A DNA stretch of 64,000 nucleotides from a virus. Lineage: Duplodnaviria > Heunggongvirae > Uroviricota > Caudoviricetes. A program made the translations under genes and the position numbers. Where the stretch lies: the IMG/VR virus record IMGVR_UViG_3300005095_000172, positions 1-64,000 of that record; one strand, written 5' to 3'. This document shows, piece by piece, positions 1 through 64,000 of this stretch. The number at the start of each line of letters is the position of its first letter. The stretch's first letter is position 1. The notes beneath the pieces are model-generated. The model ran no database searches. It had not been told where the DNA came from and saw only the letters and a program-made list of their open reading frames with translations.

Positions 1-55
1 TTTTTTTTTCAACTTGTTTTTAGATTGATCTTTAACTTGATCTTCACCTTCTTTT

Positions 56-307
56 TTATCCACCCCGATAATTTTTTCCGATGATACCATATCTACCAAC
101 GAAAGGTCTTTTATCCAATAACTTTAAAAATTCTTTCCTTTGTCCATGATCATCTAAATGAATATACTCTGGGTTGTGAATAGAATTATAAAATGGAAAC
201 TCCAAATTATTTGTTTCGTAAAAATCTCGTATTTTACCCCAAAATCCTGTTTCAGGGATTTCTTCCATATGATTAAAAGATTCCCAATCATTTACTTTAG
301 ATATCAA
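56..307 (-). CDS. hypothetical protein (TTG start in ORF track; the frame is open further upstream)
   Basis: ORF track; tightly packed on the minus strand; no recognisable motifs. Confidence 0.3.
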   Translation of the reverse strand: MISKVNDWESFNHMEEIPETGFWGKIRDFYETNNLEFPFYNSIHNPEYIHLDDHGQRKEFLKLLDKRPFVGRYGIIGKNYRGG

Positions 308-502
308 CCATCTAGAAAAATTTGATGTGGTGTTATCTAAGAAATAGCCATTGTATCCGTTATTTTGAATGATGTTTTTTGTTTCTTGTGATATGTAATC
401 ACTGATAATGAAAAAATCTATCGGAAATTCTTCATCAAAAAATCATCGTTATTGAATCTTGCGATGATATATTTTCTTTCGTTCTTATTTTCCTTACTCA
501 TT

Positions 503-1720
503 TCACTTATTCTCTCCTTTGTAAGAATTAATGTATTCAATAGCATCGAATTCATTCAAAGTCGGTACAAGGAAAGTTTTCATCATGTTCATGAAAACTT
601 TCTCAGGGATAAATTTCCCTTCTTGTAGAAGTCGCTGATTATTTCTGAAATCCAGTGATGACTCACCAACGATGAATATTTTTGAAACTTTGAAATATTC
701 TTTAGGTAGATTATTAATCCACTTTCCTCTTGACTTTTTAGACATATTAGTCATGTCAATTACTATATTTTCTCTATTTTGAACTGCTTTTCGGAATTCG
801 TCTCTGACATAAGTGTCAATCACTTTCTGATCGTTATCATCTAACTGACTCCAAATTTCAGAATAAGAACCTTCAATTTTGTATTTTTTAGCGTATCTCA
901 TCAGCATATCGTCTCTTGATATTACTTTGAATTCACCTTTTTTATTATTAATGTATGTGGTCTTTCCAGAACAAGGTAAGCCAACCAAAATTTCAATGTA
1001 AGGATTTTCAGTTGAATTTCTTCCAGTTATGAATTCTGCTTTAAAGTACTTTTTAAAAGTTTCTTCTCCATATAAAGTACTACCAAGTTCAGGACCAGTG
1101 TCTCCTCTTGAACCAGCTCCTTTTTTATAGAATCTACCAAGTGAATCATTTCTACTTTGCTTAACAAAGTTCTTATAATGCTCATATTGTGGAAACATTT
1201 TAACAATTTCTTCTGGCTTGAATTCTTTCCCGTCTTTAATTCTATTGAAAAGAACACTGTGTAGAGAAATTATTTTAAGAATCTGGTTCATCTCACATTC
1301 ATCGATCACATTCATCGCAACCAATTCAGAAAGAGGGTCGATGGCTTTCCAAAACGAGACTCCATCGTGTCCTCTAAAATGTACCTTTTCCTTAGCTGAA
1401 GTTTCGATATTTGGCCCATTTCTTTCTTCACCATTAAATGAAGGTTTCTTTTCTCCGGCTGGGATTACTCCTCTGGCTGCAGGTTTTCCAACATCATGAA
1501 GTAATGCAGATAATTTTACGATTTTATTGTCGTTTCTTGCTTCTTGGCAAACCATCATAGTGTGTGCCCAAACAGAACCCTCAAGGTGATATGGATTTGG
1601 TTCCGTAGTTTTTACAGCATGGTCAGAGTCTTTCATAGCATCGGCTAATTCTTTAAAGTTCACTTGGAACCAAAAAATCAACTCTTCCATTGTAGGGTTA
1701 TTTTTATCTATAAATTCCAC
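503..1720 (-). CDS. HD-domain phosphohydrolase fused to a Pnk-like P-loop polynucleotide 5'-kinase (RNA/DNA end-healing enzyme)
   Basis: N-terminal 'HTMMV..LLHDVGK' HD motif. C-terminal 'LVGLPCSGKTTYI' Walker A plus 'ISRDDM' matches the T4 Pnk kinase domain ('GCPGSGKST..NRDDY'). GTG start. A promoter element lies upstream. Confidence 0.7.
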   Translation of the reverse strand: MEFIDKNNPTMEELIFWFQVNFKELADAMKDSDHAVKTTEPNPYHLEGSVWAHTMMVCQEARNDNKIVKLSALLHDVGKPAARGVIPAGEKKPSFNGEERNGPNIETSAKEKVHFRGHDGVSFWKAIDPLSELVAMNVIDECEMNQILKIISLHSVLFNRIKDGKEFKPEEIVKMFPQYEHYKNFVKQSRNDSLGRFYKKGAGSRGDTGPELGSTLYGEETFKKYFKAEFITGRNSTENPYIEILVGLPCSGKTTYINNKKGEFKVISRDDMLMRYAKKYKIEGSYSEIWSQLDDNDQKVIDTYVRDEFRKAVQNRENIVIDMTNMSKKSRGKWINNLPKEYFKVSKIFIVGESSLDFRNNQRLLQEGKFIPEKVFMNMMKTFLVPTLNEFDAIEYINSYKGENK

Positions 1721-1726
1721 ATTCTT

Positions 1727-1768
1727 CCTTTATTTTAACTTCTATATTATAGCTAAAGTTAGCTTAAA
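1727..1768 (-). promoter_or_regulatory. Copy of a conserved ~45-nt promoter element. Minus-strand sense: AGCTAACTTTAGCT palindrome, then TATAAT, then ~20 nt, then AAAGAAAGG RBS, then ATG.
   Basis: One of about 20 near-identical copies, each at fixed spacing before a minus-strand start codon. Confidence 0.6.
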
Positions 1769-1783
1769 CTAAGATAAATTAGT

Positions 1784-2284
1784 TTACACAAAAGTTTTTT
1801 GAATTAATTCACCAGTAGGTTCATAAATTTCTTTAATATGAACGGCTCCTAAATCTCCATTTTCTTGCTGATATGTGAAGTCAATCAATCCATTTTCATA
1901 AACTTGAAAGATACCGTATTCAGTGATGGCCTTATCTTTTTGTGTGTCGATGATACTTTCTTCACTTATACCTAGTTTTTCCATTAAATCATAGATTTCA
2001 CTAAGTTCTCTTTTACTTTTTTGAAAAACTTTCTTCTCTAGTTCACGGAAATACTCATCTTGTGTCTGGTATTTTTCATACACGAATTTTCTGATATCAG
2101 AAGGAGACAACGGTTCGTTCATTTCGATCATTTTCAAGTTTTCACTTTCATCTAGGAATCCATTATCTTCTGATGTGATGAAACAAGTATCTACGAATGT
2201 AGTTGTTAACAGAGCATTCGCTCTATCTATAACACTTGATACTCTTTCTTCTGGTGATTTTTTAATTGTTGCTACTACTTTCAT
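1784..2284 (-). CDS. hypothetical protein
   Basis: ORF track; 166 aa; acidic. Confidence 0.45.
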   Translation of the reverse strand: MKVVATIKKSPEERVSSVIDRANALLTTTFVDTCFITSEDNGFLDESENLKMIEMNEPLSPSDIRKFVYEKYQTQDEYFRELEKKVFQKSKRELSEIYDLMEKLGISEESIIDTQKDKAITEYGIFQVYENGLIDFTYQQENGDLGAVHIKEIYEPTGELIQKTFV

Positions 2285-2293
2285 TTTTCTTCC

Positions 2294-2455
2294 TTATAGA
2301 GTTTCTCTGAATTCTTTTACGATTTGAGTAATTTCCTTGGTTGTATAACCATGGTCTGGGAATTTCACTTTGATGTAATTTTTTAAATCACTCGCTTTGG
2401 TCTTACCAGACATTGCCATTGCTTCTCTTAGTTTTTGTTCAGAAACTGTTTTCAT
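2294..2455 (-). CDS. small hypothetical protein (53 aa; not in the ORF track, which omits ORFs under 60 aa)
   Basis: ATG at 2453-2455 with the conserved promoter/RBS element directly upstream; reads MKTVSEQKLREAMAMSGKTKASDL... Confidence 0.35.
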   Translation of the reverse strand: MKTVSEQKLREAMAMSGKTKASDLKNYIKVKFPDHGYTTKEITQIVKEFRETL

Positions 2456-2461
2456 TTTAGT

Positions 2462-2504
2462 CCTTTCTTTTTAACTTCTATATTATAGCTAAAGTTAGCT
2501 TAAA
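2462..2504 (-). promoter_or_regulatory. conserved promoter element copy
   Basis: Consensus match 'cctttctttttaacttctatattatagctaaagttagcttaaag'. Confidence 0.6.
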
Positions 2505-2533
2505 GAGAAATAAACTGATAAAATATTCTATCA

Positions 2534-3013
2534 TTAGATCATTTCTTCATAAATGACTTCAAAATTGTTTTCAGGGTCTAGAAGTTTTACATAACAAACC
2601 TTTTCTTCCCTACCGATAAACCCAGCATAAGATTGTTCTATTAGCCCAGAACTCAGTAATTTAAAGTCTCCTGGGCCATAAGCTGACCTAACTCTAAAAA
2701 CACCTTCAGATACTTCTGAAACGTCTTCTAAAGAATATCCTCTTATCTTGAAAAGTTCAATGATTTGTTCTGGGAATAATTCGTCCAAGATAGTTTTCTT
2801 GAACTCTTCATTTTGTCCAGTAAGTGATTGAATATGTTCTACATTAAAGAGAAATCTCATAGTAGCTTCCTCTTTTTCTTTAGGCACATCAGTTACTGTC
2901 AATTGGCTTATATTTGTCAAAAGTTCTTTTTCTGCGAACTCAACTACTTCTTTGAAGCTAATGATCTTAACATTACCTGAACCGTTTCTAAATTCTAGAG
3001 TAAAAGTTTTCAT
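2534..3013 (-). CDS. hypothetical protein
   Basis: ORF track; preceded by a promoter element copy. Confidence 0.45.
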   Translation of the reverse strand: MKTFTLEFRNGSGNVKIISFKEVVEFAEKELLTNISQLTVTDVPKEKEEATMRFLFNVEHIQSLTGQNEEFKKTILDELFPEQIIELFKIRGYSLEDVSEVSEGVFRVRSAYGPGDFKLLSSGLIEQSYAGFIGREEKVCYVKLLDPENNFEVIYEEMI

Positions 3014-3020
3014 TTTTAAG

Positions 3021-3064
3021 CCTTTCTTTTTAACTTCTTTATTATAGTGTGTTTTAGCTTAAAG
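3021..3064 (-). promoter_or_regulatory. conserved promoter element copy (palindrome degenerate)
   Basis: Partial consensus match. Confidence 0.45.
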
Positions 3065-3251
3065 TTTGGTTAAATTTAGAAATTTTATTTTCCCAAATCA
3101 ATTTCATTAAATCCTCTATTAGTTTTTCAGCTTCCTTTTCACTGATTTTCATAACTTGTATCTGTTCATTTCTTCCTAAATAAAATGAAATTGAAAAGTT
3201 CCCATCTTTGTCAGGACCGCTTGGTGATGTAATTTTTGAATAATGAGTCAT
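3054..3251 (-). CDS. hypothetical protein
   Basis: ORF track. Confidence 0.35.
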   Translation of the reverse strand: MTHYSKITSPSGPDKDGNFSISFYLGRNEQIQVMKISEKEAEKLIEDLMKLIWENKISKFNQTLS

Positions 3252-3333
3252 GCTTTATACTACTCCATTTAGCTTATGATACGCTTAAAATATTTGATAC
3301 TTAAATATTGAGTATTTGAATTAAGGAGAAATC

Positions 3334-3597
3334 ATGTTAAAGGAAATTCTTGAAGAATTGAACGCTGATGTTGAAGAAAAGAAGATGACGCCAACAGAGA
3401 AAAAGGCAGCGGCAAAGTACGCAAAAACACCTCAAGCAAAAAAGGCGACAAAACTTAAAGCTAAGTGTATGGCGAAATTTGGTGATAAAGTTAGAGCTTC
3501 TGGTGGTAAACTAACTTGTAAAGCAGACGGTACTGTCGGTAAAGGTATGGATAAAGCTACTAAGAAAGCTATGATGAAAGCGAGAAAGAAGCACTAA
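3334..3597 (+). CDS. Lys/Ala-rich basic protein, histone H1 / Hc1-like (putative DNA-binding or condensing protein)
   Basis: Only well-supported plus-strand gene. Strong RBS 'taaggagaaatcATG'. Low-complexity 'KKAAAKYAKTPQAKKATKLKAK' composition. Followed by a bidirectional hairpin. Confidence 0.55.
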   Translation: MLKEILEELNADVEEKKMTPTEKKAAAKYAKTPQAKKATKLKAKCMAKFGDKVRASGGKLTCKADGTVGKGMDKATKKAMMKARKKH

Positions 3598-3607
3598 GTT
3601 TAAATTT

Positions 3608-3644
3608 GATTCAGGAAGTAAGTTTGAAACAGAATTCCTGAATC
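3608..3644. terminator. bidirectional hairpin between convergent genes (perfect 10-bp stem gattcaggaa/ttcctgaatc, 17-nt loop)
   Basis: Seen in the sequence. Lies 11 nt after the plus-gene stop and 8 nt after the minus-gene stop. U-tracts are weak. Confidence 0.45.
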
Positions 3645-3651
3645 AGTTACT

Positions 3652-4080
3652 TTAAGAAATGCTCATGTCTAAAATGATAATTTCTCCAGAAGGAGTCTGG
3701 TTTATGAAAGTCGTTACATTCAATTCACCCTTATCTATTGTTCCAGGTGTGTTTATCGTTTCGTCACAAACTACTCTATAATCATCAATACAGTTCTGGG
3801 ATTTAGCAAACTCTAAAACTCTTTCAAAACTACTTCTAACTTCCGCTCTAAGTGATTCATCGTTCATTTCAAATTGTACTTTACTCATGTAATTCGAAAG
3901 ATCAGATTTGATTTCATTTAAGCATTTTCTTACATTCGCACGTTCAAATAGGTTACAGGAAGTTTCTTGTGGATAATTTTCAACTACATTTTCGTTTGCT
4001 TCAAGACCAAATGCTACCAATAACGCAGTTGGGACATATAATTTCAGGAATAATCTTCTTGTTTTGTTGAATTCAGTCAT
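3652..4080 (-). CDS. hypothetical secreted/membrane-anchored protein
   Basis: N-terminal hydrophobic segment 'RRLFLKLYVPTALLVAFGL'. Confidence 0.4.
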   Translation of the reverse strand: MTEFNKTRRLFLKLYVPTALLVAFGLEANENVVENYPQETSCNLFERANVRKCLNEIKSDLSNYMSKVQFEMNDESLRAEVRSSFERVLEFAKSQNCIDDYRVVCDETINTPGTIDKGELNVTTFINQTPSGEIIILDMSIS

Positions 4081-4319
4081 CTTTTCTTTACCTCTAATTT
4101 ACCATCTTTATACCCATAAGACATTAGTGTTTTTGTATTTTTACCACATTTGGGGCACATAAATCTTGTATGGTTAAAAATAGAAGAGTTGTCATACACA
4201 GCTTCGCAATCATCGCAATAAGTACACTCTTTCCACTCAGTATCATTTGGAGTAAGAGTTTTCATGTACATGACAAAAAGACCGCCAATAAATCCTAATA
4301 TAAAAGTTAAAGGGCACAT
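4077..4319 (-). CDS. membrane-anchored zinc-ribbon protein
   Basis: N-terminal TM helix; CxxC...CxxC ('CTYCDDC...CPKCG'). Confidence 0.4.
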   Translation of the reverse strand: MCPLTFILGFIGGLFVMYMKTLTPNDTEWKECTYCDDCEAVYDNSSIFNHTRFMCPKCGKNTKTLMSYGYKDGKLEVKKR

Positions 4320-4422
4320 TTTAAACTTCCATCAATGCAATAAAAACGCATTTTTTGTAGGTTTTTGACCTTTCTATTAATGTACTTGTTTCACCACTTA
4401 ATGTGCTTCCTAAAATAATCAT

Positions 4423-4632
4423 CTAACACCCTTTCTTAATTTTATTTGCTTGTTCTTTAGAAATCGTTCTTAATAGATAAATTGAATTTGCGTCCATAGT
4501 TCTATTTTTATAAAGCTTAATGTCCCCGTCAATCTCTTTATCTTCAAATTCAGTTTCGATGAGACACTTTACTCCGTATTCATCAAAATCTTCGATGTAA
4601 TCAATATCCCTTAGAATAAAGTTGTAATCCAT
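4423..4632 (-). CDS. hypothetical protein
   Basis: ORF track; promoter element upstream. Confidence 0.4.
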   Translation of the reverse strand: MDYNFILRDIDYIEDFDEYGVKCLIETEFEDKEIDGDIKLYKNRTMDANSIYLLRTISKEQANKIKKGC

Positions 4633-4638
4633 TTTAGT

Positions 4639-4682
4639 CCTTTCTTTTAAAGTTCTGTATCATAGCTAAAGTTAGCTTAAAG
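4639..4682 (-). promoter_or_regulatory. conserved promoter element copy
   Basis: Consensus match. Confidence 0.55.
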
Positions 4683-4691
4683 AGAATATAT

Positions 4692-4898
4692 CTACAAGAA
4701 TTTATGCACTTTCCATTTTTCTTCTACTACCTTAGTTGCAAAAACCATGTCTACTTCCATAGCTATCCTATGTAGCCAAAATACAACAGTTTCATTTCTC
4801 TTTTCCACAAAATATTTCAGTATTTCAAAATCACCGTTAAGGATCATGTTGGAAATACAAGTTGGAGTGATTTGAGTTTTATCTATGTTGATATACAT
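4692..4898 (-). CDS. hypothetical protein
   Basis: ORF track. Confidence 0.35.
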   Translation of the reverse strand: MYINIDKTQITPTCISNMILNGDFEILKYFVEKRNETVVFWLHRIAMEVDMVFATKVVEEKWKVHKFL

Positions 4899-5055
4899 AT
4901 CTCTGTTTGTCCCTTTAAATGTCGTGAAACTTTTTTCTTAAGTATAGTTTCAAATATTCTTCTATATTCTTAGCACCTACTGGATTTGCGCTATGAACAT
5001 TGAACCTAAAGTGTCTTGGAATTTCTATTACTCCATCTAAATCAGCTTCAACTAT

Positions 5056-5241
5056 CTATTTTACTAAGTCATACCCAGTAAGTTCTTTAACTCCTGGTTC
5101 TATACCAAGGTCATGGTCAAACGAAATATAGTCAGGGAAATCATTGTTAAGTAAGAACAAGACTGCTTCATCATAGCTTCTTACTACTATAAATGATTCC
5201 TCTTTAGGAGTTCTGATGTCGTCTAAGTAAAGTTTAGTCAT
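5056..5241 (-). CDS. hypothetical protein
   Basis: ORF track. Confidence 0.35.
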   Translation of the reverse strand: MTKLYLDDIRTPKEESFIVVRSYDEAVLFLLNNDFPDYISFDHDLGIEPGVKELTGYDLVK

Positions 5242-5242
5242 T

Positions 5243-5440
5243 TTAGTTCTTTCTATTTTTTACTATGCTTCTTAGAAAATCAATTTTTTGATTCACACCA
5301 ATGTCGTTCATATCCCATTTATATCCATGTTCTTTAGCATAAACCACCAAATCTTGAAAAGTGATTCTTGAAATTTCGTTAGGGAATTCACCAACTACCG
5401 CTCGTGAAATTAGTTCACTTATGACTTCTTGCTTATTCAT
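5243..5440 (-). CDS. hypothetical protein
   Basis: ORF track; promoter element upstream. Confidence 0.4.
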   Translation of the reverse strand: MNKQEVISELISRAVVGEFPNEISRITFQDLVVYAKEHGYKWDMNDIGVNQKIDFLRSIVKNRKN

Positions 5441-5445
5441 TATTT

Positions 5446-5493
5446 CCTTTCTTTTCTTTTTAACTTCTATATTATAGCTAAAGTTAGCTTAAA
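5446..5493 (-). promoter_or_regulatory. conserved promoter element copy
   Basis: Consensus match. Confidence 0.6.
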
Positions 5494-5710
5494 GAGAAAT
5501 AAAGTCTTTGTAATCTACAACTTGAATATCATTAGAATGAGTTTTTTGAGATTCAGCGTAAAAGAGAAGCTCATTAGTTTCACTTAATTGTTCGTCAATC
5601 TTTAAGATCATATCTACAAGCATTCGTTCTCTTGTTACTTTATAATCTCTCTTCAGTATTTGAATGAGATTCCTCTTTAAACTTTCTGTCGCAGAACTAT
5701 CTTGAACCAT
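5489..5710 (-). CDS. hypothetical protein
   Basis: ORF track. Confidence 0.35.
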   Translation of the reverse strand: MVQDSSATESLKRNLIQILKRDYKVTRERMLVDMILKIDEQLSETNELLFYAESQKTHSNDIQVVDYKDFISL

Positions 5711-5750
5711 CTCTATCAGTTCTTTATATCATATATGTTCATTTTTATCC

Positions 5751-6866
5751 TTATTCAATTTCGCCCAACAACTTTCTAGCTTGTTCTAGTTTAGAAGTTT
5801 CTTTGATAATTCTTTCCTTAATCATCTTCTCCATTTTTTCTGGAGAACTAGGATAGTCATAAAGACACTTCATAACAATACCAAAGTCTTGAGTTTTTGA
5901 ATGCTCAATAGCGAAAGATTTTCTATCGTTAAAATCAAAGAACTTGTTTCTAAGTTCAACGGCTTTTTGAACTCTATGGTTATAGTATTTTTCAATTTTC
6001 TCGATAATTCCCTCAATTCTTACTCTTTCTTCAGAACCTTGCTCAAGTTCAGCTAAAACATCATCAATTTCTTCATTTAGTATCAAGTCAATCAATGTGT
6101 TTTCCTTACTAAGATCATCTAGAAGACCGTGTCTTTCAATGTACCAATCTGTTTTTACTTTGATGAATTGACCGTCTTTGAATTTTACTACATATCCTTC
6201 AATATTTTCTTCAGAAGCCTTTCTCTCAATAATTTCATCTAAAGTCAAATCAAATGTTTCGGCAGCAGGAATTGACATTTCTTTCGCAAACTTTTTTACA
6301 TCATCTGTAGAATAGTATTCACCAGTTTCTTTATCCCGAACTTGAAGTAATCTAAGTTCAGTTCTTTCATAAGTTAGGACAATCTTATTTCTTGGAGAAA
6401 CCAATTCAAAAAGAAAAACTTTATCTAAATTGGCATCTAAGACATCTTGAATAAAACTTGTGAAAAGAATAGTACTAACCATTTTTGTTTGGTCATTGTC
6501 AAATGACATCTTTGTCTTTGGAACAAATTTTCCATTAGGTAGTCTAACGAATGAAATTAATGAACCATCTTCTTTGAAAGAAACTGAGTCAATTTCTTTA
6601 TCTTTCACGACTCCATATTGTACTGTTTCACCTTGGTTCAGGTTCAGGAACTTTGTCAACATAGGAGTTCTTTCCCAAACATCTTCATTTTTAAGGAAAG
6701 TTAAACCCCTCAATTCCCACGCATCATTTTCAATGAAGTCATTTTCAAACGCTAATCTGTAATTGAACAAAGCGTATTCGTACCCTTGGACAGTACCACT
6801 TTGAACATAAAATGCCTCTGAATTTTCGGTAATTTTAAGTGCTTCTTCATAAGTAGGTAATTTCAT
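5751..6866 (-). CDS. rnlA: RNA ligase 1 (T4 RnlA family)
   Basis: Nucleotidyltransferase motif I 'FKEDGSLIS' is identical in pattern to T4 Rnl1 'TKEDGSLVS'. N-terminal 'ELRGLTFL'/'FLNLNQGE' resemble T4 'ECRGIMFE'/'FFNLNENP'. Confidence 0.8.
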   Translation of the reverse strand: MKLPTYEEALKITENSEAFYVQSGTVQGYEYALFNYRLAFENDFIENDAWELRGLTFLKNEDVWERTPMLTKFLNLNQGETVQYGVVKDKEIDSVSFKEDGSLISFVRLPNGKFVPKTKMSFDNDQTKMVSTILFTSFIQDVLDANLDKVFLFELVSPRNKIVLTYERTELRLLQVRDKETGEYYSTDDVKKFAKEMSIPAAETFDLTLDEIIERKASEENIEGYVVKFKDGQFIKVKTDWYIERHGLLDDLSKENTLIDLILNEEIDDVLAELEQGSEERVRIEGIIEKIEKYYNHRVQKAVELRNKFFDFNDRKSFAIEHSKTQDFGIVMKCLYDYPSSPEKMEKMIKERIIKETSKLEQARKLLGEIE

Positions 6867-6876
6867 TTCTTTCCTT

Positions 6877-7389
6877 TTAAAATTGAATGATTTTCTTGAA
6901 CCAATTATTTGTTTTTTCTTTGAAACCCTTAAGTTCTTTTTCTAGTTCTTTATTTCTTTCCTTAAGATTTTGAATTTTCTTGAATTCTTTGTATGTGGTC
7001 GGATTACATTTTTCTAAAGAAATCATATCGTGTAAGTTATCGTGACATTTTATACATAACACTACTCCATTAGATTCATCATAGGCTAAGTTTTGATAGT
7101 ATGACTTAGGATAGATATGATGTGCTTGAAACCCACCTTTAGGATTCTTCACTCCACATACATCACACCCATTACCGTTCTTCTTAACTCTATCAGCCCA
7201 ATTTCGAAGCCTGCCTTTAGAAAGTGTTGGGTTAAGTTCCCGTTCTAATTGCTTAATTTCCCAATTTAGTTTCTTGACCTCACCATTCAGTTCTGAAATC
7301 CTTTCCTTTGCTTTTCGGTTAATCTCAAGTGTTTCATTATGGGTTTTTATAGTAGTTAGTCCGATTTTAGAAAGAATGGAAAACTTCAT
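6877..7389 (-). CDS. HNH endonuclease (free-standing homing-endonuclease-like) with coiled-coil
   Basis: 'CDVCG...HHIYPKS...CIKCHDNLH' HNH zinc-finger motif. Confidence 0.7.
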   Translation of the reverse strand: MKFSILSKIGLTTIKTHNETLEINRKAKERISELNGEVKKLNWEIKQLERELNPTLSKGRLRNWADRVKKNGNGCDVCGVKNPKGGFQAHHIYPKSYYQNLAYDESNGVVLCIKCHDNLHDMISLEKCNPTTYKEFKKIQNLKERNKELEKELKGFKEKTNNWFKKIIQF

Positions 7390-7634
7390 TTTTCAAACAC
7401 CTCATCTATATCTACCCAATATGAAATAGTATCAGCTGTTTCGAACCTAACTTCGTCTTCTTCTATACCGAAAGACCTGACTAACATAGTTCTAGAAACA
7501 CAATCAGCATCGAAATCTAGTTTCACTGATTTTTCGAAGGTATGTATATCAAACTCATCGAATCTAATCATAAATTCTTCGGTGAAATTTGTAAGTTTTC
7601 CCATTAGTTCTTTAAAAGTGAATGAAGTTTTCAT
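7386..7634 (-). CDS. hypothetical protein (its promoter is disrupted by the IS insertion)
   Basis: ORF track. It keeps the conserved RBS-ATG half of the promoter element, but the -10/palindrome half now sits on the far side of the IS. Confidence 0.4.
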   Translation of the reverse strand: MKTSFTFKELMGKLTNFTEEFMIRFDEFDIHTFEKSVKLDFDADCVSRTMLVRSFGIEEDEVRFETADTISYWVDIDEVFEK

Positions 7635-7640
7635 TTTAAG

Positions 7641-7652
7641 CCTTTCTTTTTA
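7641..7652 (-). promoter_or_regulatory. RBS-proximal remnant of a promoter element copy, cut off by the IS607 insertion
   Basis: Matches the consensus only up to 'cctttcttttta'. Confidence 0.45.
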
Positions 7653-7827
7653 TATGTTATATGATACTCTCCAAATATAAAGTAATTGTAAGTAATTAAT
7701 CTTTATATAAACTTAAACAAGCGTTTAAATCCAGAGTTCCTAATTCATCGACCTTGCTATAAATAGTCTTATTTGGTCTCCAAAGGCTTAATTTTATAGT
7801 GTTTCTGGGTATCCCTCAGTAGCACTT

Positions 7828-8991
7828 TTAGTTTTCTTTGAGTAACTCTAATCCTCTTCTAAGGATGTTTAGAGCAGCATTTATATCTCTATCTTCTTCA
7901 AAACCACAATGTTCACAATTATATATGCGTTCTGATAATTTCAGTTCATCTTTAACACAACCACACCTTGAACATGTCTTTGAAGAAGGATAGAATGTTT
8001 CTATTTGTACTACACTAACTTGGTTTTCGTTAGCTTTGTATAGAAGTTTGGTGACTAAATCACCCCAAGCAACATCTTGTATCGCTTTAGAAAGTCTTCT
8101 ATTTTTCATCATGTTCTTAACTTGAAGACTTTCTAAAGCAATGAAATCATAAATATTCACGAGTTTTCTTGTAATTTTATGGTTTCTATCATCTCTTTGA
8201 TTTTTGATTTTACGGTGTATCTTTTGTACTTTCTTCTTAGATTTTATTCTATTCTTAGAACCTTTCTTTCTTCTTGAAAGTTCTTTCTGAGCTTGTTTAA
8301 GCTTCTTAGAACTTTTATGAGTAAGTTTAGAATTCCCTATTTTCTCTCCATTAGAAGTTATCACTATGTCTTTTATCCCTAGATCAATACCAACTGGTTT
8401 ACTTTGTCCTTTGACTTTGAAAGAAGATATTTCAACTTTGAAAGTAATTGAGATAAAATATAAATCTCCTTCTTTAACGATTGTATAACCAGTAACTTTC
8501 TCTGGTAAATCCCAATTAGTCTTGTGTTTTTTGAATTTAATTAAATGGTCTTCTTTCGAATAAGGAGATGACTTTCCTTTTGGAATGACTATCTTGTTAT
8601 CATTGAATTTAACTCTTAACCCAGCATACATATTAATACTCTGAGTCATATTCTTCCTTGATTTGAATTTAGGATACCCACCATTTCTATAGAACCCTTG
8701 GAATCCTTTATAAAGGTTAGCTAATGAAGCTTGTAAGTAGTCATTAGCTGAACGATACAGAAAAGAGTGAGTTTGTTTAAGTTCTGTTAGAGATTTTCCT
8801 AATTGAGTTTGATTAGGGATATTTGGATAATCTTCGTTTTTAGAATAATGGCCAAATTTGAAATCTTTTATTTCTGATAAGATTTGGTTATAAACAAATC
8901 TTTGTTGACCGAATAATTCATATAGTAGAGCTTTTTGTTTAGCTGAAGGAAGGAGTCTATATTTATTAGTTCTGATGATACTTCTTGACAT
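7828..8991 (-). CDS. tnpB: TnpB (IS605/IS607 OrfB; RuvC-like RNA-guided nuclease family)
   Basis: C-terminal 'CSRCGCV...YNCEHCGFEEDRDINAALNI' RuvC-III/zinc-finger signature, typical length, basic K/R-rich central region. Confidence 0.85.
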   Translation of the reverse strand: MSRSIIRTNKYRLLPSAKQKALLYELFGQQRFVYNQILSEIKDFKFGHYSKNEDYPNIPNQTQLGKSLTELKQTHSFLYRSANDYLQASLANLYKGFQGFYRNGGYPKFKSRKNMTQSINMYAGLRVKFNDNKIVIPKGKSSPYSKEDHLIKFKKHKTNWDLPEKVTGYTIVKEGDLYFISITFKVEISSFKVKGQSKPVGIDLGIKDIVITSNGEKIGNSKLTHKSSKKLKQAQKELSRRKKGSKNRIKSKKKVQKIHRKIKNQRDDRNHKITRKLVNIYDFIALESLQVKNMMKNRRLSKAIQDVAWGDLVTKLLYKANENQVSVVQIETFYPSSKTCSRCGCVKDELKLSERIYNCEHCGFEEDRDINAALNILRRGLELLKEN

Positions 8992-9032
8992 AAACCCTCC
9001 TTATTTTAACTTATTATAGTTATTTAATACTC

Positions 9033-9623
9033 TTAAGTAGATTTTAGAAGAGTTTCTGTAGATTTTAATATTTTTCTTCTATTACTATACATTTTCATAC
9101 TAAAATGATGAATGATAGAAATTAAATCTTCAGTTAATTCTTGTTGAAAATCTTCTTCTTTAGAAGAATTCAACACAACTATTTCTACTCCAAACATTTC
9201 AAAGAAAGTTTCAAAATACCCAAACCCAAATCTCGTAAGTCTGTCTTTATATGAAATGTAAATTTTTGAAATTTTACCATCTTGTATATCTTTTAGTAGA
9301 GAATTCAACCCCTTTCTATTTTCATTCATGCCAGAAGCTATGTCGCTATATACATTTTCTGGAACAACTCCAGTACTAACCATGAATTCTCTAATTATCT
9401 TTTCTTGTCTGATTAAATCGTCTTTTTGTTTCGTGTTTGAAACTCTCGTGTATATCACACATTGTCTTTCTTTTTGTTCTTTTTCAGTGAAAACGTCTTC
9501 ATACATGAATTTCCTAGAAGATAATTCGATGTATTTTACTTTACCGTTTCTTCTCCAATTATTCAGAGTCTGAGTGGTTATTTTGTACTTTTCTTTCATT
9601 TCTTTAGCTGATAGATAACCCAT
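9033..9623 (-). CDS. tnpA: IS607-type TnpA serine recombinase (MerR-like HTH + resolvase catalytic domain)
   Basis: 'VIYTRVSNTKQKDDL' catalytic-Ser motif; N-terminal HTH 'ITTQTLNNWRRNGK'; lies immediately upstream of tnpB. Confidence 0.8.
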   Translation of the reverse strand: MGYLSAKEMKEKYKITTQTLNNWRRNGKVKYIELSSRKFMYEDVFTEKEQKERQCVIYTRVSNTKQKDDLIRQEKIIREFMVSTGVVPENVYSDIASGMNENRKGLNSLLKDIQDGKISKIYISYKDRLTRFGFGYFETFFEMFGVEIVVLNSSKEEDFQQELTEDLISIIHHFSMKMYSNRRKILKSTETLLKST

Positions 9624-9689
9624 TTTCCATTCCTTTAATTAAGTTTAAATTAAAGCTATTTAATTATAATAAAATATTGGAATAGAAAG

Positions 9690-9715
9690 TTATTATAACT
9701 AAAGTTAGCTTAAAG
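9690..9715 (-). promoter_or_regulatory. distal (TATAAT + palindrome) remnant of the same promoter copy, now facing tnpA
   Basis: 'ttattataactaaagttagcttaaag' with no cognate RBS/ATG at the usual spacing. Confidence 0.45.
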
Positions 9716-9800
9716 AAAGATAAATATGTGATTTTATATTTTATTTTTGAAAGATTTTGTTGATATTTAGAAAGAGTTTTTGAAGTAAGGAATGAAAGAG

Positions 9801-10160
9801 CTAGTAATCCCAGCTCTTTTCCCATTTTAATGGTTTTGTTTTTAACGAGTCTTTGGTCAGTCGTTGATACATTCTTTTATACGCATTTGCTTCTTTTGAA
9901 TTACCTGATTCTAATGCTTCTTTGTAAAGACCAAACGCTTCTGAAATATTGTGTGCGTCACACTCTTTTTCTCTATTTTTGAATGCGTCTTGAATACTAG
10001 AAATAAAAACCTTTTCATAGTGACTAGCACCATAGCCATTAGATTCCCCGTAGATATCGTATTTTCTTCTAAGGAAAGTGAGTAAGTTTTCTTTCGAGGT
10101 AAGATGTCTAACAGACATTAACCTCTCACTCATTGTTTCAAGAAGCTCTGAATCAGTCAT
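9801..10160 (-). CDS. hypothetical protein
   Basis: ORF track. Confidence 0.4.
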   Translation of the reverse strand: MTDSELLETMSERLMSVRHLTSKENLLTFLRRKYDIYGESNGYGASHYEKVFISSIQDAFKNREKECDAHNISEAFGLYKEALESGNSKEANAYKRMYQRLTKDSLKTKPLKWEKSWDY

Positions 10161-10458
10161 CTTTAACCTTTGCTTCAGCTCTCATTTTCCTGACATCTCC
10201 CATAAGTTCCATTTCTTCTTCTCTTTTTGGTGGTTCGGTCACCATATCCATTTTTGAAGTATCTTCGATTCCTACAGAAAACTTCCCTTTTGCATCAGTA
10301 AAATCAGCGTTTTTTTGGATAGAACCCTTGAAGTTACAAAAATGTAGAGTTGCTCCTTTAAAGTTACAACCAGATAGATTTGCGTCTCTGAAGTTCGAAT
10401 ATGAAAGGTCTTTTCCTGAAAAGTCTTTCCCTGATAAATCTTGTCCTCTAAAATTCAT
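10153..10458 (-). CDS. pentapeptide-repeat protein (start moved to MNFRG with RBS AAAGGAG)
   Basis: Tandem A(D/N)LSG-type pentapeptides: 'FRGQDLSGKDFSGKDLSYSNFRDANLSGCNFKGATLHFCNFKGS'. Confidence 0.6.
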   Translation of the reverse strand: MNFRGQDLSGKDFSGKDLSYSNFRDANLSGCNFKGATLHFCNFKGSIQKNADFTDAKGKFSVGIEDTSKMDMVTEPPKREEEMELMGDVRKMRAEAKVKDD

Positions 10459-10483
10459 GATTTCTCCTTTTGAATGGTTTCTT

Positions 10484-11413
10484 TTATTTAACTGGCACTT
10501 GAATGAATGGAGAAGACTTATCCCCAAGCATTACTTTAGGCTTAACTCCATCCCATCTATCAATTTCAGCTTTCTCATTTTCAAGTTGTTTATATGAAAG
10601 TACTTCTGGAGTCAGCGATTCAGCAATCATTTTGTTAGCCTTAGCGATGGCTGTAGCCTCGATTAATCTGGAATCTGCGATCCCTTGTGCATTAACTCTT
10701 TTCGCTTCTGCTTCACCTCTTTCCTTAGCTACCCTTTGCTTGGCTTCTGCTTCAGTTCTTTTAATTTCAAGTTCTTTTCTAGCAACTTCTTCATTCATTT
10801 GTTGCTTAGCCATAATTGACTTTTTCAACTGTGGGGGAATATAGATGTTCTGAATAGACGCTGCTGACACCTTAACACACCCTTCCCCAAAGATGCTATT
10901 GAACTTCTTATTGAGATTTTCCTTAATCTTCACCGAGTACGCATCACGCTTTTCGTTCAGGTCGTACACCGTTGCCGTACCAATTACACCCCTTGAGACC
11001 GAACGAACTTTCGGGATAACGATTTTCTCATCCCATACCCCGTCAACACCATAGTGTTTTCTGATATCAGACGCACAAGTTTTGCTCAGGCTGTAGTTCA
11101 GTACCATATCCAACGGCACTTCCATAGACTCACGGGTCAAGATGGTCAAGTGAGTATCATAGATGATCTCGTGACTGTCCTCTTTCTTAGCCGTTTGGTT
11201 GTTCATAATCAAGGCTTTGACCTTAGTATTATAGACATCGATATCCGTCAGCGGATTCAGCGAGAAATGGAAGCCCTCGTGCAACGCTTCATTCTGTACC
11301 TCACCATTTACAACTTCTACCCCAGCTTCACCTGAGTCAATAGTCGTCATATAACACCCACTCATCATAAAAGGCATTGCTGCCATCAATCCAATTTTAA
11401 TCATTCGTTTCAT
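10484..11413 (-). CDS. SPFH/band-7 (prohibitin/HflK-like) lipoprotein with a C-terminal coiled-coil
   Basis: Lipobox 'MMSGC'. SPFH-like core. 'EIKRTEAEAKQRVAKERGEAEAKR' coiled-coil. Start placed at MKRMIK, which has an AAGGAAG RBS. Confidence 0.55.
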   Translation of the reverse strand: MKRMIKIGLMAAMPFMMSGCYMTTIDSGEAGVEVVNGEVQNEALHEGFHFSLNPLTDIDVYNTKVKALIMNNQTAKKEDSHEIIYDTHLTILTRESMEVPLDMVLNYSLSKTCASDIRKHYGVDGVWDEKIVIPKVRSVSRGVIGTATVYDLNEKRDAYSVKIKENLNKKFNSIFGEGCVKVSAASIQNIYIPPQLKKSIMAKQQMNEEVARKELEIKRTEAEAKQRVAKERGEAEAKRVNAQGIADSRLIEATAIAKANKMIAESLTPEVLSYKQLENEKAEIDRWDGVKPKVMLGDKSSPFIQVPVK

Positions 11414-11430
11414 TTTTCTTCCTTTTATTT

Positions 11431-11901
11431 TTATGAAAACAGCCCGTATCCGAACTGAACATTTAGGTCGCCCCACCATCCATTTATTGCTGGAATTTTA
11501 TTTTTCTCTTCTTTATAACAAAGATCAGGGAGTGATATCTTTACGAATTCCCACCAAAGCCCCTCGAAATCATCAACCCAGCGATCACCGTCTTCATCTG
11601 GTTCCCCTATATATTTATAAAGGGTATCTTCATCAATGTACTTTCTTAGCTCATTAAATGCCTCTTCACTGATATAAGAATCTTCATAATCAGTACAAAT
11701 CCTATACAATTTATCTTCTGGGTATTTTCGTTCCACACCAGTAAAATCATCGTTGTGATTAAAAGACACACCAGTAGTCTTACAAGATTGCTTATAAGCT
11801 TCTTGCACATCTTCAAGCGTATGATTCACATCATAAACAACTTCTCGGGATTTTCCGTGTCCGTCATCAGACCAGTCACCGAGCACTAATTTCATCAACA
11901 T
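11431..11901 (-). CDS. hypothetical protein (GC-richer island)
   Basis: ORF track; 'GDWSDDGHGKS' motif of unclear meaning. Confidence 0.45.
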   Translation of the reverse strand: MLMKLVLGDWSDDGHGKSREVVYDVNHTLEDVQEAYKQSCKTTGVSFNHNDDFTGVERKYPEDKLYRICTDYEDSYISEEAFNELRKYIDEDTLYKYIGEPDEDGDRWVDDFEGLWWEFVKISLPDLCYKEEKNKIPAINGWWGDLNVQFGYGLFS

Positions 11902-11905
11902 GTGT

Positions 11906-11940
11906 TTCCTTTCTTTTATTATAGTTTCATTAGCTTAAAA
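11906..11940 (-). promoter_or_regulatory. degenerate promoter element copy
   Basis: Partial consensus. Confidence 0.35.
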
Positions 11941-11945
11941 GCAAC

Positions 11946-12173
11946 TTAATATTCTGACTTCTGTTTTCTTGAATTCACAAAGTACGCAAAGACAATCAAC
12001 CAGAAGATATTCATAGTGAACCGTTTCATTCCCGTATCAGACAAGCCAAACGGTAAGGCAAACGAGAATAACACAAACAACATACCGAACATCGATACGA
12101 TGAAGTGAATCATGCTGCCATCACCATCTAAAATTGCCCTTACAGGATTGAGATTTCTAAAAAAGTTTCTCAT
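11946..12173 (-). CDS. small membrane protein
   Basis: Two predicted TM helices. Confidence 0.4.
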   Translation of the reverse strand: MRNFFRNLNPVRAILDGDGSMIHFIVSMFGMLFVLFSFALPFGLSDTGMKRFTMNIFWLIVFAYFVNSRKQKSEY

Positions 12174-12382
12174 TATTCGCCTTTGTACCTAAAAAACCAA
12201 CGCTTAGTTCTAAGCCACATAGACTCCTGAACCATATACATACTTGCAGCCAAGCTCTTGAAGCCGAGCATATCAGCGATCCATCCAATGAAGAACGAAC
12301 CAGCCACAATTAAAAGCATTACGCTAAAAAGCATTACTAAGCCAAGTAAGATGGCTTGAATTAGTTTAATTAGTATTATCAT
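12173..12382 (-). CDS. small membrane protein
   Basis: Hydrophobic; ATGA-type coupling with the neighbouring gene. Confidence 0.4.
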   Translation of the reverse strand: MIILIKLIQAILLGLVMLFSVMLLIVAGSFFIGWIADMLGFKSLAASMYMVQESMWLRTKRWFFRYKGE

Positions 12383-12590
12383 TTTTCTTCTCCAAATATT
12401 CAGTGATAGTTTTGTTCATCAAGTACTCAAGAACAAAGAAATCCTCGAAACTTAAATTGTATTTATCTTGTATATTAGTTCCGTATCCTTTATCATCAGT
12501 TGGACCACTTACACTAAAATACATAAATGAACCAGTATCAAATTCAGCACTCACTGAACAAACTTCATTCGAAATCATCTTACACCTCAC
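12366..12590 (-). CDS. hypothetical protein
   Basis: ORF track. Confidence 0.35.
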   Translation of the reverse strand: MRCKMISNEVCSVSAEFDTGSFMYFSVSGPTDDKGYGTNIQDKYNLSFEDFFVLEYLMNKTITEYLEKKNDNTN

Positions 12591-13143
12591 AATCTTTATA
12601 TGTTAAAGTTCTAAGAGTCCCCCAGTCAATAGTTCCGTTCTTGAATAGTTCCAATAAAGTACAGTCTGGCGTTCTGACATCCCAGCTACAAATATCGCCA
12701 TGAGGAATCAACAACTTAGAGATGAAGTTCCTTTTAATTACACTGAGTTGTCTTTCTTGGATTTTTTCGAATGAGGTAGGTTCTAGCCAAGAAGCTTTAT
12801 AACAAATAGATTCCAAGTAACATGAATATTCATCCACGTAAATATTACTATCCATTTCTACTCTAAATGTTCTTTTACCTTCGTGGTCTTTATATCTTTC
12901 CATGAATTCATTCAAGACGATGACTGTTTCTTCTACATCATCGTCATAAAGATCATTTGAAAACATTTCTTTTTGTTCGAATAAATTCACACCAATGTAG
13001 TCAGCCCATTCTGGGACACTTGTCTTATCATCTTCATTGAGTTTTTCAACTAAAGATTTAATTGCGTTCTCAAGTTCAGTGAACTTATCTTCTAGTTCTT
13101 CAGGAGTTAGCGTTTCTGCTCTTTCAATTTTAAATTCTTTCAT
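12580..13143 (-). CDS. hypothetical protein
   Basis: ORF track; promoter element upstream. Confidence 0.45.
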   Translation of the reverse strand: MKEFKIERAETLTPEELEDKFTELENAIKSLVEKLNEDDKTSVPEWADYIGVNLFEQKEMFSNDLYDDDVEETVIVLNEFMERYKDHEGKRTFRVEMDSNIYVDEYSCYLESICYKASWLEPTSFEKIQERQLSVIKRNFISKLLIPHGDICSWDVRTPDCTLLELFKNGTIDWGTLRTLTYKDCEV

Positions 13144-13150
13144 TTTTTAG

Positions 13151-13197
13151 CCTTTCTAATTTTGATATAATTGATTATACCTAAAATTACCTTAAAG
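13151..13197 (-). promoter_or_regulatory. degenerate promoter element copy
   Basis: Partial consensus. Confidence 0.35.
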
Positions 13198-13227
13198 TCT
13201 GGTTAAGTTTTTACCAGTGGAAATATC

Positions 13228-13596
13228 TTACTCCCAAAACGGTTCAGCTTTTGTAATAAAAACCCTATCTCCAAATTTGTATATATCTTCTACGCAATTT
13301 TCTGGTGAATCAGTGAATCCTATTAAGAAAAGATTGAACCCATCACATTCTTCATCATGAACAGTTTCACCTTCTAAAAACGGAGATTCTAACCAAGCAA
13401 TATACACATATTGCTTAAACATCTTTTTAGTATCAATATCTTCGATAATATAGTTTCTATTCTTCCCATAGTGTTTTTCTAGAGTTTCTGGGAGTAAATC
13501 AATTATGGTTTCGTTCACTTCCCTAATAGAGTTCATCGTGAACCATCCACCGTATGTTGAGTCACACAGAAAATTAGTTATTTTGTAATCCCTCAT
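13228..13596 (-). CDS. hypothetical protein
   Basis: ORF track. Confidence 0.45.
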   Translation of the reverse strand: MRDYKITNFLCDSTYGGWFTMNSIREVNETIIDLLPETLEKHYGKNRNYIIEDIDTKKMFKQYVYIAWLESPFLEGETVHDEECDGFNLFLIGFTDSPENCVEDIYKFGDRVFITKAEPFWE

Positions 13597-13928
13597 TACG
13601 AATCCAACATTTTAGAAAGTAGAACTTCAGATGAACCACTACCTTGTTCAATCGCACCAGCGATTGCGAGTTTCATTCCTAAATCGTCCTTTCTCATATC
13701 AAGATGTTTAGAAAGATAGTTATAAAGTTCCTTTGAATCTTTAAGATTTTCAATTCCAGTTAGTTCTGATAAAATCAATCTAGAAGTCATATTCATCGAA
13801 GCTACCATTCCGAATAAAAGAGCAGAGTCAAGAAAAGAAACATCAGCACTTTTTGTTTCGAATTTTTCTTTATTCAAATTCTCCATCATTTCCATTAGTT
13901 CATAGTAATCTATGTATTCAGTTTTCAT
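13596..13928 (-). CDS. hypothetical protein
   Basis: ORF track. Confidence 0.45.
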   Translation of the reverse strand: MKTEYIDYYELMEMMENLNKEKFETKSADVSFLDSALLFGMVASMNMTSRLILSELTGIENLKDSKELYNYLSKHLDMRKDDLGMKLAIAGAIEQGSGSSEVLLSKMLDS

Positions 13929-14298
13929 TATTTTCCTTTACTATTCCCAAAAGGTTATCTATTGTATTAACTAGGTCTTCAACATAAACATCATTCTTAG
14001 AAGATATCGTTTTCTTAAGTTCAACATCATCGCCATTTAGAAGTTTATCCTTAACTTTCTTAGTAATATTTCTTTTCTTATAAACTTCAATGTCATAAAG
14101 ATCATTCCCGTTTAGAGAAATTTTCACATATCCAATTCCTTTAAAAGCAGGAACATTCCTAACGGAAAACTGTAAAGCACCAAGTTCCTTTTCTGTTTCT
14201 GGGAATCCTAAGAAGTCTTTCGCTCCCCAAGAAATTAGTGCAAGTTTGTCCAAAACTTTAATTTGATATTGGATAGTTTTTGCTACTTCTATTGACAC
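13918..14298 (-). CDS. hypothetical protein
   Basis: ORF track; promoter element upstream. Confidence 0.45.
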   Translation of the reverse strand: MSIEVAKTIQYQIKVLDKLALISWGAKDFLGFPETEKELGALQFSVRNVPAFKGIGYVKISLNGNDLYDIEVYKKRNITKKVKDKLLNGDDVELKKTISSKNDVYVEDLVNTIDNLLGIVKENNEN

Positions 14299-14303
14299 GT
14301 TGT

Positions 14304-14346
14304 CTCCTTTTGTTATGTTTAATTATAGCTAAAGATAGCTTAAAAG
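14304..14346 (-). promoter_or_regulatory. promoter element copy
   Basis: 'aattatagctaaagatagcttaaaag'. Confidence 0.45.
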
Positions 14347-14721
14347 AAGTTTAAGAGAAACGACTGATATTCAGTTCTCTTAAGATTTTTTCTTTTTCCC
14401 CATTTTAAATCTTGTATAGATTTACTGAGTCTTTCCTTTACTTCTTTTCTTGTGGAAAGCGCATAAAGTGAAGACAACTTTTTATCGATAGCTTCTAATT
14501 GTTTAGTTAGAATTTCATTCCTATTCACAATTTAGAAACCTTAACTGATATATACGCTAGGAATGAAATGATAGTAATTTGTACTAGAAGCATTTCTGCT
14601 TGTAGAAGATGTGGTGATACTAAGAAGTCTATATTTCCTGATTGAATAAATTCTTTAGCTCTTTCTATTGCAGGGATATCCATAATAATTCTCCGAAAGT
14701 GATTTAAACTATTTAAGTGAA

Positions 14722-15390
14722 TTATGAAATTTTCCCTAATTTCACATTTCCTTCAGAAACATATACTCCTCTCATTGGGATATAAAGTTCTGGAGCTTCC
14801 ATTACTCTATAATGAATTCCTACTGTTTCACAACTTTCAAAGTCATTTTTATCTTCTACTATATCATAGATATTGTCTATGAATATATCTTTTTCTAGAA
14901 TTGACTCTCCGTATTTATCAACTAGCCATTGTAAAAAATCTTCAAGAGTTTTGAATTTTTCCTTGACTAAAATGAATGGAGGTTCTAATCCTTCTTTTAA
15001 AAATCCTAAAGTGAAATCACTTGAGATGAAAATACCGTTTGAAGTGTTACAATCTTCTATAAGGGAACTTCTGTCGTCAGTGAATTTTGGTTTCACTCTG
15101 TAGTTTTCACTTCCTGGATACATAATAAAATTTGGTTCATAGTCGTGTTTCCAATCGAACCAGGCATTTGAGTTTTCATCATACCATTGTATTGTTCTTC
15201 CTAAATTAAATGCCTTTCTAACTTCAGCGTATTCATCATCTACAATGTAATGGTATTCATTGATGTTTTTATTGATGATGAATTCATCAACTAATCGCCA
15301 GACCGTAGAACCTTCTATCCTTTTCCAGATTCTAGGGTGTCCTTGTTTCACCCAAGAACCAATTTCGTTTATAAGTTTATTGTTGTTCAT
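14722..15390 (-). CDS. hypothetical protein
   Basis: ORF track. Confidence 0.45.
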   Translation of the reverse strand: MNNNKLINEIGSWVKQGHPRIWKRIEGSTVWRLVDEFIINKNINEYHYIVDDEYAEVRKAFNLGRTIQWYDENSNAWFDWKHDYEPNFIMYPGSENYRVKPKFTDDRSSLIEDCNTSNGIFISSDFTLGFLKEGLEPPFILVKEKFKTLEDFLQWLVDKYGESILEKDIFIDNIYDIVEDKNDFESCETVGIHYRVMEAPELYIPMRGVYVSEGNVKLGKIS

Positions 15391-15419
15391 GTAATCCCTC
15401 CACAGGATTTAGTAAAGTT

Positions 15420-16157
15420 TCACAGTCTTCGTTTAATTTTAAATTCATCATAGTCAGTAAAAATCAACCTTACTGGATCACCTTCACTAACTTTTATCTC
15501 AGAAACTCCTTGAACAACATGATTGCTTCCGTCCACCCAAAGGGTTATGGGAGTTCTACTTTTGGCTTTTATGAACATATCTCGTGGCGGAATAACATAC
15601 TCTATGTTTCTATTTGTTTTATCTCCAGTGATACTCCAAAGATTAGAAGAAAGAGGGAGGATAACTCCTCCATTATTCTTGTTGATTCCTGTGGAACCTT
15701 GAGGTGTACTGATTATCAATCCACCTCCTTTGAATTTTGAGAAAATTTCATCTTTCTCAGTTACATCAAAATCAATCCAGGAGTTCATGTCTCCGCCTAC
15801 CATCACTTCATTGAACGCTTGGAATATTTCAGAGACTTGAATTTCTTTGGTTTCATTCACTGAAGCCATATCTCTAACTTCTTTAGAATATGTAACTTCT
15901 ACCTTAATAGACTTAAACTCTACTATTGTTGAATCTTCTATTTCAAATTCTTTTCTTGGACTATTCATTAGAAACCCAACAGTACCAGCATTAATTCCAT
16001 AGAATGGTTTTTGAAAATGTCTATAGAGATTAATCGCCCTTAGAAGTGTCCCATCACCGCCTTTAGCCACGACAACATTTTCATATAACCTAATATATTT
16101 ATTTTCGTCGTACCTATCTTTTATTTCTTCTAGTAATTCTCCAAAATTAGAAAACAT
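15420..16157 (-). CDS. nadK: NAD+ kinase (NadK/PpnK family)
   Basis: 'GGDGTLL' and 'GINAGTVGFL' motifs; 'STPQGSTGIN' resembles the NadK 'TPTGSTAYS' motif. Confidence 0.65.
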   Translation of the reverse strand: MFSNFGELLEEIKDRYDENKYIRLYENVVVAKGGDGTLLRAINLYRHFQKPFYGINAGTVGFLMNSPRKEFEIEDSTIVEFKSIKVEVTYSKEVRDMASVNETKEIQVSEIFQAFNEVMVGGDMNSWIDFDVTEKDEIFSKFKGGGLIISTPQGSTGINKNNGGVILPLSSNLWSITGDKTNRNIEYVIPPRDMFIKAKSRTPITLWVDGSNHVVQGVSEIKVSEGDPVRLIFTDYDEFKIKRRL

Positions 16158-16423
16158 TATCTACCTTCCGAGTTCATTTTACAATATTCTTTTAAAGCTC
16201 TAGACAGACTAGGAAATGTAGTATTGTCCTTCATATACAATTTCACCGAGTCTTGTTTAGTAGAAATGAATAATTTTTCTATAAAGTCTTGATATGAGTA
16301 GTTTCTATGAAGAGAGTCATGTACTACTTCTTTATTTTCATCATCAAGTATAGCGAACCCATCACGAGTAAGAATGTATGAAAACTTCTCTGGGAAGCAG
16401 TTGTCAAATTCTTCTTTTGACAT
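16157..16423 (-). CDS. hypothetical protein, paralog of 17058-17330
   Basis: 'CFPEKFSYILTRDGFAILDDENKEV' versus 'CFPKSLSYILFLDGFMVLDEERKEI'. Confidence 0.4.
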   Translation of the reverse strand: MSKEEFDNCFPEKFSYILTRDGFAILDDENKEVVHDSLHRNYSYQDFIEKLFISTKQDSVKLYMKDNTTFPSLSRALKEYCKMNSEGR

Positions 16424-16450
16424 AAAAACCCCTTTTTATAAATTTACGAA

Positions 16451-16702
16451 TCATGAATGATACCATTTTACATAATCTGATCTTGTTCTCAAAGTGAGTT
16501 CTTGGAGTTCAATTTTTTCTACGAGACCATGCTCATCATAGTACATGTCTGTTTCTTCATTGTACGTCAATTTTCCTGGAATGGGGGTTTTGGAAGCATT
16601 CATCATTTCACAAATTACACACCCACCAGTTTCTCCATTTCTGAATTTCACTAGAGGAAGATCATCATTACCGCAAATTTCACACAATTCATTTTGTAAC
16701 AC
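16451..16702 (-). CDS. Cys-rich zinc-ribbon protein, paralog of 16787-17074
   Basis: 'CEICGNDD...GGCVICE' versus 'CEICGKND...CLACACAG'. Confidence 0.4.
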   Translation of the reverse strand: MLQNELCEICGNDDLPLVKFRNGETGGCVICEMMNASKTPIPGKLTYNEETDMYYDEHGLVEKIELQELTLRTRSDYVKWYHS

Positions 16703-16786
16703 GATTTCTCCTTAAATTAATTCCCGAGGTTTCAAGCCTTTTTAAAACAGACTTTTCACTAGATTGTTTATATAATTCTTTCTTTT

Positions 16787-17074
16787 TCATTCATTATTTT
16801 CAAGCCAATCTTTATATTCTTTTCTTGATTTGAAGCTGTTTTCTCCTACTTTGAAAGTAAATAGGTTGTCACTTTCATCATAGTAACAATCATCATTAGA
16901 ATTATAAGTGATGTAACCACCAAAAACTTCTTTCATACCAGAAGGTTCTGCTCCAGCACAAGCACAAGCAAGGCAATAATTGAAAGTTCCACCACCGAGA
17001 GAACTTGACATCACCAAACATTCTATGTCATTTTTACCGCAGATTTCACATCTTCTATTATTGGTTTCTACCAT
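16787..17074 (-). CDS. Cys-rich zinc-ribbon protein (paralog)
   Basis: See 16451-16702. Confidence 0.4.
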   Translation of the reverse strand: MVETNNRRCEICGKNDIECLVMSSSLGGGTFNYCLACACAGAEPSGMKEVFGGYITYNSNDDCYYDESDNLFTFKVGENSFKSRKEYKDWLENNE

Positions 17075-17330
17075 CTTTGTTCCTATTACAATATTCCAAT
17101 AGTGCTTCTGTCAATTCTCCAGGATTGTTCTTTATATTCCAAAGTACATCTTCTTGATAGCTCTTTATAAATGTTTCCGTTTCTTCGAATGAAATCTCAA
17201 AGTCCCCAATGGAATTCACTAAGATTTCTTTCCTTTCTTCGTCTAAGACCATAAATCCGTCTAAGAAAAGTATGTAAGACAAAGATTTTGGAAAACATTT
17301 TTTCAATTCGATATCGAATCTAGTTTTCAT
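17058..17330 (-). CDS. hypothetical protein (paralog of 16157-16423)
   Basis: See 16157-16423. Confidence 0.4.
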   Translation of the reverse strand: MKTRFDIELKKCFPKSLSYILFLDGFMVLDEERKEILVNSIGDFEISFEETETFIKSYQEDVLWNIKNNPGELTEALLEYCNRNKDGRNQ

Positions 17331-17599
17331 CTTTCAACTCCACCATTTCTGGGTAAATGTATAGATCATTTATATACTCATTACTACTTTCAATGTAAAT
17401 ATCACCGTCTATATCTACAAAAGCAATACTCATCTCTGGTTTGTGTTTCTCTACGAAATCGAAATAATCCGCAAAGGAAGCAGTAACGGCTCCTGCATTT
17501 TCTCTCTCTCTCTTCAGTAATTCTTTTATCGATTTCAAATGCGTTGTCTTTCAATACAATTTCTTTTCCGATATTTCTTGTTGCTTTTTCTGAAGTCAT
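17320..17599 (-). pseudogene. gene split by a frame change inside a (GA)6-7 dinucleotide repeat (about 95 aa if restored)
   Basis: The ATG with promoter element sits at 17597-17599. The N-terminal frame degenerates after the repeat at 17501-17513, while the +1 frame continues with protein-like sequence. Confidence 0.4.
17501..17513. repeat. (TC)6-7 / (GA)6-7 dinucleotide microsatellite inside a coding region
   Basis: Seen in the sequence: 'tctctctctctct'. Confidence 0.8.
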
Positions 17600-17605
17600 T
17601 TTAGT

Positions 17606-17648
17606 CCTTTCTTTTTAACTTCTATATTATAGCTAAAATAGTCTTAAA
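17606..17648 (-). promoter_or_regulatory. promoter element copy
   Basis: Consensus match. Confidence 0.55.
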
Positions 17649-17654
17649 AACAAA

Positions 17655-17897
17655 TTAAATGAATTTATCGAATTCAGGAAAATTAATTGGTCCTACTATA
17701 ATCCATTTTTTAAATGCATCGGCATCTTTTGAGTTAGCCCATATTCTATTACCTAAATATTTCGTGGTTGGAGTTTCAGTCCCAAATGCTTGTTCGATAG
17801 AAGCATCAAATGTATCATCTTTTGGGCAACAAAAATAGTATCTTCCTGGTTCTATTTCTTCTGGCGTAGTAATCCTTTTCATTTTCTTTCCTCGCAA
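17655..17897 (-). CDS. hypothetical protein
   Basis: ORF track. Confidence 0.4.
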   Translation of the reverse strand: MRGKKMKRITTPEEIEPGRYYFCCPKDDTFDASIEQAFGTETPTTKYLGNRIWANSKDADAFKKWIIVGPINFPEFDKFI

Positions 17898-18118
17898 TTT
17901 TGTGGTTTTAAAGTTTTAGGATTGATATAGACTGATAATCTTCTTTTCCCGTAAAGGTAAACCACATTTTCAATGCAAATCTTTCTATACCAAAAACCTT
18001 GATGTGGTCGTTCAATACTTCTTGTTTTAGAAAAATCCTCATTACTTTCTGTGAGTTCGCACCCACTAAAACTCAAAGAAATAATGATCCCTATCATAGC
18101 CATTGAAATCTTTTTCAT
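17879..18118 (-). CDS. small lipoprotein
   Basis: Signal/lipobox 'ISLSFSGC'. Confidence 0.4.
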   Translation of the reverse strand: MKKISMAMIGIIISLSFSGCELTESNEDFSKTRSIERPHQGFWYRKICIENVVYLYGKRRLSVYINPKTLKPQNCEERK

Positions 18119-18855
18119 TTTTTATTCCTTTGGTGTTTTCCGCAAGAACACCAACCTTTTTCAATTAGTGCCCAAAAATTTCTACCGTCCATCAAGTGTT
18201 TAAATTCACAAAAGTCACTTCTGATATCTCTGGCATTAGCATCAATGTGTATATCACTTCTATCAACAAATTCAACTTCTTTCATCTTAAATCCATTATA
18301 ATCAAATATTATAGTATAGAACTCATTAAAGTATTCTCGTTCATTACAGTAGAAATAGTCATATCTATCTTCTTCTTTATTGTAATAGTAAAGAGTAACC
18401 TCATCCAAAGTATTAGCTATTTTAAGTACTGAGTCTTCTATTTCTTTGAACCAAATGTCCCAATCTTCATTATCGTGAGAATGTACGAAGAAACACTCAC
18501 TTGGATAAACTTGCCTTATAAGTTCAATTCTTTCGTTAAAGCTTAGAGGGTTCTTTTCTGGACATTCACCATTGTCATCTCCAAGTACAACAATAGGTAC
18601 TTTCCCATCAAGAAGAATCTCATTAATGATGTGTTGGTGACCAAAGTGGAATGGTTGAAACCTTCCTATAACCATTCCGTATTCTACATTTCTCGGTTTT
18701 ACCTCTGATGTTACGGCAAATTCAAGGTAATTCATTTCATACTTCGGATACATATTTTGAAGAGAAGAATACAACACGCTTTCATCTACATTCCCGTGAA
18801 GTTCTTTCAGTACCCTGAAATCATTCCTAATTTTGTTTATTGTATAAGTAGTCAT
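18115..18855 (-). CDS. nicotinamide-mononucleotide adenylyltransferase (NadM/NatV-type NMNAT) with a C-terminal extension
   Basis: 'GMVIGRFQPFHFGHQHII' (H/T)xGH nucleotidyltransferase motif characteristic of NMNATs; adjacent to nadV. Confidence 0.65.
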   Translation of the reverse strand: MTTYTINKIRNDFRVLKELHGNVDESVLYSSLQNMYPKYEMNYLEFAVTSEVKPRNVEYGMVIGRFQPFHFGHQHIINEILLDGKVPIVVLGDDNGECPEKNPLSFNERIELIRQVYPSECFFVHSHDNEDWDIWFKEIEDSVLKIANTLDEVTLYYYNKEEDRYDYFYCNEREYFNEFYTIIFDYNGFKMKEVEFVDRSDIHIDANARDIRSDFCEFKHLMDGRNFWALIEKGWCSCGKHQRNKK

Positions 18856-18879
18856 TGTCTCTTCCCTTTCAGAGATGCC

Positions 18880-20319
18880 TTATCTTGACATCTCTCTTAC
18901 TGCTGTAAGTGTAGTAAGTTTCACTTCCCCATTTTCATAGATTGTTTCTAGGCAATCTTGAATTACTCTATCATCGACTTTCAAGTATCTATCATCAGTG
19001 AAATATTCATCAGTTTCTTTGTTGTACCAAAGTGTCAGTTCACCTTTTTTAGACTTTTTGTTCGGGGCGGTAATAGGGTCTTTGAACACATCTCTTTGTA
19101 CAAGGTATGGCTCCCAGACACTATTTCCTTCACCGTCTTCGATAGGACTTCCTTCATCTACGATAATACTTGAACATTTAAGAGCCCAACCTTGGGTGTC
19201 TCTATTATGAGATTGCATCAACCAACCACCAGAACCAAAGGCGATATTAGAAGAAGCGTAACCTCTTTCTTTAAGAACTTCAAGCATTTCTTTGATAGTT
19301 TCTTCATTAATACCATCACCCCAGATAATTCCGTACTTAGTAAACTCTTTATAACCTTTAGAATTAATTGTGAATTTAACTTCATTCTTTTCCATAATAT
19401 CAAGAGTTTTATTAATCACTTCTACTGGATTTCCTGAGTCTGGTCGAATAACAAACTTAGGGTACTCTTCACTTTCAATCTTTTCTTTGAACTCACCTGA
19501 TGTTACAGCATCAACCGTTTTAAAGTAATTGTAAGAATCACAAACTGCTGCTACAATAACTGAAGTTTTGTTGACTTCAATGTGGTTCATAATTATCTTG
19601 AGTTCATTTTCTTTAAGCCAAGATGTAGTCGTACTGTGCTCCGTAGCAGGGATTGAGTACCCAGCGTCTTCTTCATCATAGAATTCAAATGCGTATCTAA
19701 GAGAATTGAAGTTATCAGTTCCCATAAACTGTGTTAGATGAGCTACACCACCAATCCCTGCTGATTCCACTGAACTCGAACCTCTGTCTCCGAAGTTGTG
19801 GAACTGGAACTGTACGTCAAATACATCATCTGATGAAGTTTCCTTCCAGTACTTTTCAAGAAGTTCTCTGATATAGTAGCTTCTTGTGGCAATATTTGAT
19901 GTGTACCAAACCTTAAGGAAAAGAGTTTCAAGGAAACCTGCTACCCAAGGAACTTTCTCATCTGTTGATTCAATGCTGAATAGAATATTTCCAGTAGGAA
20001 TTACAGAACCTTCTTTAACAGCTCTGATTTTTACTGGAATATACCCGTTGTATTCATTTACAATATACTCCCAACCTTCTTTATTGAAAGGGATACCGTG
20101 CCCAGAAGCAAATTTTTCTGCTTGGTTTACATCATCCATTGTTACTGGATTCATAAGGTACTTCAAGATAAAGTACTGAATTCCAAAGAAAACCGTTTTT
20201 GGATATACTTTACCGCTTCTTGCTTCTGCGTACACAAACATTTGCTTCATATTTTCTGGGTATTGTTTCCAGTGACTGTATTTGTAAGAGTCACTCAACA
20301 TAATTACATTTTCTTTCAT
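18880..20319 (-). CDS. nadV: nicotinamide phosphoribosyltransferase (NadV/NAMPT)
   Basis: 479 aa; N-terminal 'SDSYKYSHWKQYP' and overall NAMPT-like sequence. Confidence 0.8.
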   Translation of the reverse strand: MKENVIMLSDSYKYSHWKQYPENMKQMFVYAEARSGKVYPKTVFFGIQYFILKYLMNPVTMDDVNQAEKFASGHGIPFNKEGWEYIVNEYNGYIPVKIRAVKEGSVIPTGNILFSIESTDEKVPWVAGFLETLFLKVWYTSNIATRSYYIRELLEKYWKETSSDDVFDVQFQFHNFGDRGSSSVESAGIGGVAHLTQFMGTDNFNSLRYAFEFYDEEDAGYSIPATEHSTTTSWLKENELKIIMNHIEVNKTSVIVAAVCDSYNYFKTVDAVTSGEFKEKIESEEYPKFVIRPDSGNPVEVINKTLDIMEKNEVKFTINSKGYKEFTKYGIIWGDGINEETIKEMLEVLKERGYASSNIAFGSGGWLMQSHNRDTQGWALKCSSIIVDEGSPIEDGEGNSVWEPYLVQRDVFKDPITAPNKKSKKGELTLWYNKETDEYFTDDRYLKVDDRVIQDCLETIYENGEVKLTTLTAVREMSR

Positions 20320-20330
20320 TTTATTCCCTT

Positions 20331-20639
20331 TTATTGATTTCTAATGATGAGTCTATTCTCATCACACAAACTTAAACTATTAGATTTCCTTATTAACCTT
20401 TTTATGTATTCAGCGGTACTTATAGGTTTCACATCAATAATCTTTACTATATCATTATAGAACTTCATCTTTAAGATTTCTCTTTGTACTAATTCCAAAC
20501 AATTTGAAGACGATATGGTATAATGGTCAACTGAAATTTCAACATTTAACCCAAACATTTTTGTGAATATAATGTAGTTCGGAATATCCTGGCCATTCCG
20601 ATTATTCGGTTGAGCAAATGTAAAAGAAACCACACTCAT
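20331..20639 (-). CDS. hypothetical protein
   Basis: ORF track. Confidence 0.4.
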   Translation of the reverse strand: MSVVSFTFAQPNNRNGQDIPNYIIFTKMFGLNVEISVDHYTISSSNCLELVQREILKMKFYNDIVKIIDVKPISTAEYIKRLIRKSNSLSLCDENRLIIRNQ

Positions 20640-20656
20640 AAAAACTAAAAAGGAAT

Positions 20657-20986
20657 TTATAGTACTTCATTTTGTACCTCTTGAATACTTTTTAAGTTTA
20701 TCGGGTAATCCTTCAACGACTGAACTCCTCTTTCCGTGATGGAGTATTCTTTTGTGTCATAGTTGAGTTCTATAAGCCCTGATTCTCTATAAATCTGCAT
20801 ATTGTCGGAATAATAACCTCGAAGTTCTTTCCTATTTCCTTTTTTACCAAGTACTTTAGTGACTATTTCATATTTTGAACTTGGTCCGTGTTTATGTAAA
20901 TAGTCTAAAATTTTTATTAGTTTAGTTGGTTTGCCATTGATAGTTCTTGAAGCCGTTGCTTTAGCTCTTCTCATTCTATAATACAT
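20657..20986 (-). CDS. hypothetical protein (possible winged-helix DNA-binding protein)
   Basis: Basic N-terminus; promoter element upstream. Confidence 0.35.
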   Translation of the reverse strand: MYYRMRRAKATASRTINGKPTKLIKILDYLHKHGPSSKYEIVTKVLGKKGNRKELRGYYSDNMQIYRESGLIELNYDTKEYSITERGVQSLKDYPINLKSIQEVQNEVL

Positions 20987-20991
20987 CTGTG

Positions 20992-21036
20992 TCCTTTCTA
21001 AGTTTATATGATATGATAGCTAATTTTAGCTTAAAA
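20992..21036 (-). promoter_or_regulatory. degenerate promoter element copy
   Basis: Partial consensus. Confidence 0.35.
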
Positions 21037-21061
21037 GTGAATTAATTCCTATAATTAATTT

Positions 21062-21436
21062 TTAAAGTAATTCTTCAAGGTCACTTTCATCTAAGGAGAA
21101 TATCCTACTTAAGAAGCCTCTTTTTCTCTCATCTAGTTTTAGGTTAGTAAGGTCTTCTTGACTTTCTTTTGAGAATTCTATGTATAAGTATTCCTTATCA
21201 GTAGATATAATATCTTCTACTTTTACTTTATATCTTTTTGCGCTTTCATCTTCAGAAACTTCCAACTCATAACTTACTGGAACTTCTCCAACACCATTAT
21301 AGATGTCTTCTAATCTTTGTTTAGCTTCTTGCGGGACTTCTATTCCAACAATTTCACAAGAAGATTTGATGTTCTCAAGTACTTTCAATTCTTCTAAGAA
21401 ATTCTTCCCGCAATAAATTCTAGTTTGTAGTGCCAA
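21062..21436 (-). CDS. hypothetical protein
   Basis: ORF track. Confidence 0.4.
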   Translation of the reverse strand: MALQTRIYCGKNFLEELKVLENIKSSCEIVGIEVPQEAKQRLEDIYNGVGEVPVSYELEVSEDESAKRYKVKVEDIISTDKEYLYIEFSKESQEDLTNLKLDERKRGFLSRIFSLDESDLEELL

Positions 21437-21509
21437 CTGAACTCCTTACTCATATTTGTTGTATTTTACTCTTAGTTTACTATTCTATACTTTAAGACAA
21501 CTTAAATTT

Positions 21510-21881
21510 TTACTCTACTGTCACAACTACATTATCTTTCACCACTATTCTATGGTTATCCCCAATTCCATATTTCCCATTGTTTATAATCTTTGCTGCC
21601 CCTAGATATTCTGGTAGCATTTTCTTATGTATCTCAGATATATCAATCCCAAGCACTCTTTCTATATATCTTAATGTAGCGTGTTCGCTTATGATAAGTT
21701 CTTTTGAAGTGTGTTTAAGTTTTTCGATTTCTTTCTTTAAGGAATCATTCCTTTTTCTTTCTTCTTTTAAAGATTTCCTGACTTCTTGAATTTGAGATTC
21801 GAAATTTGAGATTTTAGCGTTGGATTCAGCTAATCGTGTTTCTAATGATTTGAGAGTTGTGTGTTTTGCTTTGTTGTTCAT
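21510..21881 (-). CDS. coiled-coil protein
   Basis: Heptad-rich N-terminal half. Confidence 0.4.
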   Translation of the reverse strand: MNNKAKHTTLKSLETRLAESNAKISNFESQIQEVRKSLKEERKRNDSLKKEIEKLKHTSKELIISEHATLRYIERVLGIDISEIHKKMLPEYLGAAKIINNGKYGIGDNHRIVVKDNVVVTVE

Positions 21882-21928
21882 AGTAAATCCTTTTGATGAA
21901 TTATACTATAAACAAACTTAAATGTTTC

Positions 21929-22054
21929 TTATTTTCTAATGTCTTCTTTGGAGAATATCATATATAGAATTATCATTATTAAGATTACTACCACACCGCT
22001 GTCTTGAGAAGCGTGTGCTATTTGAGTCGTGTTGTTTACGTCAGGTTTACCCAT
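21929..22054 (-). CDS. small single-TM protein (about 41 aa; not in the ORF track)
   Basis: RBS 'AAGGAAATA' + ATG; hydrophobic 'VVVILIMIILYMIF'. Confidence 0.3.
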   Translation of the reverse strand: MGKPDVNNTTQIAHASQDSGVVVILIMIILYMIFSKEDIRK

Positions 22055-22063
22055 TATATTTCC

Positions 22064-22693
22064 TTAAGATAATTTTAAAATCCCATTATCATTCCAAAGT
22101 GCTCCAGAAATACCAGGATTAAAATCAGGAACAAAAAACCTTTGTTTTTCTTTAAAATCTTTTACTGTAAGTACTTGATTGTCTTTTGTTGGAGAATATC
22201 CTTCTGGTAATTCGTCATATTGCTTAATTCCTCCTATATTCTCTAATGATGTTTCAATCGGAATGAGGTCTTCATTTATTGAAACATCTTCATTGTCTTC
22301 AGAAGAGTAATCTTGTGCCATATCGTTTGAGTATTTACCAAGATAAGGAAAATCGTTTTTATTATGGTAATTGAGTTCTAAAGAATCATATACTTCTATC
22401 CTAGAAGCTCCGTCAAATAATGAAAATACGTCTCCTTGCTTAAAGAAAAGCTTACTTTGTGGATAGAAAACGATGTATCTCATAGCATCTGGTTCTTGTT
22501 CAGACGGGAAATCTTTAACAGAATAAACTATTTGTTCTATGTCTATGAGTTCTTTATCTAACCAAATTATTTCATTATTTATGAAAATTCCTATCTCTTT
22601 AGTATCGGTGGAAATGACTATTTCTCCTTCTTTCAGAATTTCATTTTCTAAAGTAGTTTTAAATCCAGTCTTTAATATAATCCCAGTATTCAT
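22064..22693 (-). CDS. putative tail-fiber / receptor-binding-like protein (paralogous to the next gene)
   Basis: Shares the C-terminal motif 'GALWNDNGILKLS' with 'GAIWNDNGTLRIQ' in 22704-23819. Confidence 0.3.
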   Translation of the reverse strand: MNTGIILKTGFKTTLENEILKEGEIVISTDTKEIGIFINNEIIWLDKELIDIEQIVYSVKDFPSEQEPDAMRYIVFYPQSKLFFKQGDVFSLFDGASRIEVYDSLELNYHNKNDFPYLGKYSNDMAQDYSSEDNEDVSINEDLIPIETSLENIGGIKQYDELPEGYSPTKDNQVLTVKDFKEKQRFFVPDFNPGISGALWNDNGILKLS

Positions 22694-22703
22694 CTATCTC
22701 TCC

Positions 22704-23819
22704 TTATTCATCACAACAATAATCACAAACTCTACTTGTATCAGCTCCACTAGGGATATTCAAGTAATTCAATGGACACTCAGGTAGTTTGTGGCAATAA
22801 CCCCAAGCACCATAAAAGTTAGTCCCTGAACTAACATCAAGTTGAGGGAATGAGGTTAATGATGTACAATTATACCAAGCCCAACTAAAGTCAGTTATCT
22901 TACTTTCATCTTCAGCACTCACTACAAATTCTGTCATATTAGTACAATAATAGAACAAAAGACGATAACTTGATCTATTCCCGTATCTTATAATCTCACC
23001 TTTGGTTACTTTATCTCGATTACTTGTTGGATAAACACTATCATTCGTAATAACATCTATGTACCCGTTAGTCACTGGTCTAGTAATACCATCACTCCTC
23101 CAACCAAGTTCTTCAGTGGTGTAGTATCTCATTACACCTTCACATTTCTGAATTCTCAAAGTTCCATTGTCATTCCAGATGGCTCCGCACTCTTCAGGTT
23201 CTTCTGTTGGTGGAAAATAATAAATAGATTTAGAAGTTCCCAAAGTCACTAAGTTGTTTTCATCTCCACCAATATAATCTTCATCCATTTCTCCATTTTC
23301 AAGAAGCATCCCGTTTTCATTCTTCATGAAATTAGAGTATTGATTCAAATATTCTTTAGGAATAATAGATTCATCACCAATGTTTTTCCAGTCACCTTGA
23401 AGAACACTGTCGTACGCATCTTTGTTTAATTTCACACCACCGCTTCTAGTGATGTACCCATCGTAGTTCACTTTTGGTTCAAAGTAGTCAAATATTTTAG
23501 ATTTTTGATATGTGTTAAGATTAGACATAGGTCTAAAAACCCAACCATTATTGGTCTTGTAGAATTCAGAGTACGCATAGTCACCAGATTCTTTAGTACA
23601 AATCCATAAATCTCCTGGTTCTCCATCTAGAGAAGTAGGTACATTTGGGCTTACAATAACTCTTTCATCGACCCAATCTGGTTTCAAAAGCGGAAATGTA
23701 GCTAATCTATTTCCGTGATAAGTGTGTAGTGAGAGTTCATCAGGATTAAGGATAATTTCCCCAATAGGGATATTAGTAGGTATATCTGATGATTTATAGA
23801 GGATAATTCCTGTTTCCAT
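22704..23819 (-). CDS. putative tail-fiber / receptor-binding-like protein with a Cys-rich C-terminus
   Basis: See above; 'CDYCCDE' tail. Confidence 0.3.
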   Translation of the reverse strand: METGIILYKSSDIPTNIPIGEIILNPDELSLHTYHGNRLATFPLLKPDWVDERVIVSPNVPTSLDGEPGDLWICTKESGDYAYSEFYKTNNGWVFRPMSNLNTYQKSKIFDYFEPKVNYDGYITRSGGVKLNKDAYDSVLQGDWKNIGDESIIPKEYLNQYSNFMKNENGMLLENGEMDEDYIGGDENNLVTLGTSKSIYYFPPTEEPEECGAIWNDNGTLRIQKCEGVMRYYTTEELGWRSDGITRPVTNGYIDVITNDSVYPTSNRDKVTKGEIIRYGNRSSYRLLFYYCTNMTEFVVSAEDESKITDFSWAWYNCTSLTSFPQLDVSSGTNFYGAWGYCHKLPECPLNYLNIPSGADTSRVCDYCCDE

Positions 23820-23886
23820 TTAAACTACCTTTTTGAATATTTAATGGTCATTCAGTGTCTAGATAGTTTAAATGTATTGGGAGTTT

Positions 23887-24189
23887 TTATTCTTCGTTAA
23901 TAATTCTTAATGCTTCTTCTTGTGACAAACCATCTTCAGTCAATGCAGCAAATCTAAGAGATTTGAAGATATCAACGACTACATCGTCATTTGTCATTTC
24001 TACGTCTTCTGGAAGACTACTAATCACTTCTTTTGCTACAGTAAGGACTCCAACTGTGATTTCAGCCAATGCTTGGGTTAAGTTTTCTGAGTCGATTTCT
24101 ACGGAACTTCCTTCAATTTTAATCATAATTCCTCCTAATCTTTTAGTGAAGCGAATACAATTTTCGCAGCAATCCAAATTGATTTCCAA
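23887..24189 (-). CDS. hypothetical acidic protein
   Basis: ORF track. Confidence 0.35.
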   Translation of the reverse strand: MEINLDCCENCIRFTKRLGGIMIKIEGSSVEIDSENLTQALAEITVGVLTVAKEVISSLPEDVEMTNDDVVVDIFKSLRFAALTEDGLSQEEALRIINEE

Positions 24190-24725
24190 TCATTGTTATC
24201 CATCAATTCTTCATCATTCAACCAAATAACTTTATTGTGGTAAAATTCGTCTGGGTCTTTCAAATCTTGAGCTTCATTTTTAATATCAGCTTCAGTTTTT
24301 CCTGGTGTTTTATCAGTTACATCAACCAAGAACCCAACACAAGATTGATTCATTTGAGTAGAAACCAAAGTTGCGCCAACACATACGACATTTTCATCAT
24401 CTACTTCATACCCAGCTTCTTCCTTAACTTCAATAATACAAATTTCTTCCGGAGATTTATCCATATCGATACTACCACCGAATGCAGTGAGCATCATGGC
24501 TTTGTCTTCAAATAGCTCATCCATTGGAGGTTTAGATTCGAAGATTAGCCCCCATCTATCTTTTCTATTTGCATCAAAGAGGATAAACGCAATAGAATCT
24601 CTACCTCCTCTTTCAGCATAGTAGTAATGTCCCCTAGCTTTCTTTACTGTCATGAACGGGTTTCCGTCTGGTGTAGTTTCTTCTGAAGCCCAGACAACTT
24701 CTGGTGTGTAATCATTATTTTCCAT
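24135..24725 (-). CDS. Nudix hydrolase (likely ADP-ribose / NAD-related pyrophosphatase)
   Basis: Nudix box 'GGSIDMDKSPEEICIIEVKEEAGY' (Gx5Ex7REUxEExGU). Confidence 0.7.
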   Translation of the reverse strand: MENNDYTPEVVWASEETTPDGNPFMTVKKARGHYYYAERGGRDSIAFILFDANRKDRWGLIFESKPPMDELFEDKAMMLTAFGGSIDMDKSPEEICIIEVKEEAGYEVDDENVVCVGATLVSTQMNQSCVGFLVDVTDKTPGKTEADIKNEAQDLKDPDEFYHNKVIWLNDEELMDNNDWKSIWIAAKIVFASLKD

Positions 24726-25189
24726 TATGGTTCCTTTAAAAATTTCTTAGTGAGTTTCCCAGAATACTCATCTTGTTTAAGTGCTTCTGGATAATTCTGC
24801 ATTACTTCTGTGTAAGAAGAGTATTTTTCTTCAGTGATTCCGTACTTTTTAATCCCATCTTCGTCAAAATAAGGGTACACCCACTGATATTCTGGTTCTG
24901 AAGTGAAGGAATATTCTAGATGGGACGCATTATAAAAGAAATCATAATCTTCCACAAGAATTTTTTCTTCTCCTACGATAACCCATACATTTTCTCCTTC
25001 TAAATATGCAATCTTAAACTCACATAATCTATCATTTGAATTTATGATGATATCATATGTACAAAAACCACATTGCTTTTCAACCCAACTTCCTGAATCT
25101 AGAACTATCAGGCTACATTGTCTTCCACCATCAATCCAATTTTGGTATTCAAGCTTTAGGTGCGCTTTTAGATATTCATGAGTTTTCAT
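24725..25189 (-). CDS. hypothetical protein
   Basis: ORF track. Confidence 0.4.
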   Translation of the reverse strand: MKTHEYLKAHLKLEYQNWIDGGRQCSLIVLDSGSWVEKQCGFCTYDIIINSNDRLCEFKIAYLEGENVWVIVGEEKILVEDYDFFYNASHLEYSFTSEPEYQWVYPYFDEDGIKKYGITEEKYSSYTEVMQNYPEALKQDEYSGKLTKKFLKEP

Positions 25190-25413
25190 TTCTTGTTCTC
25201 GAATTCTTTGATTATTTCATTGGTTGTATTAGCGTCAGAAATTACAACAATTCCTTTCCTCACTTCCATAACAGTATCGAAAGTGTCAGTCTTTACTGTC
25301 ATGCTTTCTCCGTTTTGGTATGTAATTATGACTAAAGTGATTACAGTCACTAAAGCAAGAAAAATTAAATCCAAAAGCACACTCATAAATTTCATATTAT
25401 CTCCTATTTTCAA
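25186..25413 (-). CDS. small membrane protein
   Basis: TM helix. Confidence 0.35.
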   Translation of the reverse strand: MKIGDNMKFMSVLLDLIFLALVTVITLVIITYQNGESMTVKTDTFDTVMEVRKGIVVISDANTTNEIIKEFENKK

Positions 25414-25657
25414 TTATTTGGTAGTTCCCGCAAAATGTGTAGCGTCTATTATTTTTAGTATTTTCATCATAAAATGTCACACAATTCCCATTTATTGAGA
25501 AATCATTAGTGAATTTCCAAGAACCTTCCGTAGTGATTGAATATCTATATAACTTTCTCTTATCTTCAGCACATCCGCTCACGAAGATACTGAAAATTAT
25601 CATGAAAGTAAATGCCAAGTTTCGCTTAAAATAGATCATATTGAACGTCCTCAACAA
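25397..25657 (-). CDS. small lipoprotein
   Basis: 'IFSIFVSGC' lipobox. Confidence 0.35.
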   Translation of the reverse strand: MLRTFNMIYFKRNLAFTFMIIFSIFVSGCAEDKRKLYRYSITTEGSWKFTNDFSINGNCVTFYDENTKNNRRYTFCGNYQIIENRR

Positions 25658-25910
25658 TGGATTTCACTTCATCTTCTCCAAACTCTTCAATCATATCTTC
25701 TATGTGTACTTTCAGCTTCTTAGTCATTTTCGATTTCTTTTCAACTTCTACTCTTTCTCTAAGAAGCTTAATTGCATGCCCAATTTCTTGTTCATCATTG
25801 AACTTACCATCTACTTCATATTCATTGTCCATTTCTGAATAGTCAGTATAAACACCTAACTTAAGCGTACCGTCTTTTCTTAAATAGATCGTTGGGTCTT
25901 GTCCTAACAC
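25626..25910 (-). CDS. hypothetical protein
   Basis: ORF track. Confidence 0.35.
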   Translation of the reverse strand: MLGQDPTIYLRKDGTLKLGVYTDYSEMDNEYEVDGKFNDEQEIGHAIKLLRERVEVEKKSKMTKKLKVHIEDMIEEFGEDEVKSIVEDVQYDLF

Positions 25911-26035
25911 AACATAATATGAGTACTCGTAACTACGTGGTGGAGTATCAATTACTAAAGTATATTGGCCAACTACAATTTCTCTTCGCTTACTTTCTTG
26001 TAGTTCTCCTGAAATACCATGAATTTCATTTATAT

Positions 26036-26575
26036 TTATCCTTTAATCTCTTCTTTCATATAAACACCATCTACATCCTTGATGAACCAAGACTCGTTAT
26101 CATTAGACACGATATATTTTGTATATTCACTATCGTGTACTTTAGCAGCATAGTAATCTTTACCTTTCATCACCGAAGGTTGTTCTTTGAAAAGTTCTTC
26201 AAGAAAAGATGCTAACTTTCTTTCTTCAGATTGCTTCAAATCTCCTTTAGAACCTTTCTTATACTGAGGAATTCCTCCATTTACCATCACTCCACCATCA
26301 TCAAGGAGCTTATATCTGTAATTTCCGTGAAATTCGTCTTTTATACTCAAACCCCACCCAGTATATCTTGAATCATCTAAATTATACTTTTTAGCGTCAA
26401 GAGCACTACTTCTTACCAGTTGAGCCATCTTGAACTCAGGATCATGACCAATATTTCTAGAAAAATCATCATTAAAATCCAATAGCCATTCAAGCGTTGC
26501 TTCTGGATATCCGTCGAAGTGTTTATAAAGTTCTAGATCTAAATCTGATACTCTAATTACTGCTGATGTTCCCAT
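26036..26575 (-). CDS. hypothetical protein
   Basis: ORF track; promoter element upstream. Confidence 0.45.
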   Translation of the reverse strand: MGTSAVIRVSDLDLELYKHFDGYPEATLEWLLDFNDDFSRNIGHDPEFKMAQLVRSSALDAKKYNLDDSRYTGWGLSIKDEFHGNYRYKLLDDGGVMVNGGIPQYKKGSKGDLKQSEERKLASFLEELFKEQPSVMKGKDYYAAKVHDSEYTKYIVSNDNESWFIKDVDGVYMKEEIKG

Positions 26576-26582
26576 TTCATTC

Positions 26583-26626
26583 CTTTCTTTTTAACTTCTA
26601 TATTATAACTGAAATTATCTTAAAGA
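26583..26626 (-). promoter_or_regulatory. promoter element copy
   Basis: Consensus match. Confidence 0.5.
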
Positions 26627-26630
26627 CTGC

Positions 26631-27491
26631 TTAAATTTTATATTCACTACAACTTTCTGACATATTCATAGTTTCTTTCTTCTTATAGCAAAATACAGTA
26701 GAAGGACTCATGTCTTCAGCAAACTTACAAGTACTGCAAGAATTTAAGTTTTTGAAAATGAATCTTTTCAAAAACTCTTCATAATTCATAAATTCACATC
26801 CCTTATATGAATAAGTTGGGTATGTCCACATATAACACCAATTATAAGCGTCATCATTATCGAAAACAGTATATTTTGGTAACTTAAGAATCCCTGCATT
26901 TACTCTTCTATGGCTATCTACCAAAGTATTTTCTGCATCCTCCTCACTTAATTTTCTCATTTCAGTGCCACCATAACAAATTTTCATGACTAATTTAATT
27001 TTACCCGCTGTATCACAACCAGTAACTGCCAATCCTCTAATATTAGAATTATTTCCATGATCATAGAATTCAGTTACAAATTCCTCAAAAGTGATCTCTC
27101 TACAATTTTCTAAATTATAAGGGAAACTCCAGAAACCGTATCCTTCTCCATTATCAAAAAGAATGTATTCTGATGGTCTCATGATAGAATTTTGATCTTC
27201 AAGCATCTTCTCTGAGAACATTTCGTGTATTTCCATTCTAAGAACTTTCATTACAAATTCATATTTGTATCTATCATCTATGCCTTTGATAGCAAGATTT
27301 CTTTTAGACATATCTTCTTCAACCATACCGGAGTAAATCACAAACTCCTTTCCATCTTTCATTTTCACCCAATAAAAATCATTATCTAAAGAAAATGGGG
27401 AGACACAAAACTCTTCTCCTTTATACTTTTCAATAAGTTTAATTGGTAAAGTTGTGATAAAATCACCAGAATTGGTTCTGTCTTTGACCAT
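26631..27491 (-). CDS. hypothetical protein
   Basis: ORF track. Confidence 0.45.
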   Translation of the reverse strand: MVKDRTNSGDFITTLPIKLIEKYKGEEFCVSPFSLDNDFYWVKMKDGKEFVIYSGMVEEDMSKRNLAIKGIDDRYKYEFVMKVLRMEIHEMFSEKMLEDQNSIMRPSEYILFDNGEGYGFWSFPYNLENCREITFEEFVTEFYDHGNNSNIRGLAVTGCDTAGKIKLVMKICYGGTEMRKLSEEDAENTLVDSHRRVNAGILKLPKYTVFDNDDAYNWCYMWTYPTYSYKGCEFMNYEEFLKRFIFKNLNSCSTCKFAEDMSPSTVFCYKKKETMNMSESCSEYKI

Positions 27492-27542
27492 TTTTCTTTG
27501 TATTTCTTCAGCGTTCTTTTTAATATAAATGCCTTATTGTAA

Positions 27543-28410
27543 TCAACTTTCAAGATATTTACCCTCCACTATATTTTCAACTTCTTTAAAATCAGCTTTA
27601 TTAACAGTCACAACAGCGATTCTTGTTCTGGGTACCAATTCATTATATCTAAAAGTTTCTCCGTTCTTTTGGAACCGCCCTTCAGATTGAACAAGTACTT
27701 CTTCTCTCTTCACAAACCTACCGAATTTTTCTCCTGGAGTTGTTTCAGAGAACCAATCCTTACCAGTTTTATTTTTGCAATGTTCAATCTGTTCTTGAGA
27801 TGTTTTATTTTGCAGTTCTTTATGAGAACAATAAGTCTGGGCAAAAACATTTTTTGAATTCTTTTCGGGATCTCTTACTCTCCACAAAAATGAATTTACA
27901 ACTTCACTCTCATCCTCAACTCCATAAACTCTAGCATCAAAATAAGCTAAGTTGAGTTTGTGTCTAAACTTCTCCGTGAGTCCTTGAGCTTCAAGAACTT
28001 CTTTTAGTCCTTCATTGAACTTCACGGAACAGTACGCAGCAAAAAGTGAAGCAATCTTTTGAACCCTACCATTATAAATATGTTGGTAGTCCTTACGAAG
28101 TTCCTTCTCAAACCCAGTTTCCTCTTTCAACTCAACTTTCCTTAGCTGAGTAAGAGAAGGGATATAAAGTGTGATCTCGTCACTCTGAGTGTAACCAGTG
28201 TAAGCGTTGAATTCCTCCACTAACTTCACCGTACAATAATTCATAGCAGCAATAAGCACTCTATCAAAAGGCTTTCAAATCCCTTAGTGAATTTTGAAAT
28301 CCATGACCGTCTAACCTAACGATGATATGGTTATCTACAGGAACTCTTTTTTCGTATTGTGCTTCATATCCCTTTAATCTATCACCAAGAGCTGGGCTTG
28401 TATCTTTCAT
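27543..28410 (-). CDS. Thg1-like protein (tRNA-His guanylyltransferase / 3'-5' nucleotidyltransferase family), interrupted by a +1 frame change at UUU_UGA
   Basis: N-terminal 48-aa ORF (28264-28410) 'VPVDNHIIVRLDGHGF' matches Thg1 'VVRIDGKKFH'. The downstream ORF (27543-28259, GTG start) 'QSDEITLYI', 'AYFDARV', 'FLWRVRD' matches Thg1 'ESDEYSFIL', 'PSFDGRV', 'YLRWRQ'. Confidence 0.55.
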
Positions 28411-28802
28411 TTCCATTCCTTATATTTCATAGTATTGTATTTCCATAGATAGAAAAATTTATTGTATCTTTTCTTTAAAACATCAATCTTAACAAAAAGC
28501 CATACCAACCACCTAAATGAACCAAGAAGAACTCCGAAGTAAAATACCACCAAAACACTACCAATTAAAGTAGTAATCATAATTTTTGGAATTTCATACA
28601 ATTCACTGAACTTACCATAAATAAATTCATATGGTTCTCCTGAGAGAACTCCATCTGGATTTAAAAACTCATAATCTAAAGCCGACCAGTCGTGTTCACT
28701 AAAATCTAAAAGCGCAATTAACCCGTTCATAAATCCTGTGATAAGAGATACAAAGAACACTCCTTCCAATATGATAAGTAAGAACTCAAATTCTTCATTC
28801 AT
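28407..28802 (-). CDS. membrane protein
   Basis: Multiple TM helices. Confidence 0.4.
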   Translation of the reverse strand: MNEEFEFLLIILEGVFFVSLITGFMNGLIALLDFSEHDWSALDYEFLNPDGVLSGEPYEFIYGKFSELYEIPKIMITTLIGSVLVVFYFGVLLGSFRWLVWLFVKIDVLKKRYNKFFYLWKYNTMKYKEWK

Positions 28803-28804
28803 TT

Positions 28805-29158
28805 TTATTTCCTTTCTGTGTAATTCTCAAATATATTTCCAACAACTTTCACGTCTTTAAGAATATCATAAGCTTCATCTCCGAAAATACTTTCGTAAAT
28901 TCCTATAAATTTACCTTTCATAAAACCTACTCTAAGAATCATTCCGTTGCTGTATTCTATGATGTCTCCTTCATAGATTTCCTTTCCAGAGTAATCTTTC
29001 ATTCCAGTGTATTGACAAATTTCAACTTTGTCAGAACTCCTTTTAACCAATCCACTATCTATTTGGAATTCAACAAATACTGTCCTAAAATGAATGGTGA
29101 CAACTTCATAAATTTTATTCGTTAGTCTATCATAGACTCTGAATTTTAGTTCTTTCAT
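28805..29158 (-). CDS. hypothetical protein
   Basis: ORF track. Confidence 0.4.
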   Translation of the reverse strand: MKELKFRVYDRLTNKIYEVVTIHFRTVFVEFQIDSGLVKRSSDKVEICQYTGMKDYSGKEIYEGDIIEYSNGMILRVGFMKGKFIGIYESIFGDEAYDILKDVKVVGNIFENYTERK

Positions 29159-29430
29159 TATATTCCTTTCATGTAAATAGTTGAAACAAGGTCATCTACG
29201 ATGTTTTCAAATGTTTCATCTTCAATTTCATCTACAGTACTTCCAAGATAAGATTTGTTCAGAGTTTCAATGGTCCAATCATTTACAGCATCGTGAAATA
29301 CTACCTTACCGTCTTCTTTAATGATGTATTCAGTTGGACTGAACTCGATGATTTCTTTATCTTGAAGAAATTCTATTACGTCTTTTCTAGTGACTTCAAC
29401 GCCCTTTCTTTGTAGTTCTGAGTATGTCAT
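29158..29430 (-). CDS. hypothetical protein
   Basis: ORF track; promoter element upstream. Confidence 0.4.
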   Translation of the reverse strand: MTYSELQRKGVEVTRKDVIEFLQDKEIIEFSPTEYIIKEDGKVVFHDAVNDWTIETLNKSYLGSTVDEIEDETFENIVDDLVSTIYMKGI

Positions 29431-29436
29431 TTTAAG

Positions 29437-29480
29437 CCTTTCTTTTTAACTGTTATATTATAGCTAAAGTTAGCTTAAAG
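29437..29480 (-). promoter_or_regulatory. promoter element copy
   Basis: Consensus match. Confidence 0.6.
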
Positions 29481-29485
29481 ACAAA

Positions 29486-29992
29486 TTAATTTACCTTAAA
29501 ATAATCCTTTATTTTATCAAACTCCACGAACTCGTAATTGTGTTTTTCGGGACATACATCAAAATATCTATCATCGTAAAGGAATTTCTTGTGAAGATGA
29601 CCGTGGATTACCCCGTGCCTGTTCCTAATTTCAGAAGGGTGAATAGGGCAATGTGAAACCCAGAAGTTCTTATAGGAGTAAAATGGTAGTTGGATTTCAA
29701 TTTTTGAATTTTGTTCTTTATTGAGTTGAACCTCATCATAGAGTTTTAAGCTATCGTGATTTCCCATAATAACTTTTATTCTACACTTCACATTCCTAAG
29801 CCTTTTGATGTACTCATCGTACCTTGGGTTCTCAAAGATGAAGTCACCAAGTACATGAAGAATATCTCTTTTTCCAAGCGACTCAATTTTTTGAATCCAG
29901 TATTCATCGTGTTCTTCAGGTGATTTGAAGTTGTTTCTGTACTTAGTAATGACTTTATGTCCTATATGAAGGTCAGATGTAAATAAATTCAT
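29486..29992 (-). CDS. calcineurin-like metallophosphoesterase
   Basis: 'DLHIGH', 'GDFIF', 'GNHD', 'HGHLH' metallophosphoesterase (MPP) motifs. Confidence 0.65.
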   Translation of the reverse strand: MNLFTSDLHIGHKVITKYRNNFKSPEEHDEYWIQKIESLGKRDILHVLGDFIFENPRYDEYIKRLRNVKCRIKVIMGNHDSLKLYDEVQLNKEQNSKIEIQLPFYSYKNFWVSHCPIHPSEIRNRHGVIHGHLHKKFLYDDRYFDVCPEKHNYEFVEFDKIKDYFKVN

Positions 29993-30246
29993 TTTCTTTG
30001 TAGTTCCTGTTTTAGTAATTGAAAAGCTTCATCAATATCTTAGATATACACTTCATTTATATGCTCTTCATTCTCAATATACTTATATATCTTCATATGA
30101 ATTATGAATTTTATATAGACGGATAACTCATAGCGATAGTTATATAACCATCATTGAATTCAAGTTTATTCAACTTTCTCCTATGTTTAATATACCATAT
30201 TCCTTTTGTATTTTGTGTAATGAATGTGTCAATTAAAATTTCTTGT

Positions 30247-30755
30247 TTAAAGTTCATTAGCAAATTCTACCACTATGCGTATCACTACCAGATATCTCAA
30301 TTTTGAACTCAACCTCTTCTGGCTCGAAGTCGAGAAATCACCATAGCTGTCCATGCCGTTTCCTGTTGTGATAACTTTTCCATCATCCATCGTGACCTCG
30401 ATTGTGTAGTTGTGTCCATCAAAACTTATCTCAGTCGTTTCGCCTTCATTTGGCGGGATAAACGATGTTGTGTATCCACGAAATTCTGCGATCATGCTAC
30501 ACATCCACCATCATTATCAATAATTTCTCCATTTATTTTACTTATCAATTCTCCAGCTTTCTCAAGTTTAGCTTTTGCACCAGACTTATCAAAATCTTCC
30601 TCTACATAATTATGTCGCGCACAAAAATTTGATGTTTCACCATTATATCCATAATATGTTAGTCTACAATCGTTATAATATAATAAAAAATTTCCACTAT
30701 ACCCAATCTCTTCTGCAACAACGCCAGTTTCAGCGTATAGTTTTTTTCTTGACAT
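30247..30755 (-). pseudogene. decayed gene(s) in a GC-richer (~45%) island; several adjacent frames each carry protein-like segments
   Basis: ORFs 30492-30755 and 30247-30504 overlap in different frames. A third frame encodes 'DFEPEEVEFKIEISGSDTHSGRIC'. Composition differs from the flanking DNA. Confidence 0.35.
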
Positions 30756-30809
30756 ATGCTGTGTATTCTACGGATTGATGAACAGCATTAATAAACTTCT
30801 CTTTTCTTG

Positions 30810-31235
30810 TCATTGGTTATCCTTTAGTAGTTTATAGATTGTGTCTATACTTCTCTTTAGTAACTGATACCGATTTTCCAGTTCCGTTACATCTTCCTTA
30901 ATACTTGAATTAAGAATTTTCTTATCCAATTCTCGTTTTTCTTCGATAATATCTTTTGCTTTGAGTTCAAGTACATCCAGTAATTCTTTTGAAACTCCTG
31001 AAATTCCCATAAATAAAATGCCGTGGTACTCAATGAATGCTGAGTATTCTACATTTACATCTTCCTCTACACTTCTTGAATTTTCATTATAAACTAGACC
31101 TTTACAAGTAGCTTCCTCTTTAATAGAATCCCAGTCTGTTAGCGACATACCATTCATTGTGTTTATGTCTGTCAGATGGTCCAATGTGATAGTTATAAGA
31201 TCTTTATGTTCTGATATAAATTTTAAAGTAATCAT
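30810..31235 (-). CDS. hypothetical protein
   Basis: ORF track. Confidence 0.4.
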   Translation of the reverse strand: MITLKFISEHKDLITITLDHLTDINTMNGMSLTDWDSIKEEATCKGLVYNENSRSVEEDVNVEYSAFIEYHGILFMGISGVSKELLDVLELKAKDIIEEKRELDKKILNSSIKEDVTELENRYQLLKRSIDTIYKLLKDNQ

Positions 31236-31414
31236 TGATTATCCTTGTCAATCGTTCCGTCATTTTGAACCGCCCAACTAGCAGGTTCCATTTCCAACCC
31301 ATCGTAGATTTCCCAATCTTCTGGTTCTACGAAAGTATAACACAAATTCATTTCTCCATCTTCTTTTAGATAAACTCTTACTCCATTTTTACTTATCAGT
31401 TTCTTACCATCCAA
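31232..31414 (-). CDS. hypothetical protein (TTG start)
   Basis: ORF track. Confidence 0.3.
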   Translation of the reverse strand: MDGKKLISKNGVRVYLKEDGEMNLCYTFVEPEDWEIYDGLEMEPASWAVQNDGTIDKDNQ

Positions 31415-31626
31415 AAGTGCTTCATGTCAATCTCTTTGCGTTTCATCATTTATCCTTTTCTGTGAAGTTTTCTTCGATAAAATCAACTACTTTTGATAGA
31501 CCTTCTTTACCCATATGAAGACTGACTGTATATTCTTCCATAATGTTTAGGATTTTTCGTAAATCTCTTTATTTTTAACAGACACCATTTCTTTTCTTTT
31601 TCACCAACTTCAATTTTCGTTTTAAT

Positions 31627-31667
31627 CCTTTCTTTAACTTCTATATTATAGCTAAAGCAACCTTAAA
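31627..31667 (-). promoter_or_regulatory. promoter element copy (ACG where the start ATG would be)
   Basis: Consensus match. Confidence 0.45.
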
Positions 31668-31678
31668 TCAAAATAAAA

Positions 31679-32200
31679 TTATCTTCCATTTTTTAAATCG
31701 GTTACTATTTCATCCAGATACTTAAACATACTAGAACCACTACTGAATTTCATAATAGAAAGTGTTGCTTTAGCAGTCACATTGGGGATTTTTTGTAATC
31801 TTTCATCAAAAGAATCTATGTAACTTCCCCTTTTTAGAATAGCGAACTCATCACCACCAATCCTGAATAGATTAGAATCCTCAAAAAGAGATTTGATACT
31901 AAGAGAAACATCAATAATCATTTCATCACCAGCATCATAGCCTTTTGTTCTGTTGATATCATGTAGTCCATTAATATCAATAATCGCTAAGATGAAGTGG
32001 TGATTGAAAGTTTCGTACTCATACCAAAATTCAGATAACCTTTCTTGAAAGTCTGCTCTACCCATGAAATTTGTTAAGTAGTCGTACTTATATTTTCTTA
32101 TAGTAGAATCCTTCTCATGAATTTCTTTTTCAAGTCTTTCTATTCTTATTTTGAGTTTTTGAATTTCTATATCATTTGGATTGTTTAATTCTTTATTCAT
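31679..32200 (-). CDS. GGDEF-domain diguanylate cyclase (stand-alone, with an N-terminal coiled-coil)
   Basis: 'DYLTNFMGR' (DxLTGLxNR), 'IIDINGLHDINRTKGYDAGDE', 'RIGGDEFAIL' intact GGDEF active site. Confidence 0.7.
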   Translation of the reverse strand: MNKELNNPNDIEIQKLKIRIERLEKEIHEKDSTIRKYKYDYLTNFMGRADFQERLSEFWYEYETFNHHFILAIIDINGLHDINRTKGYDAGDEMIIDVSLSIKSLFEDSNLFRIGGDEFAILKRGSYIDSFDERLQKIPNVTAKATLSIMKFSSGSSMFKYLDEIVTDLKNGR

Positions 32201-32438
32201 TTTCTAATTCCTTGGTATATAAGGTTTCTACACATCCATTGGGCTGTCAAGTTTATACCTAACAATACTAATTGTCCCCGAATCAAGAGAAGTGTTATGA
32301 GTTTTATTGAACATTTCCTTTGCCTTCTCTAATGAGCTAAAAACACCTAAAATATCTTGGAAAGAATCTTATTCATCCATAATGGCTAAGAAAACAAATT
32401 TCATTGGAGGTAGTTTCACAAGTATATTCTATCATGAC

Positions 32439-32705
32439 TCACCTTTCATAAAGTAGAATTAAGATATTATTCACTATTTCAATCACTGTCACGAATATGA
32501 AAATCGTTGCTAAAGATACTGTTGCCATTACCGCAAGGACACTAACTCCATTTATAAAAGCGTAGACTACTGAAGTTGCTTCTATAATTTGTATGTTCGC
32601 TGAGCTAAACCCATAACCAAAAAGGATGAACATACCAATGATAGCGAAGATCAAAAATAAAATCCCCAAATCTTCCAATAAGCATCTCTTATAATTCTTT
32701 TTCAT
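32439..32705 (-). CDS. membrane protein
   Basis: Hydrophobic. Confidence 0.4.
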   Translation of the reverse strand: MKKNYKRCLLEDLGILFLIFAIIGMFILFGYGFSSANIQIIEATSVVYAFINGVSVLAVMATVSLATIFIFVTVIEIVNNILILLYER

Positions 32706-32714
32706 AACTACCTC

Positions 32715-32942
32715 TTATCTTTTATACTTTATGGTACATCTATTGTCGTCGATGAAGTACACAATTTTCAATTCTTCTGTGTTGAAGTGAAATATTCTTT
32801 CTTCCTCTATATTTTCTTTAAGAATGGTCATTTTAACCAACACATCAGAAATTATCTCATTTGGTAGTTCTAAAGAAACTAAATCTTCCATGAGTTCTGC
32901 TTCATCTTGAATTTCTAGAACTGCTTGTAAACTTTTTATCAT
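32715..32942 (-). CDS. hypothetical protein
   Basis: ORF track. Confidence 0.35.
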   Translation of the reverse strand: MIKSLQAVLEIQDEAELMEDLVSLELPNEIISDVLVKMTILKENIEEERIFHFNTEELKIVYFIDDNRCTIKYKR

Positions 32943-33307
32943 TGTGAATCCTTTTTGTTCCTAGATTTACGATAATGGTAGTCATAATGATCGGGGTTAT
33001 CTAAACTTAAAATTTTAGAATTTTCAAAAGTATACCATTCTGGATTTCTTGCTTTTATATATTCTTCTATACTGTCCCAACCATTTTCTTCCCAAGTACC
33101 TATGAAATCTGTTTCATAGTAGTGAGAACTTATTGTAGTTCTCACCCCAACTTTCTCTCCTGATTTAATTCTTTCAATAATTGGTTCGAATTTTATATCT
33201 TCTAATTTATCCAATAGCGTACTAATTTCAGCATTTATCGGTTCTTCAAATTTTTTAAGTTTAGTCCTCAGTTCTTCTATTCTTTCTTCAATTTCTTTTT
33301 GTTTCAT
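32939..33307 (-). CDS. hypothetical protein
   Basis: ORF track. Confidence 0.4.
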   Translation of the reverse strand: MKQKEIEERIEELRTKLKKFEEPINAEISTLLDKLEDIKFEPIIERIKSGEKVGVRTTISSHYYETDFIGTWEENGWDSIEEYIKARNPEWYTFENSKILSLDNPDHYDYHYRKSRNKKDSQ

Positions 33308-33347
33308 AGTTCTTCCCCTGAATATATTTCTCTATAAGTGATCTCCA

Positions 33348-34061
33348 TTACCCATTCCTTACCATTTTCTCAATTTTATACACCTGTGTGCTATAAGTCT
33401 TAATAGGTTTCCCTCTTTTATCACGCATAACGCCATAGTATCTTAGAAGAGCACTTTCCTCTTTGGAAGCCGTATGCTTGAGTTGTTTTCTTTCGTGAGT
33501 GTAGATACTAAGAATAAGTGCTGCCGCTTTGATGTTCCCTTCTACTGAAAACAAATCTTGTCTTTTCTTAATACCAATTTCAGCGAGTTCATACTTCCAA
33601 ATCTCGAAGATAACTCCGCCCAAACCAACAGCAGTCACATGAGCACTCTTATAAGATACCCAATTTTTCTTAGTAGGAACTTTAACATAAACAGGAGCGT
33701 GTTTTGCTCCAGGATTTAGACTTGACTCTTTAGCCAAAACGGCAGTCAGTGTTACTGGGTCAATATTAAATTCCTTAGCGTACCTCAACACACTTGAAAC
33801 GATTTTTCTCTTTGTTCCTTCTGGGGTTGGGTATACATCAACCAATCTTTGTACAACCATTATGTCTTTTATAGCGTTAGAATTAACGCTTTTGGTCGTT
33901 CTTTCCCTTTTCTCCTTTTGGCCAATGGTTGGTGTGCCCTCTTCACATTTTTGAATTAAAGCATCCATTTCTTTAATAGAGCCTGAGTGGAAATCTATTT
34001 CTTCACAAGCCCCTCCAATTAGTAAACTTGATAAGATAGTCACGATAATAGGAAATTTCAT
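33348..34061 (-). CDS. SLT-domain lytic transglycosylase-like lipoprotein (cell-wall hydrolase)
   Basis: Lipobox 'LLIGGAC'; 'LAKESSLNPGAKH' resembles the SLT catalytic 'ES..NP.A' motif. Confidence 0.5.
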   Translation of the reverse strand: MKFPIIVTILSSLLIGGACEEIDFHSGSIKEMDALIQKCEEGTPTIGQKEKRERTTKSVNSNAIKDIMVVQRLVDVYPTPEGTKRKIVSSVLRYAKEFNIDPVTLTAVLAKESSLNPGAKHAPVYVKVPTKKNWVSYKSAHVTAVGLGGVIFEIWKYELAEIGIKKRQDLFSVEGNIKAAALILSIYTHERKQLKHTASKEESALLRYYGVMRDKRGKPIKTYSTQVYKIEKMVRNG

Positions 34062-34066
34062 TCTGA

Positions 34067-34110
34067 GCCTTTCTTTTTAACTGTTATATTATAGCTAAAG
34101 TTAGCTTAAA
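34067..34110 (-). promoter_or_regulatory. promoter element copy
   Basis: Consensus match. Confidence 0.6.
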
Positions 34111-34123
34111 GGAAAATAAAACA

Positions 34124-34405
34124 TCATTCTTTACATTCAACCGTAAAAATTATTTTAGAAGCTTCAATGATGATAATCATATTAACAAAGAAAAGTAGAA
34201 TACAAACCATTGCAAATAACATTGAACCCATATCAAACATCATAGTGTCAAACCAACCATCTGAATTCTTCCCGAACTCAACCCCTAAAACATTCAAGAG
34301 TTTACCAATCACGAATGATGAGCCAAGTACGATAATTCCTATGAGAAACCCGTAGAAAACATCTTTACCAGTTTTAGTTACTTTTATTTTACATTTTGGT
34401 GTCAT
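34124..34405 (-). CDS. membrane protein
   Basis: 2-3 TM helices. Confidence 0.4.
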   Translation of the reverse strand: MTPKCKIKVTKTGKDVFYGFLIGIIVLGSSFVIGKLLNVLGVEFGKNSDGWFDTMMFDMGSMLFAMVCILLFFVNMIIIIEASKIIFTVECKE

Positions 34406-34652
34406 TAGATTCCCTTTCGTAGTCTTCCATTATGATGTACTCAACAAGTAGTTCTTGTTCACCACAAAGCATTACTTGTAGGACTGTAATTGGAATATCG
34501 CTATAAGTAGCGTTAAAACCAAACATATTCTTGGCAGCAGGTGAGTTCATGTGGAAACGAATGAATCTACTAAGTGGATGACTCTTTACTAAAGTTCCTC
34601 TTACAGAATTAAATTTCATTGAGTTGTGTGTGTTGTTTTGTGTATCAAACAT
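34389..34652 (-). CDS. hypothetical protein
   Basis: ORF track. Confidence 0.35.
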   Translation of the reverse strand: MFDTQNNTHNSMKFNSVRGTLVKSHPLSRFIRFHMNSPAAKNMFGFNATYSDIPITVLQVMLCGEQELLVEYIIMEDYERESNDTKM

Positions 34653-35412
34653 CTAAAAATCCTTTTATTTCAAAACTAAAACCAACTTCTGACAATGCTT
34701 CAGCTTGGTTTGTGTATAGAGTACTAATGTACTTTTCAAACTTTCTTAGTGTTTGAATTTTCTCATCATCAATTTTAGTAGTTTGAATGATAAGAATAAG
34801 TTTTCCATACTCTTTAATCAAATCATTAATAAACTTCAAAGTGATCTTTTCACTTTTGATGTAATCCCACGCATAGATAATGTTTATGTCATCTATATAA
34901 CTAGCCCCTAACTCTTTAAGAATACCAATAATCACTCTTTCTTCAAGTACTGTGTCATTTTCAATAAGAAGTATGTTTGATTTTCTCTTTGAAGGATTCA
35001 AGAATTGACCAAATAATTTATCTTTGAAATCTGATACTTCTTCCCATTCACCTTCAACATCTGAAAGAAAATCGGTATCACTGTTCCACCCACCCATATC
35101 ATTGATGTTGATACACTTTCCTTCTGTTAGGTATTGAACTTGTAATATATCTCGTTCATTAAGAAGTTCATCAAGTTTTTCAGTTGCTCCCAACAATGAA
35201 TAGTTATGAATTTGAGTAAGAGCTTTCAGCAATCCACCTTCTGATGTTTTTGATTTATTGTGGGTAATTGATCTTTCGTCTTCTTTCATGATAAGAGATA
35301 TAATGGTTCTCAATTCACTTTCGACTAAAGGAGTTCTTTCATGCTTGAAGATGAAGTAGTCATCTAATGTGGTTATCCTATACCAAGGATATTTAGAATG
35401 TCTTAGTATCAT
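34645..35412 (-). CDS. hypothetical protein with a C-terminal CheY-like (possibly degenerate receiver) segment
   Basis: 'ILLIENDTVLEERVIIGILKELG' resembles the start of a receiver domain with Asp replaced by Asn. Confidence 0.3.
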   Translation of the reverse strand: MILRHSKYPWYRITTLDDYFIFKHERTPLVESELRTIISLIMKEDERSITHNKSKTSEGGLLKALTQIHNYSLLGATEKLDELLNERDILQVQYLTEGKCININDMGGWNSDTDFLSDVEGEWEEVSDFKDKLFGQFLNPSKRKSNILLIENDTVLEERVIIGILKELGASYIDDINIIYAWDYIKSEKITLKFINDLIKEYGKLILIIQTTKIDDEKIQTLRKFEKYISTLYTNQAEALSEVGFSFEIKGFLDV

Positions 35413-35413
35413 T

Positions 35414-35728
35414 TTAGCCCTTTATGGAAATGTTCTCATCAATTTCAATGAGTTGGTCAAGTAGGTCATAATCAATATAGAATAAACCGTCTTCTTCAAT
35501 TAAGATCGCACCCTTTGAATCAAGGGAACTAATGATACCAGCAATTTGTTTTTCAGTGAAGGTTTCTTTAAAGTCTTTAGGCGAAGCCCAAGAGTAATTG
35601 TCGTCTTTCAGATCAGAAACAGAATTAGCCCCGCACTGTTCGTTACTCATTTTGAATTGATGAGCTAAGAATTCGGTTTCTTTTTCAGTGAACCCGAGTT
35701 TCTTAAGTGATTCATTGAGAGTTTTCAT
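35414..35728 (-). CDS. hypothetical protein
   Basis: ORF track. Confidence 0.4.
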   Translation of the reverse strand: MKTLNESLKKLGFTEKETEFLAHQFKMSNEQCGANSVSDLKDDNYSWASPKDFKETFTEKQIAGIISSLDSKGAILIEEDGLFYIDYDLLDQLIEIDENISIKG

Positions 35729-35730
35729 TT

Positions 35731-36033
35731 TTAAGCCTTGAACGAAATAGTAACGAACTCAATGAATGCCCAAACATACATAGTCAATCTAGTCAGAGTA
35801 ATGACAATGGTTGGAAAGTTATTTGTTAGCATAGATTGTGCTGCTTCAATGTTTCCCAATGAAATGGCAAGTTGGAATATCGGGTTATTTTTCTTTTGCT
35901 CGTACACATAAGCGTCCCAAATCATTTCAGCAACGAGTAAAACAACAAGTCCAACAAAAGCATAGATATTTTGGGTGTACCAAAATAGTACAAGAGCAGT
36001 TACATTTAACGCAGTAGATAGTTTAATTTTCAT
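35731..36033 (-). CDS. membrane protein
   Basis: TM helices; promoter element upstream. Confidence 0.4.
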   Translation of the reverse strand: MKIKLSTALNVTALVLFWYTQNIYAFVGLVVLLVAEMIWDAYVYEQKKNNPIFQLAISLGNIEAAQSMLTNNFPTIVITLTRLTMYVWAFIEFVTISFKA

Positions 36034-36039
36034 ATTAGT

Positions 36040-36082
36040 CCTTTCTTTTAACTTCTATATTATAGCTAAAGTTAGCTTAAAG
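36040..36082 (-). promoter_or_regulatory. promoter element copy
   Basis: Consensus match. Confidence 0.6.
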
Positions 36083-36124
36083 GGAAATAAAACGGGAAAA
36101 TTAATCAAAAATAAACTTCTAAAA

Positions 36125-36316
36125 TTAATCTCTGCTTTCCAATGAAAAGAAGACCATGATGGCGAACCAAGCGATGGTTCCGTTTATAATTGAAGTCTGA
36201 GTTTCAAGCGTGAGGTCGAGAGAACCAGAAGTAATCGAGATTTGGGTTAGTATCCCTTTTACTACAGTGATAGCTCCTAAGATTAGTAGCGTAAGTACAA
36301 TATATTTTTGTTTCAT
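36125..36316 (-). CDS. small membrane protein
   Basis: Two TM helices. Confidence 0.35.
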   Translation of the reverse strand: MKQKYIVLTLLILGAITVVKGILTQISITSGSLDLTLETQTSIINGTIAWFAIMVFFSLESRD

Positions 36317-36371
36317 TTTTAAACCCTTATTTTAATTCTTGTTTTTAGTTCTTTATGATAAATGAAGACTT

Positions 36372-36668
36372 TTATTTTATCACCTTTACATCAATGATTT
36401 CATACCCATCATCGATAAATCTATCAAGGATGTCTGCTCCAGAAAAGTCTTTAAACTTACCTTTGTCCATCCCTTCTTTACTATATCCTTCCCAACTGTC
36501 ACCTCTATTGGGATTACCAAAATTCCAATGTTCCCATTTAGAACCTTTTTTCACAAACTTGAATCTATTTTCAATGTCAATAAGTTCGAATTCTTTAGCG
36601 TTGATAAGATCATCTCTCTTACTCATAACTCTTTTTAAATATTGGTCTTTGATTGTCTCTCTAATCAT
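36372..36668 (-). CDS. hypothetical protein
   Basis: ORF track. Confidence 0.4.
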   Translation of the reverse strand: MIRETIKDQYLKRVMSKRDDLINAKEFELIDIENRFKFVKKGSKWEHWNFGNPNRGDSWEGYSKEGMDKGKFKDFSGADILDRFIDDGYEIIDVKVIK

Positions 36669-36773
36669 TTATGTTTCCTTAATCTTTACAGTAAAGCGTA
36701 GTTACAGAGATTGTAATAATTATGAATAATAAAGAAATAAAATCACCTAATGAAATCATTTATATTCCTGTAT

Positions 36774-37133
36774 CTATTCATAAAGAACTTCTCTTAGTTG
36801 TTTTCCAAGTCTTGGGGATTTCAGTTTAGCCAAAGCCTTCTTTTCAATTACCTCAGCTTGTCTCTTCGTAGTTCCGATAACTTTTGCCACATCATCTGGG
36901 TAGAACTTTCCACTTACTCTTTTTATATTTAAAGTTTTTCTCGACTTTTCTTCTAAGTCCATTCTATCTTGGATAATTTTGATTCTTAGAACTAATTTCA
37001 ACTCTTTTATTTTCATTAGTTTTAGTTCATCTGGTAAGTCAGATTTTTCGACCTTTTCTATTTCTTTCTTTATGTCTTCAGTTGACATATTAATTTGTTC
37101 TTTAGTTAGGTATTCATCACCCTTTCTTCTCAT
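36774..37133 (-). CDS. sigma-70 region-4-like HTH protein (putative phage transcription factor)
   Basis: 'DVAKVIGTTKRQAEVIEKKALAKLKSP' versus sigma region 4.2 '[27 protein letters not shown]'. Confidence 0.5.
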   Translation of the reverse strand: MRRKGDEYLTKEQINMSTEDIKKEIEKVEKSDLPDELKLMKIKELKLVLRIKIIQDRMDLEEKSRKTLNIKRVSGKFYPDDVAKVIGTTKRQAEVIEKKALAKLKSPRLGKQLREVLYE

Positions 37134-37226
37134 TTCATTTCCTATAGAATTAATTTAGTTTGTTTCTTCAATCTATATGGATTAGACGATGACCTATAAT
37201 ATAGGTAACATTAGCTATTCAATAGG

Positions 37227-37493
37227 TTATCTAGGTACTGGGCCAGAAGTAATTTCGAGTAGATTATTCACCATTTCAATGTATTTAACATCTTTTGTTT
37301 GATTGAACATTTCTCCAATTAGAGAAATAAGTTCATTGATTCTTGGTGGGTAGAGAGATTTACCGATAAGTTGGAAAGTGACATTTTCGAACTCTAGTTC
37401 TTGTGCCTTCTCTTTATCGATTGGAAATAGAAGCATCTCCGTCGGGGTGTTTTGGTATAAGTTTTTATATAAGTTTAGTACAACGTCCATCAT
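37227..37493 (-). CDS. hypothetical protein
   Basis: ORF track; promoter element upstream. Confidence 0.4.
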   Translation of the reverse strand: MMDVVLNLYKNLYQNTPTEMLLFPIDKEKAQELEFENVTFQLIGKSLYPPRINELISLIGEMFNQTKDVKYIEMVNNLLEITSGPVPR

Positions 37494-37496
37494 TTA

Positions 37497-37542
37497 ACCT
37501 TTATTTTTTAAGATAAGTAATTATAGCTAAAGTAATCTTAAA
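37497..37542 (-). promoter_or_regulatory. degenerate promoter element copy
   Basis: Partial consensus. Confidence 0.35.
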
Positions 37543-37565
37543 GTAAGGTTAAATGATGAATTATA

Positions 37566-38024
37566 TTAATAATATGTTAATTTATCTGTTTCTGTATCGT
37601 AGACGAAAAAAGTCAAACCACAAGTGTAGTATTCCCTTCCACCAGGAGTGGTTTCTTTATGGGAATTTAAAAATTCTGTCACTTCTTCATCTATAAGAAT
37701 ATCTGAAGTGTCTATTTTTATTTCATCGTAAGACAATCTTTTCTTAACTATTGGCTCTGGTTCAGGTTCTTCGTGTTCACCGTTATCACCGTCCTTTGTC
37801 CTTTCGTGAGGTTCTATGACATCTTCATGAGCGTTGATACCCCAGTGTATCAACGCATACATATCTGGGATCATCTTATTGAATTGTTCAGCTAGTATTT
37901 CTTGGTTAGTTTCAAATTCAAAACTTGTATCGTATGAATTTTCCATCCCCATCCTTAGCATTTGCATAAAGAAATACGCAGACTGGAAATATTCATTGTT
38001 TTGTATTTTTAACCCTATTAACAC
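37566..38024 (-). CDS. hypothetical protein
   Basis: ORF track. Confidence 0.4.
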   Translation of the reverse strand: MLIGLKIQNNEYFQSAYFFMQMLRMGMENSYDTSFEFETNQEILAEQFNKMIPDMYALIHWGINAHEDVIEPHERTKDGDNGEHEEPEPEPIVKKRLSYDEIKIDTSDILIDEEVTEFLNSHKETTPGGREYYTCGLTFFVYDTETDKLTYY

Positions 38025-38034
38025 AAGAATCTCC

Positions 38035-38334
38035 TTAGATAGTCATTGCAATGCTATCCATGATATCGTCATTGCTCATTAGTTTTTCCTTAATTTCGTT
38101 TTCTAGTTCAAGGTCTTCTTTCGGAGTTTTCATTTCTCTTTTAATTTCTTTAATTGCTCCATCGATTTCTTTTACTAATACGCCATTATCTTTTGCTTCT
38201 GCTTTAATTTGTTTGATGTCATCTTGAATTGCTTTCATTTCAATTTGGCAACCAATGATTGCCTTCGCATAATCAAAAACATCCATAGTTTCTTCTGCTT
38301 TATCAATTTGTTCTACTTCTTCAAAAATGTCCAT
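38035..38334 (-). CDS. coiled-coil protein
   Basis: ORF track. Confidence 0.4.
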   Translation of the reverse strand: MDIFEEVEQIDKAEETMDVFDYAKAIIGCQIEMKAIQDDIKQIKAEAKDNGVLVKEIDGAIKEIKREMKTPKEDLELENEIKEKLMSNDDIMDSIAMTI

Positions 38335-38344
38335 TATGTTCTCC

Positions 38345-38812
38345 TTAAATTTCAGTTATTTGGGTGAATAACTCACCAATCTCTAATCTATCATCATCAA
38401 AATCATCTTCATTTTCATAATTCCAGAAAATGAATTTACTAATTTCCACTGGTTCGTTTTCTTTATAGGAAGTGACTGAAAAGTTTAAATTAAAAATGAT
38501 TTTTAGTTCATCGTCTTTAATACTTAATGAAGTCACTGCTTCTCTATTTACTAAGTTTGTATTTTCTTCGTGTTCAGAAATGAAGAAATTCAGTCTAAAG
38601 TACGGAATGGATTTTATTTCTTTAAACGCAGATAAAGCGTCTTCTTCAGTCTCATAAGAAAAATAATGATAATCTGGTGTCCACCTACCGAATAAGTGAA
38701 TATTGTTCATGAAATTGAAAACAATCCTTTTCCTCATTAAATCCAAAGAAATGACTGAAATATTATTAAGGAAAATGAACTTATCAGATTCCTTTTGTTT
38801 AATAGTTTTCAT
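38345..38812 (-). CDS. hypothetical protein
   Basis: ORF track. Confidence 0.4.
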   Translation of the reverse strand: MKTIKQKESDKFIFLNNISVISLDLMRKRIVFNFMNNIHLFGRWTPDYHYFSYETEEDALSAFKEIKSIPYFRLNFFISEHEENTNLVNREAVTSLSIKDDELKIIFNLNFSVTSYKENEPVEISKFIFWNYENEDDFDDDRLEIGELFTQITEI

Positions 38813-38821
38813 TCTCTTTCC

Positions 38822-39043
38822 TTAGAAGAACTTAACCACAATGAATAGTGCCCATAGTAAAGAAAACACAGTGATGGTGTTTAGTAGAGATTCTTTGCTT
38901 GGTTTGTAAACCAAAGCAGAAATGAATGAAGCAGTAGAGTGGATAAGGGTAGTAAAATACAAAAATAGCACTAACCAAATTCCACTTTCTTTTAAGATTT
39001 CCACAAGATTCAATCCCTGAAACCAATTTGTTATAAATTCCAT
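38822..39043 (-). CDS. small membrane protein
   Basis: Two TM helices. Confidence 0.35.
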   Translation of the reverse strand: MEFITNWFQGLNLVEILKESGIWLVLFLYFTTLIHSTASFISALVYKPSKESLLNTITVFSLLWALFIVVKFF

Positions 39044-39118
39044 TTTAATTCCTTTATATTTGTTATATCTTATAATTAGTAGTTTAAAGAAACCTTAAGG
39101 GATTAGTTCCCCTTAAGA

Positions 39119-40582
39119 TTAAGCATATTCTCTTACGAGCCTATCCCAGTCATTCATTCCTGCCTTTTTAATGGCAATCGCAGCGACTACTGCTCTCATA
39201 GTAAGTTGTTGCTCTCCAGAAGCAAGTTGCTCTAGAATTTCAACTTTATCGTCTAAACTGATATCAGGTTCAATGTATGGTAAAATCGATCTAATTCTAT
39301 TTACGATATCTTCTCTTTTTAGCTGAAGGTCCATGAAGAACGATCTAGACTTAATAGCACTTAGGTTAGGGTCTTTGTCGAACTTAGAACCAGGAAGATT
39401 TGAGATAAAAATAATTCTTGATGTGAAGTCAAATTTACTTGGAAGTTTAATCTTAGTCCCTACATCTTCAGGTTTATTTATCAATGCATCTTCAAGGTCT
39501 GCTAAGTATTTGATTCTTTCTTCGTCACCCATAAGCTCTAAGTTCACTGTTGTTCTACTTGGCCAAGAAACTTGTCTAACTTTATATGTATCAATCGCTG
39601 ATTTTAAAATGTTCACTGCGTCTTTATCAGAGAATGCTGAGTCAGAGTCATCATAAACAATCACCATATCGTCTCTATTAGCAAATAAGTCCATATACAA
39701 CCCAAATGGAGAAAGTTTAGCACCCTTTCTATGTCTCCACCTTGCATTTGGACCTTCTGGTGAACCAAGAACTTCTTTCATAGTCTTTTCAACATGAAAG
39801 GGGTTTCCTATCCCTGCTTGTCCAACTACTAAAAGCCCATTTGCGCCACCAGTCGCAACGATTTTCGTAAGTTTTTCGATATCGTCGAATACTACTTCTG
39901 GGTCAGAATATTTTACTTCTGAAAGTTTCTTTTCAGCTTTAGTGAAAATTTCTTCTGTAGAGTTTTTCTCAGTTTGGTTCTTTGTAACTTTGAAACCTCT
40001 GTATTCATCTTCATTCCAAACTCCAGCTTCTTTCATTTTACTGACATATTTAGAGTATGAGTCTACTTCTGGGTCATAATCAACGCCTTTAGAAGTTCCG
40101 AATGCAATCATTTTCTTAGGAGGTCTATTGGAAGCACTAATACTTTCATCTATAGACTCATTGATTCCACCACTAAGAATAACTTCTTTAAGTTCTCCAA
40201 CAACATCAACAATATTCAACCAATCTTCTAGTTTAATAGTTAATGTTGGAGTGTCCCATCTTTTCTTCCCGTCTTTCGGGTCCCAGAAATCAACAATATT
40301 GATTTGATATTTAGATTTCTTTGCTTTTTTCAACCAACCAAACCTAATCATTTGACCGTTTTTGTTGATGTATTTAAACCCTTTCCCTTCTCCTAAACCT
40401 TTCTTTTTGAAAGATTCTTTACCTAACGAACCGCCTAAAAGTTTAAATTCAGCTCCCAGAGCATTTCCCATTACTACTGCAAGTAAATCTGAAACTTTTT
40501 TGAGTTTTGATTCACTGAAAGAAGCTTCATTTAATATTCCTTCATTTAACCCGACTTGTTCGATAATTTTCCTAATTTCCAT
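39119..40582 (-). CDS. P-loop/AAA-like NTPase-fold protein with an atypical Walker A
   Basis: 'LLVVGQAGIGNPF' (GxxxxG but N in place of K), 'MVIVYDDSD' Walker-B-like, 'IIFISNLPG' sensor-1-like. Confidence 0.35.
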   Translation of the reverse strand: MEIRKIIEQVGLNEGILNEASFSESKLKKVSDLLAVVMGNALGAEFKLLGGSLGKESFKKKGLGEGKGFKYINKNGQMIRFGWLKKAKKSKYQINIVDFWDPKDGKKRWDTPTLTIKLEDWLNIVDVVGELKEVILSGGINESIDESISASNRPPKKMIAFGTSKGVDYDPEVDSYSKYVSKMKEAGVWNEDEYRGFKVTKNQTEKNSTEEIFTKAEKKLSEVKYSDPEVVFDDIEKLTKIVATGGANGLLVVGQAGIGNPFHVEKTMKEVLGSPEGPNARWRHRKGAKLSPFGLYMDLFANRDDMVIVYDDSDSAFSDKDAVNILKSAIDTYKVRQVSWPSRTTVNLELMGDEERIKYLADLEDALINKPEDVGTKIKLPSKFDFTSRIIFISNLPGSKFDKDPNLSAIKSRSFFMDLQLKREDIVNRIRSILPYIEPDISLDDKVEILEQLASGEQQLTMRAVVAAIAIKKAGMNDWDRLVREYA

Positions 40583-40818
40583 TAAGATTCTCCTTGAATT
40601 TGCTTATACATCTTGTATTTAATCTTAGGTTGTTCAGAAGGCTTTCCGAAAAGTTTCATATTCAAAATTGTTGCTGCGACCTGCTTTCCACCCATTTTCT
40701 TAACGATTTTTTGAAATTCTTTAATGATTTGAGGATTATTTCTAACGAATACTTCAGCTTCTTCTTTTCCAGTTCTTCCTGGTTTTCCGACAGCTGACTC
40801 TGTAAGTTTCACTTTCAT
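40582..40818 (-). CDS. hypothetical basic protein
   Basis: ORF track. Confidence 0.35.
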   Translation of the reverse strand: MKVKLTESAVGKPGRTGKEEAEVFVRNNPQIIKEFQKIVKKMGGKQVAATILNMKLFGKPSEQPKIKYKMYKQIQGES

Positions 40819-40850
40819 GTCTAACTCCTGTATAGTTTGTACTATTTAAG

Positions 40851-41855
40851 TCATTTCTTCAATTTTAACTTAAGAATTCCTTTTGAACCAGAGTACACGT
40901 TAGAAGCTATGATATACGCAAAACTCTTTCCACAGTTGTTCTTCAGCCATTCGTTAGCGTCCTTTTCTTTAATTTCTCTTGGCCAGATAAAGACTTTGTG
41001 TCCCTTTTCCAGTAATTCAAGTGATTTCTCTCTAGAAGTATTGTCTTTGAATTGATTATCGAAACAAAAAATTACGTCTTTTACTTCAGATATCCTTTCT
41101 TCATTCAAGTCAGCACCAAGTGCAGCACAAATTCTATCTCTTGGAAGACCTGAACTCAACGCATCAAAGACAGATTCGAATAGGAAAACCGATTTATCTC
41201 TATCTATAGAGAACCAATTCCAAACCTTATACCCTGAATTTTCTTCTGGGATATAAGTATAAAATCTCTTATCTTTAATTGCTCTAGCTTGAAATCCATA
41301 AACTTTGTTGTCTTTTTCTTTATACCAAAGGGGAATTACGATAGAATCTCGTATAGGTAAGTATTTCTCATCTATTTTAATGTCTTCCTTTGAATAAAAA
41401 ATCCCTTCTTCATCTATACAACGTCCATTTAGGTACTTCTTTGCTTCTTCTGAACTTTCTGCCTTTATGAATTTTTCTGGGAATTCAAAGGTGCTTACCA
41501 CTTTCTTCTTATAAGAATAATCTATATCTGGAGAAATGAGTTCGTCTTTATTTTGAAATTTGTTTTTGAGAGAGTTGAAACTCGTTTCTCTTTTTTCCTT
41601 TCTGTATTGTTCAAATAGGACAGAATTGACTTCTTTTAGAAATGTGTACATACTTCCAGAGAAACTACAATTGAAACAATGAACGACATCATTTTCATAA
41701 GAAGATTTTCTATAAAGATGAAGACGTTTTTGTCTTTCATCTTTCTGAGAGTCTCCGCAAATTATACATTTTGCAGAGATATCATTTTCACTTTCTTTGC
41801 CAATGTCTGATCCAACAGCAAATTTGAAATATTTTACATTTATTGGATCTAACAC
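40851..41855 (-). CDS. DNA primase (T4 gp61-like: zinc ribbon + TOPRIM)
   Basis: 'CIICGDSQKDERQKRLHLY...VHCFNCSFSG' zinc-binding domain; TOPRIM-like 'VFLFESVFDALS'; lies in a replication gene neighbourhood. Confidence 0.65.
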   Translation of the reverse strand: MLDPINVKYFKFAVGSDIGKESENDISAKCIICGDSQKDERQKRLHLYRKSSYENDVVHCFNCSFSGSMYTFLKEVNSVLFEQYRKEKRETSFNSLKNKFQNKDELISPDIDYSYKKKVVSTFEFPEKFIKAESSEEAKKYLNGRCIDEEGIFYSKEDIKIDEKYLPIRDSIVIPLWYKEKDNKVYGFQARAIKDKRFYTYIPEENSGYKVWNWFSIDRDKSVFLFESVFDALSSGLPRDRICAALGADLNEERISEVKDVIFCFDNQFKDNTSREKSLELLEKGHKVFIWPREIKEKDANEWLKNNCGKSFAYIIASNVYSGSKGILKLKLKK

Positions 41856-41864
41856 AATTGAACC

Positions 41865-42242
41865 TTATTCTGAATTTTCCTCTGGTGCATCGTCGTCATT
41901 AACACCCATTTCTTCTCTTGCCTCTTGAACTACTTTATCAACAGTTTTAGCGAATTCTAGGAATTTTTCAAGTCCAAGTTCATTGAAAATAGCTTCTACA
42001 AGTTCAGAAACCTTTTCATATGTTTTTTCATTTTTTATTGTCAATACAGTAACCAACATCCCGATATCAAAATTCTGAATTTCTAGTAGAAGATTATAGA
42101 CAGCTTGTCTTAGTTCACTTTCTTGTTCTTCATCAACACCTTCGATTTCTAGTGCGTCAACTACTTCTTTCAAATCTTCTAGTTCGTGGTTAAAAATCAA
42201 TTTCATCATTATTCCTTTTAAAAATATGCTTTGAATACCCAA
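41865..42242 (-). CDS. acidic hypothetical protein
   Basis: ORF track. Confidence 0.4.
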   Translation of the reverse strand: MGIQSIFLKGIMMKLIFNHELEDLKEVVDALEIEGVDEEQESELRQAVYNLLLEIQNFDIGMLVTVLTIKNEKTYEKVSELVEAIFNELGLEKFLEFAKTVDKVVQEAREEMGVNDDDAPEENSE

Positions 42243-42445
42243 ATATCCATTCCATTTTCAAATACAGAAGCTTTGCAATTTATTCCAAGTTTTTCACACT
42301 CTTCTCTGAACTTCTGTATCACCTCTTTATCTTCAATCACCTTAATTACAATGAAATAATCACTGCCTTGGGGAGAGTATGGGTTAGAATCAATAACTCC
42401 AGCATTTTTAAGTGCTTTCTTGAAATTAGAAAGTATCATACCCAT
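42218..42445 (-). CDS. hypothetical protein
   Basis: ORF track. Confidence 0.35.
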   Translation of the reverse strand: MGMILSNFKKALKNAGVIDSNPYSPQGSDYFIVIKVIEDKEVIQKFREECEKLGINCKASVFENGMDIWVFKAYF

Positions 42446-43509
42446 TCCTCCAAGCCAGAATTTCTATTTTCCATTTTCTTTGCTTCCACATAAAAGTCAG
42501 TGATGTTCATCATCTGTTGTTGAAGACTATGTTTGGTTAAGAATTCCATTATACAATTTGGGTCGTATTTGAATTCTATTTCATTGTATGTCTTGATAAT
42601 ATCTTCCCTAATATCTTCTGGAATTTCACTAAACAACACCAACTTCATATTTCTATGAAAGTTTTGTAAGTATAACTTATTTTCCTTAAGATTTTCTTTA
42701 AGGTTTACCAAGAATTTCTTAGCAGTAACTTCCCCAAATGGAGTAGCTTTAAAGATATCCTTTTCATCTTGTACTTCACCCTTTTTGTTTACCTTATAGA
42801 TGCCAAACTCATCATAAAGTTTCTTTGAAATACTAAGTTCATTAAATTCTTGCGGGTCTGTAATGTGGATTTCTTTACCTTTCAAATAAGAGATAAATTT
42901 ATCAGTGAACTGAGTACCTCTTTTAATATGTGGAATTCCATCACTTTCGTCACCACAAAGAATATGTACCATTTTCCATTCTTTCAGTTCCTCTGGAGAC
43001 ATTTTAATAAATTGTTTCTTAATAGGATCATAAAGTTCAGCACCGTATTCCAACACTTGCTTAAAGTCTTTATCACTGGAAACTACTATTACTTCAGATA
43101 CGCCAGAGTATTTCTCTGCCAGTACTCCAATAATATCATCTGCCTCAGCTCTTTCAACTCTAATGACTTTATAAGGGAAACAGTTATCGATAACAGAAAT
43201 GAATTCTTCATTCTTTTCAAAGAATTCTTCAAAATTCACTTCACTTTTATCTCTATCTTTTTTCCTATGGCTTTTATATCCAGAAAAGAATTCCTTTCTC
43301 CAGTTATTCTTATTATCGAGTGCTAATACAATATCTCCATAATCTCCGAACTTTGTAGTGATATGTCTAAGAGATTGGAGCATTAGGTGGTAATACATGG
43401 CAATATAGCCCTGAGTGACATATTGCCCATCAACTTTCCTTGGTCTAGCCTGAGAAATCGCAATATACAGATTTCTCATTGATAGGTGGCTTGTATCTAC
43501 AAGAACCAT
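42436..43509 (-). CDS. rnh: RNase H / 5'-3' flap endonuclease (T4 rnh family)
   Basis: 'LALDNKNNWRKEFFSGYKSHRKK' versus T4 'LCIDNAKSGYWRRDFAYYYKKNR'; 'ERAEADDIIGVL...VSSDKDFKQV' versus T4 'DKYEADDHIAVL...ISSDGDFTQL'. Confidence 0.8.
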   Translation of the reverse strand: MVLVDTSHLSMRNLYIAISQARPRKVDGQYVTQGYIAMYYHLMLQSLRHITTKFGDYGDIVLALDNKNNWRKEFFSGYKSHRKKDRDKSEVNFEEFFEKNEEFISVIDNCFPYKVIRVERAEADDIIGVLAEKYSGVSEVIVVSSDKDFKQVLEYGAELYDPIKKQFIKMSPEELKEWKMVHILCGDESDGIPHIKRGTQFTDKFISYLKGKEIHITDPQEFNELSISKKLYDEFGIYKVNKKGEVQDEKDIFKATPFGEVTAKKFLVNLKENLKENKLYLQNFHRNMKLVLFSEIPEDIREDIIKTYNEIEFKYDPNCIMEFLTKHSLQQQMMNITDFYVEAKKMENRNSGLEEWV

Positions 43510-43531
43510 GAATTATCCTTTAGATTGGCGA

Positions 43532-44572
43532 CTAAAGGTCGTCAATCATTTTTAGGATTTCATCATCGTCCGCAGCAGAAGTGGTTGGTTTGGAAACAGT
43601 TTCCTTTGGAGCAGGAGCAGATTCTTTTGACTCTTCCTTAGTAGACTCTACCTGTGCTGGCTCTGCTTCAGACACTTTCCTAGTTTTAGGAGTATATCCA
43701 CCAGTACTTACTGGTGCTGTCTCACTAGAACTTTCTGATGTAGCTTCTTGACCTCTTGGTCTTTTTGAATATGGTTCAGAAATAATTTTAGATCCAATAG
43801 AAATCAAATATGCTTCTTCAGGAGATTTTTCTAGTGTCCAAGCAATTTTCTTCTTAAGTTCTGCGTATGGTTTGTAATAATCTTCTGAAATGAATTCTGT
43901 CAGGTCGTGACATTTTTCAAGAACAGCTTCATCCATCTCTTCATCAGTTTCAAATGCTCTAGAAGTTACTGTTTCGATAGAAGTATCATCATAGTTGATA
44001 AAACCACCTGCTTTTTTCACTTCTAGAATAATATTCGCACCTTCTTCTGGGTCAAAAAGTTGAATTGGTTTCTTACCAATTTTAAGTTGCTGTTCTGTAG
44101 GTTCTAGTGCTGCCTGGAATTTCTCAAACAATTTTACCCCGTATTTCCAATAGAAAATTTTACCATTATTTTCTGGATTAGCTGGGTCGTTTACCACAAG
44201 GATATTTGAAATGAATTTCACCGAACGACTGAATGTACTTTGCATTTTCTTAGCTTCTTCAGTACCAACATCACCCAATTCATAGTAAATTTCTGAAACA
44301 GGACAATCTAGACCAATACTAGCTGGTGATGGCTCAATGTAATATCTGTATTTGTTAGTTTGTTTATTAAAAATTCTCACTGAGTGTTCAAAGATTCTAA
44401 CTACTGGAGGAGTATCACCACCCTTTCCTGGTAGTAATCTAATGATAGCAGTACCATTATCATCTTCGTCTCTTTGCAGTTTCCATTCTCTAGGGTCGTT
44501 GAAGTCTTCTTTTTTACTATCGACGCCTTTTTGTAGTGTTTGTTTTAGGTTATCCCAATTATATTTTCCCAT
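43532..44572 (-). CDS. single-stranded DNA-binding protein (T4 gp32 family)
   Basis: 'REWKLQRDEDDNGTAIIRLLP' versus T4 '[21 protein letters not shown]'; 'VLVVNDPANPENNGKIFYWKYG' versus '[22 protein letters not shown]'; acidic C-terminal tail. Confidence 0.8.
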   Translation of the reverse strand: MGKYNWDNLKQTLQKGVDSKKEDFNDPREWKLQRDEDDNGTAIIRLLPGKGGDTPPVVRIFEHSVRIFNKQTNKYRYYIEPSPASIGLDCPVSEIYYELGDVGTEEAKKMQSTFSRSVKFISNILVVNDPANPENNGKIFYWKYGVKLFEKFQAALEPTEQQLKIGKKPIQLFDPEEGANIILEVKKAGGFINYDDTSIETVTSRAFETDEEMDEAVLEKCHDLTEFISEDYYKPYAELKKKIAWTLEKSPEEAYLISIGSKIISEPYSKRPRGQEATSESSSETAPVSTGGYTPKTRKVSEAEPAQVESTKEESKESAPAPKETVSKPTTSAADDDEILKMIDDL

Positions 44573-44701
44573 TTCGTTTCTCCGTTTTTCCCGTAAATTT
44601 TCGTTTTATTCAGCTTTCCGTTTTTAAGTTTGTTTTCGTTTATTTCGTCTATGCCATCGTGTTTCCTCCATTATTGAGGTGTGGTTCTATTTAATGCTTC
44701 T
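44573..44701 (-). promoter_or_regulatory. gp32 mRNA leader with repeated AAACGAAAA / AAAACGGA units (candidate autogenous translational operator)
   Basis: 129-nt A-rich leader containing 'aaacgaaaa' twice and 'aaaacgga' twice directly 5' of the GGAG RBS. Confidence 0.4.
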
Positions 44702-45403
44702 CTAAAACAGAGAAGCTACACCAACAATGATTTTGATCGGTTCATCATCAACTTCCCACATTGAAACTCCGTTTCCTGTTGAAGGTGATTTTTTAATAGA
44801 CACTGAGTAATTCTTATCAGGTAGTTTAGAAACATTTTGCATATCAATTTCTACATTAATATCTTCATTAACACTCATTGGGAATTCTGTAACACTTTCG
44901 TCAGACATATTCTTGTTTCTATCCAACTTACACACAGTAATGGTACTATCACCATCTACCTTTCCACTAATAAGCATTGTAGTGGCTTTAGTTAGAGAAG
45001 CAATTTTCTTCATTCTTCCTAGTTCTTCTGAAGAAATTTCAAACGCAATGACTTCTGGTGTACCTGAGATTTTATCAAGAGCAGTTACTGGTATGTCATA
45101 CGATTTCATGGTATCTAGGTCTGAAGTCTGGTATCTTTGATGGTATTTCCCAGATTCAATGCTAATCACTGAACCTTCTTGAGAAATTTCAGGGTCTTTA
45201 TAGAAATCAACAAGAGTCAAAAATTCACTCATATTTTCAAGACCAAATTCTTCAAATTGATCTTCCCCATAATCTTCCATATTGATAAATGCGATTACTG
45301 ATTTATTTTTCTGTAGTACTGATGTCCAAGGGTATCTTAGAATAGCAGCATTTCCAACGGTTGTCAAGCTTTTTAAGCCTTTTCTAGTTTCTTCGTTAAG
45401 CAA
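44702..45403 (-). CDS. putative sliding clamp (T4 gp45-like)
   Basis: Similar size (233 aa versus 228 aa). Weak N-terminal and mid-protein resemblance ('EISSEELGRMKKIAS' versus T4 'EIKAEDLQQLLRVSRG'). Confidence 0.4.
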   Translation of the reverse strand: MLNEETRKGLKSLTTVGNAAILRYPWTSVLQKNKSVIAFINMEDYGEDQFEEFGLENMSEFLTLVDFYKDPEISQEGSVISIESGKYHQRYQTSDLDTMKSYDIPVTALDKISGTPEVIAFEISSEELGRMKKIASLTKATTMLISGKVDGDSTITVCKLDRNKNMSDESVTEFPMSVNEDINVEIDMQNVSKLPDKNYSVSIKKSPSTGNGVSMWEVDDEPIKIIVGVASLF

Positions 45404-45457
45404 TTTAATCTCCTTTGTTTGAATTTTACATTATATATCTTAAAACTTAATGTTCAC

Positions 45458-46069
45458 TTAATTATTTTCTAACCCAAGTTCCTTGAGGGAAACCTTAGTT
45501 TTTAAAAGTTCAGAAATACCAATTAAACACTTTCTAATCTCCTTTTCAGTTTTTGGTTCATCCTTTAAAGTTTGAACTACATCTTCCATTGTTATTCCAA
45601 GATTCCTGAAATACTTTACAGTTTCCAATAAAGATTCCCTATATTCTGGTGGGACATTCCTCTCATCTATTGGGAAATACGAAACTTGGACTCTTCTATA
45701 AGTGCTGTTATTGTCCTTTGGGTCTGTCGCTACAAAACTTTCCGCAAACATAGCAAGTCTAGCTAAATCTTGAAGTTCTATATCATACCTTTCAACTAAT
45801 TTCATAATGATAGCAATGTAGTACCCATTATCAGCTAAGAAGTCAAGATTGTCGAAATAGAAACTTGTAAGTGCTGGTTGAAATGAAATTCCTGGTTTCT
45901 TAGGAAAAACATAAGTTTTTGCGAATAGGTATTTTGTTGTATCGAATTTTACCTTAGACCAGAACCCAGCCCCTATTTCATCTTTTAAAACAATTTCCCA
46001 AACGGCTTGCTGACACTTATTCTCAAAAAATATAATAGGTCTTTGCATTTTTCTTCTTTTAGTTTCCAT
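45458..46069 (-). CDS. hypothetical protein
   Basis: ORF track. Confidence 0.4.
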   Translation of the reverse strand: METKRRKMQRPIIFFENKCQQAVWEIVLKDEIGAGFWSKVKFDTTKYLFAKTYVFPKKPGISFQPALTSFYFDNLDFLADNGYYIAIIMKLVERYDIELQDLARLAMFAESFVATDPKDNNSTYRRVQVSYFPIDERNVPPEYRESLLETVKYFRNLGITMEDVVQTLKDEPKTEKEIRKCLIGISELLKTKVSLKELGLENN

Positions 46070-47170
46070 TTATCCCTCTTCGATATTCACTTCTAATTCT
46101 TTTATCGGGTATCCGTGTTCAAGATATTCATTCAGTCTTTCATAGCTATGTTTCAATACATAATTTTTATTCGTAACTCTTCCAGTTTTTGTTTTTGTAC
46201 TGAAATCATCAATGAAGTCAAAATACCTCATCATATCCTTTTCTTTATGAAGTCTCATTCCTCTTCCGATTGACTGATTAAGTCTAATACTAGATTTAGT
46301 ACTGGCGGCACTGAAGAAATTGTGTAACCTCTTAATGTTCAACCCAGTCGAAACTGTCTGGGCACTTCCAATGATAATCCCGTCTTCTACATTTTCCAAT
46401 AATGCTCTTACTTCATTTCTTGTTTCTCCCTCAATAGAACCTTTAATTAGGTATATATGAAAATCACTAAGAACTCTGATTTTTCTAATGTCATCATCTG
46501 AAAAATGTTTAGACAGATTTCGTTTATCTTTATCTGTCAGTTCCGTAAGAACAAAAAGTTCTTCTGTAGAATTTATTTTTTCTTTTGCTTCCAGTACTCT
46601 CTTAGGAGTAACCTTTTCAAGGATAATAGGTTCTGGGATATTGAATTTATTTGCGAGTATAAGTTTAAGTAATAAATCACCGTGAGATATAGAGTTATAC
46701 ATAACCATAGAGTTCCCGTATTTTTCTGTGGCTTGAATAACCATCTTAGCTATGAAATTATTCCTTGGGATATGTTCTTCTATAAATTTAGTTTCCTTTT
46801 GGTAATTTTTCAAAGCTTTTACTTTTTTCTTATCAGCATCAGAATAGTTCAAGTACACCGTGACAATAGTTACAGGAGTTGCTAACCCTCTTTCAATCAA
46901 TCCTTGAGGAGTAATGATTTTCTTGGATTTACCTAAAGTGGCTGAAAGCGTGAATCTCCCTTCGTAAGTCTTCGGCAAAGTTCCCGTTAGGCCAATCTTA
47001 TAAAGACAATTTCTGGATGCGTTCAGAAGCTTAGTGAGTGACTCTCCTGTTGCGAGATGACAATTAGATACATTTAGTCCATTAGCAAAATAATTATGAT
47101 TATCTTCAACATGGAGATTATAGGTATCACCTTCGTAATGACATGGTTCAATTGAAACTATTTTTGACAT
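46070..47170 (-). CDS. uvsW: UvsW helicase C-terminal fragment preceded by a 36-aa split-intein C-half (IntC)
   Basis: It starts 'MSKIVSIEPCHYEGDTYNLHVEDNHNYFANGLNVSN|CHLATGESL', with its own GGAGG RBS. The IntC block (47063-47170) parallels Npu DnaE IntC. The extein 'CHLATGESLTKLL..CLYKIGLTGTL' matches T4 UvsW 'ECHLATGKSISSII..CMFKFGLSGSL'. Confidence 0.8.
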   Translation of the reverse strand: MSKIVSIEPCHYEGDTYNLHVEDNHNYFANGLNVSNCHLATGESLTKLLNASRNCLYKIGLTGTLPKTYEGRFTLSATLGKSKKIITPQGLIERGLATPVTIVTVYLNYSDADKKKVKALKNYQKETKFIEEHIPRNNFIAKMVIQATEKYGNSMVMYNSISHGDLLLKLILANKFNIPEPIILEKVTPKRVLEAKEKINSTEELFVLTELTDKDKRNLSKHFSDDDIRKIRVLSDFHIYLIKGSIEGETRNEVRALLENVEDGIIIGSAQTVSTGLNIKRLHNFFSAASTKSSIRLNQSIGRGMRLHKEKDMMRYFDFIDDFSTKTKTGRVTNKNYVLKHSYERLNEYLEHGYPIKELEVNIEEG

Positions 47171-47314
47171 ATATATTCCTCCATGGACAAAATCATTTTT
47201 CCTAATGAATTTTTATACCACCTTTTCAATATAGTTTTATTTTCTTTAGAAAATATAGTAATCTTTAAGCTTGTTTTTGAATAGAATGTGATTTGGAAAA
47301 ATTCACCAATTTTC

Positions 47315-47773
47315 TTAAATTCTTCTACTAAAAGAATTAATCGTTCGTTCAATTTTTCTTCTTGTATCCCCATCAATTGACTCCTTCATATTGTAATATT
47401 TTTCTTCAATTTTCCAGATATTCTCATAGAACCAATCGTCATCTATGAAAACATATTCATATCCGTGCGTCTCACACCATTGTTTAGCGAATTTCTCCTT
47501 TACCTTTACTACTTCGTCGCTCATTTCAGATTTAGGTTTAATTTCATAGAGTATTTTTCCAATTTCATCTTCAAAATCTATTATATATGTATGTGAAACC
47601 CCATTATATGAGTACGGGATTCTTGTTTTTTCATACATAAGTGATGGGTTTATCATGAAAAATAAAGCTTCCCAGGAACTCCTGAGAGCAACACCATTCA
47701 CATAACATCGTGATTTAGAATATGAATTCGTGATACAAGGAGTCCACTCACCGTTAGCTATTTTTGTTTTCAT
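47315..47773 (-). CDS. putative PD-(D/E)xK nuclease (candidate homing endonuclease) between the split-intein halves
   Basis: 'HTYIIDFEDEIGKILYEIKP' D...E-x-K signature; sits inside the fractured uvsW locus. Confidence 0.4.
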   Translation of the reverse strand: MKTKIANGEWTPCITNSYSKSRCYVNGVALRSSWEALFFMINPSLMYEKTRIPYSYNGVSHTYIIDFEDEIGKILYEIKPKSEMSDEVVKVKEKFAKQWCETHGYEYVFIDDDWFYENIWKIEEKYYNMKESIDGDTRRKIERTINSFSRRI

Positions 47774-47930
47774 GTATATAGATTGTCTCTCTGCTTTTTC
47801 TTGAGGTCTTCTTTATTCATGGTATGATTTGGATTATTTTCAGTTATGTATTTAGAGTGAAGAGCGTTCTCACATTTTTTATTACAAGTTTTCCTATACG
47901 CACCATATCCATATAAACTGGAGTCTCTCT

Positions 47931-48401
47931 TTAATCTTTTTTGACAAAATGCACAGTTTTCGAGTGGGAAAAATAATCTAATATTTCAGTATTAGTCATT
48001 TCATAAAATTCAGTATGTTCTAGACCAAATTTCAAAAACATTTTCATGTATTTATTTTTTCCTCTAAGCTCCGTACTTTCGTGAAGTTTTGAGTTAGAAT
48101 ACTGTAAAGCAATAATTTCATCTTCTATATTACTTCTTTCAATGGGATATATAACTCTTCCATTTTCATCCCAAATAGCATAATTTAAATCTATATCTGT
48201 AATGTCAAATAAAACTGCAAACTTGAAGAAATAGAAGTTGATATGGTTTTCGTTAATTTTTCCTAAATCTTTTCTAAGGTAAGTTATCTTACCTTTGATC
48301 TTTGATCTTACTGCTTTTGTGTATGGGGTTTTAGTGAGGAAGAGTTTAAGTTCAGTTAGAGAACTAATTCTTTCTATTTCTTTAAATATATTTCTTTTCA
48401 T
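47931..48401 (-). CDS. hypothetical protein between the split-intein halves (possible partner of the nuclease)
   Basis: ATG with GGAG RBS; no recognisable motif. Confidence 0.4.
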   Translation of the reverse strand: MKRNIFKEIERISSLTELKLFLTKTPYTKAVRSKIKGKITYLRKDLGKINENHINFYFFKFAVLFDITDIDLNYAIWDENGRVIYPIERSNIEDEIIALQYSNSKLHESTELRGKNKYMKMFLKFGLEHTEFYEMTNTEILDYFSHSKTVHFVKKD

Positions 48402-48446
48402 CTCATTCTCCGAGTAAAATTTAAGCCATGGCTTGCCTCTATTTAA

Positions 48447-49430
48447 TCAACTTACACTTAAAATGTCATCCCCAACTAATAATTCATCAACTCTTACCCA
48501 ACCCCTTTTTGTGTTTACTTTATGGTTTCCAGTGATAATAAGTTCTTTCCCGTCCTCAGTCTTTAGCTTATACGTCTGTTCTTTTGGAAGATTCTTGTGT
48601 ACTTTTCTTACCTTTTTGTATTCATATTCACCAGAGTTTTCATTTATCGTCAATACTTCTTCACCAACTGAAATCTCACTTATTTTTTTCACCCCATCTT
48701 TTGTCAGTATTGGTGTGTTTGGATGTAAACATTCATCAACTATTACATAATCTAATTGGTCATAGTCGGACTCTTTCATAAGTATTCCCGACTGCCATGT
48801 AGTGACAACCATAGGCTTACTAAATGATTTTTCTTTCCCAGCAAATATCGTGTGAAGCTTTTTATCTGCATCTTCTTCACTCATCCCATAACTAAGGAAA
48901 TCTGAACGCATCTGTTCGGCTAATCCGACATTCGGAACTATCAGTAAACCTTTCTTTCCGTGTCTTTCGAAGAATGACATGATAAGAAAAACAATCAAAC
49001 TTTTTCCTGCCCCAGTAGCCGCTACGATTATTCTTCGTGGATGCTTGAGTACTTCCCTTAATGCGTCAACTTGATAATCATATGGTTCAAATGGGAGATT
49101 TAGTGATTTAATATGTTCTTGGATATCTGCTTCTGAGAAAAATTCTGGTTCAGTCTTAGGAGTGTAAGGTTCGTCTAAGTGGTCTTTATATCTAAGTGAA
49201 ATTGTTTCAGCTAACCCTTTTGGTATTTGCATAGATAAGTCAGATAACACCTTGAAATAGTATTTCTTACCGTCCCATATACCAGATCTGTATTTTGGTG
49301 AAAACTTATACCCATCCACAAAAACACTCAAGTCATCCATTAATTTAGTTCTTAGAACTAAAGCTTCTTCTTCTGAATGAGAATCGAAAGTTATAATAGA
49401 AAAACTTTCATCTTTATCAAAAATCTTCAT
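48447..49430 (-). CDS. uvsW: UvsW helicase N-terminal fragment followed by a 94-aa split-intein N-half (IntN)
   Basis: N-terminus 'DGYKFSPKYRSGIWDGK' matches T4 UvsW 'DGYRFNPRFRYGNWDGR'. Walker A 'ATGAGKS'. 'VIVDE|CLHPNTPILTKDG...ITGNHKVNT...' are intein blocks A/B. The ORF ends at a stop after IntN (48450-48731). Confidence 0.8.
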   Translation of the reverse strand: MKIFDKDESFSIITFDSHSEEEALVLRTKLMDDLSVFVDGYKFSPKYRSGIWDGKKYYFKVLSDLSMQIPKGLAETISLRYKDHLDEPYTPKTEPEFFSEADIQEHIKSLNLPFEPYDYQVDALREVLKHPRRIIVAATGAGKSLIVFLIMSFFERHGKKGLLIVPNVGLAEQMRSDFLSYGMSEEDADKKLHTIFAGKEKSFSKPMVVTTWQSGILMKESDYDQLDYVIVDECLHPNTPILTKDGVKKISEISVGEEVLTINENSGEYEYKKVRKVHKNLPKEQTYKLKTEDGKELIITGNHKVNTKRGWVRVDELLVGDDILSVS

Positions 49431-49491
49431 ATATCCCCTCTTTTGTTTAGGGATATTTTATAAAAAGAAACTTAATATTGACTTAATGTAT

Positions 49492-49767
49492 TCAATAATT
49501 TCCCGTGGCTCCCACGACAACTTGAGTTTTTGGATTAAATGTTCTCGGGATAGGAGAATTTCTTCCTATATTCTTCACAAACTCAATACGATACCCTCTT
49601 TCTTCCATTAGTTCTTTGAATTCATTGAAAGAAGTACTGATTCTACCTGCTCCTGTCTTAGCCCAAGAAACATTTTCCATTAGGCCTTTATCTGAACAAT
49701 CTGTTTTAAATTCAATGAGTTCATAGTAGTATCGTTGATTATCTTCTTTGTAGATAAAAGTTTCCAT
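49492..49767 (-). CDS. hypothetical protein
   Basis: ORF track. Confidence 0.4.
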   Translation of the reverse strand: METFIYKEDNQRYYYELIEFKTDCSDKGLMENVSWAKTGAGRISTSFNEFKELMEERGYRIEFVKNIGRNSPIPRTFNPKTQVVVGATGNY

Positions 49768-49795
49768 TTAAATCCTTTTAAAAGCCATATGTCGA

Positions 49796-50071
49796 TTAAT
49801 GCTTAAAATTAAATTCTAGTCTATTTTCATTTTTAGACCAATATCTTTCTATTATTCCAGTGACTGTTCTGTACACATAACCGTCATCGATGTCAACTAC
49901 ATAAGAATCTGATGGAAAGCGTTTCAACTCCTTTATGACATCTTTTACAGTTGAAACCCCACTTGTGAAATCGTGGTCAATCGTACCATCCTCCTGAATA
50001 ATTATACCAGAGGTAAATTTAATGTTCTTAGGATACTGTTCTAAAATTTCAATTAATTGTTCTGAATTCAT
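49796..50071 (-). CDS. hypothetical protein
   Basis: ORF track; promoter element upstream. Confidence 0.4.
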   Translation of the reverse strand: MNSEQLIEILEQYPKNIKFTSGIIIQEDGTIDHDFTSGVSTVKDVIKELKRFPSDSYVVDIDDGYVYRTVTGIIERYWSKNENRLEFNFKH

Positions 50072-50077
50072 TTTTAG

Positions 50078-50118
50078 CCTTTCTTTTTAACTTCTATATT
50101 ATAACTAAAGTTAGCTTA
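50078..50118 (-). promoter_or_regulatory. promoter element copy
   Basis: Consensus match. Confidence 0.55.
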
Positions 50119-50126
50119 GAATTCCT

Positions 50127-50444
50127 TTAATCCAAAAGTTCAATTTTGGCTCTTTTAATTTTATACCCGTCGAAAGTACCTTTTACATTTATAGTTGAAT
50201 TCAAGTCAATACAAGTTCTTCCAACAAGATGAGTATCGAATTCCAAAATCCCTGAATCAACAAGAACTCTTTGCTTTTGTTCATTCAATGAAGAGAAGTG
50301 TACTCTTACCTTTTTCTTATCTTTTGTCATACCAATCAAAGTATATGTCCATCCGTACATACCGTTCTCAATCTTCATTTGGATAGGCTTAATGTCAATG
50401 TCAACTTTTTGCCCATTTTCAAGGTCAGTCCAATCAAGCATCAT
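50127..50444 (-). CDS. hypothetical protein
   Basis: ORF track. Confidence 0.4.
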   Translation of the reverse strand: MMLDWTDLENGQKVDIDIKPIQMKIENGMYGWTYTLIGMTKDKKKVRVHFSSLNEQKQRVLVDSGILEFDTHLVGRTCIDLNSTINVKGTFDGYKIKRAKIELLD

Positions 50445-50855
50445 AATCCAGACAGCGTTATACTGTCTTTCAGTAAGAGTTCCATTTCTTCAATCATTTC
50501 TTTCATACTTCTCAAGAAAGAGTTATCTTCTGAACCTTGAGCAATAAATTCCATCATTTCAGAATTTGTTTCATAGAACTCTTGTACAAAAGTCTTACCT
50601 CTGGCTTCCTCTTCTTCTAAGCGTAGAACTCTTTTTAGTTCGTCTTCATAAGCTTTGTTTTCAGAATATACTTCAGAAATTGTCTTTCCCATTAGTTTAT
50701 TGGCACAACCACTTCCAACAGAGACAGTTTTATTAGTTTTGTTATTTTTTGATTAGATAAGCGTGTTTGATTCCTCTTCCACAAGTGTCACAACAGAAAG
50801 TTTTATCTGAAGATGATCTTTTCTCGAGGATAGAGAATTTAATAGAGGTTTTCAT
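50441..50855 (-). pseudogene. Cys-containing small protein split by a frame change in an A6 run (37-aa N-terminal piece + 83-aa ORF)
   Basis: The ATG with promoter element is at 50853-50855. The 0-frame stops right after AAA AAA (T-run 50745-50750 on the plus strand), and the +1 frame opens exactly there. Confidence 0.3.
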
Positions 50856-50861
50856 TTTAAG

Positions 50862-50904
50862 CCTTTCTTTTAACTATTATATTATAGCTAAAATTAGCTT
50901 AAAA
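50862..50904 (-). promoter_or_regulatory. promoter element copy
   Basis: Consensus match. Confidence 0.55.
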
Positions 50905-51103
50905 TGAAATTAATTATGGAGTATGTAGTAGTAAGATTAGGAATCTTCTCCATCCCAATCTTTATCTACTTCATCAAAGAATTTCTTTCGATCTTCTTTG
51001 TCTAGTTCAGAAGGAGATTTAACTCCATATTTCTTTAATTTTCCTTTGAAGAATTTTTGATATTCTGTTTCTTCATTCAGTTTTTCTAGAATTTCTTTCA
51101 ACA

Positions 51104-51310
51104 TTATTTCTTTCCTTGCATCTTCTTTAATGCTCTTTCAAGCTCTGTTTTAGCTTTCTCTAAATAACTAAAAATGACTCTGTCTATATCAGATGAACTA
51201 ATTTTAGTATTCATTTTCTTTATGATATCATTGATTTCAGAAAATGTAAGTTCAGCGTCATCAGCCCAACTCGCACTTTCTTTTAAATCTTTAATGGTTT
51301 CTCTTAACAT
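51104..51310 (-). CDS. hypothetical protein
   Basis: ORF track. Confidence 0.35.
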   Translation of the reverse strand: MLRETIKDLKESASWADDAELTFSEINDIIKKMNTKISSSDIDRVIFSYLEKAKTELERALKKMQGKK

Positions 51311-51319
51311 AACTTTAAC

Positions 51320-51559
51320 TTATGCAAATTTATAAGTATGATTACCGCAAAGGTCTAATTCCACACCTTTACCTTTTTTATTTTTGGCATAAATAAAACC
51401 ACCAACGACTCCGCTACCACCATCGACGAAAAATTCTTCTCCGTCATTTCTTTTTAGTACTACTACGCCATCAGAAGTACCAATTTTCTTTGCCAATTCT
51501 CTAGCTTCTGGACAAAGTATTTCATTAGACTGAAGTTTCTCAACAATTTCTCTTAACAT
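51320..51559 (-). CDS. hypothetical protein
   Basis: ORF track. Confidence 0.35.
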   Translation of the reverse strand: MLREIVEKLQSNEILCPEARELAKKIGTSDGVVVLKRNDGEEFFVDGGSGVVGGFIYAKNKKGKGVELDLCGNHTYKFA

Positions 51560-51597
51560 AAAAGTTCCCCTTAGTTTCTTATATTTAAGCTTTATTT

Positions 51598-52074
51598 CTA
51601 ATTAAACTTTCCGCCCTTAAACATCTCCCAATCAATTAGACTCTTTATTGTCCACTTCATAGAGTCAAGACCCTTAAGTACCAATTCTATTTGTTCAAGT
51701 AAATCAGTGACCATTTGAAGTTTTTCTTTAATAGCTATATATTCATTATCCTTTTCAATAAAAGATTTAATTTCAGAATTGGATAGGGAGAAATTGAATT
51801 CATTTTTATAGTACAAGTATCTTTCTTGCCACTTTCTATCCAATTCAAATGAATATTTTGTGTGTTTTTGTTTTATAGTGAAGAATAGCGATTGATAATA
51901 ACCAAGAATTTCTGTATGTTTTCGTAACCTTTCACTTATGTCTTTAATTTCAAATTTAATAAATTCGTTATATCTGTCAAATAATTTTTCAGTATCCATT
52001 CTAGTCCCAAAATCTTCTTTCACCGATAAGTTTATAGACCTCTTTTCTAAGCATTTCTTCCTTATCAACTTCAC
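51598..52074 (-). CDS. hypothetical protein
   Basis: ORF track. Confidence 0.4.
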   Translation of the reverse strand: MKLIRKKCLEKRSINLSVKEDFGTRMDTEKLFDRYNEFIKFEIKDISERLRKHTEILGYYQSLFFTIKQKHTKYSFELDRKWQERYLYYKNEFNFSLSNSEIKSFIEKDNEYIAIKEKLQMVTDLLEQIELVLKGLDSMKWTIKSLIDWEMFKGGKFN

Positions 52075-52447
52075 TCAATTCATCACCAGCTTTCTTTAAT
52101 TCTTTGAATAAAGAAACTATTTCATTTAACAGTGCTTCGTCCTTTTCCCACCCAATATAGTGAGAATGTTTCCAATTTTCAGCTCTATCTTTATAAAGTT
52201 CTTCTATCACATCATCAGCATATGAATAGTCCCACCATCTATGTCTCCAAATAACCTTTCTGTAACGCCAGAAGTTCTTTAATCCTATGATTAAATCATA
52301 TCTAAAAAAGTCTTTAATTTTATGCGCTGTTCTATAAACCCAAAGCTCAATCTTTTCTTTTTTAGACAGCTTAGTTTCATCGAACATTCGTTCCAATTCT
52401 TCTAAATCAATAACTTCAAATTCTTCAAGCTTATTCTTCATATTCAA
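52001..52447 (-). CDS. hypothetical protein
   Basis: ORF track; overlaps its neighbour at the 5' end, so the real start is probably internal. Confidence 0.35.
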   Translation of the reverse strand: MNMKNKLEEFEVIDLEELERMFDETKLSKKEKIELWVYRTAHKIKDFFRYDLIIGLKNFWRYRKVIWRHRWWDYSYADDVIEELYKDRAENWKHSHYIGWEKDEALLNEIVSLFKELKKAGDELSEVDKEEMLRKEVYKLIGERRFWD

Positions 52448-52736
52448 GTTCCTTACAATGTTCGCAAAGCACGCAATCCTCTTCTAGAGTGGGCATTAAT
52501 TCAAAATCAGTTTTGTCTATTCTCCTAATGCCCATTCCGGTTAGTGTCCATTCTATGTCTTCTTTGGGCATATCATCTATGAAGAAAGATTTTCCTTTTA
52601 TGATTCCTTCTACTTGGCAATTTTCACATCTATCCACAGTAACTGGGGTGAATACCCCATTTACTTCGTGGAATTTTCTGACACCAAACCCTATAAGTTT
52701 CTTTAGGACAATTCTATCAGAATAATCAAAATCCAC
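52431..52736 (-). CDS. hypothetical Cys-containing protein
   Basis: 'CENCQ...CVLCEHC'. Confidence 0.35.
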   Translation of the reverse strand: MDFDYSDRIVLKKLIGFGVRKFHEVNGVFTPVTVDRCENCQVEGIIKGKSFFIDDMPKEDIEWTLTGMGIRRIDKTDFELMPTLEEDCVLCEHCKELEYEE

Positions 52737-52805
52737 TATACTTCCTTATGAACTTTCTCCATCACTTCTAATGATGATATCTCCTTCGTATATGAAAAAC
52801 TTCCA

Positions 52806-53861
52806 TCATAACCCAGCTTCTTTATCTAGCCTTTCCATGAACCATTTTCTTGCGATAGTTGAAATGTGTTTATTCACATCTTTTGGTTCAAGACCTCTTT
52901 CTACAAGGACGTCCATTTCTTCTTTCATAACATCGGAAACAACCGCCTTAAGGAACTCTCCTGTTCTCTTAACATCACCCTTTCCACCATTGAGAACATC
53001 GAATGTCTCATTGTACATTTGTTCTAGTCTCCAAGATGGAGTAGCGTAATTAGCAAAGTCAATTTTCTTTTGTTCAAGCTCACTATCCACTTTACTTAGT
53101 TTTTTCACTTTTGAATTAGAATGCTTATCCCCCTTACTCTTAAAGGAAAATCTATTTCCGTCGAACCAACCGACGAACACAATCCCTTCTCCGATACCTG
53201 AAACGCCAAATTTCTTAGCGACAGGACATTCATTTTCTACATATTCGGTGAGTTTCACAATTTCTTCTTGTGCTTTAGAAGGATTTTCAAAATCAATATC
53301 TACTTCGAATGTTTCAAAGTCAAAGATAGAAAAAATTCTAAGTTCAGGATTTTTTACTCTATTGAAAATTACTCTTGGATCCACAGCCCATCTATAATCT
53401 TCCTCATCTTTCATTTTGAATTTAATACCGAACATATAGAATGATTTGTCTAGTTCAGAAATACCGACCCCATTTTGAATTCCATTTCCAGCCCATTCTC
53501 CATAAATACATAATTCTTCAATTTCATCGCCTTTATACATATCATCAAAAACTTCATTCAGCATTGACTCAATGTAATCCCTAATACTTTCTACATAAAA
53601 GGCAAATCCTGCGTTGTCTTTGTCTACGGTGATTACATTTTTCTTAGACTGACACCACATTTCACGCTCTGAATTCATACAAATACTAGCGTTTGTTCCG
53701 TGGAGCTTCACTGTACCTACAAAAGTCACCGTAGGAAGGTCTTTAGAATGGTCATAAACAGCATTTCCGTCTTCATCCACACCTTTGTATCTCGCAACAT
53801 GAGATAGGTCTTTTACCACGTTTCTGAATTGAGCAATGCTCGGCATTTTGATTAGTTTCAT
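52806..53861 (-). CDS. RNA ligase, Rnl2-like (nucleotidyltransferase with KxHGxN motif I)
   Basis: 'VTFVGTVKLHGTNASI' versus T4 Rnl2 'WVAREKIHGTNFSL'. Confidence 0.6.
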   Translation of the reverse strand: MKLIKMPSIAQFRNVVKDLSHVARYKGVDEDGNAVYDHSKDLPTVTFVGTVKLHGTNASICMNSEREMWCQSKKNVITVDKDNAGFAFYVESIRDYIESMLNEVFDDMYKGDEIEELCIYGEWAGNGIQNGVGISELDKSFYMFGIKFKMKDEEDYRWAVDPRVIFNRVKNPELRIFSIFDFETFEVDIDFENPSKAQEEIVKLTEYVENECPVAKKFGVSGIGEGIVFVGWFDGNRFSFKSKGDKHSNSKVKKLSKVDSELEQKKIDFANYATPSWRLEQMYNETFDVLNGGKGDVKRTGEFLKAVVSDVMKEEMDVLVERGLEPKDVNKHISTIARKWFMERLDKEAGL

Positions 53862-53873
53862 TTTTCTTCCTTT

Positions 53874-54128
53874 TTAAAATTGAGAACTTAGTTCGCTGTA
53901 AATTTTCTCAGTTTGTTCGTAATGTGTGTCTAAAAATTCTTCCAATTTCTGAAGATCATGAGTAGTTGCATCTGTTCCAAACAAAGCGTCGATTTCTCTT
54001 AGTAGAGTTTCCATTTCATCTGCTCTTGGGTGTTTAACGATAGAACAAAAGTCTTTGATGTATCTCAAGTTTACTCTAAGGAGTTTTGCGTCATTTATCA
54101 TATCGTGTAATTCATTTATTAGTTTCAT
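53874..54128 (-). CDS. hypothetical protein
   Basis: ORF track. Confidence 0.35.
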   Translation of the reverse strand: MKLINELHDMINDAKLLRVNLRYIKDFCSIVKHPRADEMETLLREIDALFGTDATTHDLQKLEEFLDTHYEQTEKIYSELSSQF

Positions 54129-54137
54129 ACTTTATCC

Positions 54138-54398
54138 TTAGAAAGATTTCTTAATGTATTTTTCGAAAAGCTCTATTTTTGAAATGAATTCACCGTCGGA
54201 ATTCTTTGCTCTTGTATTATAAGAACCAAATGGAACCCAATACACTCCATTGATTTCATACTCAGTTTCCCTGAAAAAATCCCTTACGTCTTTAAAAGTA
54301 ATTGAGTTTAGCATCTTTTCATAGGTTCCATTACCTTTAATTTTGTTTCCACAAATCACGGTATCAATTAGTGTATCGATGATAACTTTTGTTTTCAT
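54138..54398 (-). CDS. hypothetical protein
   Basis: ORF track; promoter element upstream. Confidence 0.4.
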   Translation of the reverse strand: MKTKVIIDTLIDTVICGNKIKGNGTYEKMLNSITFKDVRDFFRETEYEINGVYWVPFGSYNTRAKNSDGEFISKIELFEKYIKKSF

Positions 54399-54403
54399 TT
54401 TAA

Positions 54404-54447
54404 GCCTTTCTTTTCAACTATTATAGTATAACTAAAGTTATCTTAAA
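54404..54447 (-). promoter_or_regulatory. promoter element copy
   Basis: Consensus match. Confidence 0.5.
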
Positions 54448-54454
54448 AAACAAA

Positions 54455-54997
54455 TTAAACAAAAGTGTGTTCGATAAAAGTTCTTATTTTTTCCTTTCCA
54501 TCAAATTCGTTAGTGAATTCATAATCATATTTTCCATCTGAAATAGTTTCCCTTACCCAATTATCAAAATCGTTTTTAGGGTGTTTTGCTTCGCCTTTTA
54601 TAGCTACTATTTGAAATCCATTATCTACACACCAATCATATTCATTTTGTGTTCTGATATCTGAAATCACATAATTGTCGACATGAACTAGACTCATTTC
54701 GTCTGCTAACATTCTAACAAAAAGTTCATTTTCAACATCTCTAAGTTTATTCAGCGACAACCAAATTTCTCTTGGTGTCTTAGTTATCACTTCCCCAGTC
54801 TCTTCGATAAGAAGATTAAGTGGTTTCTCTTTTTCTTCTGGTGGATAGTCTGGTTTCAACCAAGGGTAAATTTTAGCACCGAGTTTTTTCAGTTGGTCTG
54901 AAAAACTGAATCTGACAAACCCATATTCATTCTTCAGAATATCTACTATATAGTCCTTCCCTGAGCCACTGACTCCCATGAATGCAATCTTTACCAT
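54455..54997 (-). CDS. deoxynucleoside monophosphate kinase (T4 gp1-like)
   Basis: 'IAFMGVSGSGKDYIV' versus T4 gp1 'IFLSGVKRSGKDTTA'; similar size. Confidence 0.55.
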   Translation of the reverse strand: MVKIAFMGVSGSGKDYIVDILKNEYGFVRFSFSDQLKKLGAKIYPWLKPDYPPEEKEKPLNLLIEETGEVITKTPREIWLSLNKLRDVENELFVRMLADEMSLVHVDNYVISDIRTQNEYDWCVDNGFQIVAIKGEAKHPKNDFDNWVRETISDGKYDYEFTNEFDGKEKIRTFIEHTFV

Positions 54998-55001
54998 TTA
55001 A

Positions 55002-55262
55002 TCACTCCATGATCTGTTTATAGTGAAATCTAAAATAATCGATATTTATGAACCATAAATCTGCGTTTTCTTTTTCGATATTATCTAAATCTCCAGCCAC
55101 AACACCGACGATTTCATCGTCCTTGAATTTCTTTAAGTATTCCTTATCATGGTTCCCCATAGAAATAGAAGGGTATTTTTTCTTCATTTCTTCTATTTCT
55201 TTCTTATTCACAGTGATTACTTCGCTTTCAGTAGGTTTCTTGATCACTTTAATTCTTTCCAT
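55002..55262 (-). CDS. hypothetical protein
   Basis: ORF track. Confidence 0.35.
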   Translation of the reverse strand: MERIKVIKKPTESEVITVNKKEIEEMKKKYPSISMGNHDKEYLKKFKDDEIVGVVAGDLDNIEKENADLWFINIDYFRFHYKQIME

Positions 55263-55283
55263 AATTATACATTCTCCTTAATT

Positions 55284-55493
55284 TTAACAATGATTTACAT
55301 CTAATGGATCGTTACCTTCCGGTATTTTCACTATAAATCTTTTATTATTGATTTCTCCGTCAGACCAAACTCCGTCAAACAATCTTACCTTATCGACCCT
55401 TAGAATAGACAAATATTCAGTTGGGTCGAATTCTACTCGGATATACTCATTTCCGTTTTTAGCAAATGTGTGTTCGTGAAATACATTACTCAT
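55284..55493 (-). CDS. hypothetical protein
   Basis: ORF track. Confidence 0.35.
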   Translation of the reverse strand: MSNVFHEHTFAKNGNEYIRVEFDPTEYLSILRVDKVRLFDGVWSDGEINNKRFIVKIPEGNDPLDVNHC

Positions 55494-56056
55494 GTGGTTC
55501 TACTTTCCACGATTTCTATAATTTTACTAACAGCGTCTTCACTCATTTCCACCGAATAATAATCAATACCGTATTCTTCTAGAGTTTGTTTAATTTCTTT
55601 GTCTTTCTGTATAGCTTCTTCTAAAGTTTGATTTCTTCCATATTCTTGATACCCATGTTCTTCAAGATTTCTTTCTAAGAAAATATTAATGGTGTGATAA
55701 GATTTCCACATAGAAACTAATAAATTCTTGAATTCTTCTTTTGGTAAGTGCGGGTTGTCTTGTAAATAAACTAAACCAAGGAAAAACGGTCCATCATTTA
55801 CTGTATAATCAACTTGTCCTTCGAGTTTAAACCAAGGATGTGATTGTTTTGCTAAAATCATAACTTGGTCTTTGATTTTAAAATGGTCTTTACTATATGT
55901 TAAATCCTTTGCGTATTCTGGCACATATTCAATGCTATATCCTTCTTTTTTCATTTGATGGAAGACCCCAGTAGAGATAGTGCTTTTTCCCGTTCCTGGT
56001 CCTCCAAACAAGCATATATTCAATAACTTTCTATCTGTTTGCTTCACAATTTTCAC
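55490..56056 (-). CDS. P-loop kinase (AAA_28 / NadR ribosylnicotinamide-kinase-like)
   Basis: Walker A 'LFGGPGTGKSTIS'; small kinase-sized; fits the NAD salvage theme. Confidence 0.4.
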   Translation of the reverse strand: MKIVKQTDRKLLNICLFGGPGTGKSTISTGVFHQMKKEGYSIEYVPEYAKDLTYSKDHFKIKDQVMILAKQSHPWFKLEGQVDYTVNDGPFFLGLVYLQDNPHLPKEEFKNLLVSMWKSYHTINIFLERNLEEHGYQEYGRNQTLEEAIQKDKEIKQTLEEYGIDYYSVEMSEDAVSKIIEIVESRTT

Positions 56057-56237
56057 CTAATTTTATAATTTTTCCTGTTCCAGAGCATCTACTACATATA
56101 TCAGACTCTGGCTCCCCGAATGCTCCGTGCCCGTGTATCACACCAGAACCATTGCAATATTCACAAACATTTACAACAATTATTCCACGTTTTATAAGTT
56201 TAGAAAGTTTCACTTTCTTTTGATTATCTTTACTCAT
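56031..56237 (-). CDS. zinc-ribbon protein
   Basis: 'CEYCNGSG...CSRCSGTG'. Confidence 0.35.
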   Translation of the reverse strand: MSKDNQKKVKLSKLIKRGIIVVNVCEYCNGSGVIHGHGAFGEPESDICSRCSGTGKIIKLGENCEANR

Positions 56238-57042
56238 AATACCAGCCTTCTTCCTTTAGAAGTTCTTTCGCTTCTTCTGTGCTTAGTTCGATTGCTTCTC
56301 CTTTAACATAAGGAGTGTCGATTTTAATGGTGGTTTCACCAGCAAAGCCGTCTTTCTTGAAATATAAAGGTTCAACTTCAAAAGACCTAAGACCAATCAT
56401 AGTTCTTTTATTTGGGACTGATTCAGGCACACCATGAAGACATTTAGTGTTGTCGAAAATTAATACATCACCGACACCTAAATTCAATTCCTTTTCTTCA
56501 CCATTACTGTCAATTATCTTAAGACCACCACCGTCGTTTTCATTTTCTAAGACGATTACCATTACTAATCTAGGAATTAACCCTTCTTCCAACTTAATAT
56601 ATTCTTTATCCCATTCACCTTTGAATATTTCTGCGTCGAAGTGGTAAGGCAGAGAATTGTCATACCCAGATTTATATTTCTGGTAATTCACCAGTACTTT
56701 TGTATCTAGTGGAATTTTATTGTATTCACCATAAAGAAAATTACTAAGAACACCAAAATATAAATACATGAGTTCTTCTACTCCTTGGATTTCAGAAGAC
56801 ATAAGAAACGGGGCAGTGTCAGGGGTTTCTAATGAGACCAATACAGCGTCTCCTCTTCTACCTTTTGTATCTTCTCTTTTTCTAAATAATTTTCTTTCTA
56901 CAAAATCTTCAGAGTATTCATTTTCAATAGAAGGAATTGTCTCTTCTAATAGAATCTTTATTCCAGGTTCTCCAACTCCATTTCTTTCTATATGGAACCC
57001 GCTTTCTTTCAAATTGTTTATTATTTCATTAACATAGCCCAT
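56230..57042 (-). CDS. possible 2OG-Fe(II) oxygenase-fold protein
   Basis: 'LPYHFDAE' (HxD) ... 'KCLHGVP' ... 'GLRSF'; weak. Confidence 0.3.
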   Translation of the reverse strand: MGYVNEIINNLKESGFHIERNGVGEPGIKILLEETIPSIENEYSEDFVERKLFRKREDTKGRRGDAVLVSLETPDTAPFLMSSEIQGVEELMYLYFGVLSNFLYGEYNKIPLDTKVLVNYQKYKSGYDNSLPYHFDAEIFKGEWDKEYIKLEEGLIPRLVMVIVLENENDGGGLKIIDSNGEEKELNLGVGDVLIFDNTKCLHGVPESVPNKRTMIGLRSFEVEPLYFKKDGFAGETTIKIDTPYVKGEAIELSTEEAKELLKEEGWYYE

Positions 57043-57096
57043 TAAATCTTCTCCACTTGGTAGTTCTTAATTACTGAAGGAAATTTCAAGTAGAAA

Positions 57097-57312
57097 CTAC
57101 TCTTTATTTTCCAATAATATAGCTTTCATTTCATCAGGAAGAAGTTCTTCTGGACCTTCTTCAGTGAACTTTAGAAAGATTTCATTTTCTAAAAACTTAG
57201 TTTTCCCATACAAGTTGTTTTCTAGGACTGTAGTATTAATGGGAAACTCTGGTTCCCCACATTCCATACTCACATACACTTCCCCATCAATAGTAATTTC
57301 ATAAATTTCCAT
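57097..57312 (-). CDS. hypothetical protein
   Basis: ORF track. Confidence 0.35.
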   Translation of the reverse strand: MEIYEITIDGEVYVSMECGEPEFPINTTVLENNLYGKTKFLENEIFLKFTEEGPEELLPDEMKAILLENKE

Positions 57313-59384
57313 TACTCAACCTCGATATTGAATTTTCTGAAACTAGATTGCTCAATAGAATAGATGAATTCATCAGAACCACTGATTGGTATAGTTAGGT
57401 TAAAATCAACTTCTGATAATTTACTTTTCTTTTGGCAAATATAAGCTAACACCAAAGAAGCATACTCATATAATAGGTTAGAACCGACAGGAACATGGTA
57501 TTTCTTAAAAATATTATTCACACCTTTGATGTTTTTACCGTAAGAAGGAATTCCTTCTGATATGATCAGTTCACTGTAAAAATCGACAAGTTCTTTAAAG
57601 AAATCGTGTGTATCATCCAAATCAGGGAAGACAATTTCATCATCAGCATTTAATCCAATTTTTTGATGGAGTTTATTTTCAAGAACTTGATACCCTTGAG
57701 CACCATTGAAATCATACAAGTGGAGGTTAGTAACGTGGTGGTTGTAAGAACCAAGAGACACTTCTGGGTCAATCTCGTCTTGGATAGATTGTAGAATCAT
57801 TTCTTGTAGGAATGTCCATTCAAAAATATTTATACTCCCCCAACCCCAAATTACATCACCTGACCGAGACTTAACATTCATATGTAGTCTTTTATCAGGA
57901 GTGACAAAAAAGTCCATGGCCATGTTGCAATTATGAACAATCCAACCACCAGATTTAAGAATAAAATTATGATTATCTTCAACGGTAATATCGAAAACGC
58001 CAACAGATTCTTCCACATATTCTACGCCTATGACCTTAATGAACCCCATTGAAGTGTCTGAATTTTCTTTAATTCTTCTTTCAAATACTTTATGGTCACC
58101 GATTCTATTTTTTAATTGGTGTTTGAAATTCTTCCAAGAACCAAATTTATCAACTATCCTTGTTAAAGAAGGAAATCCCATGGTACCAAGATTTTTATTT
58201 GCGTAATCATAAGAAAGAGTTTCCAATTCTTCTATTCTCTTTTCGAAGATGTCTAAAATTTCTTCTTTCGAAAGTCCTTTAAACATTAGCCCGTGAGAAT
58301 ATCCAGGATTTTGTCTATTGGCTTCGACTTTCTTTTCAATAACCTTCTTATTTCTGCTTGGATTATTTAGTAATTTATGAATTCTATTGTGTTCACTTTC
58401 TGTCAACAGCTCTAAATTTTCCTTAGAATTATCAAAATGATCTCCATTTTTATGATGAACAGTCATCCCTTCTGGAATTTCTCCATAAAAGTATTCAAAT
58501 GAATCTCTATGCCAAGAGGTCAAATTCGAGAATCTCTTATTTTCTCTTAAATTCTTTTTAATCAAACCACCGTTCTCATGAATTGGAGTCGAAAGTATAT
58601 AGTCACCTATTTCGATTTCAGATGCTTTTTTCTGTATTACGGTGTATGGTTGTCTGCTCCTTCCAACAAAAGAATATTCTTTCATATACATAGAATGATC
58701 TTCAGTAACACAAACCTCATCTCCGTTACTTAATGTGATCTTTAAGTATCTACTCACGTCTTTTGTTTTACCAGACCACTCAACTCTTTTTAGTTCCACG
58801 CATTCTGAACTTTCGTTATAAGAGTAAACCAAATCTTCAGTTGTTACTTCAGATATTCTTTTATACCCTGAGTTCGTGAGAATTTCTGTATGAGAAAGGA
58901 AACAAGGTTTGTCCAATGTTTTATCAAGCCCATACACATTCTCCAAACTTTCTTTAGTATCCAAGTTAGGGTCACCAATGTAAAGAGTAGCTCTTCTTGT
59001 ATAAATTCCTTCGTTTCTAAATTGTTCAATCACGTCATCTAATTGATTACCGTTCTTAATTCTTTCAGGATAACCTCCACGCCAATTTTTTCCGTCATCT
59101 GAAAAGTCTTTTGCTCTTGGTAAGAAAAACGATAGATAAGGGTCTATTCCATTGGACCCAGCGAATACCCAAAAAGTTTCTGCGATAGAAGCAAAAATAT
59201 TATTCTTTCTTCCATTCAGTGAAAGGTGTCTAGCCTTTGGATTTTCGATAGTAGAGAAGAAGTTATAGATAGTGTTGATGTCTCCATTCCTTGATTTTGT
59301 TCTATAACCATTGTAGATTAATTCTTCTAACGCTTTCAAGACAGCGTCGTTTATTGTCTTTCCTTCTATAAAGGTAGGCTTCAT
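57312..59384 (-). CDS. thymidylate synthase-family enzyme (ThyA or dNMP hydroxymethylase) carrying an HNH intein at the catalytic Cys
   Basis: Exteins 'IFASIAETFWVFAGSNG' and 'LDKP|C..NMAMDFFV..RSGDVIWGWGSINIFEWTFL' align to the TS 'ELLWF..G', 'PCHxxxQFYV', 'RSxDxxLGxPFN' regions. The intervening 325 aa have intein blocks. Confidence 0.8.
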   Translation of the reverse strand: MKPTFIEGKTINDAVLKALEELIYNGYRTKSRNGDINTIYNFFSTIENPKARHLSLNGRKNNIFASIAETFWVFAGSNGIDPYLSFFLPRAKDFSDDGKNWRGGYPERIKNGNQLDDVIEQFRNEGIYTRRATLYIGDPNLDTKESLENVYGLDKTLDKPCFLSHTEILTNSGYKRISEVTTEDLVYSYNESSECVELKRVEWSGKTKDVSRYLKITLSNGDEVCVTEDHSMYMKEYSFVGRSRQPYTVIQKKASEIEIGDYILSTPIHENGGLIKKNLRENKRFSNLTSWHRDSFEYFYGEIPEGMTVHHKNGDHFDNSKENLELLTESEHNRIHKLLNNPSRNKKVIEKKVEANRQNPGYSHGLMFKGLSKEEILDIFEKRIEELETLSYDYANKNLGTMGFPSLTRIVDKFGSWKNFKHQLKNRIGDHKVFERRIKENSDTSMGFIKVIGVEYVEESVGVFDITVEDNHNFILKSGGWIVHNCNMAMDFFVTPDKRLHMNVKSRSGDVIWGWGSINIFEWTFLQEMILQSIQDEIDPEVSLGSYNHHVTNLHLYDFNGAQGYQVLENKLHQKIGLNADDEIVFPDLDDTHDFFKELVDFYSELIISEGIPSYGKNIKGVNNIFKKYHVPVGSNLLYEYASLVLAYICQKKSKLSEVDFNLTIPISGSDEFIYSIEQSSFRKFNIEVE
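57930..58904 (-). mobile_element. intein (325 aa) with an HNH homing-endonuclease domain, inserted at the TS-family active-site Cys
   Basis: Begins 'CFLSHTEILT', block B 'TEDHSMY', HNH 'HHKNGDHFDN...EHNRIH', ends 'VEDNHNFILKSGGWIVHN' + C. Confidence 0.8.
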
Positions 59385-59448
59385 TCAATTTTCTCCTGTT
59401 TTCATTTATAAAGTTATTTTATTGTATAAAAGTTTTCTTAATTGGAAC

Positions 59449-60549
59449 TTATTTCCAACCCATTTCTTTTGCAAGTTTATATCTTCTTGAAGTGAATGAT
59501 TTAAACTTCAAAATCTCACTTTCATCCACACCATGTTTTCTTAGTTCTGATTTCATTTCTTCATAGACAACTTTCGGTGATCTGAAGAAGTTTTCCTTTG
59601 TTAAGAATTCTCCAACTTTACTTTTGATAAATTTTCTTCTTCTCGTTTCTTCTATGCTGAACTTTTTTCTCTTTTTAGGAAGTACTGAAGTAAAATTCAA
59701 CTTTTCTTGTAGTTCTTCAAATGAATACTTAGGAATTAAGTTTATCATTTTAAAGAATTTCAAGTAATTTGTCTCAGACCTGATTGCCCAAGGTCTCACA
59801 GATTGTTTATAGTCATTGATTGAGTGAGATTGATTAGAATATTCTGAATGAATTATGTTGTGCGCAACTGGGTTAATCATAATCATCCCAAAGAATTCAG
59901 TAAGCTCTTCAACGCATTCTTGTGAAGATAAATCAATATTCCTCAGTAAATCACTAGGGTTCTTTTCTCCCTTAATCACGCTATGTCCATATTGGCTCAC
60001 TTCCATATGATGGAGGTCAAATGTGAATGAATTTTTTGTTGGGGATTTTGTTAAGAACGGGTCAATGTTAGTGAAGAATGGAATACCGCTAATTGGACAT
60101 CGTTGTTCCATGATATTCTTCTTACCAAAATACATACAGGAAAGGACTTCCATATTTTTCAGTCTTCTTTCGTCCCTTGAATTTAATGAAATTTCAGTAC
60201 CGTCATTCAAGACAACTTTATATTTGTCTTTAGAAATTCTCACATACTCTTTGAAGTCTTTTAAAGTGTATTTCGTCTTGAAATACTTATTGTATTTTAA
60301 AATAATTCTCTGAGCATCTTTTCCGACAGCGTTGATATTTGTGGTTCTATTTTCTTTAGAGAAGAGTTTTTGCAAGTCAGTTTCTTTATTCAAAAACTTC
60401 AAAACTGACTTTCTGTTATAAGTATGTAGTGGGTCGTATTTTCCTAATACAATATCCACACTTTCAGTAAGAGTATGTCCTTGGATAAGTTTTTCTTCAA
60501 TTTCTTTTACGATTTTTTCGTCAATAAATTCTGGAATAGAAATCTTCAT
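59449..60549 (-). CDS. putative free-standing HNH-type endonuclease
   Basis: 'FDLHHME...N...NPVAHNIIH' HNH-like His/Asn spacing; large N-terminal region of unknown function. Confidence 0.35.
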   Translation of the reverse strand: MKISIPEFIDEKIVKEIEEKLIQGHTLTESVDIVLGKYDPLHTYNRKSVLKFLNKETDLQKLFSKENRTTNINAVGKDAQRIILKYNKYFKTKYTLKDFKEYVRISKDKYKVVLNDGTEISLNSRDERRLKNMEVLSCMYFGKKNIMEQRCPISGIPFFTNIDPFLTKSPTKNSFTFDLHHMEVSQYGHSVIKGEKNPSDLLRNIDLSSQECVEELTEFFGMIMINPVAHNIIHSEYSNQSHSINDYKQSVRPWAIRSETNYLKFFKMINLIPKYSFEELQEKLNFTSVLPKKRKKFSIEETRRRKFIKSKVGEFLTKENFFRSPKVVYEEMKSELRKHGVDESEILKFKSFTSRRYKLAKEMGWK

Positions 60550-60602
60550 TTATTTCCTTTTTACAAATTGAAGAATTATACTATAATTGACTTAATCTTT
60601 AC

Positions 60603-61538
60603 TTAAAAATTCTCTCCGAGGTCTTCTTCTATAATCACACATTCTTTAAGCATCTTATCTATATTACTTCTTATTTCAGACTTCTTAAGTTTACCGAAAT
60701 GCGTCTTTTTATGTATAGTACCTAGCTTATGATCATATAAAGTGTATTCGTGTTTAGGGAAGGTCACTTCACCTAATTCTTCCAACACTTCATCAGGAGT
60801 CTTCTTAGAGTTCAGTGCTGCGTCCATGATAGCTTCACTCCATCTTAACGCAGATTCCATCTCATTGATTTCTAGTGTGCTAAAGAAATGTCTGAATTCT
60901 ACTGTACCGACATATTTTAATTGAAATAGGTTAATTCCAGTCCTATTGACAAAATGCCAATTATACCCACCATCTTTATTTTTACTTACATATGATTGGA
61001 AATATTCTTCCATAGTTCGTGCTTTCATCATTTTATCAAAGATAGCTTCTGAAATAGGGTGACCATTTTGTTTCTTTCTGAATTTATCGTATTTCTTCGC
61101 TGCTTCGTATGCTGCTCTAGAATATTTTTTCCTAGATGGTTCAACGAATTCTCTAGTAATTTCTAGGATTCTTTCTTGATGTTCAAAGAAATACTTTGTG
61201 ATATCCTTCACCGTTTCCAAATCTTCAGATAATCCAGGTACTCCTACATGAACATGGAAGTCGCAAGTATGGTTAATATTTTTCCTTGGTAGTAGCTCAA
61301 GAATTTCTTTGATATTCTTTACTTGTTCCTCTATTGTATCTGTTGGCGTTACATTAACCTCTCCGCCAAGAGAAACCATTTTCTTAGTATTGTCCACCCC
61401 AAGCCCAGAAGAATTAACTAAAGTGTTCTCTTCCCTATTCCATTGCCCTAGATGACCAAGTTCTATTCTTTGGTCAGTATCGACTAATTCCAGTTCACTA
61501 CCAAATGTGAAGATTTCTTTCGGGTATTTTACAGCCAT
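60603..61538 (-). CDS. putative amidoligase (glutamine-synthetase / GCS2-like carboxylate-amine ligase fold)
   Basis: N-terminal 'FTFGSELELVD' metal-binding ExE strand motif typical of the GS/GCS2 'phage amidoligase' family. Confidence 0.4.
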   Translation of the reverse strand: MAVKYPKEIFTFGSELELVDTDQRIELGHLGQWNREENTLVNSSGLGVDNTKKMVSLGGEVNVTPTDTIEEQVKNIKEILELLPRKNINHTCDFHVHVGVPGLSEDLETVKDITKYFFEHQERILEITREFVEPSRKKYSRAAYEAAKKYDKFRKKQNGHPISEAIFDKMMKARTMEEYFQSYVSKNKDGGYNWHFVNRTGINLFQLKYVGTVEFRHFFSTLEINEMESALRWSEAIMDAALNSKKTPDEVLEELGEVTFPKHEYTLYDHKLGTIHKKTHFGKLKKSEIRSNIDKMLKECVIIEEDLGENF

Positions 61539-62206
61539 TCATCCATCCCAGAATTATTTTCTTCTTCGTTATGAACATAGTCATAGTCAAAATAACTTTT
61601 CACCAGAACTTCTTTAGGGGCTTGCCAATCAATTTGAACTACTCTATCGTTTTCTTTGACTTGTTCCTTAAATGCTTCTCCGCATTTTCTGATAACTTCA
61701 TTATCTTTCCACCCAGGAGAATTTTCAGCCCAATCCAATCCTCTATTCTTTCCGGTTCTTCCGTTGGTTCTTTCAATAAAGTCTTGAATATCGTTATAGT
61801 ATGTATATAGATTGTGTACCTCAGTAGCACCATACTCTCTTAATTTTTCTGGGCCACCTTGAATACTTCTATTGTTGAAATACCCTTCCATGAAAACAGT
61901 TTCTACATCATCATTTTCTGAAAGTTCTTTAATGAAGTTTAGTCTATGTTCCCATTTACTTAGGTATGCTGTATCTAGCGAAACCCATCCATCACGATCT
62001 TTAGTGAACTTACCAAATACAAGCCACCCGTTACTAAACAATAATCCAACTTGTTCGACTTTAGGTTCTTTACCCTTTCTTTCTATTTCATAATAAAATG
62101 GTTCATAGCTAAATTCACTCATCAGATAATCAACTAATACCTTTGTTCTAGTAGATTTTCCAACTCCATTAGAACCCATATAATTAATAACTCTCAATTT
62201 TCCCAT
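61529..62206 (-). CDS. P-loop kinase/NTPase (candidate nucleotide or DNA-base kinase)
   Basis: Walker A 'YMGSNGVGKSTRT'. Confidence 0.45.
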   Translation of the reverse strand: MGKLRVINYMGSNGVGKSTRTKVLVDYLMSEFSYEPFYYEIERKGKEPKVEQVGLLFSNGWLVFGKFTKDRDGWVSLDTAYLSKWEHRLNFIKELSENDDVETVFMEGYFNNRSIQGGPEKLREYGATEVHNLYTYYNDIQDFIERTNGRTGKNRGLDWAENSPGWKDNEVIRKCGEAFKEQVKENDRVVQIDWQAPKEVLVKSYFDYDYVHNEEENNSGMDEWL

Positions 62207-62218
62207 TAGAATCTCCTT

Positions 62219-63211
62219 TTAAACCCATTCTTCAATCGAAGAAGTGTTTAGAATTTTTATTTTATCTTCAAATGGAAATTTAAATTTTTCCTTCTGAATT
62301 CCATCATTATTTACGAACCTTTTATCTAAAAGTTCTTCACGTGCTTCCCAAAGTATAGACCAATCTACTCCGTCGAATCCATTATTTTCTATAGATTTGA
62401 TATCTTCAGCCTGTCTATCTAAGTAATACCCAATATATCTACTATCTCTTTCCCTGAACAACTTTTTATACGCACAAGAAACAGTTTCTATCAAAAATGG
62501 GTCTACTTCCACGCCATCATTAATAAGTTCTTCCTGAAGTCTTTTTGTGTTAGCTTCAAGCCATTCTTTGTCTTCTTTAGAGAATTTATAGACTTTCTTT
62601 TTTCTTTTCCCATCTTCAATATAACGCTCTTTAGTAGCCCATTCGTCTTTTCCGAATGCTTTACATAACCCATGAGTATGACTTTCAGCGTTAGATTCTC
62701 CAAGAAATAAACGGTCTGGCTCTATTTTATAACCAGCTACTTGTTTCAGCATTTGTACCCAATTCCATACACTAAATCTACCAAAGTGGTCTATAGACTT
62801 ATACAATTCTTCCCAAATTGTATTGAAATTACTACTCGCTTCTCCTTTCAATAAATCGTCAAAGAAATCCTTTTGGCTATCACCAACAAGCTTCTTATAA
62901 GAAATGATCGTATCTGGGAGATATTTTCTTTGTTTAAGTTTATCTCGTTGAAACGGACAAAGCTTTTGAACATCTTTCCACCAATTTCTTAGTTTTGTCT
63001 CTCCAACGAGTTCTAAATCTGGGTATTCATTAAAAAGGAGGTATGCTGTAGGAAGATGATAAGTAATGCTATTCAAGAAACAAAACCAAAGAATTTGATC
63101 TTCATTCATTTCCAATCTATCAACAAGATAGTTACTCATCCAAATATTTGGATCTATGTCTTTTACCCTAAGTGAATTTTTATAGAATTCTTTAAAGCTT
63201 TCTTCTCTCAT
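62219..63211 (-). CDS. hypothetical protein (member of the modification-like cluster)
   Basis: ORF track; translationally coupled to the GATase gene. Confidence 0.45.
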   Translation of the reverse strand: MREESFKEFYKNSLRVKDIDPNIWMSNYLVDRLEMNEDQILWFCFLNSITYHLPTAYLLFNEYPDLELVGETKLRNWWKDVQKLCPFQRDKLKQRKYLPDTIISYKKLVGDSQKDFFDDLLKGEASSNFNTIWEELYKSIDHFGRFSVWNWVQMLKQVAGYKIEPDRLFLGESNAESHTHGLCKAFGKDEWATKERYIEDGKRKKKVYKFSKEDKEWLEANTKRLQEELINDGVEVDPFLIETVSCAYKKLFRERDSRYIGYYLDRQAEDIKSIENNGFDGVDWSILWEAREELLDKRFVNNDGIQKEKFKFPFEDKIKILNTSSIEEWV

Positions 63212-63843
63212 CCCATATCCCTATGGATTTTTTCATCTGAATTAGGAAGTACCTTTTCTATACTTTCATCTTTAAACCCAGCTCTTTTTAAGATATTTCT
63301 AGTACTAGCGATAATGTAGCCGTTTTCTAGCGTACCTTTCCATTGTGGTCTAAGACCATTTCTAGAGTTAGATATATTCCCATCTTTATCAAGTGAAACA
63401 ACAGAAACACTACACCCTTTATAGTCTTCATTGTAGTTTCTATTGTTTTTCAAGCAGTTCCAAAGGATTTCTGTATCGTTTCTTGTTTTATAGGAGTATC
63501 TCTTATCCCAATTTTCAGGTCCTTCTTGAGAAATGACTCCATTATGAACTATACAAAATTCATTATCGCCTATTGGTTGATTGAATTTTAAATCAGATGT
63601 ACTATATCTAATGTGTCCTATTAAAGAAAGTTCATCATTTACGATACATTGTTCAAAAGAAAAGTCTTTTAAGAATTCTGAAATGGTGATTGGTTTCGAG
63701 ACTATGCTTATATCTTTCCCATTAAACCAAGCTACGCCAGATGCGTGTTTTCCTCTAATTTCAGTTTCGAGGAAAACTCTTTTAAGGAGTTCAATATCAC
63801 TATTTTTTGGGGAGCTGATTTTAGCTCCTACTACACCGCACAT
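63208..63843 (-). CDS. class II (Ntn) glutamine amidotransferase domain protein
   Basis: N-terminal 'MCGVVG' catalytic-Cys start, as in GlmS/PurF/AsnB GATase domains. Confidence 0.65.
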   Translation of the reverse strand: MCGVVGAKISSPKNSDIELLKRVFLETEIRGKHASGVAWFNGKDISIVSKPITISEFLKDFSFEQCIVNDELSLIGHIRYSTSDLKFNQPIGDNEFCIVHNGVISQEGPENWDKRYSYKTRNDTEILWNCLKNNRNYNEDYKGCSVSVVSLDKDGNISNSRNGLRPQWKGTLENGYIIASTRNILKRAGFKDESIEKVLPNSDEKIHRDMG

Positions 63844-64000
63844 CTATTTTCCGCTTAAATCTGTAATTTCTTTTTCGATATTGTTATTTTCATCCATAAT
63901 CAGAACAGCAGGAACTAATTCATCTGCTTCCATTGGGGTCATTGAACCATATGCGATAACAATAATCTTGTCTCCTGGTTCAACCAACCTTGCCGCAGCA
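63844..64000 (-). CDS. PanD-like pyruvoyl-dependent aspartate alpha-decarboxylase, C-terminal part (truncated by the window edge)
   Basis: '[39 protein letters not shown]' versus E. coli PanD '[39 protein letters not shown]'. Confidence 0.6.

Follow-up and report, generated by a model that had tools for sequence, protein, structure and literature searches.

The window analyzed here is a 64,000-nucleotide stretch of DNA from an uncultured phage that holds T4-like genes coding for gp32, UvsW, UvsY, a sliding clamp, primase and RNase H. No close relative of the phage was found; its gp32 is 59–70% identical to that of related phage contigs and has a distant protein similarity (39%) to Campylobacter phages, and its primase is nearer to those of Vibrio phages. 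A TnpB search gave no pointer to the host.

A promoter-like repeat recurs along the minus strand of the window. The 22-mer TTAAGCTAACTTTAGCTATAAT, with up to three mismatches, has 16 matches, all on the minus strand, compared with 0.01 expected, and a 24-mer search with up to six mismatches finds 18 copies on that strand and none on the plus strand; degenerate members at 3062 and 21921 bring the total to about 20. The multi-copy family of minus-strand promoters described in an initial annotation is therefore real. The unit of repetition is 45–66 nt long and takes in both leader and ribosome-binding site; the identical 5′ untranslated region and ribosome-binding site reported earlier are recovered as a homogeneous set with both elements in common. 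The fixed spacing to the ATG codon holds for 14 of the 20 copies, in which 25–27 nt separate TATAAT from the start codon. Because the cassettes form one homogeneous set with a common leader and ribosome-binding site, co-regulation and uniform translation starts of the cassette genes are plausible.

Consensus cassettes, all on the minus strand, are present at 36031..36092 (before a 100-aa ORF, 35731–36033; all six pairs of the inverted repeat described below intact), 34059..34121 (237-aa ORF, 33348–34061), 29428..29490 (90-aa ORF, 29158–29430), 5438..5504 (65-aa ORF, 5243–5440), 2453..2515 (53-aa ORF, 2294–2455) and 1718..1779, the last at the GTG start of a 405-aa kinase-domain ORF (503–1720). 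Further minus-strand cassettes are TTAAGATAACTTTAGTTATACT at 54396..54458, predicted to drive an 86-aa ORF (54138–54398; 4/6 pairs), TTAAGCTAATTTTAGCTATAAT at 50853..50914, before a short ORF starting at 50855 (6/6), CTAAGCTAACTTTAGTTATAAT at 50069..50131, before a 91-aa ORF (49796–50071; 5/6), and TTAAGATTACTTTAGCTATAAT at 37491..37553, before an 88-aa ORF (37227–37493) that is followed by an ORF resembling sigma region 4 (4/6). The cassette TTAAGGTTGCTTTAGCTATAAT at 31620..31678 (minus strand; 3/6) has ACG in place of the expected ATG, and TTAAGATAATTTCAGTTATAAT at 26573..26635 (minus strand; 3/6), with a distal TTTAAGC, precedes a 179-aa ORF (26036–26575). The leftward part of the window has minus-strand copies TTAAGCTAAAATTAGCTATCAT at 20984..21046 (109-aa ORF, 20657–20986), TTAAGACTATTTTAGCTATAAT at 17597..17659 (65-aa ORF, 17402–17599; 3/6), TTAAGCTATCTTTAGCTATAAT at 14296..14355, where the leader differs and a 126-aa ORF (13918–14298) begins with GTG, and TTAAGGTAATTTTAGGTATAAT at 13141..13207 (187-aa ORF, 12580–13143). 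The minus-strand cassette at 4630..4692, before a 69-aa ORF (4423–4632), has TATGAT as its −10 box. The two degenerate members are also on the minus strand: TTAAGTTTGTTTATAGTATAAT at 21879..21933 is without the inverted repeat and precedes a 123-aa ORF (21510–21881), and the copy at 3011..3074 has TTAAGCTAA, TATAAT and the full leader before a 159-aa ORF (2534–3013), with AACACAC where the right arm of the repeat is missing.

An IS607-like element is associated with two partial sites on the minus strand. At 9690..9725 there is only the promoter half, TTAAGCTAACTTTAGTTATAATAA, with IS607-like tnpA and tnpB following in place of the usual leader, and directly downstream of the element an orphan −10-like sequence with leader and ribosome-binding site but no TTAAG box, TATCATATAACATATAAAAAGAAAGGCTTAAAATG, lies at 7627..7666. 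There are also looser minus-strand sites. Two with the form TTAAG-N6-TTAAG-N10-TATAAT lie at 60575..60607, before a 366-aa ORF (59449–60549), and at 45423..45461, before the sliding-clamp gene (44702–45403); one ending in TAAAAT is at 49455..49486, before UvsW; a promoter-like TTAAG-N10-TACAAT at 59421..59441 precedes an intein-containing 690-aa ORF; and a two-box TTAAG-N6-TTAAGCTAA-N6-TATAAT at 11918..11949 is accompanied by a ribosome-binding site and ATG. Searching both strands of the window for TTAAG-N10/11-TAnAAT finds 25 sites (24 minus, one plus), compared with 1.8 in shuffled sequences.

Alignment of the 20 copies gives invariant positions T-29, T-27, A-26, A-25, G-24, T-12, A-11, T-10 and T-7, within a conserved core that consists of TTTAAG (−29 to −24), G-14, which 18 copies retain, and TATAAT (−12 to −7). 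The proximal TTAAG box is preceded, 11 bp further upstream, by a second block at −39 to −36, TT(A/T)A, which in most copies reads TTTATTT or TTAATTT (TTTAWTT) rather than TTAAG. Positions −35 to −30 are nearly information-free (0.04–0.58 bits per position), and TTTA/TTAA blocks at −40/−39, −29/−28 and −18/−17 recur with a period of 11. Positions −15, −14 and −13 are A, G and C, so that G-14 alone is kept of an extended −10 TGn. The perfect TATAAT box and the lack of an ordinary sigma-70 −35 noted in the initial annotation both stand: there is no Escherichia coli-type −35 hexamer in the cassettes, a scan with the sigma-70 consensus (TTGACA-like −35 and TATAAT at 16–18 bp) does not detect them, and the E. 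coli-type consensus is not enriched in positions 1–20000 (60 found, 77.6 expected). The intergenic regions of the window have no second abundant promoter class, and the promoters that act first after infection must therefore belong at least in part to the cassette class.

An inverted repeat of 6-2-6 design, AGCTAA-CT-TTAGCT, occupies positions −25 to −12. It had been described as a perfect 14-bp palindrome at the position of a −35 hexamer, but AGCTAACTTTAGCT is a 6-bp inverted repeat around a non-symmetric CT, and it sits in the spacer and extended −10 zone. The literal string proposed, with an extra T between palindrome and TATAAT, has no occurrences; instead, the final T of the repeat (AGCT) doubles as the first T of TATAAT. 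Related phage contigs carry TTACGG where the family has TTTAGC, a family-wide change at −16, −15 and −13. This switch, which creates the inverted repeat, counts against a host-promoter reading.

An overlap with the −10 box is a typical repressor position, and the repeat could be an operator placed over a host-type promoter, at which a dimeric phage protein shuts off or times the early set. Consistent with this, all three switched bases are complementary to the left arm, and AGCTAANNTTAGCT with up to one mismatch occurs 14 times compared with 0.16 expected, almost entirely within cassette promoters. However, the dyad symmetry is not maintained. Only 10 of the 20 copies keep all six pairs, compensating double changes are lacking, and the copies at 3062 and 21921 are without the right arm yet keep the box and −10 (and, at 3062, the leader). 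At least five of the six pairs are present in none of 73 homologous promoters of the related phage contigs, and the palindromic version occurs in multiple copies in no other genome of the metagenome collection. The half-sites are 8 bp apart centre to centre, which is short for a helix-turn-helix dimer, and no cognate regulator was identified. We therefore do not retain the palindrome as the recognition element, and an operator function seems improbable. The repeat is probably incidental; it may be a by-product of the adjacent AGCT-containing elements TTAAGCTAA and TTTAGCTAT, which can also be read as a 10-bp direct repeat, and promoter function would not need it. Positions −23 and −13 of the repeat rank among the least conserved, and the copy at 13141..13207 has C-to-G changes at both, which the direct-repeat reading places 10 bp apart and which are not inverted-repeat partners. 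With an inverted repeat directly upstream of the presumed start and a long conserved region, a phage-encoded or virion-carried RNA polymerase recognising a DNA hairpin, as the N4 virion polymerase does, could also be envisaged. This is highly implausible for a T4-like genome with no polymerase gene within the window, as steric constraints disfavour a stem of 6 bp closed by a 2-nt loop, the relatives have no inverted repeat, and the perfect TATAAT favours a sigma-70-type enzyme.

The 73 promoters in the related contigs, found with a search pattern that left out the distal box, keep TTAAGC (−39 to −34), TTAAG (−28 to −24), G-14 and TATAAT. The same layout, TTAAG-N6-TTAAG-N11-TATAAT with identical spacing, is common to Campylobacter phages of two genera and to the C. 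jejuni plasmid pVir: phage CP30A has 13 double-box sites in 100 kb (0 expected), phage CP220 has 21 single-box sites (3.1 expected), and pVir has six near-identical double-box cassettes (0 expected). The pVir copies show that the two-box design works on a plasmid without phage genes; plasmid pTet, with no sites of the cassette design, indicates that the design is not universal in C. jejuni. For C. jejuni, a −35-region consensus of TTTAAGTnTT with TATAAT is attributed to Wosten 1998 in the quotations given in PMC3824568 and PMC7755780, and a periodic A/T pattern replaces the −35 box, with leaders of 20–50 nt and an AAGGA ribosome-binding site (PMC3656092). TTTAAGTnTT, 18–19 bp from the −10, is present in the relatives as TTTAAGCAAG at −40 to −31 and in five of the looser promoters of the window, whereas the 20-copy family has its full TTTAAG one turn closer to the −10, at −29 to −24.

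The cassettes thus resemble the RpoD promoters of Campylobacter and Helicobacter (Wosten 1998; Petersen 2003; Dugar 2013, PMC3656092) in having TATAAT without TTGACA, a short leader, a ribosome-binding site similar to AAGGA and an A/T signal with a period of 10–11 bp; a TTTAAG motif is also common to both, nearer to the −10 in the 20-copy family. They differ in that TTAAG is uncommon in the distal box of the 20-copy family, there is no TGn extended −10, and the spacer is fixed as CTAACTTTAGC, creating an inverted repeat unseen in the others. As in Campylobacter and related bacteria, phased TTAAG-type boxes seem to replace the TTGACA-type −35 here, which makes a member of the Campylobacterota the probable host.

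The initial annotation had compared the family to the MotA/AsiA system of T4, and the cassettes could be middle-type promoters at which a phage activator binds TTAAG near −28 and replaces the −35 contact of sigma region 4. They share with T4 middle promoters a well-matched −10, the lack of a −35 hexamer and a conserved box roughly a helical turn further upstream; here it is 11 bp above a perfect TATAAT, and T4 MotA boxes lie 11–13 bp upstream of the −10. The MotA box is (a/t)(a/t)(a/t)TGCTTtA centred at −30, and the box here differs from that TGCTTTA in being TTTAAG centred near −26.5 and in having a second, phased box. Vibrio phage Va1, which has the same gene order and no cassette design, carries a TTTAAA box equally far from TATAAT, and its TTTAAA-N10/11-TATAAT sites lie before replication genes alongside early-type promoters of the form GTTTAC-N17-TATAAT; a −28 box is therefore possible with a host that uses a normal −35, leaving room for a lineage-specific phage factor. 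A small conserved ORF at 36774–37133, itself downstream of a family promoter, had been put forward as a sigma-region-4-like candidate; it has a weak similarity to sigma region 4.2, but nothing ties it to the promoters, and it is missing from the Campylobacter phages with the same promoter design. Furthermore, none of the approximately 112 ORFs of the window has a PHROG match to the MotA or AsiA families, although divergent analogues would escape such a search. The two-box design is present on a C. jejuni plasmid without phage genes, the box resembles the published C. jejuni −35-region motif, and the 64 kb of early-type genes are without another candidate early-promoter class. The MotA/AsiA likeness is not upheld, and a phage activator seems unlikely.

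Another reference system is the early promoters of T4-type phages and the PeSL cassettes (promoter-early stem-loops) of RB49, phi1, T4/PST and KVP40/nt-1 (Arbiol 2010, PMC2839356; Comeau 2014, PMC4122927). Both are many-copy, highly conserved intergenic motifs in variable small-ORF regions of T4-like phages, with an A/T-rich upstream part and a strong promoter used, in the present phage probably, by the host polymerase, and in both the copies within a genome are more alike than function requires, consistent with recombination between cassettes. The present cassettes depart from PeSLs in having no upstream stem-loop or terminator component: folding of the 70 nt upstream of each copy gave no common hairpin, and none of the terminator-like sites in positions 1–20000 adjoins a copy. 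Their upstream element is the TTAAG boxes rather than TTGACA or GTTTAC, and the conserved unit runs on through the leader and ribosome-binding site.

On the comparisons above, the cassettes are most likely early promoters read directly by the host sigma-70/RpoD polymerase, fused to a leader and ribosome-binding site and repeated before the small genes of this divergent, T4-like phage; the occurrence of the two-box layout in Campylobacter phages and a C. jejuni plasmid points to the host polymerase, not to a phage factor. The paired TTAAG-type boxes, 11 bp apart and so presumably on the same helix face, would stand in for the TTGACA-type −35. Transcription would start about 7 nt downstream of TATAAT and give a leader of about 20 nt with AAAGG 7–9 nt before the ATG, and the near-identity of the copies may result from cassette duplication and recombination together with selection for one strong design. 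It is a long shot that a phage-specific layer of control lies over these host-type promoters: the inverted repeat, created by the three-base switch near the −10, could serve an early phage protein as its operator, or the sigma-4-like protein could help to redirect the host polymerase, which, if true, would amount to sigma appropriation with no relation to MotA/AsiA. As host-polymerase promoters, the family would fall within what is known already, namely host-type promoters as in Campylobacter and its phages, in cassettes homogenised like the early ones of T4-type phages.

The cassettes form a real family, and the statistics are overwhelming. A corrected 22-mer (TTAAGCTAACTTTAGCTATAAT) has 16 matches with three or fewer mismatches, all on the minus strand, where 0.01 are expected, and looser matching brings the count to 18, again on the minus strand throughout. 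The palindrome and TATAAT as literally written in the initial annotation are absent as a continuous string (the 20-mer gave just two chance-like matches), because the final T of the palindrome doubles as the first T of TATAAT and the string is one T too long. Two members, at 3062 and 21921, keep TTAAG-N11-TATAAT and differ in the sequence between. According to a repeat finder, conservation extends over up to 66 nt, through the leader and ribosome-binding site as far as the ATG, and the end of TATAAT lies 25–27 nt from the start codon in 14 of the 20 copies. The claim that some 20 promoter elements of near-identical sequence recur at fixed spacing, and that of a shared 5′ UTR and ribosome-binding site, are thus both borne out.

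There are several unusual copies. One at 31620–31678 (minus strand) has an intact promoter and ribosome-binding site with ACG at the expected ATG position, and the gene here may have decayed or may use a non-canonical start. Another at 9690–9725 (minus strand) is missing the usual leader and is followed directly by an IS607-like element at 7828–9623 (minus strand; serine-recombinase tnpA 9033–9623 and tnpB 7828–8991), and just downstream of the element there is an orphan half-copy, consisting of leader and ribosome-binding site, at 7627–7666 (minus strand). The insertion site of the element may have been within a cassette or beside one. In a search meant as a host clue, TnpB matches were only 30–49%, in unrelated phyla.

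The repeat adjoining the −10 box departs from its first description, which had it as a perfect palindrome at the −35 position. The sequence AGCTAACTTTAGCT is a 6 bp inverted repeat about a non-symmetric CT centre, and (numbering TATAAT as −12 to −7) it occupies −25 to −12, the spacer and extended −10 zone; positions −35 to −30 carry only 0.04–0.58 bits among the 20 copies. All six pairs are present in only ten of the 20 copies, the others having two to five, and the pairing partners vary independently. For example, G−24 is invariant, yet only 14 of the 20 copies have C at its partner position, −13, and −23 is C in only 13 while its partner G−14 is kept in 18; there are no compensating double changes in any of the 20. 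The copy at 13195 has G at both −23 and −13, which fits a 10 bp direct repeat (AGGTA...AGGTA) and not a dyad, and the copy at 3062 still has its box, −10 and entire leader but is missing the right arm. An N4-like hairpin-promoter reading was also considered and rejected on stem-loop geometry and the absence of the repeat in relatives.

Five contigs in the viral collection encode a gp32 59–70% identical to that of this phage, and scanning with the relatives' version of the motif identified 36 loci in at least eight contigs, yielding 73 usable promoters. The consensus of these promoters, tTTAAGCaagGT-TTAAGC-nnnn-TTACGG-TATAAT, runs on into a similar leader and an ATG, and the distal TTAA carries 1.6–1.9 bits although it lay outside the search pattern. 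Within the window, the invariant positions are T−29, T−27, A−26, A−25 and G−24 (TTTAAG) together with T−12, A−11, T−10 and T−7, and there is a second conserved block, TT(A/T)A, at −39 to −36. None of the 73 promoters has five or more of the six pairs at the palindrome positions. Taken together, the invariant TTTAAG, the distal TTAA of the relatives and their lack of palindromes point to a clade-level design in which two TTAAG boxes set 11 bp apart, at −39 to −35 and at −28 to −24, are combined with G−14 and TATAAT. By these comparisons the palindrome is confined to this genome, where it arose as the whole family went from TTACGG to TTTAGC at −18 to −13. Exact-motif scans of viral contigs gave no match to the palindromic version, and a looser viral scan and a metagenome scan gave single unrelated matches and no multi-copy carrier. 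We consider it improbable that the dyad functions as an operator laid over the promoter, with half of the copies imperfect, no compensating changes and no counterpart in the relatives. We nonetheless keep it as a possibility because all copies here switched to TTTAGC, thereby creating the dyad, and under a simple model the three changed positions would all be complementary by chance only about once in 27.

There is a looser second promoter class in the window in which both boxes are intact (TTAAG-N6-TTAAG-N10-TAnAAT), and which may differ from the 20-copy family in the time of its expression. Examples, all on the minus strand, precede a 366-aa ORF (60575–60607), UvsW (49455–49486), the sliding clamp gene (45423–45461) and a small ORF (11918–11949), and a related single-box site (59421–59441) precedes an intein-containing ORF. 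Searching both strands for TTAAG-N10/11-TAnAAT finds 25 sites (24 minus, one plus) compared with 1.8 in shuffles, and for the late-promoter motif TATAAATR the count (17 versus 13.7 expected) shows no enrichment.

This TTAAG-box and TATAAT design is also found in Campylobacter phages of two genera and in a Campylobacter plasmid. Campylobacter phage CP30A (Fletchervirus) has TTAAG-N6-TTAAG-N11-TA(T/C)AAT before the genes for gp32, DNA polymerase, helicase, ligase, NrdA, topoisomerase and others, with 13 double-box sites in 100 kb where none are expected. In 50 kb of CP220 (Firehammervirus) there are 21 single-box sites, where 3.1 would be expected, and several of these are near-identical duplicates. 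The C. jejuni 81-176 plasmid pVir contains 6–8 cassettes of near-identical sequence (aaggtatataTTAAGtatagaTTAAGtataaaaaaggTATAAT...aaaggcaaaaagATG), spaced precisely as in the two-box design, the TTAAG-N6-TTAAG-N11-TATAAT-leader units lying before small genes at 11284, 16230, 21975, 25637, 29037, 29972 and 31218. We know of no earlier description of this pVir family. The design is absent from plasmid pTet and from a 50 kb stretch of Vibrio phage Va1 (90001–140000). Va1 has the clamp-gp32-RNaseH-primase gene order of the window, and in this stretch carries TTTAAA(T)-N10/11-TATAAT before the clamp gene, gp32 and other replication genes, besides GTTTAC-N17-TATAAT promoters. The Va1 box is at the same position as here, though its host has a canonical −35, and the box at −28 may therefore carry a phage-lineage component. 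That these are activator-dependent promoters is nevertheless doubtful, since pVir bears the same design without phage genes, and a PHROGs search with the concatenated window ORFs detected no MotA or AsiA relatives. With this result and the palindrome missing in relatives, the palindrome-centred, MotA-like interpretation of the initial annotation is not supported.

A sigma-region-4-like protein had also been put forward as a candidate regulator, encoded by a 119-aa ORF at 36774–37133 (minus strand). Over its final ~40 residues the protein matches primary sigma factors, in region 4.2 and the C-terminal tail (PDB, E=0.0055), and it is conserved at 51–66% in the relatives. No homologue was found in Campylobacter phages or other named phages, it has no PHROG match, and Pfam gives none even at E up to 10. 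An AlphaFold model (two-sequence alignment, pLDDT 84) has long helices with no helix-turn-helix, and Foldseek with that shallow-alignment model found no match in the PDB. Because Pfam, AlphaFold and Foldseek gave no support, the 38-residue match is the only pointer to a sigma-4 role. The ORF is itself downstream of a cassette and its product is therefore not required for the first use of the cassettes. Upstream of the ORF, at 37203–37216, is a degenerate copy resembling the promoter, AGCTAATGTTACCTATATTAT.

We interpret the feature as a family of host-type early promoter cassettes, a kind already known, that would be transcribed by the RpoD polymerase of the host itself, with the phased TTAAG boxes standing in for a −35 element. 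Four lines of evidence suggest this: pVir uses the design without phage genes, MotA and AsiA relatives are undetected, the design matches the host's own (C. jejuni-type) promoter motif, and the 64 kb of early-type genes contain no E. coli-type class (consensus scan, positions 1–20000) or other abundant motif in intergenic regions. The C. jejuni sigma-70 consensus of Wosten 1998, quoted in PMC3824568 and PMC7755780, is TATAAT with a −35 region of TTTAAGTnTT, "completely different" from that of E. coli, and an RNA-seq study of Campylobacter phage NCTC 12673 credits two A/T-rich motifs with most phage transcription (PMC6024767; Sacher 2018). If the RpoD reading is correct, the host probably belongs to the Campylobacterota. 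The copies are extremely similar to one another, even at positions where relatives vary freely (e.g. −22 to −19). This is consistent with cassettes being duplicated or recombining, events that are described for early promoter cassettes of T4-type phages (PMC2839356, PMC4122927). The promoter-early stem-loop (PeSL) cassettes of those phages have a stem-loop part that is lacking here, and strict PeSL membership was rejected, with no shared hairpin or terminator found by folding upstream of the copies or by a terminator scan of positions 1–20000.

Protein-family matches indicate that the window belongs to a divergent T4-like phage, with genes for gp32, RNase H, a Toprim primase, sliding clamp, UvsY, nucleotide kinases and a UvsW helicase interrupted by an intein region, with ORFs resembling endonucleases in between (46070–49430). 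All substantial ORFs are on the minus strand, and the G+C content is ~32%. A 400-nt gap in the gene array (3252–3651) contains the sole sizeable plus-strand ORF (3334–3597) and a terminator-like hairpin on the minus strand (3428–3447). A nucleotide search of the phage collection with the window gave no match, and exact-protein look-ups for gp32 and the sigma-4-like protein returned no record. Among named phages the top gp32 match is 39%, in Campylobacter phages, and the primase is slightly nearer to a Vibrio phage group. An RNA-repair set (kinase-domain protein, RNA ligases 1 and 2, and a Thg1-like tRNA-His guanylyltransferase) and NAD salvage genes (NAMPT and an adenylyltransferase-like gene) are encoded on the minus strand at 503–1720, 5751–6866, 52806–53861, 27543–28259 and 18115–20319. 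A 690-aa ORF at 57312–59384 (minus strand) has an intein bearing an HNH endonuclease. A cluster typical of thymidine hypermodification (54455–63843, minus strand) includes an amidoligase (60603–61538), an amino-acid:DNA transferase/aGPT-pyrophosphorylase-like gene (62219–63211), a glutamine amidotransferase (63208–63843), several nucleotide kinases and a 2OG-Fe(II) oxygenase-like gene with a weak, below-cutoff match. Given this cluster, the promoters may be read on modified DNA.

The cassette family reveals no new regulatory principle. It defines promoters cleanly for an uncultured T4-like clade, as TATAAT plus TTAAG boxes set 11 bp apart, and for about 20 small genes it marks the early transcription unit and the true start codon. 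Useful by-products are a host phylum suggested by promoter design alone, as a form of host prediction, and a strong two-box design common to several replicons, both phage and plasmid.

Follow-up and report, generated by a model that had tools for sequence, protein, structure and literature searches.

The window analysed here, a 64,000-nt stretch of a phage genome (Caudoviricetes; IMG/VR record IMGVR_UViG_3300005095_000172), carries on its minus strand a 2031-bp element of the IS607 family (7661..9691; AACTTTCT...GGAGAGTATCAT), whose extent was set by the ends of its relatives and by reconstruction of an interrupted phage promoter. A 68-nt non-coding left end (LE, 9691..9624), beginning with the family motif AACTTTCT (9691..9684), reaches the ATG of tnpA (9623..9033), which is followed on the same strand, across a 41-nt spacer holding an AAGGAGG RBS, by tnpB (8991..7828) and then by a predicted guide RNA scaffold (7826..7661). 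Beyond the right end (RE) lies a phage gene of 82 aa (7386..7634, minus strand) that has no Pfam match and whose promoter is interrupted. An earlier note had described an IS607-type tnpA-tnpB element at 7653-9715, splitting a phage promoter copy. That core observation is confirmed, and the interpretation given to it is supported with corrected coordinates, the ends now lying at 7661 and 9691. The locus is probably an insertion sequence of the IS607 family that appears to be intact, carried by a large phage genome and made up of TnpA, TnpB and a RAGATH-18-type guide RNA.

Transposase, nuclease and predicted guide RNA

Matches to NCBIfam, Pfam and known structures agree on an IS607-type tnpA-tnpB pair on the minus strand. 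TnpA (196 aa), an IS607-type serine transposase with Ser62 in the motif YTRVSNTKQ, scores 180.5 bits against the NCBIfam IS607 transposase model NF033518 (cutoff 110; model positions 1-184 of 187), contains a Resolvase domain according to Pfam, matches the IS607-family catalytic-domain structures 3lhk and 6dgc (E ~1e-29), and has the N-terminal HTH and C-terminal catalytic domain of a serine-recombinase TnpA. TnpB (387 aa), the predicted RNA-guided nuclease, matches the Pfam families HTH_OrfB_IS605, OrfB_IS605 and Cas12f1-like_TNB (PF07282, E 4.7e-22). Among the NCBIfam TnpB models only the broad guided_TnpB subfamily is passed (284 bits, cutoff 100), the exception models NF038280 (IS607_TnpB, 168 against 350) and NF038281 (IS200_TnpB, 297 against 425) staying below their cutoffs. 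The protein aligns over its full length with ISDra2 TnpB (8h1j/8bf8, E 1e-49) and with the IS607 TnpB of ISFba1 (8IAZ, E 7e-40), and a zinc finger (CSRC...CEHC; C340/C343...C359/C362) is present. The earlier note had named loss of the RuvC D/E/D residues as evidence that would count against it; all three are in place, D203, E287 and D369 aligning with the catalytic positions of ISDra2 TnpB. Both open reading frames are full length and keep their catalytic residues.

The element is present as a single copy in the window. Its exact TnpB sequence occurs once in the protein database, with no identical TnpB elsewhere and a nearest relative 60% identical; given this single copy and the lack of an identical one elsewhere in that database, recent mobility is unproven. 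Related elements encode TnpB proteins 54-60% identical to that of the window and are mostly found in phage-like contigs; in several of them (L007, L008, L013 and L059) tnpA has decayed, with tnpB and the RNA intact. A megablast search with positions 6800-10600 gave no match among 50,697 phage records.

The predicted omegaRNA/reRNA scaffold (166 nt, 7826..7661, minus strand) begins just past the tnpB stop codon (about 4 nt). The earlier note had expected an omega-RNA at the right end that reads into phage DNA, which stands, and that overlaps the 3' end of tnpB as far as 7900, which does not. From 5' to 3', the scaffold would consist of a stem H1 (7826-7823 / 7801-7798) enclosing an inner hairpin, a RAGATH-18-like module of P1, k-turn and P2 (7786..7737) suggested both by an Rfam match and by helices in relatives, a 3' domain closed by CUCU/GGAG pairing (7736-7733 / 7672-7669), and a tail, AGUAUCAU (7668..7661). 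This layout agrees with that of the ISFba1 reRNA (PMC11061315), and the putative guide RNA is a divergent RAGATH-18-type reRNA. The match to Rfam RF03064 (RAGATH-18; 7786..7737) reaches 23.3 bits (E 0.39), below the gathering threshold of 44.9, bona fide examples score 59-63 bits by the same model, and the Rfam search for RAGATH-18 in two relatives, L012 and L022, returned no hit. The P1 and k-turn signature is nevertheless common to the window RNA and RAGATH-18. A scan of genome contigs for the k-turn pattern yielded mostly chance hits, together with five genuine RAGATH-18 loci, all Clostridial, which were used as positive controls.

Covariation points to a structured RNA at the right end, conservation halting at the boundary marked by the TATTAT terminus. 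RNAalifold on eight relatives gave 13 pairs, eight of them with compensatory changes; this structure came from a second, eight-sequence set, a first MAFFT/RNAalifold set of seven, in which the hairpins were misaligned, having given none. Manual checking of helices H1, P1 and J showed covariation across 7-12 relatives: the outer H1 stem shows two to three pair types at 3/4 positions, and P1 three and two pair types at its first two positions, with a third compensatory variant at position 4. In the window RNA, P1 carries two U-U mismatches, and the minimum-free-energy fold is not more stable than that of shuffled sequence (z = -1.0). By the rule established for IS607 TnpB families, in which the guide begins at the first base past the right end (PMC10690162, PMC11061315), the guide would be the first bases after the element, a predicted 20-nt guide/target ATAACATATAAAAAGAAAGG (7660..7641, minus strand) in the 5' UTR and RBS of the downstream gene. 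Its sequence continues to agree with the reconstructed empty site, which is what a functioning element should show.

Element ends and the split promoter unit

The site of insertion can be read from a promoter-like unit with no fewer than 14 full copies in the window, each on the minus strand (consensus TTTAAGCTAACTTTAGCTATAATATAGAAGTTAAAAAGAAAGGCTTAAAATG). The label 'promoter' rests on conservation, the TATAAT hexamer and a fixed distance to the RBS and ATG; a sigma-70 scan called neither the promoter units nor the right end, since no -35 is present. One unit is divided between the two flanks of the element. Its upstream half, TTTAAGCTAACTTTAGTTATAAT (TTTAAG/palindrome/TATAAT; 9714..9692, minus strand), adjoins the left end and faces tnpA, and the last four bases of its TATAAT (9697..9692), TAAT, are the putative target and TAM. 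Its downstream half, ATAACATATAAAAAGAAAGGCTTAAAATG (7660..7632, minus strand), holds the UTR, RBS and ATG of the gene at 7634, spans 29 nt, the length seen in intact units, and departs at 2 positions from those located at 29479 and 34110.

A position-weight matrix derived from the 14 unit copies (99.9th percentile in the window, -11.9 bits) yields about -8 bits around each half in the present sequence, compared with 42-74 for real copies. Exact deletion of 2031 bp, and only this deletion, rebuilds a unit of 58.2 bits, the junction sliding by -2..+1 because of a 3-nt ATA microhomology at the junctions. The element thus lies inside a promoter unit of its own orientation, as the earlier note had proposed; it was inserted directly after TATAAT, in the direction of transcription and without target-site duplication. 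Searches for a sister phage with an empty site, using the flanking 119-aa and 82-aa proteins, found remote 35-residue matches or none in viral contigs and none in metagenome contigs, and the 82-aa protein itself had no relatives in either; the reconstruction of the promoter therefore rests on its paralogous copies.

The same boundaries emerge from relatives, whose ends read AACTTTCT...TAT(T/C)AT. On the left (seven flanks, on which the TAM assignment rests), TAAT is found in 7/7 and TATAAT in 4/7, similarity begins right after TAAT, and the junction TAAT|A is invariant in 7/7 left ends of the alignment (A3). One of these flanks, that of L060, repeats the promoter architecture of the window (TTTAAG-N11-TATAAT), and alignment of L009 with L007 places the left end further upstream, after TATAAT. 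On the right, an L008-type element found at three sites is identical up to ..GTATTAT and then continues with AACC, ATAA or AGGA; an L013-type element, also at three sites, ends with ..GCTATTAT followed by GTTA, AACA or GTAT, and a further pair (L056 and L058) defines the same boundary. The terminus is TATCAT in the window and TATTAT in all 13 related right-end contexts.

The junctions TAAT|AACT and TAT(T/C)AT|N (7 left and 14 right contexts) hold no GG, and insertion at GG is seen neither in the window element nor in its relatives. Since AT is the only dinucleotide common to all left and right junctions, we infer that AT is the crossover dinucleotide. Such a core is palindromic, an unusual property for serine recombinases given their need for directionality. 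Terminal inverted repeats are absent, the termini AACTTTCT and GAGTATCAT not being inverted copies; the sole inverted repeat, of 32 nt with 75% complementarity, lies subterminally in AT-rich DNA. The 8-mer ATTTAAAC, a candidate TnpA-binding repeat, occurs in direct orientation in LE and RE, and such 8-mers are unsurprising in DNA of 29% GC. A scan of viral contigs for the left-end DNA pattern returned one chance hit, with neither tnpA nor tnpB nearby.

The motif TATGATA at 7660-7666 (TATCAT on the minus strand) was rejected as a phage -10 because TAT(T/C)AT is the conserved right terminus of the element family. The end of the element nonetheless sets TATCAT exactly at the former place of TATAAT before the downstream gene, and a search of the minus strand between 7300 and 10200, a region that includes the path from tnpA to the gene at 7634, revealed no intrinsic terminator; on these two grounds, read-through expression of this gene is likely. 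Its promoter is indeed interrupted, and calling the gene 'orphaned', as the earlier note did, is too strong.

Proposed mechanism and rival readings

Following the published mechanism for IS607 TnpA, TnpB and omega RNA (PMC10690162, PMC11061315), TnpA would recombine at an AT core dinucleotide, not at the GG described for IS607. The phage promoter transcript would begin a few bases inside the left end and run through tnpA, tnpB and the RNA scaffold into the 82-aa gene, and TnpB would bind the scaffold (7826..7661) with the next ~16-20 nt (7660..7641) as guide. The TnpB-RNA complex would cut copies lacking the element, whether the scarless donor joint left by TnpA excision or the corresponding promoter of a sister phage infecting the same cell; its target would read ...TAAT followed by ATAACATATAAAAAGAAAGG. 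Repair from an element-bearing genome would restore or spread the element. The occupied site would be spared, because the right end TCAT (TTAT in relatives) differs from TAAT at position -3. The predicted junctions are TTAGTTATAAT|ATAACATATAAAAAG for the empty site, TTAGTTATAATATAACATATAAAAAG for excision, and ...GAGTATCAT|AACTTTCT for the circle.

That virulent phages can carry TnpB and IS607 elements is already known. The novelty that the earlier note saw in an RNA-guided nuclease carried by a virulent phage does not hold, as 607 phage records contain TnpB homologues and 79 contain IS607-type TnpA, and ISCaje2/3, which carry TnpB alone, were reported from virulent Campylobacter phages in 2010 (PMC2853527). 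An IS607/TnpB element in a phage is otherwise ordinary; what is new here is the AT/TAAT target and its position at the -10 box, set against the literature searched, in which IS607 inserts strictly at GG and has G-rich TAMs (PMC13565253, PMC10690162, PMC6188088). We tentatively suggest, as a possibility held at rather less than even chances, that the element belongs to an undescribed, mainly phage-borne branch of IS607, in which the GG crossover and G-rich TAM would have been swapped for an AT crossover and a TAAT/TATAAT (-10) target. Landing between the -10 and the transcription start would borrow the promoter for tnpA, tnpB and the guide RNA; the TATTAT terminus would return a -10-like hexamer in register, so that the insertion might be tolerated in a tightly packed lytic genome; and a guide drawn from the 5' UTR would let TnpB cut the promoter in element-free co-infecting phages and home in. 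Should the AT crossover and TAAT TAM prove true, a serine transposase and its TnpB would have co-evolved a new shared target, and the genome-editing set would gain a nuclease of ~387 aa with an AT-rich TAM and a guide RNA separate from the coding sequence. If the preference for the -10 box is real, it would offer a testable model of transposon survival in a compact virulent phage, extending to spread between co-infecting phages through RNA-guided homing.

Could the element instead be a stranded or co-opted passenger, whose TnpA is no longer mobile and whose TnpB-RNA is idle, or kept as an anti-phage weapon or homing device? The decay of tnpA beside intact tnpB and RNA in the four relatives cited above would fit such a fate, as would the single copy in the window, a TnpB found once in the protein database with its nearest relative at 60%, the TATCAT terminus deviating from the TATTAT of all 13 related contexts, and the two mismatches in P1. 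We consider it improbable for the window element, where both reading frames are full length with Ser62 and D203/E287/D369, the left end retains the family terminal motif, and the guide matches the reconstructed empty site.

An apparently intact element inside a promoter copy also has to be weighed against the possibility that the two promoter halves are coincidental, 9692-9714 being a separate complete promoter or a part of the element and the gene at 7634 using TATCAT as its -10; no insertion inside a promoter copy would then have occurred, and the ends would lie roughly where the earlier note gave them. The presence of a TAT(A/C)AT hexamer in both halves and the lack of an empty site from a sister phage are compatible with this, but it is very unlikely: exact register appears only when 2031 bp are removed, leaving 2 differences from the units at 29479/34110, TAT(T/C)AT preceded by ..TATTTnnnnn is the conserved family terminus in unrelated contexts, and AACTTTCT straight after TAAT is the conserved left terminus. 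Least likely of all, with hardly any chance of being right, is a canonical element ending at GG (at the GG of TTTGGAGAG, 7672-7673, and near the tnpA start or at 9811-9813), with the AT/TAAT pattern an artefact of AT-rich sequence: the strict GG insertion of the literature (PMC6188088, PMC10690162, PMC13565253) and a GG 11-12 nt inside the right end placed here speak for such boundaries, which were rejected because relatives lack GG at the matching right-end position (TTTATCTAG, TTTATTTGT, TTTCTTTGC), copies of the same element at different sites stay identical 8-9 nt past the GG point, and no GG-to-GG deletion rebuilds the promoter unit.

Comparison with known systems

A close parallel in overall design is the ISFba1-type IS607 TnpB/RAGATH-18 reRNA system (Ren et al. 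2024, PMC11061315; 8IAZ), which likewise has a serine TnpA, a TnpB of ~387-390 aa and a guide RNA lying wholly 3' of tnpB, a few nt past the stop codon, with the same order of 5' hairpin, k-turn module (CUGUGGAG...AAGAAGCAG), ~65-nt 3' domain and guide. In contrast to that system, the window RNA gains no more than 23 bits from the RAGATH-18 model, which finds nothing in relatives; it has a shortened and replaced internal hairpin, and the TAM appears to be TAAT instead of AGGAG/GAGGG. Of the strains carrying ISFba1-type systems, 97.8% are Firmicutes bacteria, not phages. The window TnpB is also nearer to ISDra2 TnpB (173 bits) than to that of ISFba1 (140 bits). ISDra2 TnpB (Karvelis et al. 2021, PMC8612924; 8h1j, 8bf8) is the best natural structural match (E 1e-49) and shares the RuvC D/E/D residues, the zinc finger and an AT-rich TAM, but belongs to an IS200/IS605 element with a Y1 transposase, single-strand transposition and an omega RNA overlapping the 3' end of tnpB.

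Among sequenced phages, the closest TnpB proteins (47-51% identity) are those of ISCaje2/ISCaje3 in Campylobacter phages CPt10/CP220 (Timms et al. 2010, PMC2853527), likewise large virulent myoviruses, with an AT-rich target (ATTTT) and the same RNA module of 5' hairpin and k-turn 3' of tnpB. They differ in encoding TnpB only, in being classed as IS200/IS605, and in their other 3' RNA domain and ends. A functional analogy can be drawn with T4-like phages, whose homing endonuclease genes and mobile introns (reviewed in PMC13565253) pass from one co-infecting phage to another: the empty allele is cut and the element copied in during repair. These systems differ in reading their target by protein contacts and in working without a transposase.

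IS607 of Helicobacter pylori and IS1535 (Kersulyte 2000; Chen et al. 2018, PMC6188088) have the same gene order, a TnpA with an N-terminal DNA-binding and a C-terminal catalytic domain, and neither terminal inverted repeats nor target duplication, as here; their termini and targets are GG, against an apparent AT within TAAT/TATTAT in the window element. Finally, the CboIStron/IS607 of Clostridium botulinum (Zedaveinyte et al., PMC10690162) combines a serine TnpA that excises and inserts scarlessly with a TnpB that cuts the donor joint and whose TAM is the TnpA target, as proposed here. It differs by a strict GG core and a group I intron, the window element having a putative AT core and no intron. 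In both, the end of the scaffold resembles the TAM at every position but -3, with UCGG against TGGG in CboIStron and, as predicted, UUAU/UCAU against TAAT here.

Gene content and insertion point

The earlier note had read this region as an IS607-type tnpA-tnpB element lodged in a phage promoter, and its finding is real and its interpretation correct in outline. The tnpA gene (9623..9033, minus strand) encodes 196 aa scoring 180.5 bits against the NCBI IS607 transposase model (cutoff 110), matches the structures of solved IS607-family catalytic domains (E about 1e-29), and carries its nucleophile serine, Ser62, within YTRVSNTKQ. The adjacent tnpB (8991..7828, minus strand; 387 aa) comprises HTH_OrfB_IS605, OrfB_IS605 and Cas12f1-like_TNB domains, and aligns over its full length with ISDra2 TnpB (E 1e-49) and the IS607 TnpB ISFba1 (PDB 8IAZ; E 7e-40). 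The expected RuvC triad was found (D203, E287, D369), together with a CxxC...CxxC zinc finger; by the alignment and what is established for the ISDra2 enzyme, the triad corresponds to ISDra2 D191, E278 and D361. The element is present once within the window, its exact TnpB has a single occurrence (next-best match 60% identical), and no close relative of either phage or element was found in the collections searched.

The surrounding genes (RNA ligase 1, polynucleotide kinase, NAMPT, thymidylate synthase, helicase, exonuclease) are those of a large phage, plausibly virulent, and all ORFs of at least 230 aa in the window lie on one strand. Directly downstream of the 82-aa gene (7386..7634, minus strand) that follows the element, and overlapping its stop (ATGA), is a free-standing HNH endonuclease gene (6877-7389, minus strand; 170 aa), a second mobile-type nuclease less than 300 bp from the transposon. 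Further away, in a 690-aa ORF (57312-59384, minus strand), an in-frame HNH endonuclease domain (about 251-409) separates the two parts of a thymidylate synthase (residues 14-163 and 486-589); the arrangement may represent an intein-like insertion or the fusion of a homing endonuclease.

The repeated promoter unit described in the earlier note occurs at no fewer than 14 sites in the window; 14 copies are full-length, and every one lies on the minus strand (for example at 2504, 17648, 29479, 34110, 50120 and 54447; consensus TTTAAGCTAACTTTAGCTATAATATAGAAGTTAAAAAGAAAGGCTTAAAATG). A TTTAAG box lies only 11 nt upstream of TATAAT with the palindrome AGCTAAnTTTAGCT in between, and the units have no sigma-70 -35; one may speculate that this spacing resembles activator-dependent middle promoters of the T4 MotA type. 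The TTTAAG-N10-12-TATAAT architecture is also found in other contigs holding TnpB or TnpA relatives (L009, L010, L012, L055, L056, L060). With a weight matrix built from the 14 copies (99.9th percentile in the window, -11.9 bits), genuine copies score 42-74 bits and the sequence at either element end, as it stands, about -8. Deleting exactly 2031 bp (7661..9691) joins TTTAAGCTAACTTTAGTTATAAT|ATAACATATAAAAAGAAAGGCTTAAAATG into a unit of 58.2 bits, differing at only 2 positions from those at 29479 and 34110, and all deletions scoring above 40 bits have this same length. Because the exact deletion restores the unit, the element is placed, as had been claimed, within one promoter copy, with the -10 hexamer on one side of it and the transcribed part on the other; it is inserted without target duplication and oriented along transcription. 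With ATA at both junctions, the exact joining point is ambiguous over -2 to +1. At the promoter/left-end junction (9685-9697, minus strand), a 6+1+6 palindrome, AGTTAT-A-ATAACT, was noticed by eye; it could have a role in TnpA recognition or be a coincidence.

Element ends and a probable crossover site

Since no close relative was available, distant loci were fetched (TnpB 54-60% identical, TnpA 63-69%), mostly from phage-like contigs. Three sets of near-identical elements at differing sites set the right end: identity runs to ..GTATTAT, then AACC, ATAA or AGGA (L008/L025/L027); to ..GCTATTAT, then GTTA, AACA or GTAT (L013/L048/L055); L056 and L058 form the third. The window terminus is ..GGAGAGTATCAT, with 7661 as its last base. 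As the relatives' identity ends at the corresponding terminus, the TATCAT that resembles a -10 of the downstream gene is the element's own end. On the left, the alignment of seven loci starts at an invariant TAAT|A (AACTTTCT in five, AACTATCT in L060, ATGTTTTCT in L009), and sequences upstream of TAAT are unrelated. These relatives and the promoter reconstruction set the ends at 7661 and 9691, replacing the span 7653-9715 first proposed.

Left flanks read TATAAT in four of the seven (window, L013, L009, L060), TGTAAT in one and TTAAT in two; TATAAT accounts for 92 of 969 TAAT sites in the window, and the binomial probability of four in seven is about 0.002 with this window as the only background. 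The L060 flank, TTTAAGGTGTTTTCTGTTATAAT, is TTTAAG-N11-TATAAT, the same architecture as the window unit, and an RBS and ATG follow its right end; in the window and in L025, L055, L059, L060 and L010, a gene on the same strand starts 15-45 nt past the right end.

One element type (TnpB relative 54-60% identical) occupies three sites in phage-like contigs (L008 4168-4369, L025 1-172, L027 1-172). In L008, tnpA is a stop-containing remnant and tnpB and the RNA are intact, a pattern suggesting that such elements can spread or be kept without a resident transposase. Among more distant phage TnpB loci, one neighbours a 'drum' RNA (L001 2950-3062) and another, in a 267-kb IMG/VR contig (L002 500-4300), neighbours both a tRNA array and an IS605-orfB-I RNA match that falls below the gathering score of that family.

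Serine recombinases exchange strands over an identical 2-bp core (PMC6188088). Position -3 is A at the left junction versus T or C at the right, and the base after the right end varies (A in 11/14, G in 2/14, T in 1/14), so that AT at -2,-1 is the one dinucleotide shared by every junction (7 left, 14 right). Given the need for an identical core, this points to AT as the likely crossover dinucleotide.

A predicted guide RNA and its possible working

Ren et al. 2024 (PMC11061315) showed that the reRNA of IS607 TnpBs of ~390 aa derives from RAGATH-18; it begins 13 nt past tnpB, and its parts are a 5' motif, the 73-nt RAGATH-18 module, a 3' motif of 64 nt and a guide of 20 nt. The 166-nt RNA predicted in the window (7826..7661, minus strand) has the same layout: a 5' stem (AGUG/CACU) around a hairpin, a conserved linker UAUAAAAUUAAG, a P1/k-turn/P2 module with CGAUGAA matching the Rfam consensus, a 3' domain of two hairpins with closing stem CUCU/GGAG, and an 8-nt tail, AGUAUCAU. 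Its Rfam RAGATH-18 match (7786..7737) reaches 23.3 bits, below the gathering score of 44.9, versus 59-63 bits for bona fide loci in Clostridial MAGs. Since its relatives miss the Rfam model yet share CUGUGGAG...AAGAAGCAGUAAA with these Clostridial loci (in L008, L013 and L007), they and the window RNA form a divergent RAGATH-18 branch.

RNAalifold on eight relatives gave 13 pairs in the 5' hairpin, P1 and P2, eight of them with compensatory changes. In helices extracted by hand and script-checked over 7-12 loci, including Campylobacter phage elements, covariation affects the outer 5' stem (AGUG/CACU, AGAG/CUCU, CUGG/CCAG, CGGG/CCCG), P1 (ACUGU/GCAGU, CUUGU/GCAAG, UCUAU/GUAGA, UUUGU/GCAAA) and the 3'-domain closing stem. 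The window's P1 has two U-U mismatches, and its single-sequence fold is no better than that of shuffled sequences. The covarying helices support the omega-RNA predicted at the right end by the earlier note, but its coordinates (7653-7900) become 7826..7641 with the guide.

Starting from the gene content, boundaries and RNA conservation established here, a mode of action may be proposed on the model of IS605/IS607 systems (PMC10690162; PMC11061315). From the upstream promoter half, which is intact, transcription would begin a few bases into the left end and, because no minus-strand terminator was seen at the locus, a single transcript would cover tnpA, tnpB, the scaffold and the 82-aa gene. The claim that the insertion orphaned this gene has accordingly to be weakened, the more so as the right end restores a -10-like hexamer. 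TnpB would process and bind the predicted scaffold, whose putative guide, ATAACATATAAAAAGAAAGG (7660..7641), corresponds to the 5' UTR and RBS of the gene that follows. An element-free copy of the same promoter, with TAAT directly before the guide match, would be the target; it would arise when TnpA excises the element without a scar, or be supplied by a co-infecting sister phage, and repair off the occupied genome would restore or spread the element.

The occupied site reads TCAT (TTAT in relatives) and differs from TAAT only at -3, the position that guards CboIStron against self-cleavage (TCGG versus TGGG; PMC10690162) and that also differs in RAGATH-18 loci (..GCAG versus an AGGAG TAM). Two promoter copies (29456..29437 and 34087..34068, minus strand) match the guide at 18/20 directly after TATAAT, with mismatches at 7 and 8, and are the obvious off-target candidates; since ISFba1 does not tolerate even one mismatch within positions 1-13 (PMC11061315), they are probably safe. 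Together with several further copies matching at 16/20, they are potential self-targets or future insertion sites.

Relation to known systems

The emphasis first put on an RNA-guided nuclease in a lytic phage is not supported: this is not new by itself, because 607 phage records contain TnpB genes and 79 contain an IS607-type TnpA (the latter including Staphylococcus phages of 135-142 kb, Lak megaphages, and Helicobacter, Campylobacter, Vibrio and C. botulinum phages), and TnpB elements were reported in virulent Campylobacter phages in 2010 (PMC2853527). As far as the searchable literature goes (ISfinder may already list such elements), what appears new is an IS607-type lineage with a putative AT crossover and TAAT target, its apparently recurrent siting right after the -10 hexamer just upstream of a gene start, and a right terminus that would put a -10-like hexamer back in register. 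What gives the finding its weight is the putative non-GG target together with the embedding in a promoter.

TnpB's pairing with serine recombinases has a polyphyletic origin (PMC10691335). The window TnpB resembles ISDra2-type and ISCaje-type proteins more than it does ISFba1; as the TAMs of the former are AT-rich, an AT-rich TAM is plausible here. The IS607 family is described as inserting at GG: the insertions reported in PMC6188088 were all at this dinucleotide, which is strictly required in CboIStron (PMC10690162); in contrast, the relatives lack GG at either end, and the window lineage would use an AT core.

Follow-up and report, generated by a model that had tools for sequence, protein, structure and literature searches.

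A probable NARP2-type pathway of NAD+ reconstitution, with a NadK-like kinase and a Nudix hydrolase, in an uncultured T4-like phage

Does an uncultured phage carrying five putative genes of NAD metabolism encode a complete NAD+ salvage set, and does such a set reach as far as NADP+? Both had been claimed in a sequence-only reading of the window, by which we mean the whole 64,000-nucleotide stretch analysed (positions 1 to 64,000 of IMG/VR record IMGVR_UViG_3300005095_000172). The phage is T4-like and low in GC (33%). It encodes much nucleotide and DNA chemistry of a kind that relies on reduced cofactors in homologous systems, including a thymidine hypermodification cluster and a dNMP kinase, with ribonucleotide reductase (RNR) in relatives.

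In this work, all five open reading frames were recovered at exactly the positions given in Table 1, every one on the minus strand. We consider it reasonably probable that the phage encodes a NARP2-type NAD+ reconstitution pathway together with two accessory enzymes, a NadK-like kinase and a Nudix hydrolase. The pathway itself is known, while its extension by NadK and Nudix is apparently undescribed. The word "complete" overstated the case, as neither a PRPP synthetase (family search of window ORFs of at least 70 aa) nor a PnuC transporter (family search of window ORFs) was found in the window.

Table 1. Positions of the genes analysed in the window and the matches on which their assignments rest
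Feature	Position	Strand	Length	Basis
Short NadK-family kinase, apparently phage-specific clade	15420..16157	minus	245 aa	NAD_kinase; NAD-kinase-only matches
NMN adenylyltransferase (NMNAT), NadM/archaeal type	18115..18855	minus	246 aa	CTP_transf_like; NMNAT-only matches
NadV / nicotinamide phosphoribosyltransferase (Nampt)	18880..20319	minus	479 aa	PRK09198; NAMPT_N + NAPRTase; phrog_448
Stand-alone Nudix hydrolase, YffH/AdpP (ADP-ribose/NDP-sugar pyrophosphatase) type	24135..24725	minus	196 aa	AF2 model; Foldseek; Nudix box
AAA_28 P-loop small-molecule kinase	55490..56056	minus	188 aa (185 by JGI gene call)	Pfam AAA_28; phrog_2107

The set in the window is not one compact operon. The NMNAT gene lies 24 bp downstream of NadV, NadK and NMNAT are about 2 kb apart with small ORFs between them, unrelated ORFs fill the roughly 3.8 kb between NadV and Nudix (5.3 kb between the NMNAT and Nudix genes), and the P-loop kinase gene stands 31 kb from the NAD genes, beyond the 15420-24725 span. 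Promoter and terminator scans were run, and the promoter scan of the window gave no signal exceeding shuffled controls.

From nicotinamide to NAD+

As judged from sequence, NadV is a solid Nampt, much nearer to the bacterial and human enzymes than to Namat, the enzyme of NARP1. It matches NCBIfam PRK09198 at 498 bits, exceeding the curated equivalog cut-off of 405, and combines the two Pfam domains NAMPT_N and NAPRTase with membership of PHROG family phrog_448. In the PDB profile comparison it scored 366 bits against Xanthomonas Nampt and about 320 bits against human NAMPT, but just 184 bits against SpbetaL1 Namat (9W5X/9W5W). The histidine of H-N-F-G-x-R-G is residue 174, and full-length identity to KVP40 NadV is 41%.

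The adjacent gene encodes a single-domain protein with no fused Nudix and with an extra stretch of about 55 aa at its N-terminus, which is kept in the closest relative. Its identification as an NMNAT withstood the profile searches: Pfam CTP_transf_like was matched at 31 bits (cut-off 21), and the NCBIfam and PDB matches were NMNATs only, of NadM, NadR or archaeal type. The NCBIfam matches all lie under the equivalog cut-offs, and those in the PDB include 2qjo (the best, E 1.2e-10), 1f9a and NadR 6gye. The signature GRFQPFHFGH occupies residues 64-73; the second motif is NARDIR (207-212), in the place of SGTEIR in archaeal NMNATs, and departs from ISxTxxR. An NMNAT gene adjoins NadV or lies near it in ten related loci.

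Since NadV and an adjacent NMNAT are both identified, the core corresponds to the published NARP2 counter-defence pathway, and the earlier claim of a two-step route from nicotinamide to NAD+ stands. By homology and the published biochemistry of homologues, NadV would convert nicotinamide and host PRPP into NMN, which the NadM-type NMNAT would adenylylate to NAD+, as in Vibrio phage KVP40, where a Nampt-clade NadV likewise accompanies a NadM-type NMNAT, NatV (Osterman et al. 2024, Lee et al. 2017). The window differs from KVP40 in that NatV is an NMNAT-Nudix fusion, whereas here the NMNAT stands alone, the Nudix protein is separate, non-orthologous and of YffH/AdpP type, and a NadK-clade kinase is added. 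NARP1 (Adps + Namat) also employs a Nampt-fold enzyme for an equal purpose; we favour NARP2 because NadV scores higher against Nampt than against Namat and because no PRPS/Adps-like family was found in window ORFs of at least 70 aa.

The NadK-like kinase

Assignment of the kinase to the NadK family rests on a Pfam NAD_kinase match of 28.9 bits (cut-off 25.5), on 18 matching NCBIfam NAD-kinase models, the score being far under the cut-offs (84 vs at least 211), and on the PDB matches, all 23 of which are NAD(H) kinases; its match to the C-terminal domain does not reach the Pfam cut-off. Identity as a DAG or sphingosine kinase was rejected, as only NAD kinases were matched. The GSTAY-type motif proposed earlier as a hallmark separating NadK from such lipid kinases is, nevertheless, absent. 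In place of the canonical xDGLIxSTPTGSTAY, conserved region II has the sequence KGGGLIISTPQGSTGI, and in three independent alignments GSTAY is replaced by GSTGI and the upstream Asp by Gly. Compared with M. tuberculosis Ppnk, L. monocytogenes NADK1 and E. coli/Salmonella NadK, the window kinase shares superfamily and fold class by sequence and retains GGDGT (at 33), the NE/D motif (FNEV at 115) and the Gly-rich STPxGST, but it is shorter and carries Gly for Ppnk D189 and Ile for Ppnk Y202.

The same replacements mark every clade member that could be scored, with Gly or Ser for the Asp and Ile or Val for the Tyr of GSTAY. Either residue is kept in 0 of the 95 members with a scorable motif, the only ones that this count takes in, as against 80/80 cellular NadKs and all canonical viral ones. 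In solved NadKs, Mtb Tyr202 stacks on the nicotinamide ring and Asp189 binds its amide (Y163 and D150 in Listeria). With both residues of the nicotinamide pocket replaced, an acceptor other than NAD+ is possible. The position of E. coli R175, which sets NAD+ vs NADH specificity, holds Lys or Arg in most members, like NAD+-specific kinases. Clade proteins are short (220-300 aa), have motifs of their own (INKNN, ITGDKT, WVDGxN) and often bear a zinc ribbon at the N-terminus or a fusion to NMNAT. Among the matches listed from 185,579 representative cellular genomes there was no close cellular relative (best 31-34% identity). Taken together, the kinase apparently belongs to a divergent, phage-restricted NadK clade with a predicted altered nicotinamide pocket. 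The clade is not alone in having lost the Asp: short NadK-like proteins that are more distantly related present a gradient of other residues in its place, paired with Tyr, Phe or Trp. A phage NadK is less common than NadV, as had been supposed: NadV occurs in 2015 phage records and the NadK family in 28, the majority of which are prophage flanks or bacterial contamination.

Of 18 distinct related loci, 12 have a clade member within 10 kb of both NadV and NMNAT (13 if a locus with a mere NadV fragment is counted), as against 0/19 viral loci for the canonical-type NadK (Fisher p = 1e-5, uncorrected for relatedness). The relatives share 39-63% NadK identity and differ in gene order, the genes being adjacent in one locus and in reversed order in another, while two loci hold a four-gene Nudix-NadV-NMNAT-NadK block. 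In three proteins NMNAT is fused to a NadK-like domain, namely a 455-aa ORF (L024), P0367 and P0369, the last two standing for different clusters at 50% identity. The view that NadK and Nudix belong with NadV and NMNAT is thus borne out, and linkage and fusions support an NMN to NAD+ to NADP+ sequence; with the nicotinamide pocket altered, the last step is one that we infer. Canonical NadKs are also met near NAD salvage genes: one viral locus (L042) has an Asp/Tyr NadK beside NadV, and the cultured Sinorhizobium jumbo phage Phosso has one (GDGL...GSTAY) about 5 kb from its PnuC and NadR-like genes. Phosso and NARP3 (PnuC + NadR-like; Sci Adv 2026) also rebuild NAD+ via NMN, but the window has neither PnuC nor an NMNAT-RNK fusion.

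Could the kinase act on something other than NAD+? An adenosine-containing, nicotinamide-free acceptor such as ADP-ribose or a cyclic ADPR isomer (a Thoeris-type signal) would fit the intact catalytic GGDGT and NE/D motifs, the consistent loss of Asp and Tyr, the absence of the clade among the cellular matches listed and the common clustering of anti-defence genes; it would then yield an inactivated signal, or 2'-phospho-ADPR, instead of NADP+. We regard this as quite improbable, since the NMNAT-NadK fusions argue that the substrate is the NMNAT product, a basic residue is retained beside the nicotinamide ring, Asp is also lost in more distant proteins, and the canonical NadK of L042 suggests an ancestral link with a true NAD kinase. 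That the NAD genes are functionally unrelated and share 10 kb by chance within a long early-gene block is extremely improbable: the interspersed unrelated small ORFs and the promoter signals no better than shuffled controls would agree with it, but NadK, NadV, NMNAT and Nudix homologues co-occur repeatedly in diverged relatives, in differing orders, as compact blocks and as fusions, so chance does not account for the grouping.

The Nudix hydrolase, the proposed scheme and its purpose

The Nudix protein alone is under the Pfam cut-off (16.9 vs 21.1), but its AF2 model (pLDDT 93.4) matches Nudix ADP-ribose/NDP-sugar pyrophosphatases at E ~1e-9, with NUDT14, the T. thermophilus and K. pneumoniae ADP-ribose pyrophosphatases, YffH and NudE at the top of the Foldseek results. 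All 37 homologues share G84, E99, E102, E103 and G105 of the Nudix box, and 14 of them match TIGR00052. On the model, this is a real Nudix protein with a confident pyrophosphatase-type fold and its catalytic glutamates kept. The Nudix-box Arg is missing, as is the proline about 15 residues downstream, which reportedly marks classical ADPR pyrophosphatases. Homologues stand beside NadV in five loci, and three other relatives have a NadM-Nudix fusion in place of the stand-alone protein. Synechocystis slr0787 (2qjo), a bifunctional NMNAT/ADP-ribose pyrophosphatase of NadM type, likewise joins both functions in one pathway; in the window they are on separate genes, and the alignment with the NadM Nudix domain is confined to the 33-column Nudix box.

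In the scheme that we propose, the NadK-clade kinase would phosphorylate the 2'-OH of fresh NAD+ to give NADP+, refilling the NADP(H) pool, which collapses too on NAD+ destruction and which phage dNTP synthesis needs. The Nudix enzyme would cleave ADP-ribose, which defence NADases also release, to AMP and ribose-5-phosphate, supplying PRPP synthesis and clearing ADPR, the task that in KVP40-type NadM/NatV falls to the Nudix domain joined to NMNAT. An apparently phage-specific NadK relative and a Nudix travelling with NadV and NMNAT suggest that phages rebuild NADP+ besides NAD+.

By analogy with homologues, the module may serve counter-defence: NARP2, composed of Nampt and Nmnat, rescues phages experimentally from Thoeris, DSR (DSR1/2) and SIR2-HerA, and its description mentions no kinase and no NADP (Osterman et al. 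2024). NARP2 also over-produces NAD+ even when no defence system is present (Osterman et al. 2024). A general metabolic boost is a possible role of the module as well. An auxiliary set supplying NAD(P)(H) for phage nucleotide and DNA modification, irrespective of NADase defences, would suit the reduced-cofactor chemistry of the hypermodification cluster, dNMP kinase and, in relatives, RNR. A NadK step is sensible for NADPH-dependent dNTP synthesis. We hold this purely metabolic purpose to be possible but tentative, given the rescue of phages by NARP2 and given that an ADPR-acting Nudix is most useful during NAD+ cleavage; the module could serve both purposes at once.

The distant P-loop kinase

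The remaining kinase had been read as NadR-RNK-like and counted with the NAD set, a placing that is doubtful. It matches Pfam AAA_28, to which the RNK domain of NadR belongs, at 41.9 bits (cut-off 27), and as a nicotinamide riboside kinase it would open a second entry into NMN. In agreement with such a function, H. influenzae NadR is its second-best fold match (TM 0.64), hhalign aligns the family as a whole with the RNK-like domain of a NadR-like phage protein (24% identity, E 1.2e-3), three loci have a homologue 2-3 kb away from NadK, and JGI names one homologue "nicotinamide riboside kinase". We find this function unlikely all the same. Thymidylate kinases fit the fold about equally well (TM 0.68), and the PDB profile search gave no sequence match to solved NadR, its best matches being deoxynucleoside kinases. 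PnuC was missing from the window ORFs, and in cultured phages with this family the 5-kb flanks examined held no NAD gene. In the window the gene is two genes from the dNMP kinase and near the 5-hmdU modification cluster; in relatives its commonest neighbours, seen in three loci, are RNR, a thymidylate-synthase homologue, an NT5C nucleotidase and a dNMP kinase (DNMK). Because its usual neighbours are dNTP-metabolism genes, the kinase most likely takes no part in the NAD module and is probably a (deoxy)nucleoside/nucleotide kinase of dNTP metabolism.

The NadK-like protein and its clade

All five ORFs that the sequence-only reading had assigned to NAD+ salvage, encoding NadV, an NMN adenylyltransferase (NMNAT)-like protein, a NadK-like protein, a Nudix protein and a P-loop kinase, are present with exactly the boundaries it had proposed, on the minus strand. 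The NadK-like protein matched 18 NCBIfam NAD-kinase models, all under their cut-offs (best 84 bits vs 211), and in Pfam the NAD_kinase N-domain scored 28.9 (cut-off 25.5) and the C-domain 19.7 (cut-off 23.7). Its 23 matches among PDB structures were all NAD(H) kinases, with the single sequence as well as with a 36-sequence profile, and judged from these matches the predicted protein belongs unquestionably to the NAD-kinase family. The GGDG and NE/D motifs are present (GGDGT at residue 33, FNEV at 115); family-wide there is no variation in the G-G-D-G core and hardly any in the next Thr or in the Asn-Asp/Glu pair. It had been proposed earlier that a protein lacking the GSTAY-type motif on proper alignment would be a DAG/sphingosine-type kinase. 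The motif is indeed absent from our alignments, but the lipid-kinase assignment was rejected, as no DAGK Pfam match was obtained and all 23 structural matches lie elsewhere.

Conserved region II of the window protein (KGGGLIISTPQGSTGI) was aligned concordantly by phmmer, MAFFT and profile methods as F-K-G-G-G-L-I-I-S-T-P-Q-G-S-T-G-I, the canonical NadK pattern being x-x-x-D-G-L-I-x-S-T-P-T-G-S-T-A-Y. The equivalent of Asp189 in Ppnk, the NAD kinase of M. tuberculosis, is Gly, and that of Ppnk Tyr202, the Tyr of 'GSTAY', is Ile. In the structure of Ppnk with NAD, Tyr202 forms a stack with the nicotinamide ring; the amide of nicotinamide is bound by Asp189 of the neighbouring subunit (Listeria Asp150), which also positions the Tyr (PMC8553519; PMC7660225). 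Thus, both nicotinamide-holding residues are replaced.

The same change was observed throughout the clade of short NadK-family proteins to which the window protein belongs. The motif could be scored in 95 of the 120 listed homologues, and neither Asp nor Tyr occurs in any of the 95; the Asp position is taken by Gly or Ser and the Tyr position nearly always by Ile or Val. Asp and Tyr are both present in each of the 80 best cellular NadKs listed from 185,579 representative genomes, as well as in Salmonella NadK, Listeria NADK1 and every canonical-type NadK on viral contigs. NadK, an antibacterial target under study, otherwise shows no variation at these residues, which makes the altered nicotinamide pocket an enzymological puzzle. 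More distant short NadK-like proteins combine other non-Asp residues with Tyr, Phe or Trp, which makes the change of Asp and Tyr the end of a gradient and not a single jump.

The clade comprises about 50 representatives at E <=1e-30 in a library clustered at 50% identity, and many of its members have an N-terminal CxxC...CxxC zinc ribbon. Among the matches listed from the 185,579 representative genomes, the best cellular match to the clade shows 31-34% identity, and no cellular lineage has a clade member as its sole NadK. Judging from these sequences, the clade is likely absent from cells. Two related loci on contigs of 427 kb and 230 kb (L008/L009) contain a clade member (FRGGGLIISTSQGSTGI) without NadV or NMNAT; the 427-kb contig has 24.8% GC, encodes EF-Tu, MFS, Toluene_X, TilS-like and IspD proteins around the clade member, and could belong either to a megaphage or to a small cellular genome. 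Its nature bears on the claim that the clade is restricted to phages.

Association with NAD+ salvage and predicted function

Three phage pathways of NAD+ reconstitution have been described, NARP1 (Adps and Namat), NARP2 (Nampt, i.e. NadV, and Nmnat) and NARP3 (PnuC and a NadR-like protein), none of which includes the NADP+ step. NadV of the window scored 498.4 bits with NCBIfam NF006629 (equivalog cut-off 405) and has the NAMPT_N (PF18127, 97 bits) plus NAPRTase (PF04095, 131 bits) architecture. Its His174, located in FHNFGDRG, aligns with LHDFGARG of Xanthomonas Nampt (H-D/N-F-G-x-R-G motif); the histidine of this Nampt motif is catalytic and autophosphorylated (PMC12774641). In comparison with solved structures NadV scored 366 bits with Xanthomonas Nampt, about 320 with human NAMPT and 184 with 9W5X/9W5W, which by the depositors' naming are SpbetaL1 Namat, the NARP1 enzyme. 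Neither a PRPS/Adps-like family nor PnuC was found among the 108 minus-strand ORFs of at least 70 aa in these 64 kb of a 140.6-kb contig, and the ratio of scores together with the lack of Adps in the window ruled out a Namat. As many as 2015 phage records contain a NadV homologue, so the gene alone is ordinary.

The NMNAT-like protein (246 aa; 18115-18855, minus strand) is encoded 24 bp downstream of NadV. GRFQPFHFGH at its residues 64-73 aligns with GRFQPFHKGH of MJ0541 and provides the (H/T)xGH motif, while the second ATP-binding motif (ISxTxxR) is NARDIR vs SGTEIR in MJ0541; in relatives this motif reads [NHD]A[RST][DNK][IV]R, with constant Ile-Arg and variable Ser/Thr positions. NCBIfam equivalog cut-offs were not reached (best 46 bits vs 127-409), and the 12 named models matched were all of NMNAT or of the adenylyl/cytidylyltransferase family, a 13th (E 0.0098) being a hypothetical-protein model. 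PDB matches were NadM (bifunctional NMNAT-Nudix), NadR or archaeal NMNATs, with Synechocystis NadM 2qjo as the best (1.2e-10). An N-terminal extension of about 55 aa is shared with the closest relative, at locus L010. The two-step route read earlier from NadV and NMNAT was thus borne out: Nampt with an adjacent Nmnat, and no Adps found, is the composition of NARP2, and this predicted core is confirmed as an already known pathway. According to the NARP2 paper, Nampt and Nmnat rebuild NAD+ and overcome Thoeris, DSR and SIR2-HerA. Apart from this, at L010 a Nuc_deoxyri_tr2 (nucleoside 2-deoxyribosyltransferase-like) gene lies two genes past NMNAT (5279-5776), with no counterpart detected in the window, and on a related 235.6-kb contig (L003/L025, 7809-9997) an inserted HNH endonuclease ORF splits NadV into NAMPT_N and NAPRTase parts.

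The surroundings of the clade NadK were compared in 18 distinct loci, whose clade members share 39-63% identity with the window protein. In 12 of the 18 (13 including a locus with only a NadV fragment) NadV and NMNAT are each no more than 10 kb away from it. For canonical-type NadK on viral contigs (n=19) both genes were nearby in none and NadV alone in one; most of these loci sit at the end of a contig, which points to host DNA flanking prophages. Fisher's exact test of clade vs canonical-type linkage gave p = 1e-5, uncorrected for relatedness or unequal flank lengths. At L003 the clade NadK starts 4 bp past NadV, at L021 the order is reversed, and L018 and L045 contain a compact Nudix-NadV-NMNAT-NadK block. 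Three proteins combine an N-terminal NMNAT with a C-terminal NadK-like domain. One, from locus L024, is a 455-aa ORF (9299-10666) on a 222,650-bp viral contig, was checked to be a single uninterrupted frame, and also has an N-terminal zinc ribbon. The remaining two, P0367 (393 aa) and P0369 (401 aa), stand for two different clusters at 50% identity; P0367 has TLAH in place of HxGH, and its NMNAT half may therefore be inactive.

The simplest reading of such a fusion is that it would join consecutive enzymes of one pathway, from NMN to NAD+ and from NAD+ to NADP+, and it is solely the NMNAT fusions and the linkage that suggest this reaction for the clade kinase. Specificity for NAD+ vs NADH is set two positions before the Asp (E. 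coli Arg175, Ppnk Gly187), and most of the clade has Lys or Arg at the Arg175 position, as in NAD+-specific kinases. Moreover, at L042 and in the cultured jumbo phage Phosso a canonical Asp/Tyr NadK is paired with NAD-salvage genes. In view of the fusions, the linkage, the Lys/Arg position and these two pairings we prefer an NAD+ kinase, and the clade is rather probably an enzyme of this kind that would bind the nicotinamide end differently. The replaced pocket could also be read in another way, namely that the substrate of the clade is an adenosine nucleotide lacking nicotinamide, e.g. ADPR or a cyclic ADPR immune signal, which we consider unlikely. There is likewise a slim chance that the clade is a new anti-defence enzyme which, alongside NARP2, would 2'-phosphorylate ADP-ribose or the 1''-2'/1''-3' cyclic ADPR signal of Thoeris type; the nicotinamide pocket would then have been lost since the real substrate has no nicotinamide, and immune signals or NADase products would be inactivated.

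In the literature covered, which was limited, no report of a phage, phage-encoded or viral NAD kinase was found; 'NAD kinase' and 'NADK' are absent from a 2022 survey of viral NAD+/ADPr systems, and the NARP2 paper mentions neither 'kinase' nor 'NADP'. A NadK clade restricted to phages, linked to the NARP2 NMNAT and in some proteins fused with it, therefore appears to be undescribed. NAD+ depletion is a widespread bacterial strategy against phages. Destruction of NAD+ necessarily lowers the NADP(H) pool, which is needed for dNTP synthesis, and a NAD kinase clade repeatedly found near the NARP2 NMNAT, and fused to it in three proteins, would imply that phages restore NADP(H) as well. This raises the questions whether NADase defences starve phages of NADP(H), and whether NARP2 with the kinase, with or without the Nudix protein, allows better escape.

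The Nudix protein and the P-loop kinase

The Nudix protein scored 16.9 in Pfam (cut-off 21.1), while its homologue at L002 passes with 26.1. In the Nudix box (Gx5Ex7REUxEExGU) the catalytic glutamates E99, E102 and E103 and the flanking G84 and G105 do not vary, Ile replaces the Arg, and the first Glu is missing. An AF2 model built from a 37-sequence alignment (pLDDT 93.4) matched more than 300 Nudix chains at E <=1e-3, the best (E ~1e-9) being NUDT14, the ADP-ribose pyrophosphatases of T. thermophilus and K. pneumoniae, E. coli YffH and NudE. Box and modelled fold agree on a predicted Nudix hydrolase. The YffH/AdpP model TIGR00052 is matched, under its cut-off, by 14 of the 37 members. ADPR pyrophosphatases reportedly have a Pro about 15-16 residues past the Nudix box, as described by Dunn et al. 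in 1999. There is no Pro at residues 107-127 of the window protein, so ADPR can be put forward as a putative substrate at most.

Homologues of this protein adjoin NadV in five loci (L002, L017, L018, L022 and L045), whereas L003, L020 and L026 have the classical NMNAT-Nudix fusion instead. With the fused NadM-type domain the Nudix box alone aligns, which ruled out a split-off NadM domain and indicates a non-orthologous replacement. A stand-alone YffH/AdpP-like Nudix protein as an alternative to the NadM fusion appears to be undescribed too. Two adjacent ORFs between NadV and the Nudix gene have paralogous N-terminal halves sharing WNDNG(T/I)L; the larger weakly matches a 1813-aa PHROG of unknown function, and as far as could be told the pair is unrelated to NAD metabolism.

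The place in the NAD set given earlier to the P-loop kinase, as a NadR-RNK-like protein, is doubtful and the weakest of the five assignments. The protein does match AAA_28 (41.9 bits), the family of the NadR ribosylnicotinamide kinase (RNK) domain, hhalign matches its family to the RNK-like domain in a NadR-like phage protein (E 1.2e-3), and in three loci NadK has a homologue of it 2-3 kb away. Against this, neither phmmer nor profile searches matched a solved NadR, the best PDB profile matches are deoxynucleoside kinases, and the AF2 model is matched equally well by thymidylate kinases, among which NadR comes second. PnuC is absent from the window ORFs scanned, and 31 kb separate the gene from the NAD genes; its neighbours are mostly dNTP-related, with the dNMP kinase two genes away and a thymidine hypermodification cluster nearby. 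In three further relatives a thymidylate-synthase homologue, NT5C, ribonucleotide reductase and DNMK are found next to it. A nicotinamide riboside kinase is accordingly doubtful, though conceivable, and a (deoxy)nucleoside or nucleotide kinase is most likely. The cultured-phage contexts (CcrBL9, FA67, S-CBWM1) had no informative neighbours. The 5-hmdU DNA kinase of the hypermodification cluster was ruled out, as a separate HMUD2 kinase is encoded there; from this cluster, the phage DNA probably contains hypermodified thymidine.

Other features of the window

The window has 33% GC and genes almost exclusively on the minus strand; tRNA genes were not found in its 64 kb. T4-like markers comprise gp32, UvsW, UvsY, a tail-sheath domain, RNA ligases and a 5'-3' exonuclease; the nearest cultured gp32 proteins, of Campylobacter phages, share merely 39% identity. 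The NadK-like protein is a 100% match to a JGI protein on a 140,623-bp metagenomic contig. Among 50,697 GenBank phage records neither megablast of the region nor tblastn of the Nudix protein gave a match, so there is no cultured close relative among them. Scanning of 14500-25500 for promoters and terminators was uninformative (49 promoter-like sites vs 46 expected).

Coordinates of the features are collected in the table. A two-gene unit is duplicated in tandem between NadK and NMNAT. UvsW helicase is apparently interrupted; this could be a split gene, or there could be an intein whose homing endonuclease is degraded or free-standing. Signal peptides resembling those of lipoproteins, with lipobox cysteines (LSFSGC, FVSGC), occur in two small ORFs, which may, by these sequence features, encode phage lipoproteins.

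Positions of features in the window
Feature	Position	Strand	Remark
AAA_33 kinase-domain protein	503-1720		Pfam; may be part of an RNA-repair set
T4 RNA ligase 1	5751-6866		Pfam
IS607-like pair	7828-9623	-	within the phage genome
TnpB/OrfB_IS605 protein	7828-8991	-	Cas12f-like TNB domain
Serine recombinase	9033-9623	-	of the IS607-like pair
Band_7/SPFH	10484-11479		Pfam
NadK-like protein	15420-16157	-	245 aa
Tandem duplicated unit	16157-17330	-
Duplicate pair 1	16157-16423 / 17058-17330	-	39% identity
Duplicate pair 2	16451-16702 / 16787-17074	-	CxxC zinc-ribbon ORFs, 30% identity
Small ORFs, possible lipoproteins	17879-18118, 25397-25657	-
NadV	18880-20319	-
Paralogous ORF pair	22064-23819	-
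Nudix protein	24135-24725	-
Thg1-like tRNA-His guanylyltransferase domain	27543-28259		Pfam
UvsW, apparently interrupted	46070-49430	-
Intein C-part, then Helicase_C	46070-47170	-
Two ORFs between UvsW halves	47315-47773, 47931-48401	-
UvsW_N/ResIII and intein N-part	48447-49430	-
dNMP kinase	54455-54997	-
P-loop (AAA_28) kinase	55490-56056	-
Thymidine hypermodification cluster	56230-63843	-
2OG-Fe(II) oxygenase-like ORF	56230-57042	-	weak match
Hint/intein ORF	57312-59384	-	690 aa; splicing domain with embedded HNH_3 endonuclease
Amidoligase_2	60603-61538	-
5-hmdU DNA kinase HMUD2	61529-62206	-
Amino-acid:DNA transferase / aGPT-Pplase3	62219-63211	-
GATase_6	63208-63843	-

In the first half of the window (1-32500) Pfam also identified a GGDEF diguanylate-cyclase-type domain (E 1.2e-15), pentapeptide repeats, YopX and Metallophos.
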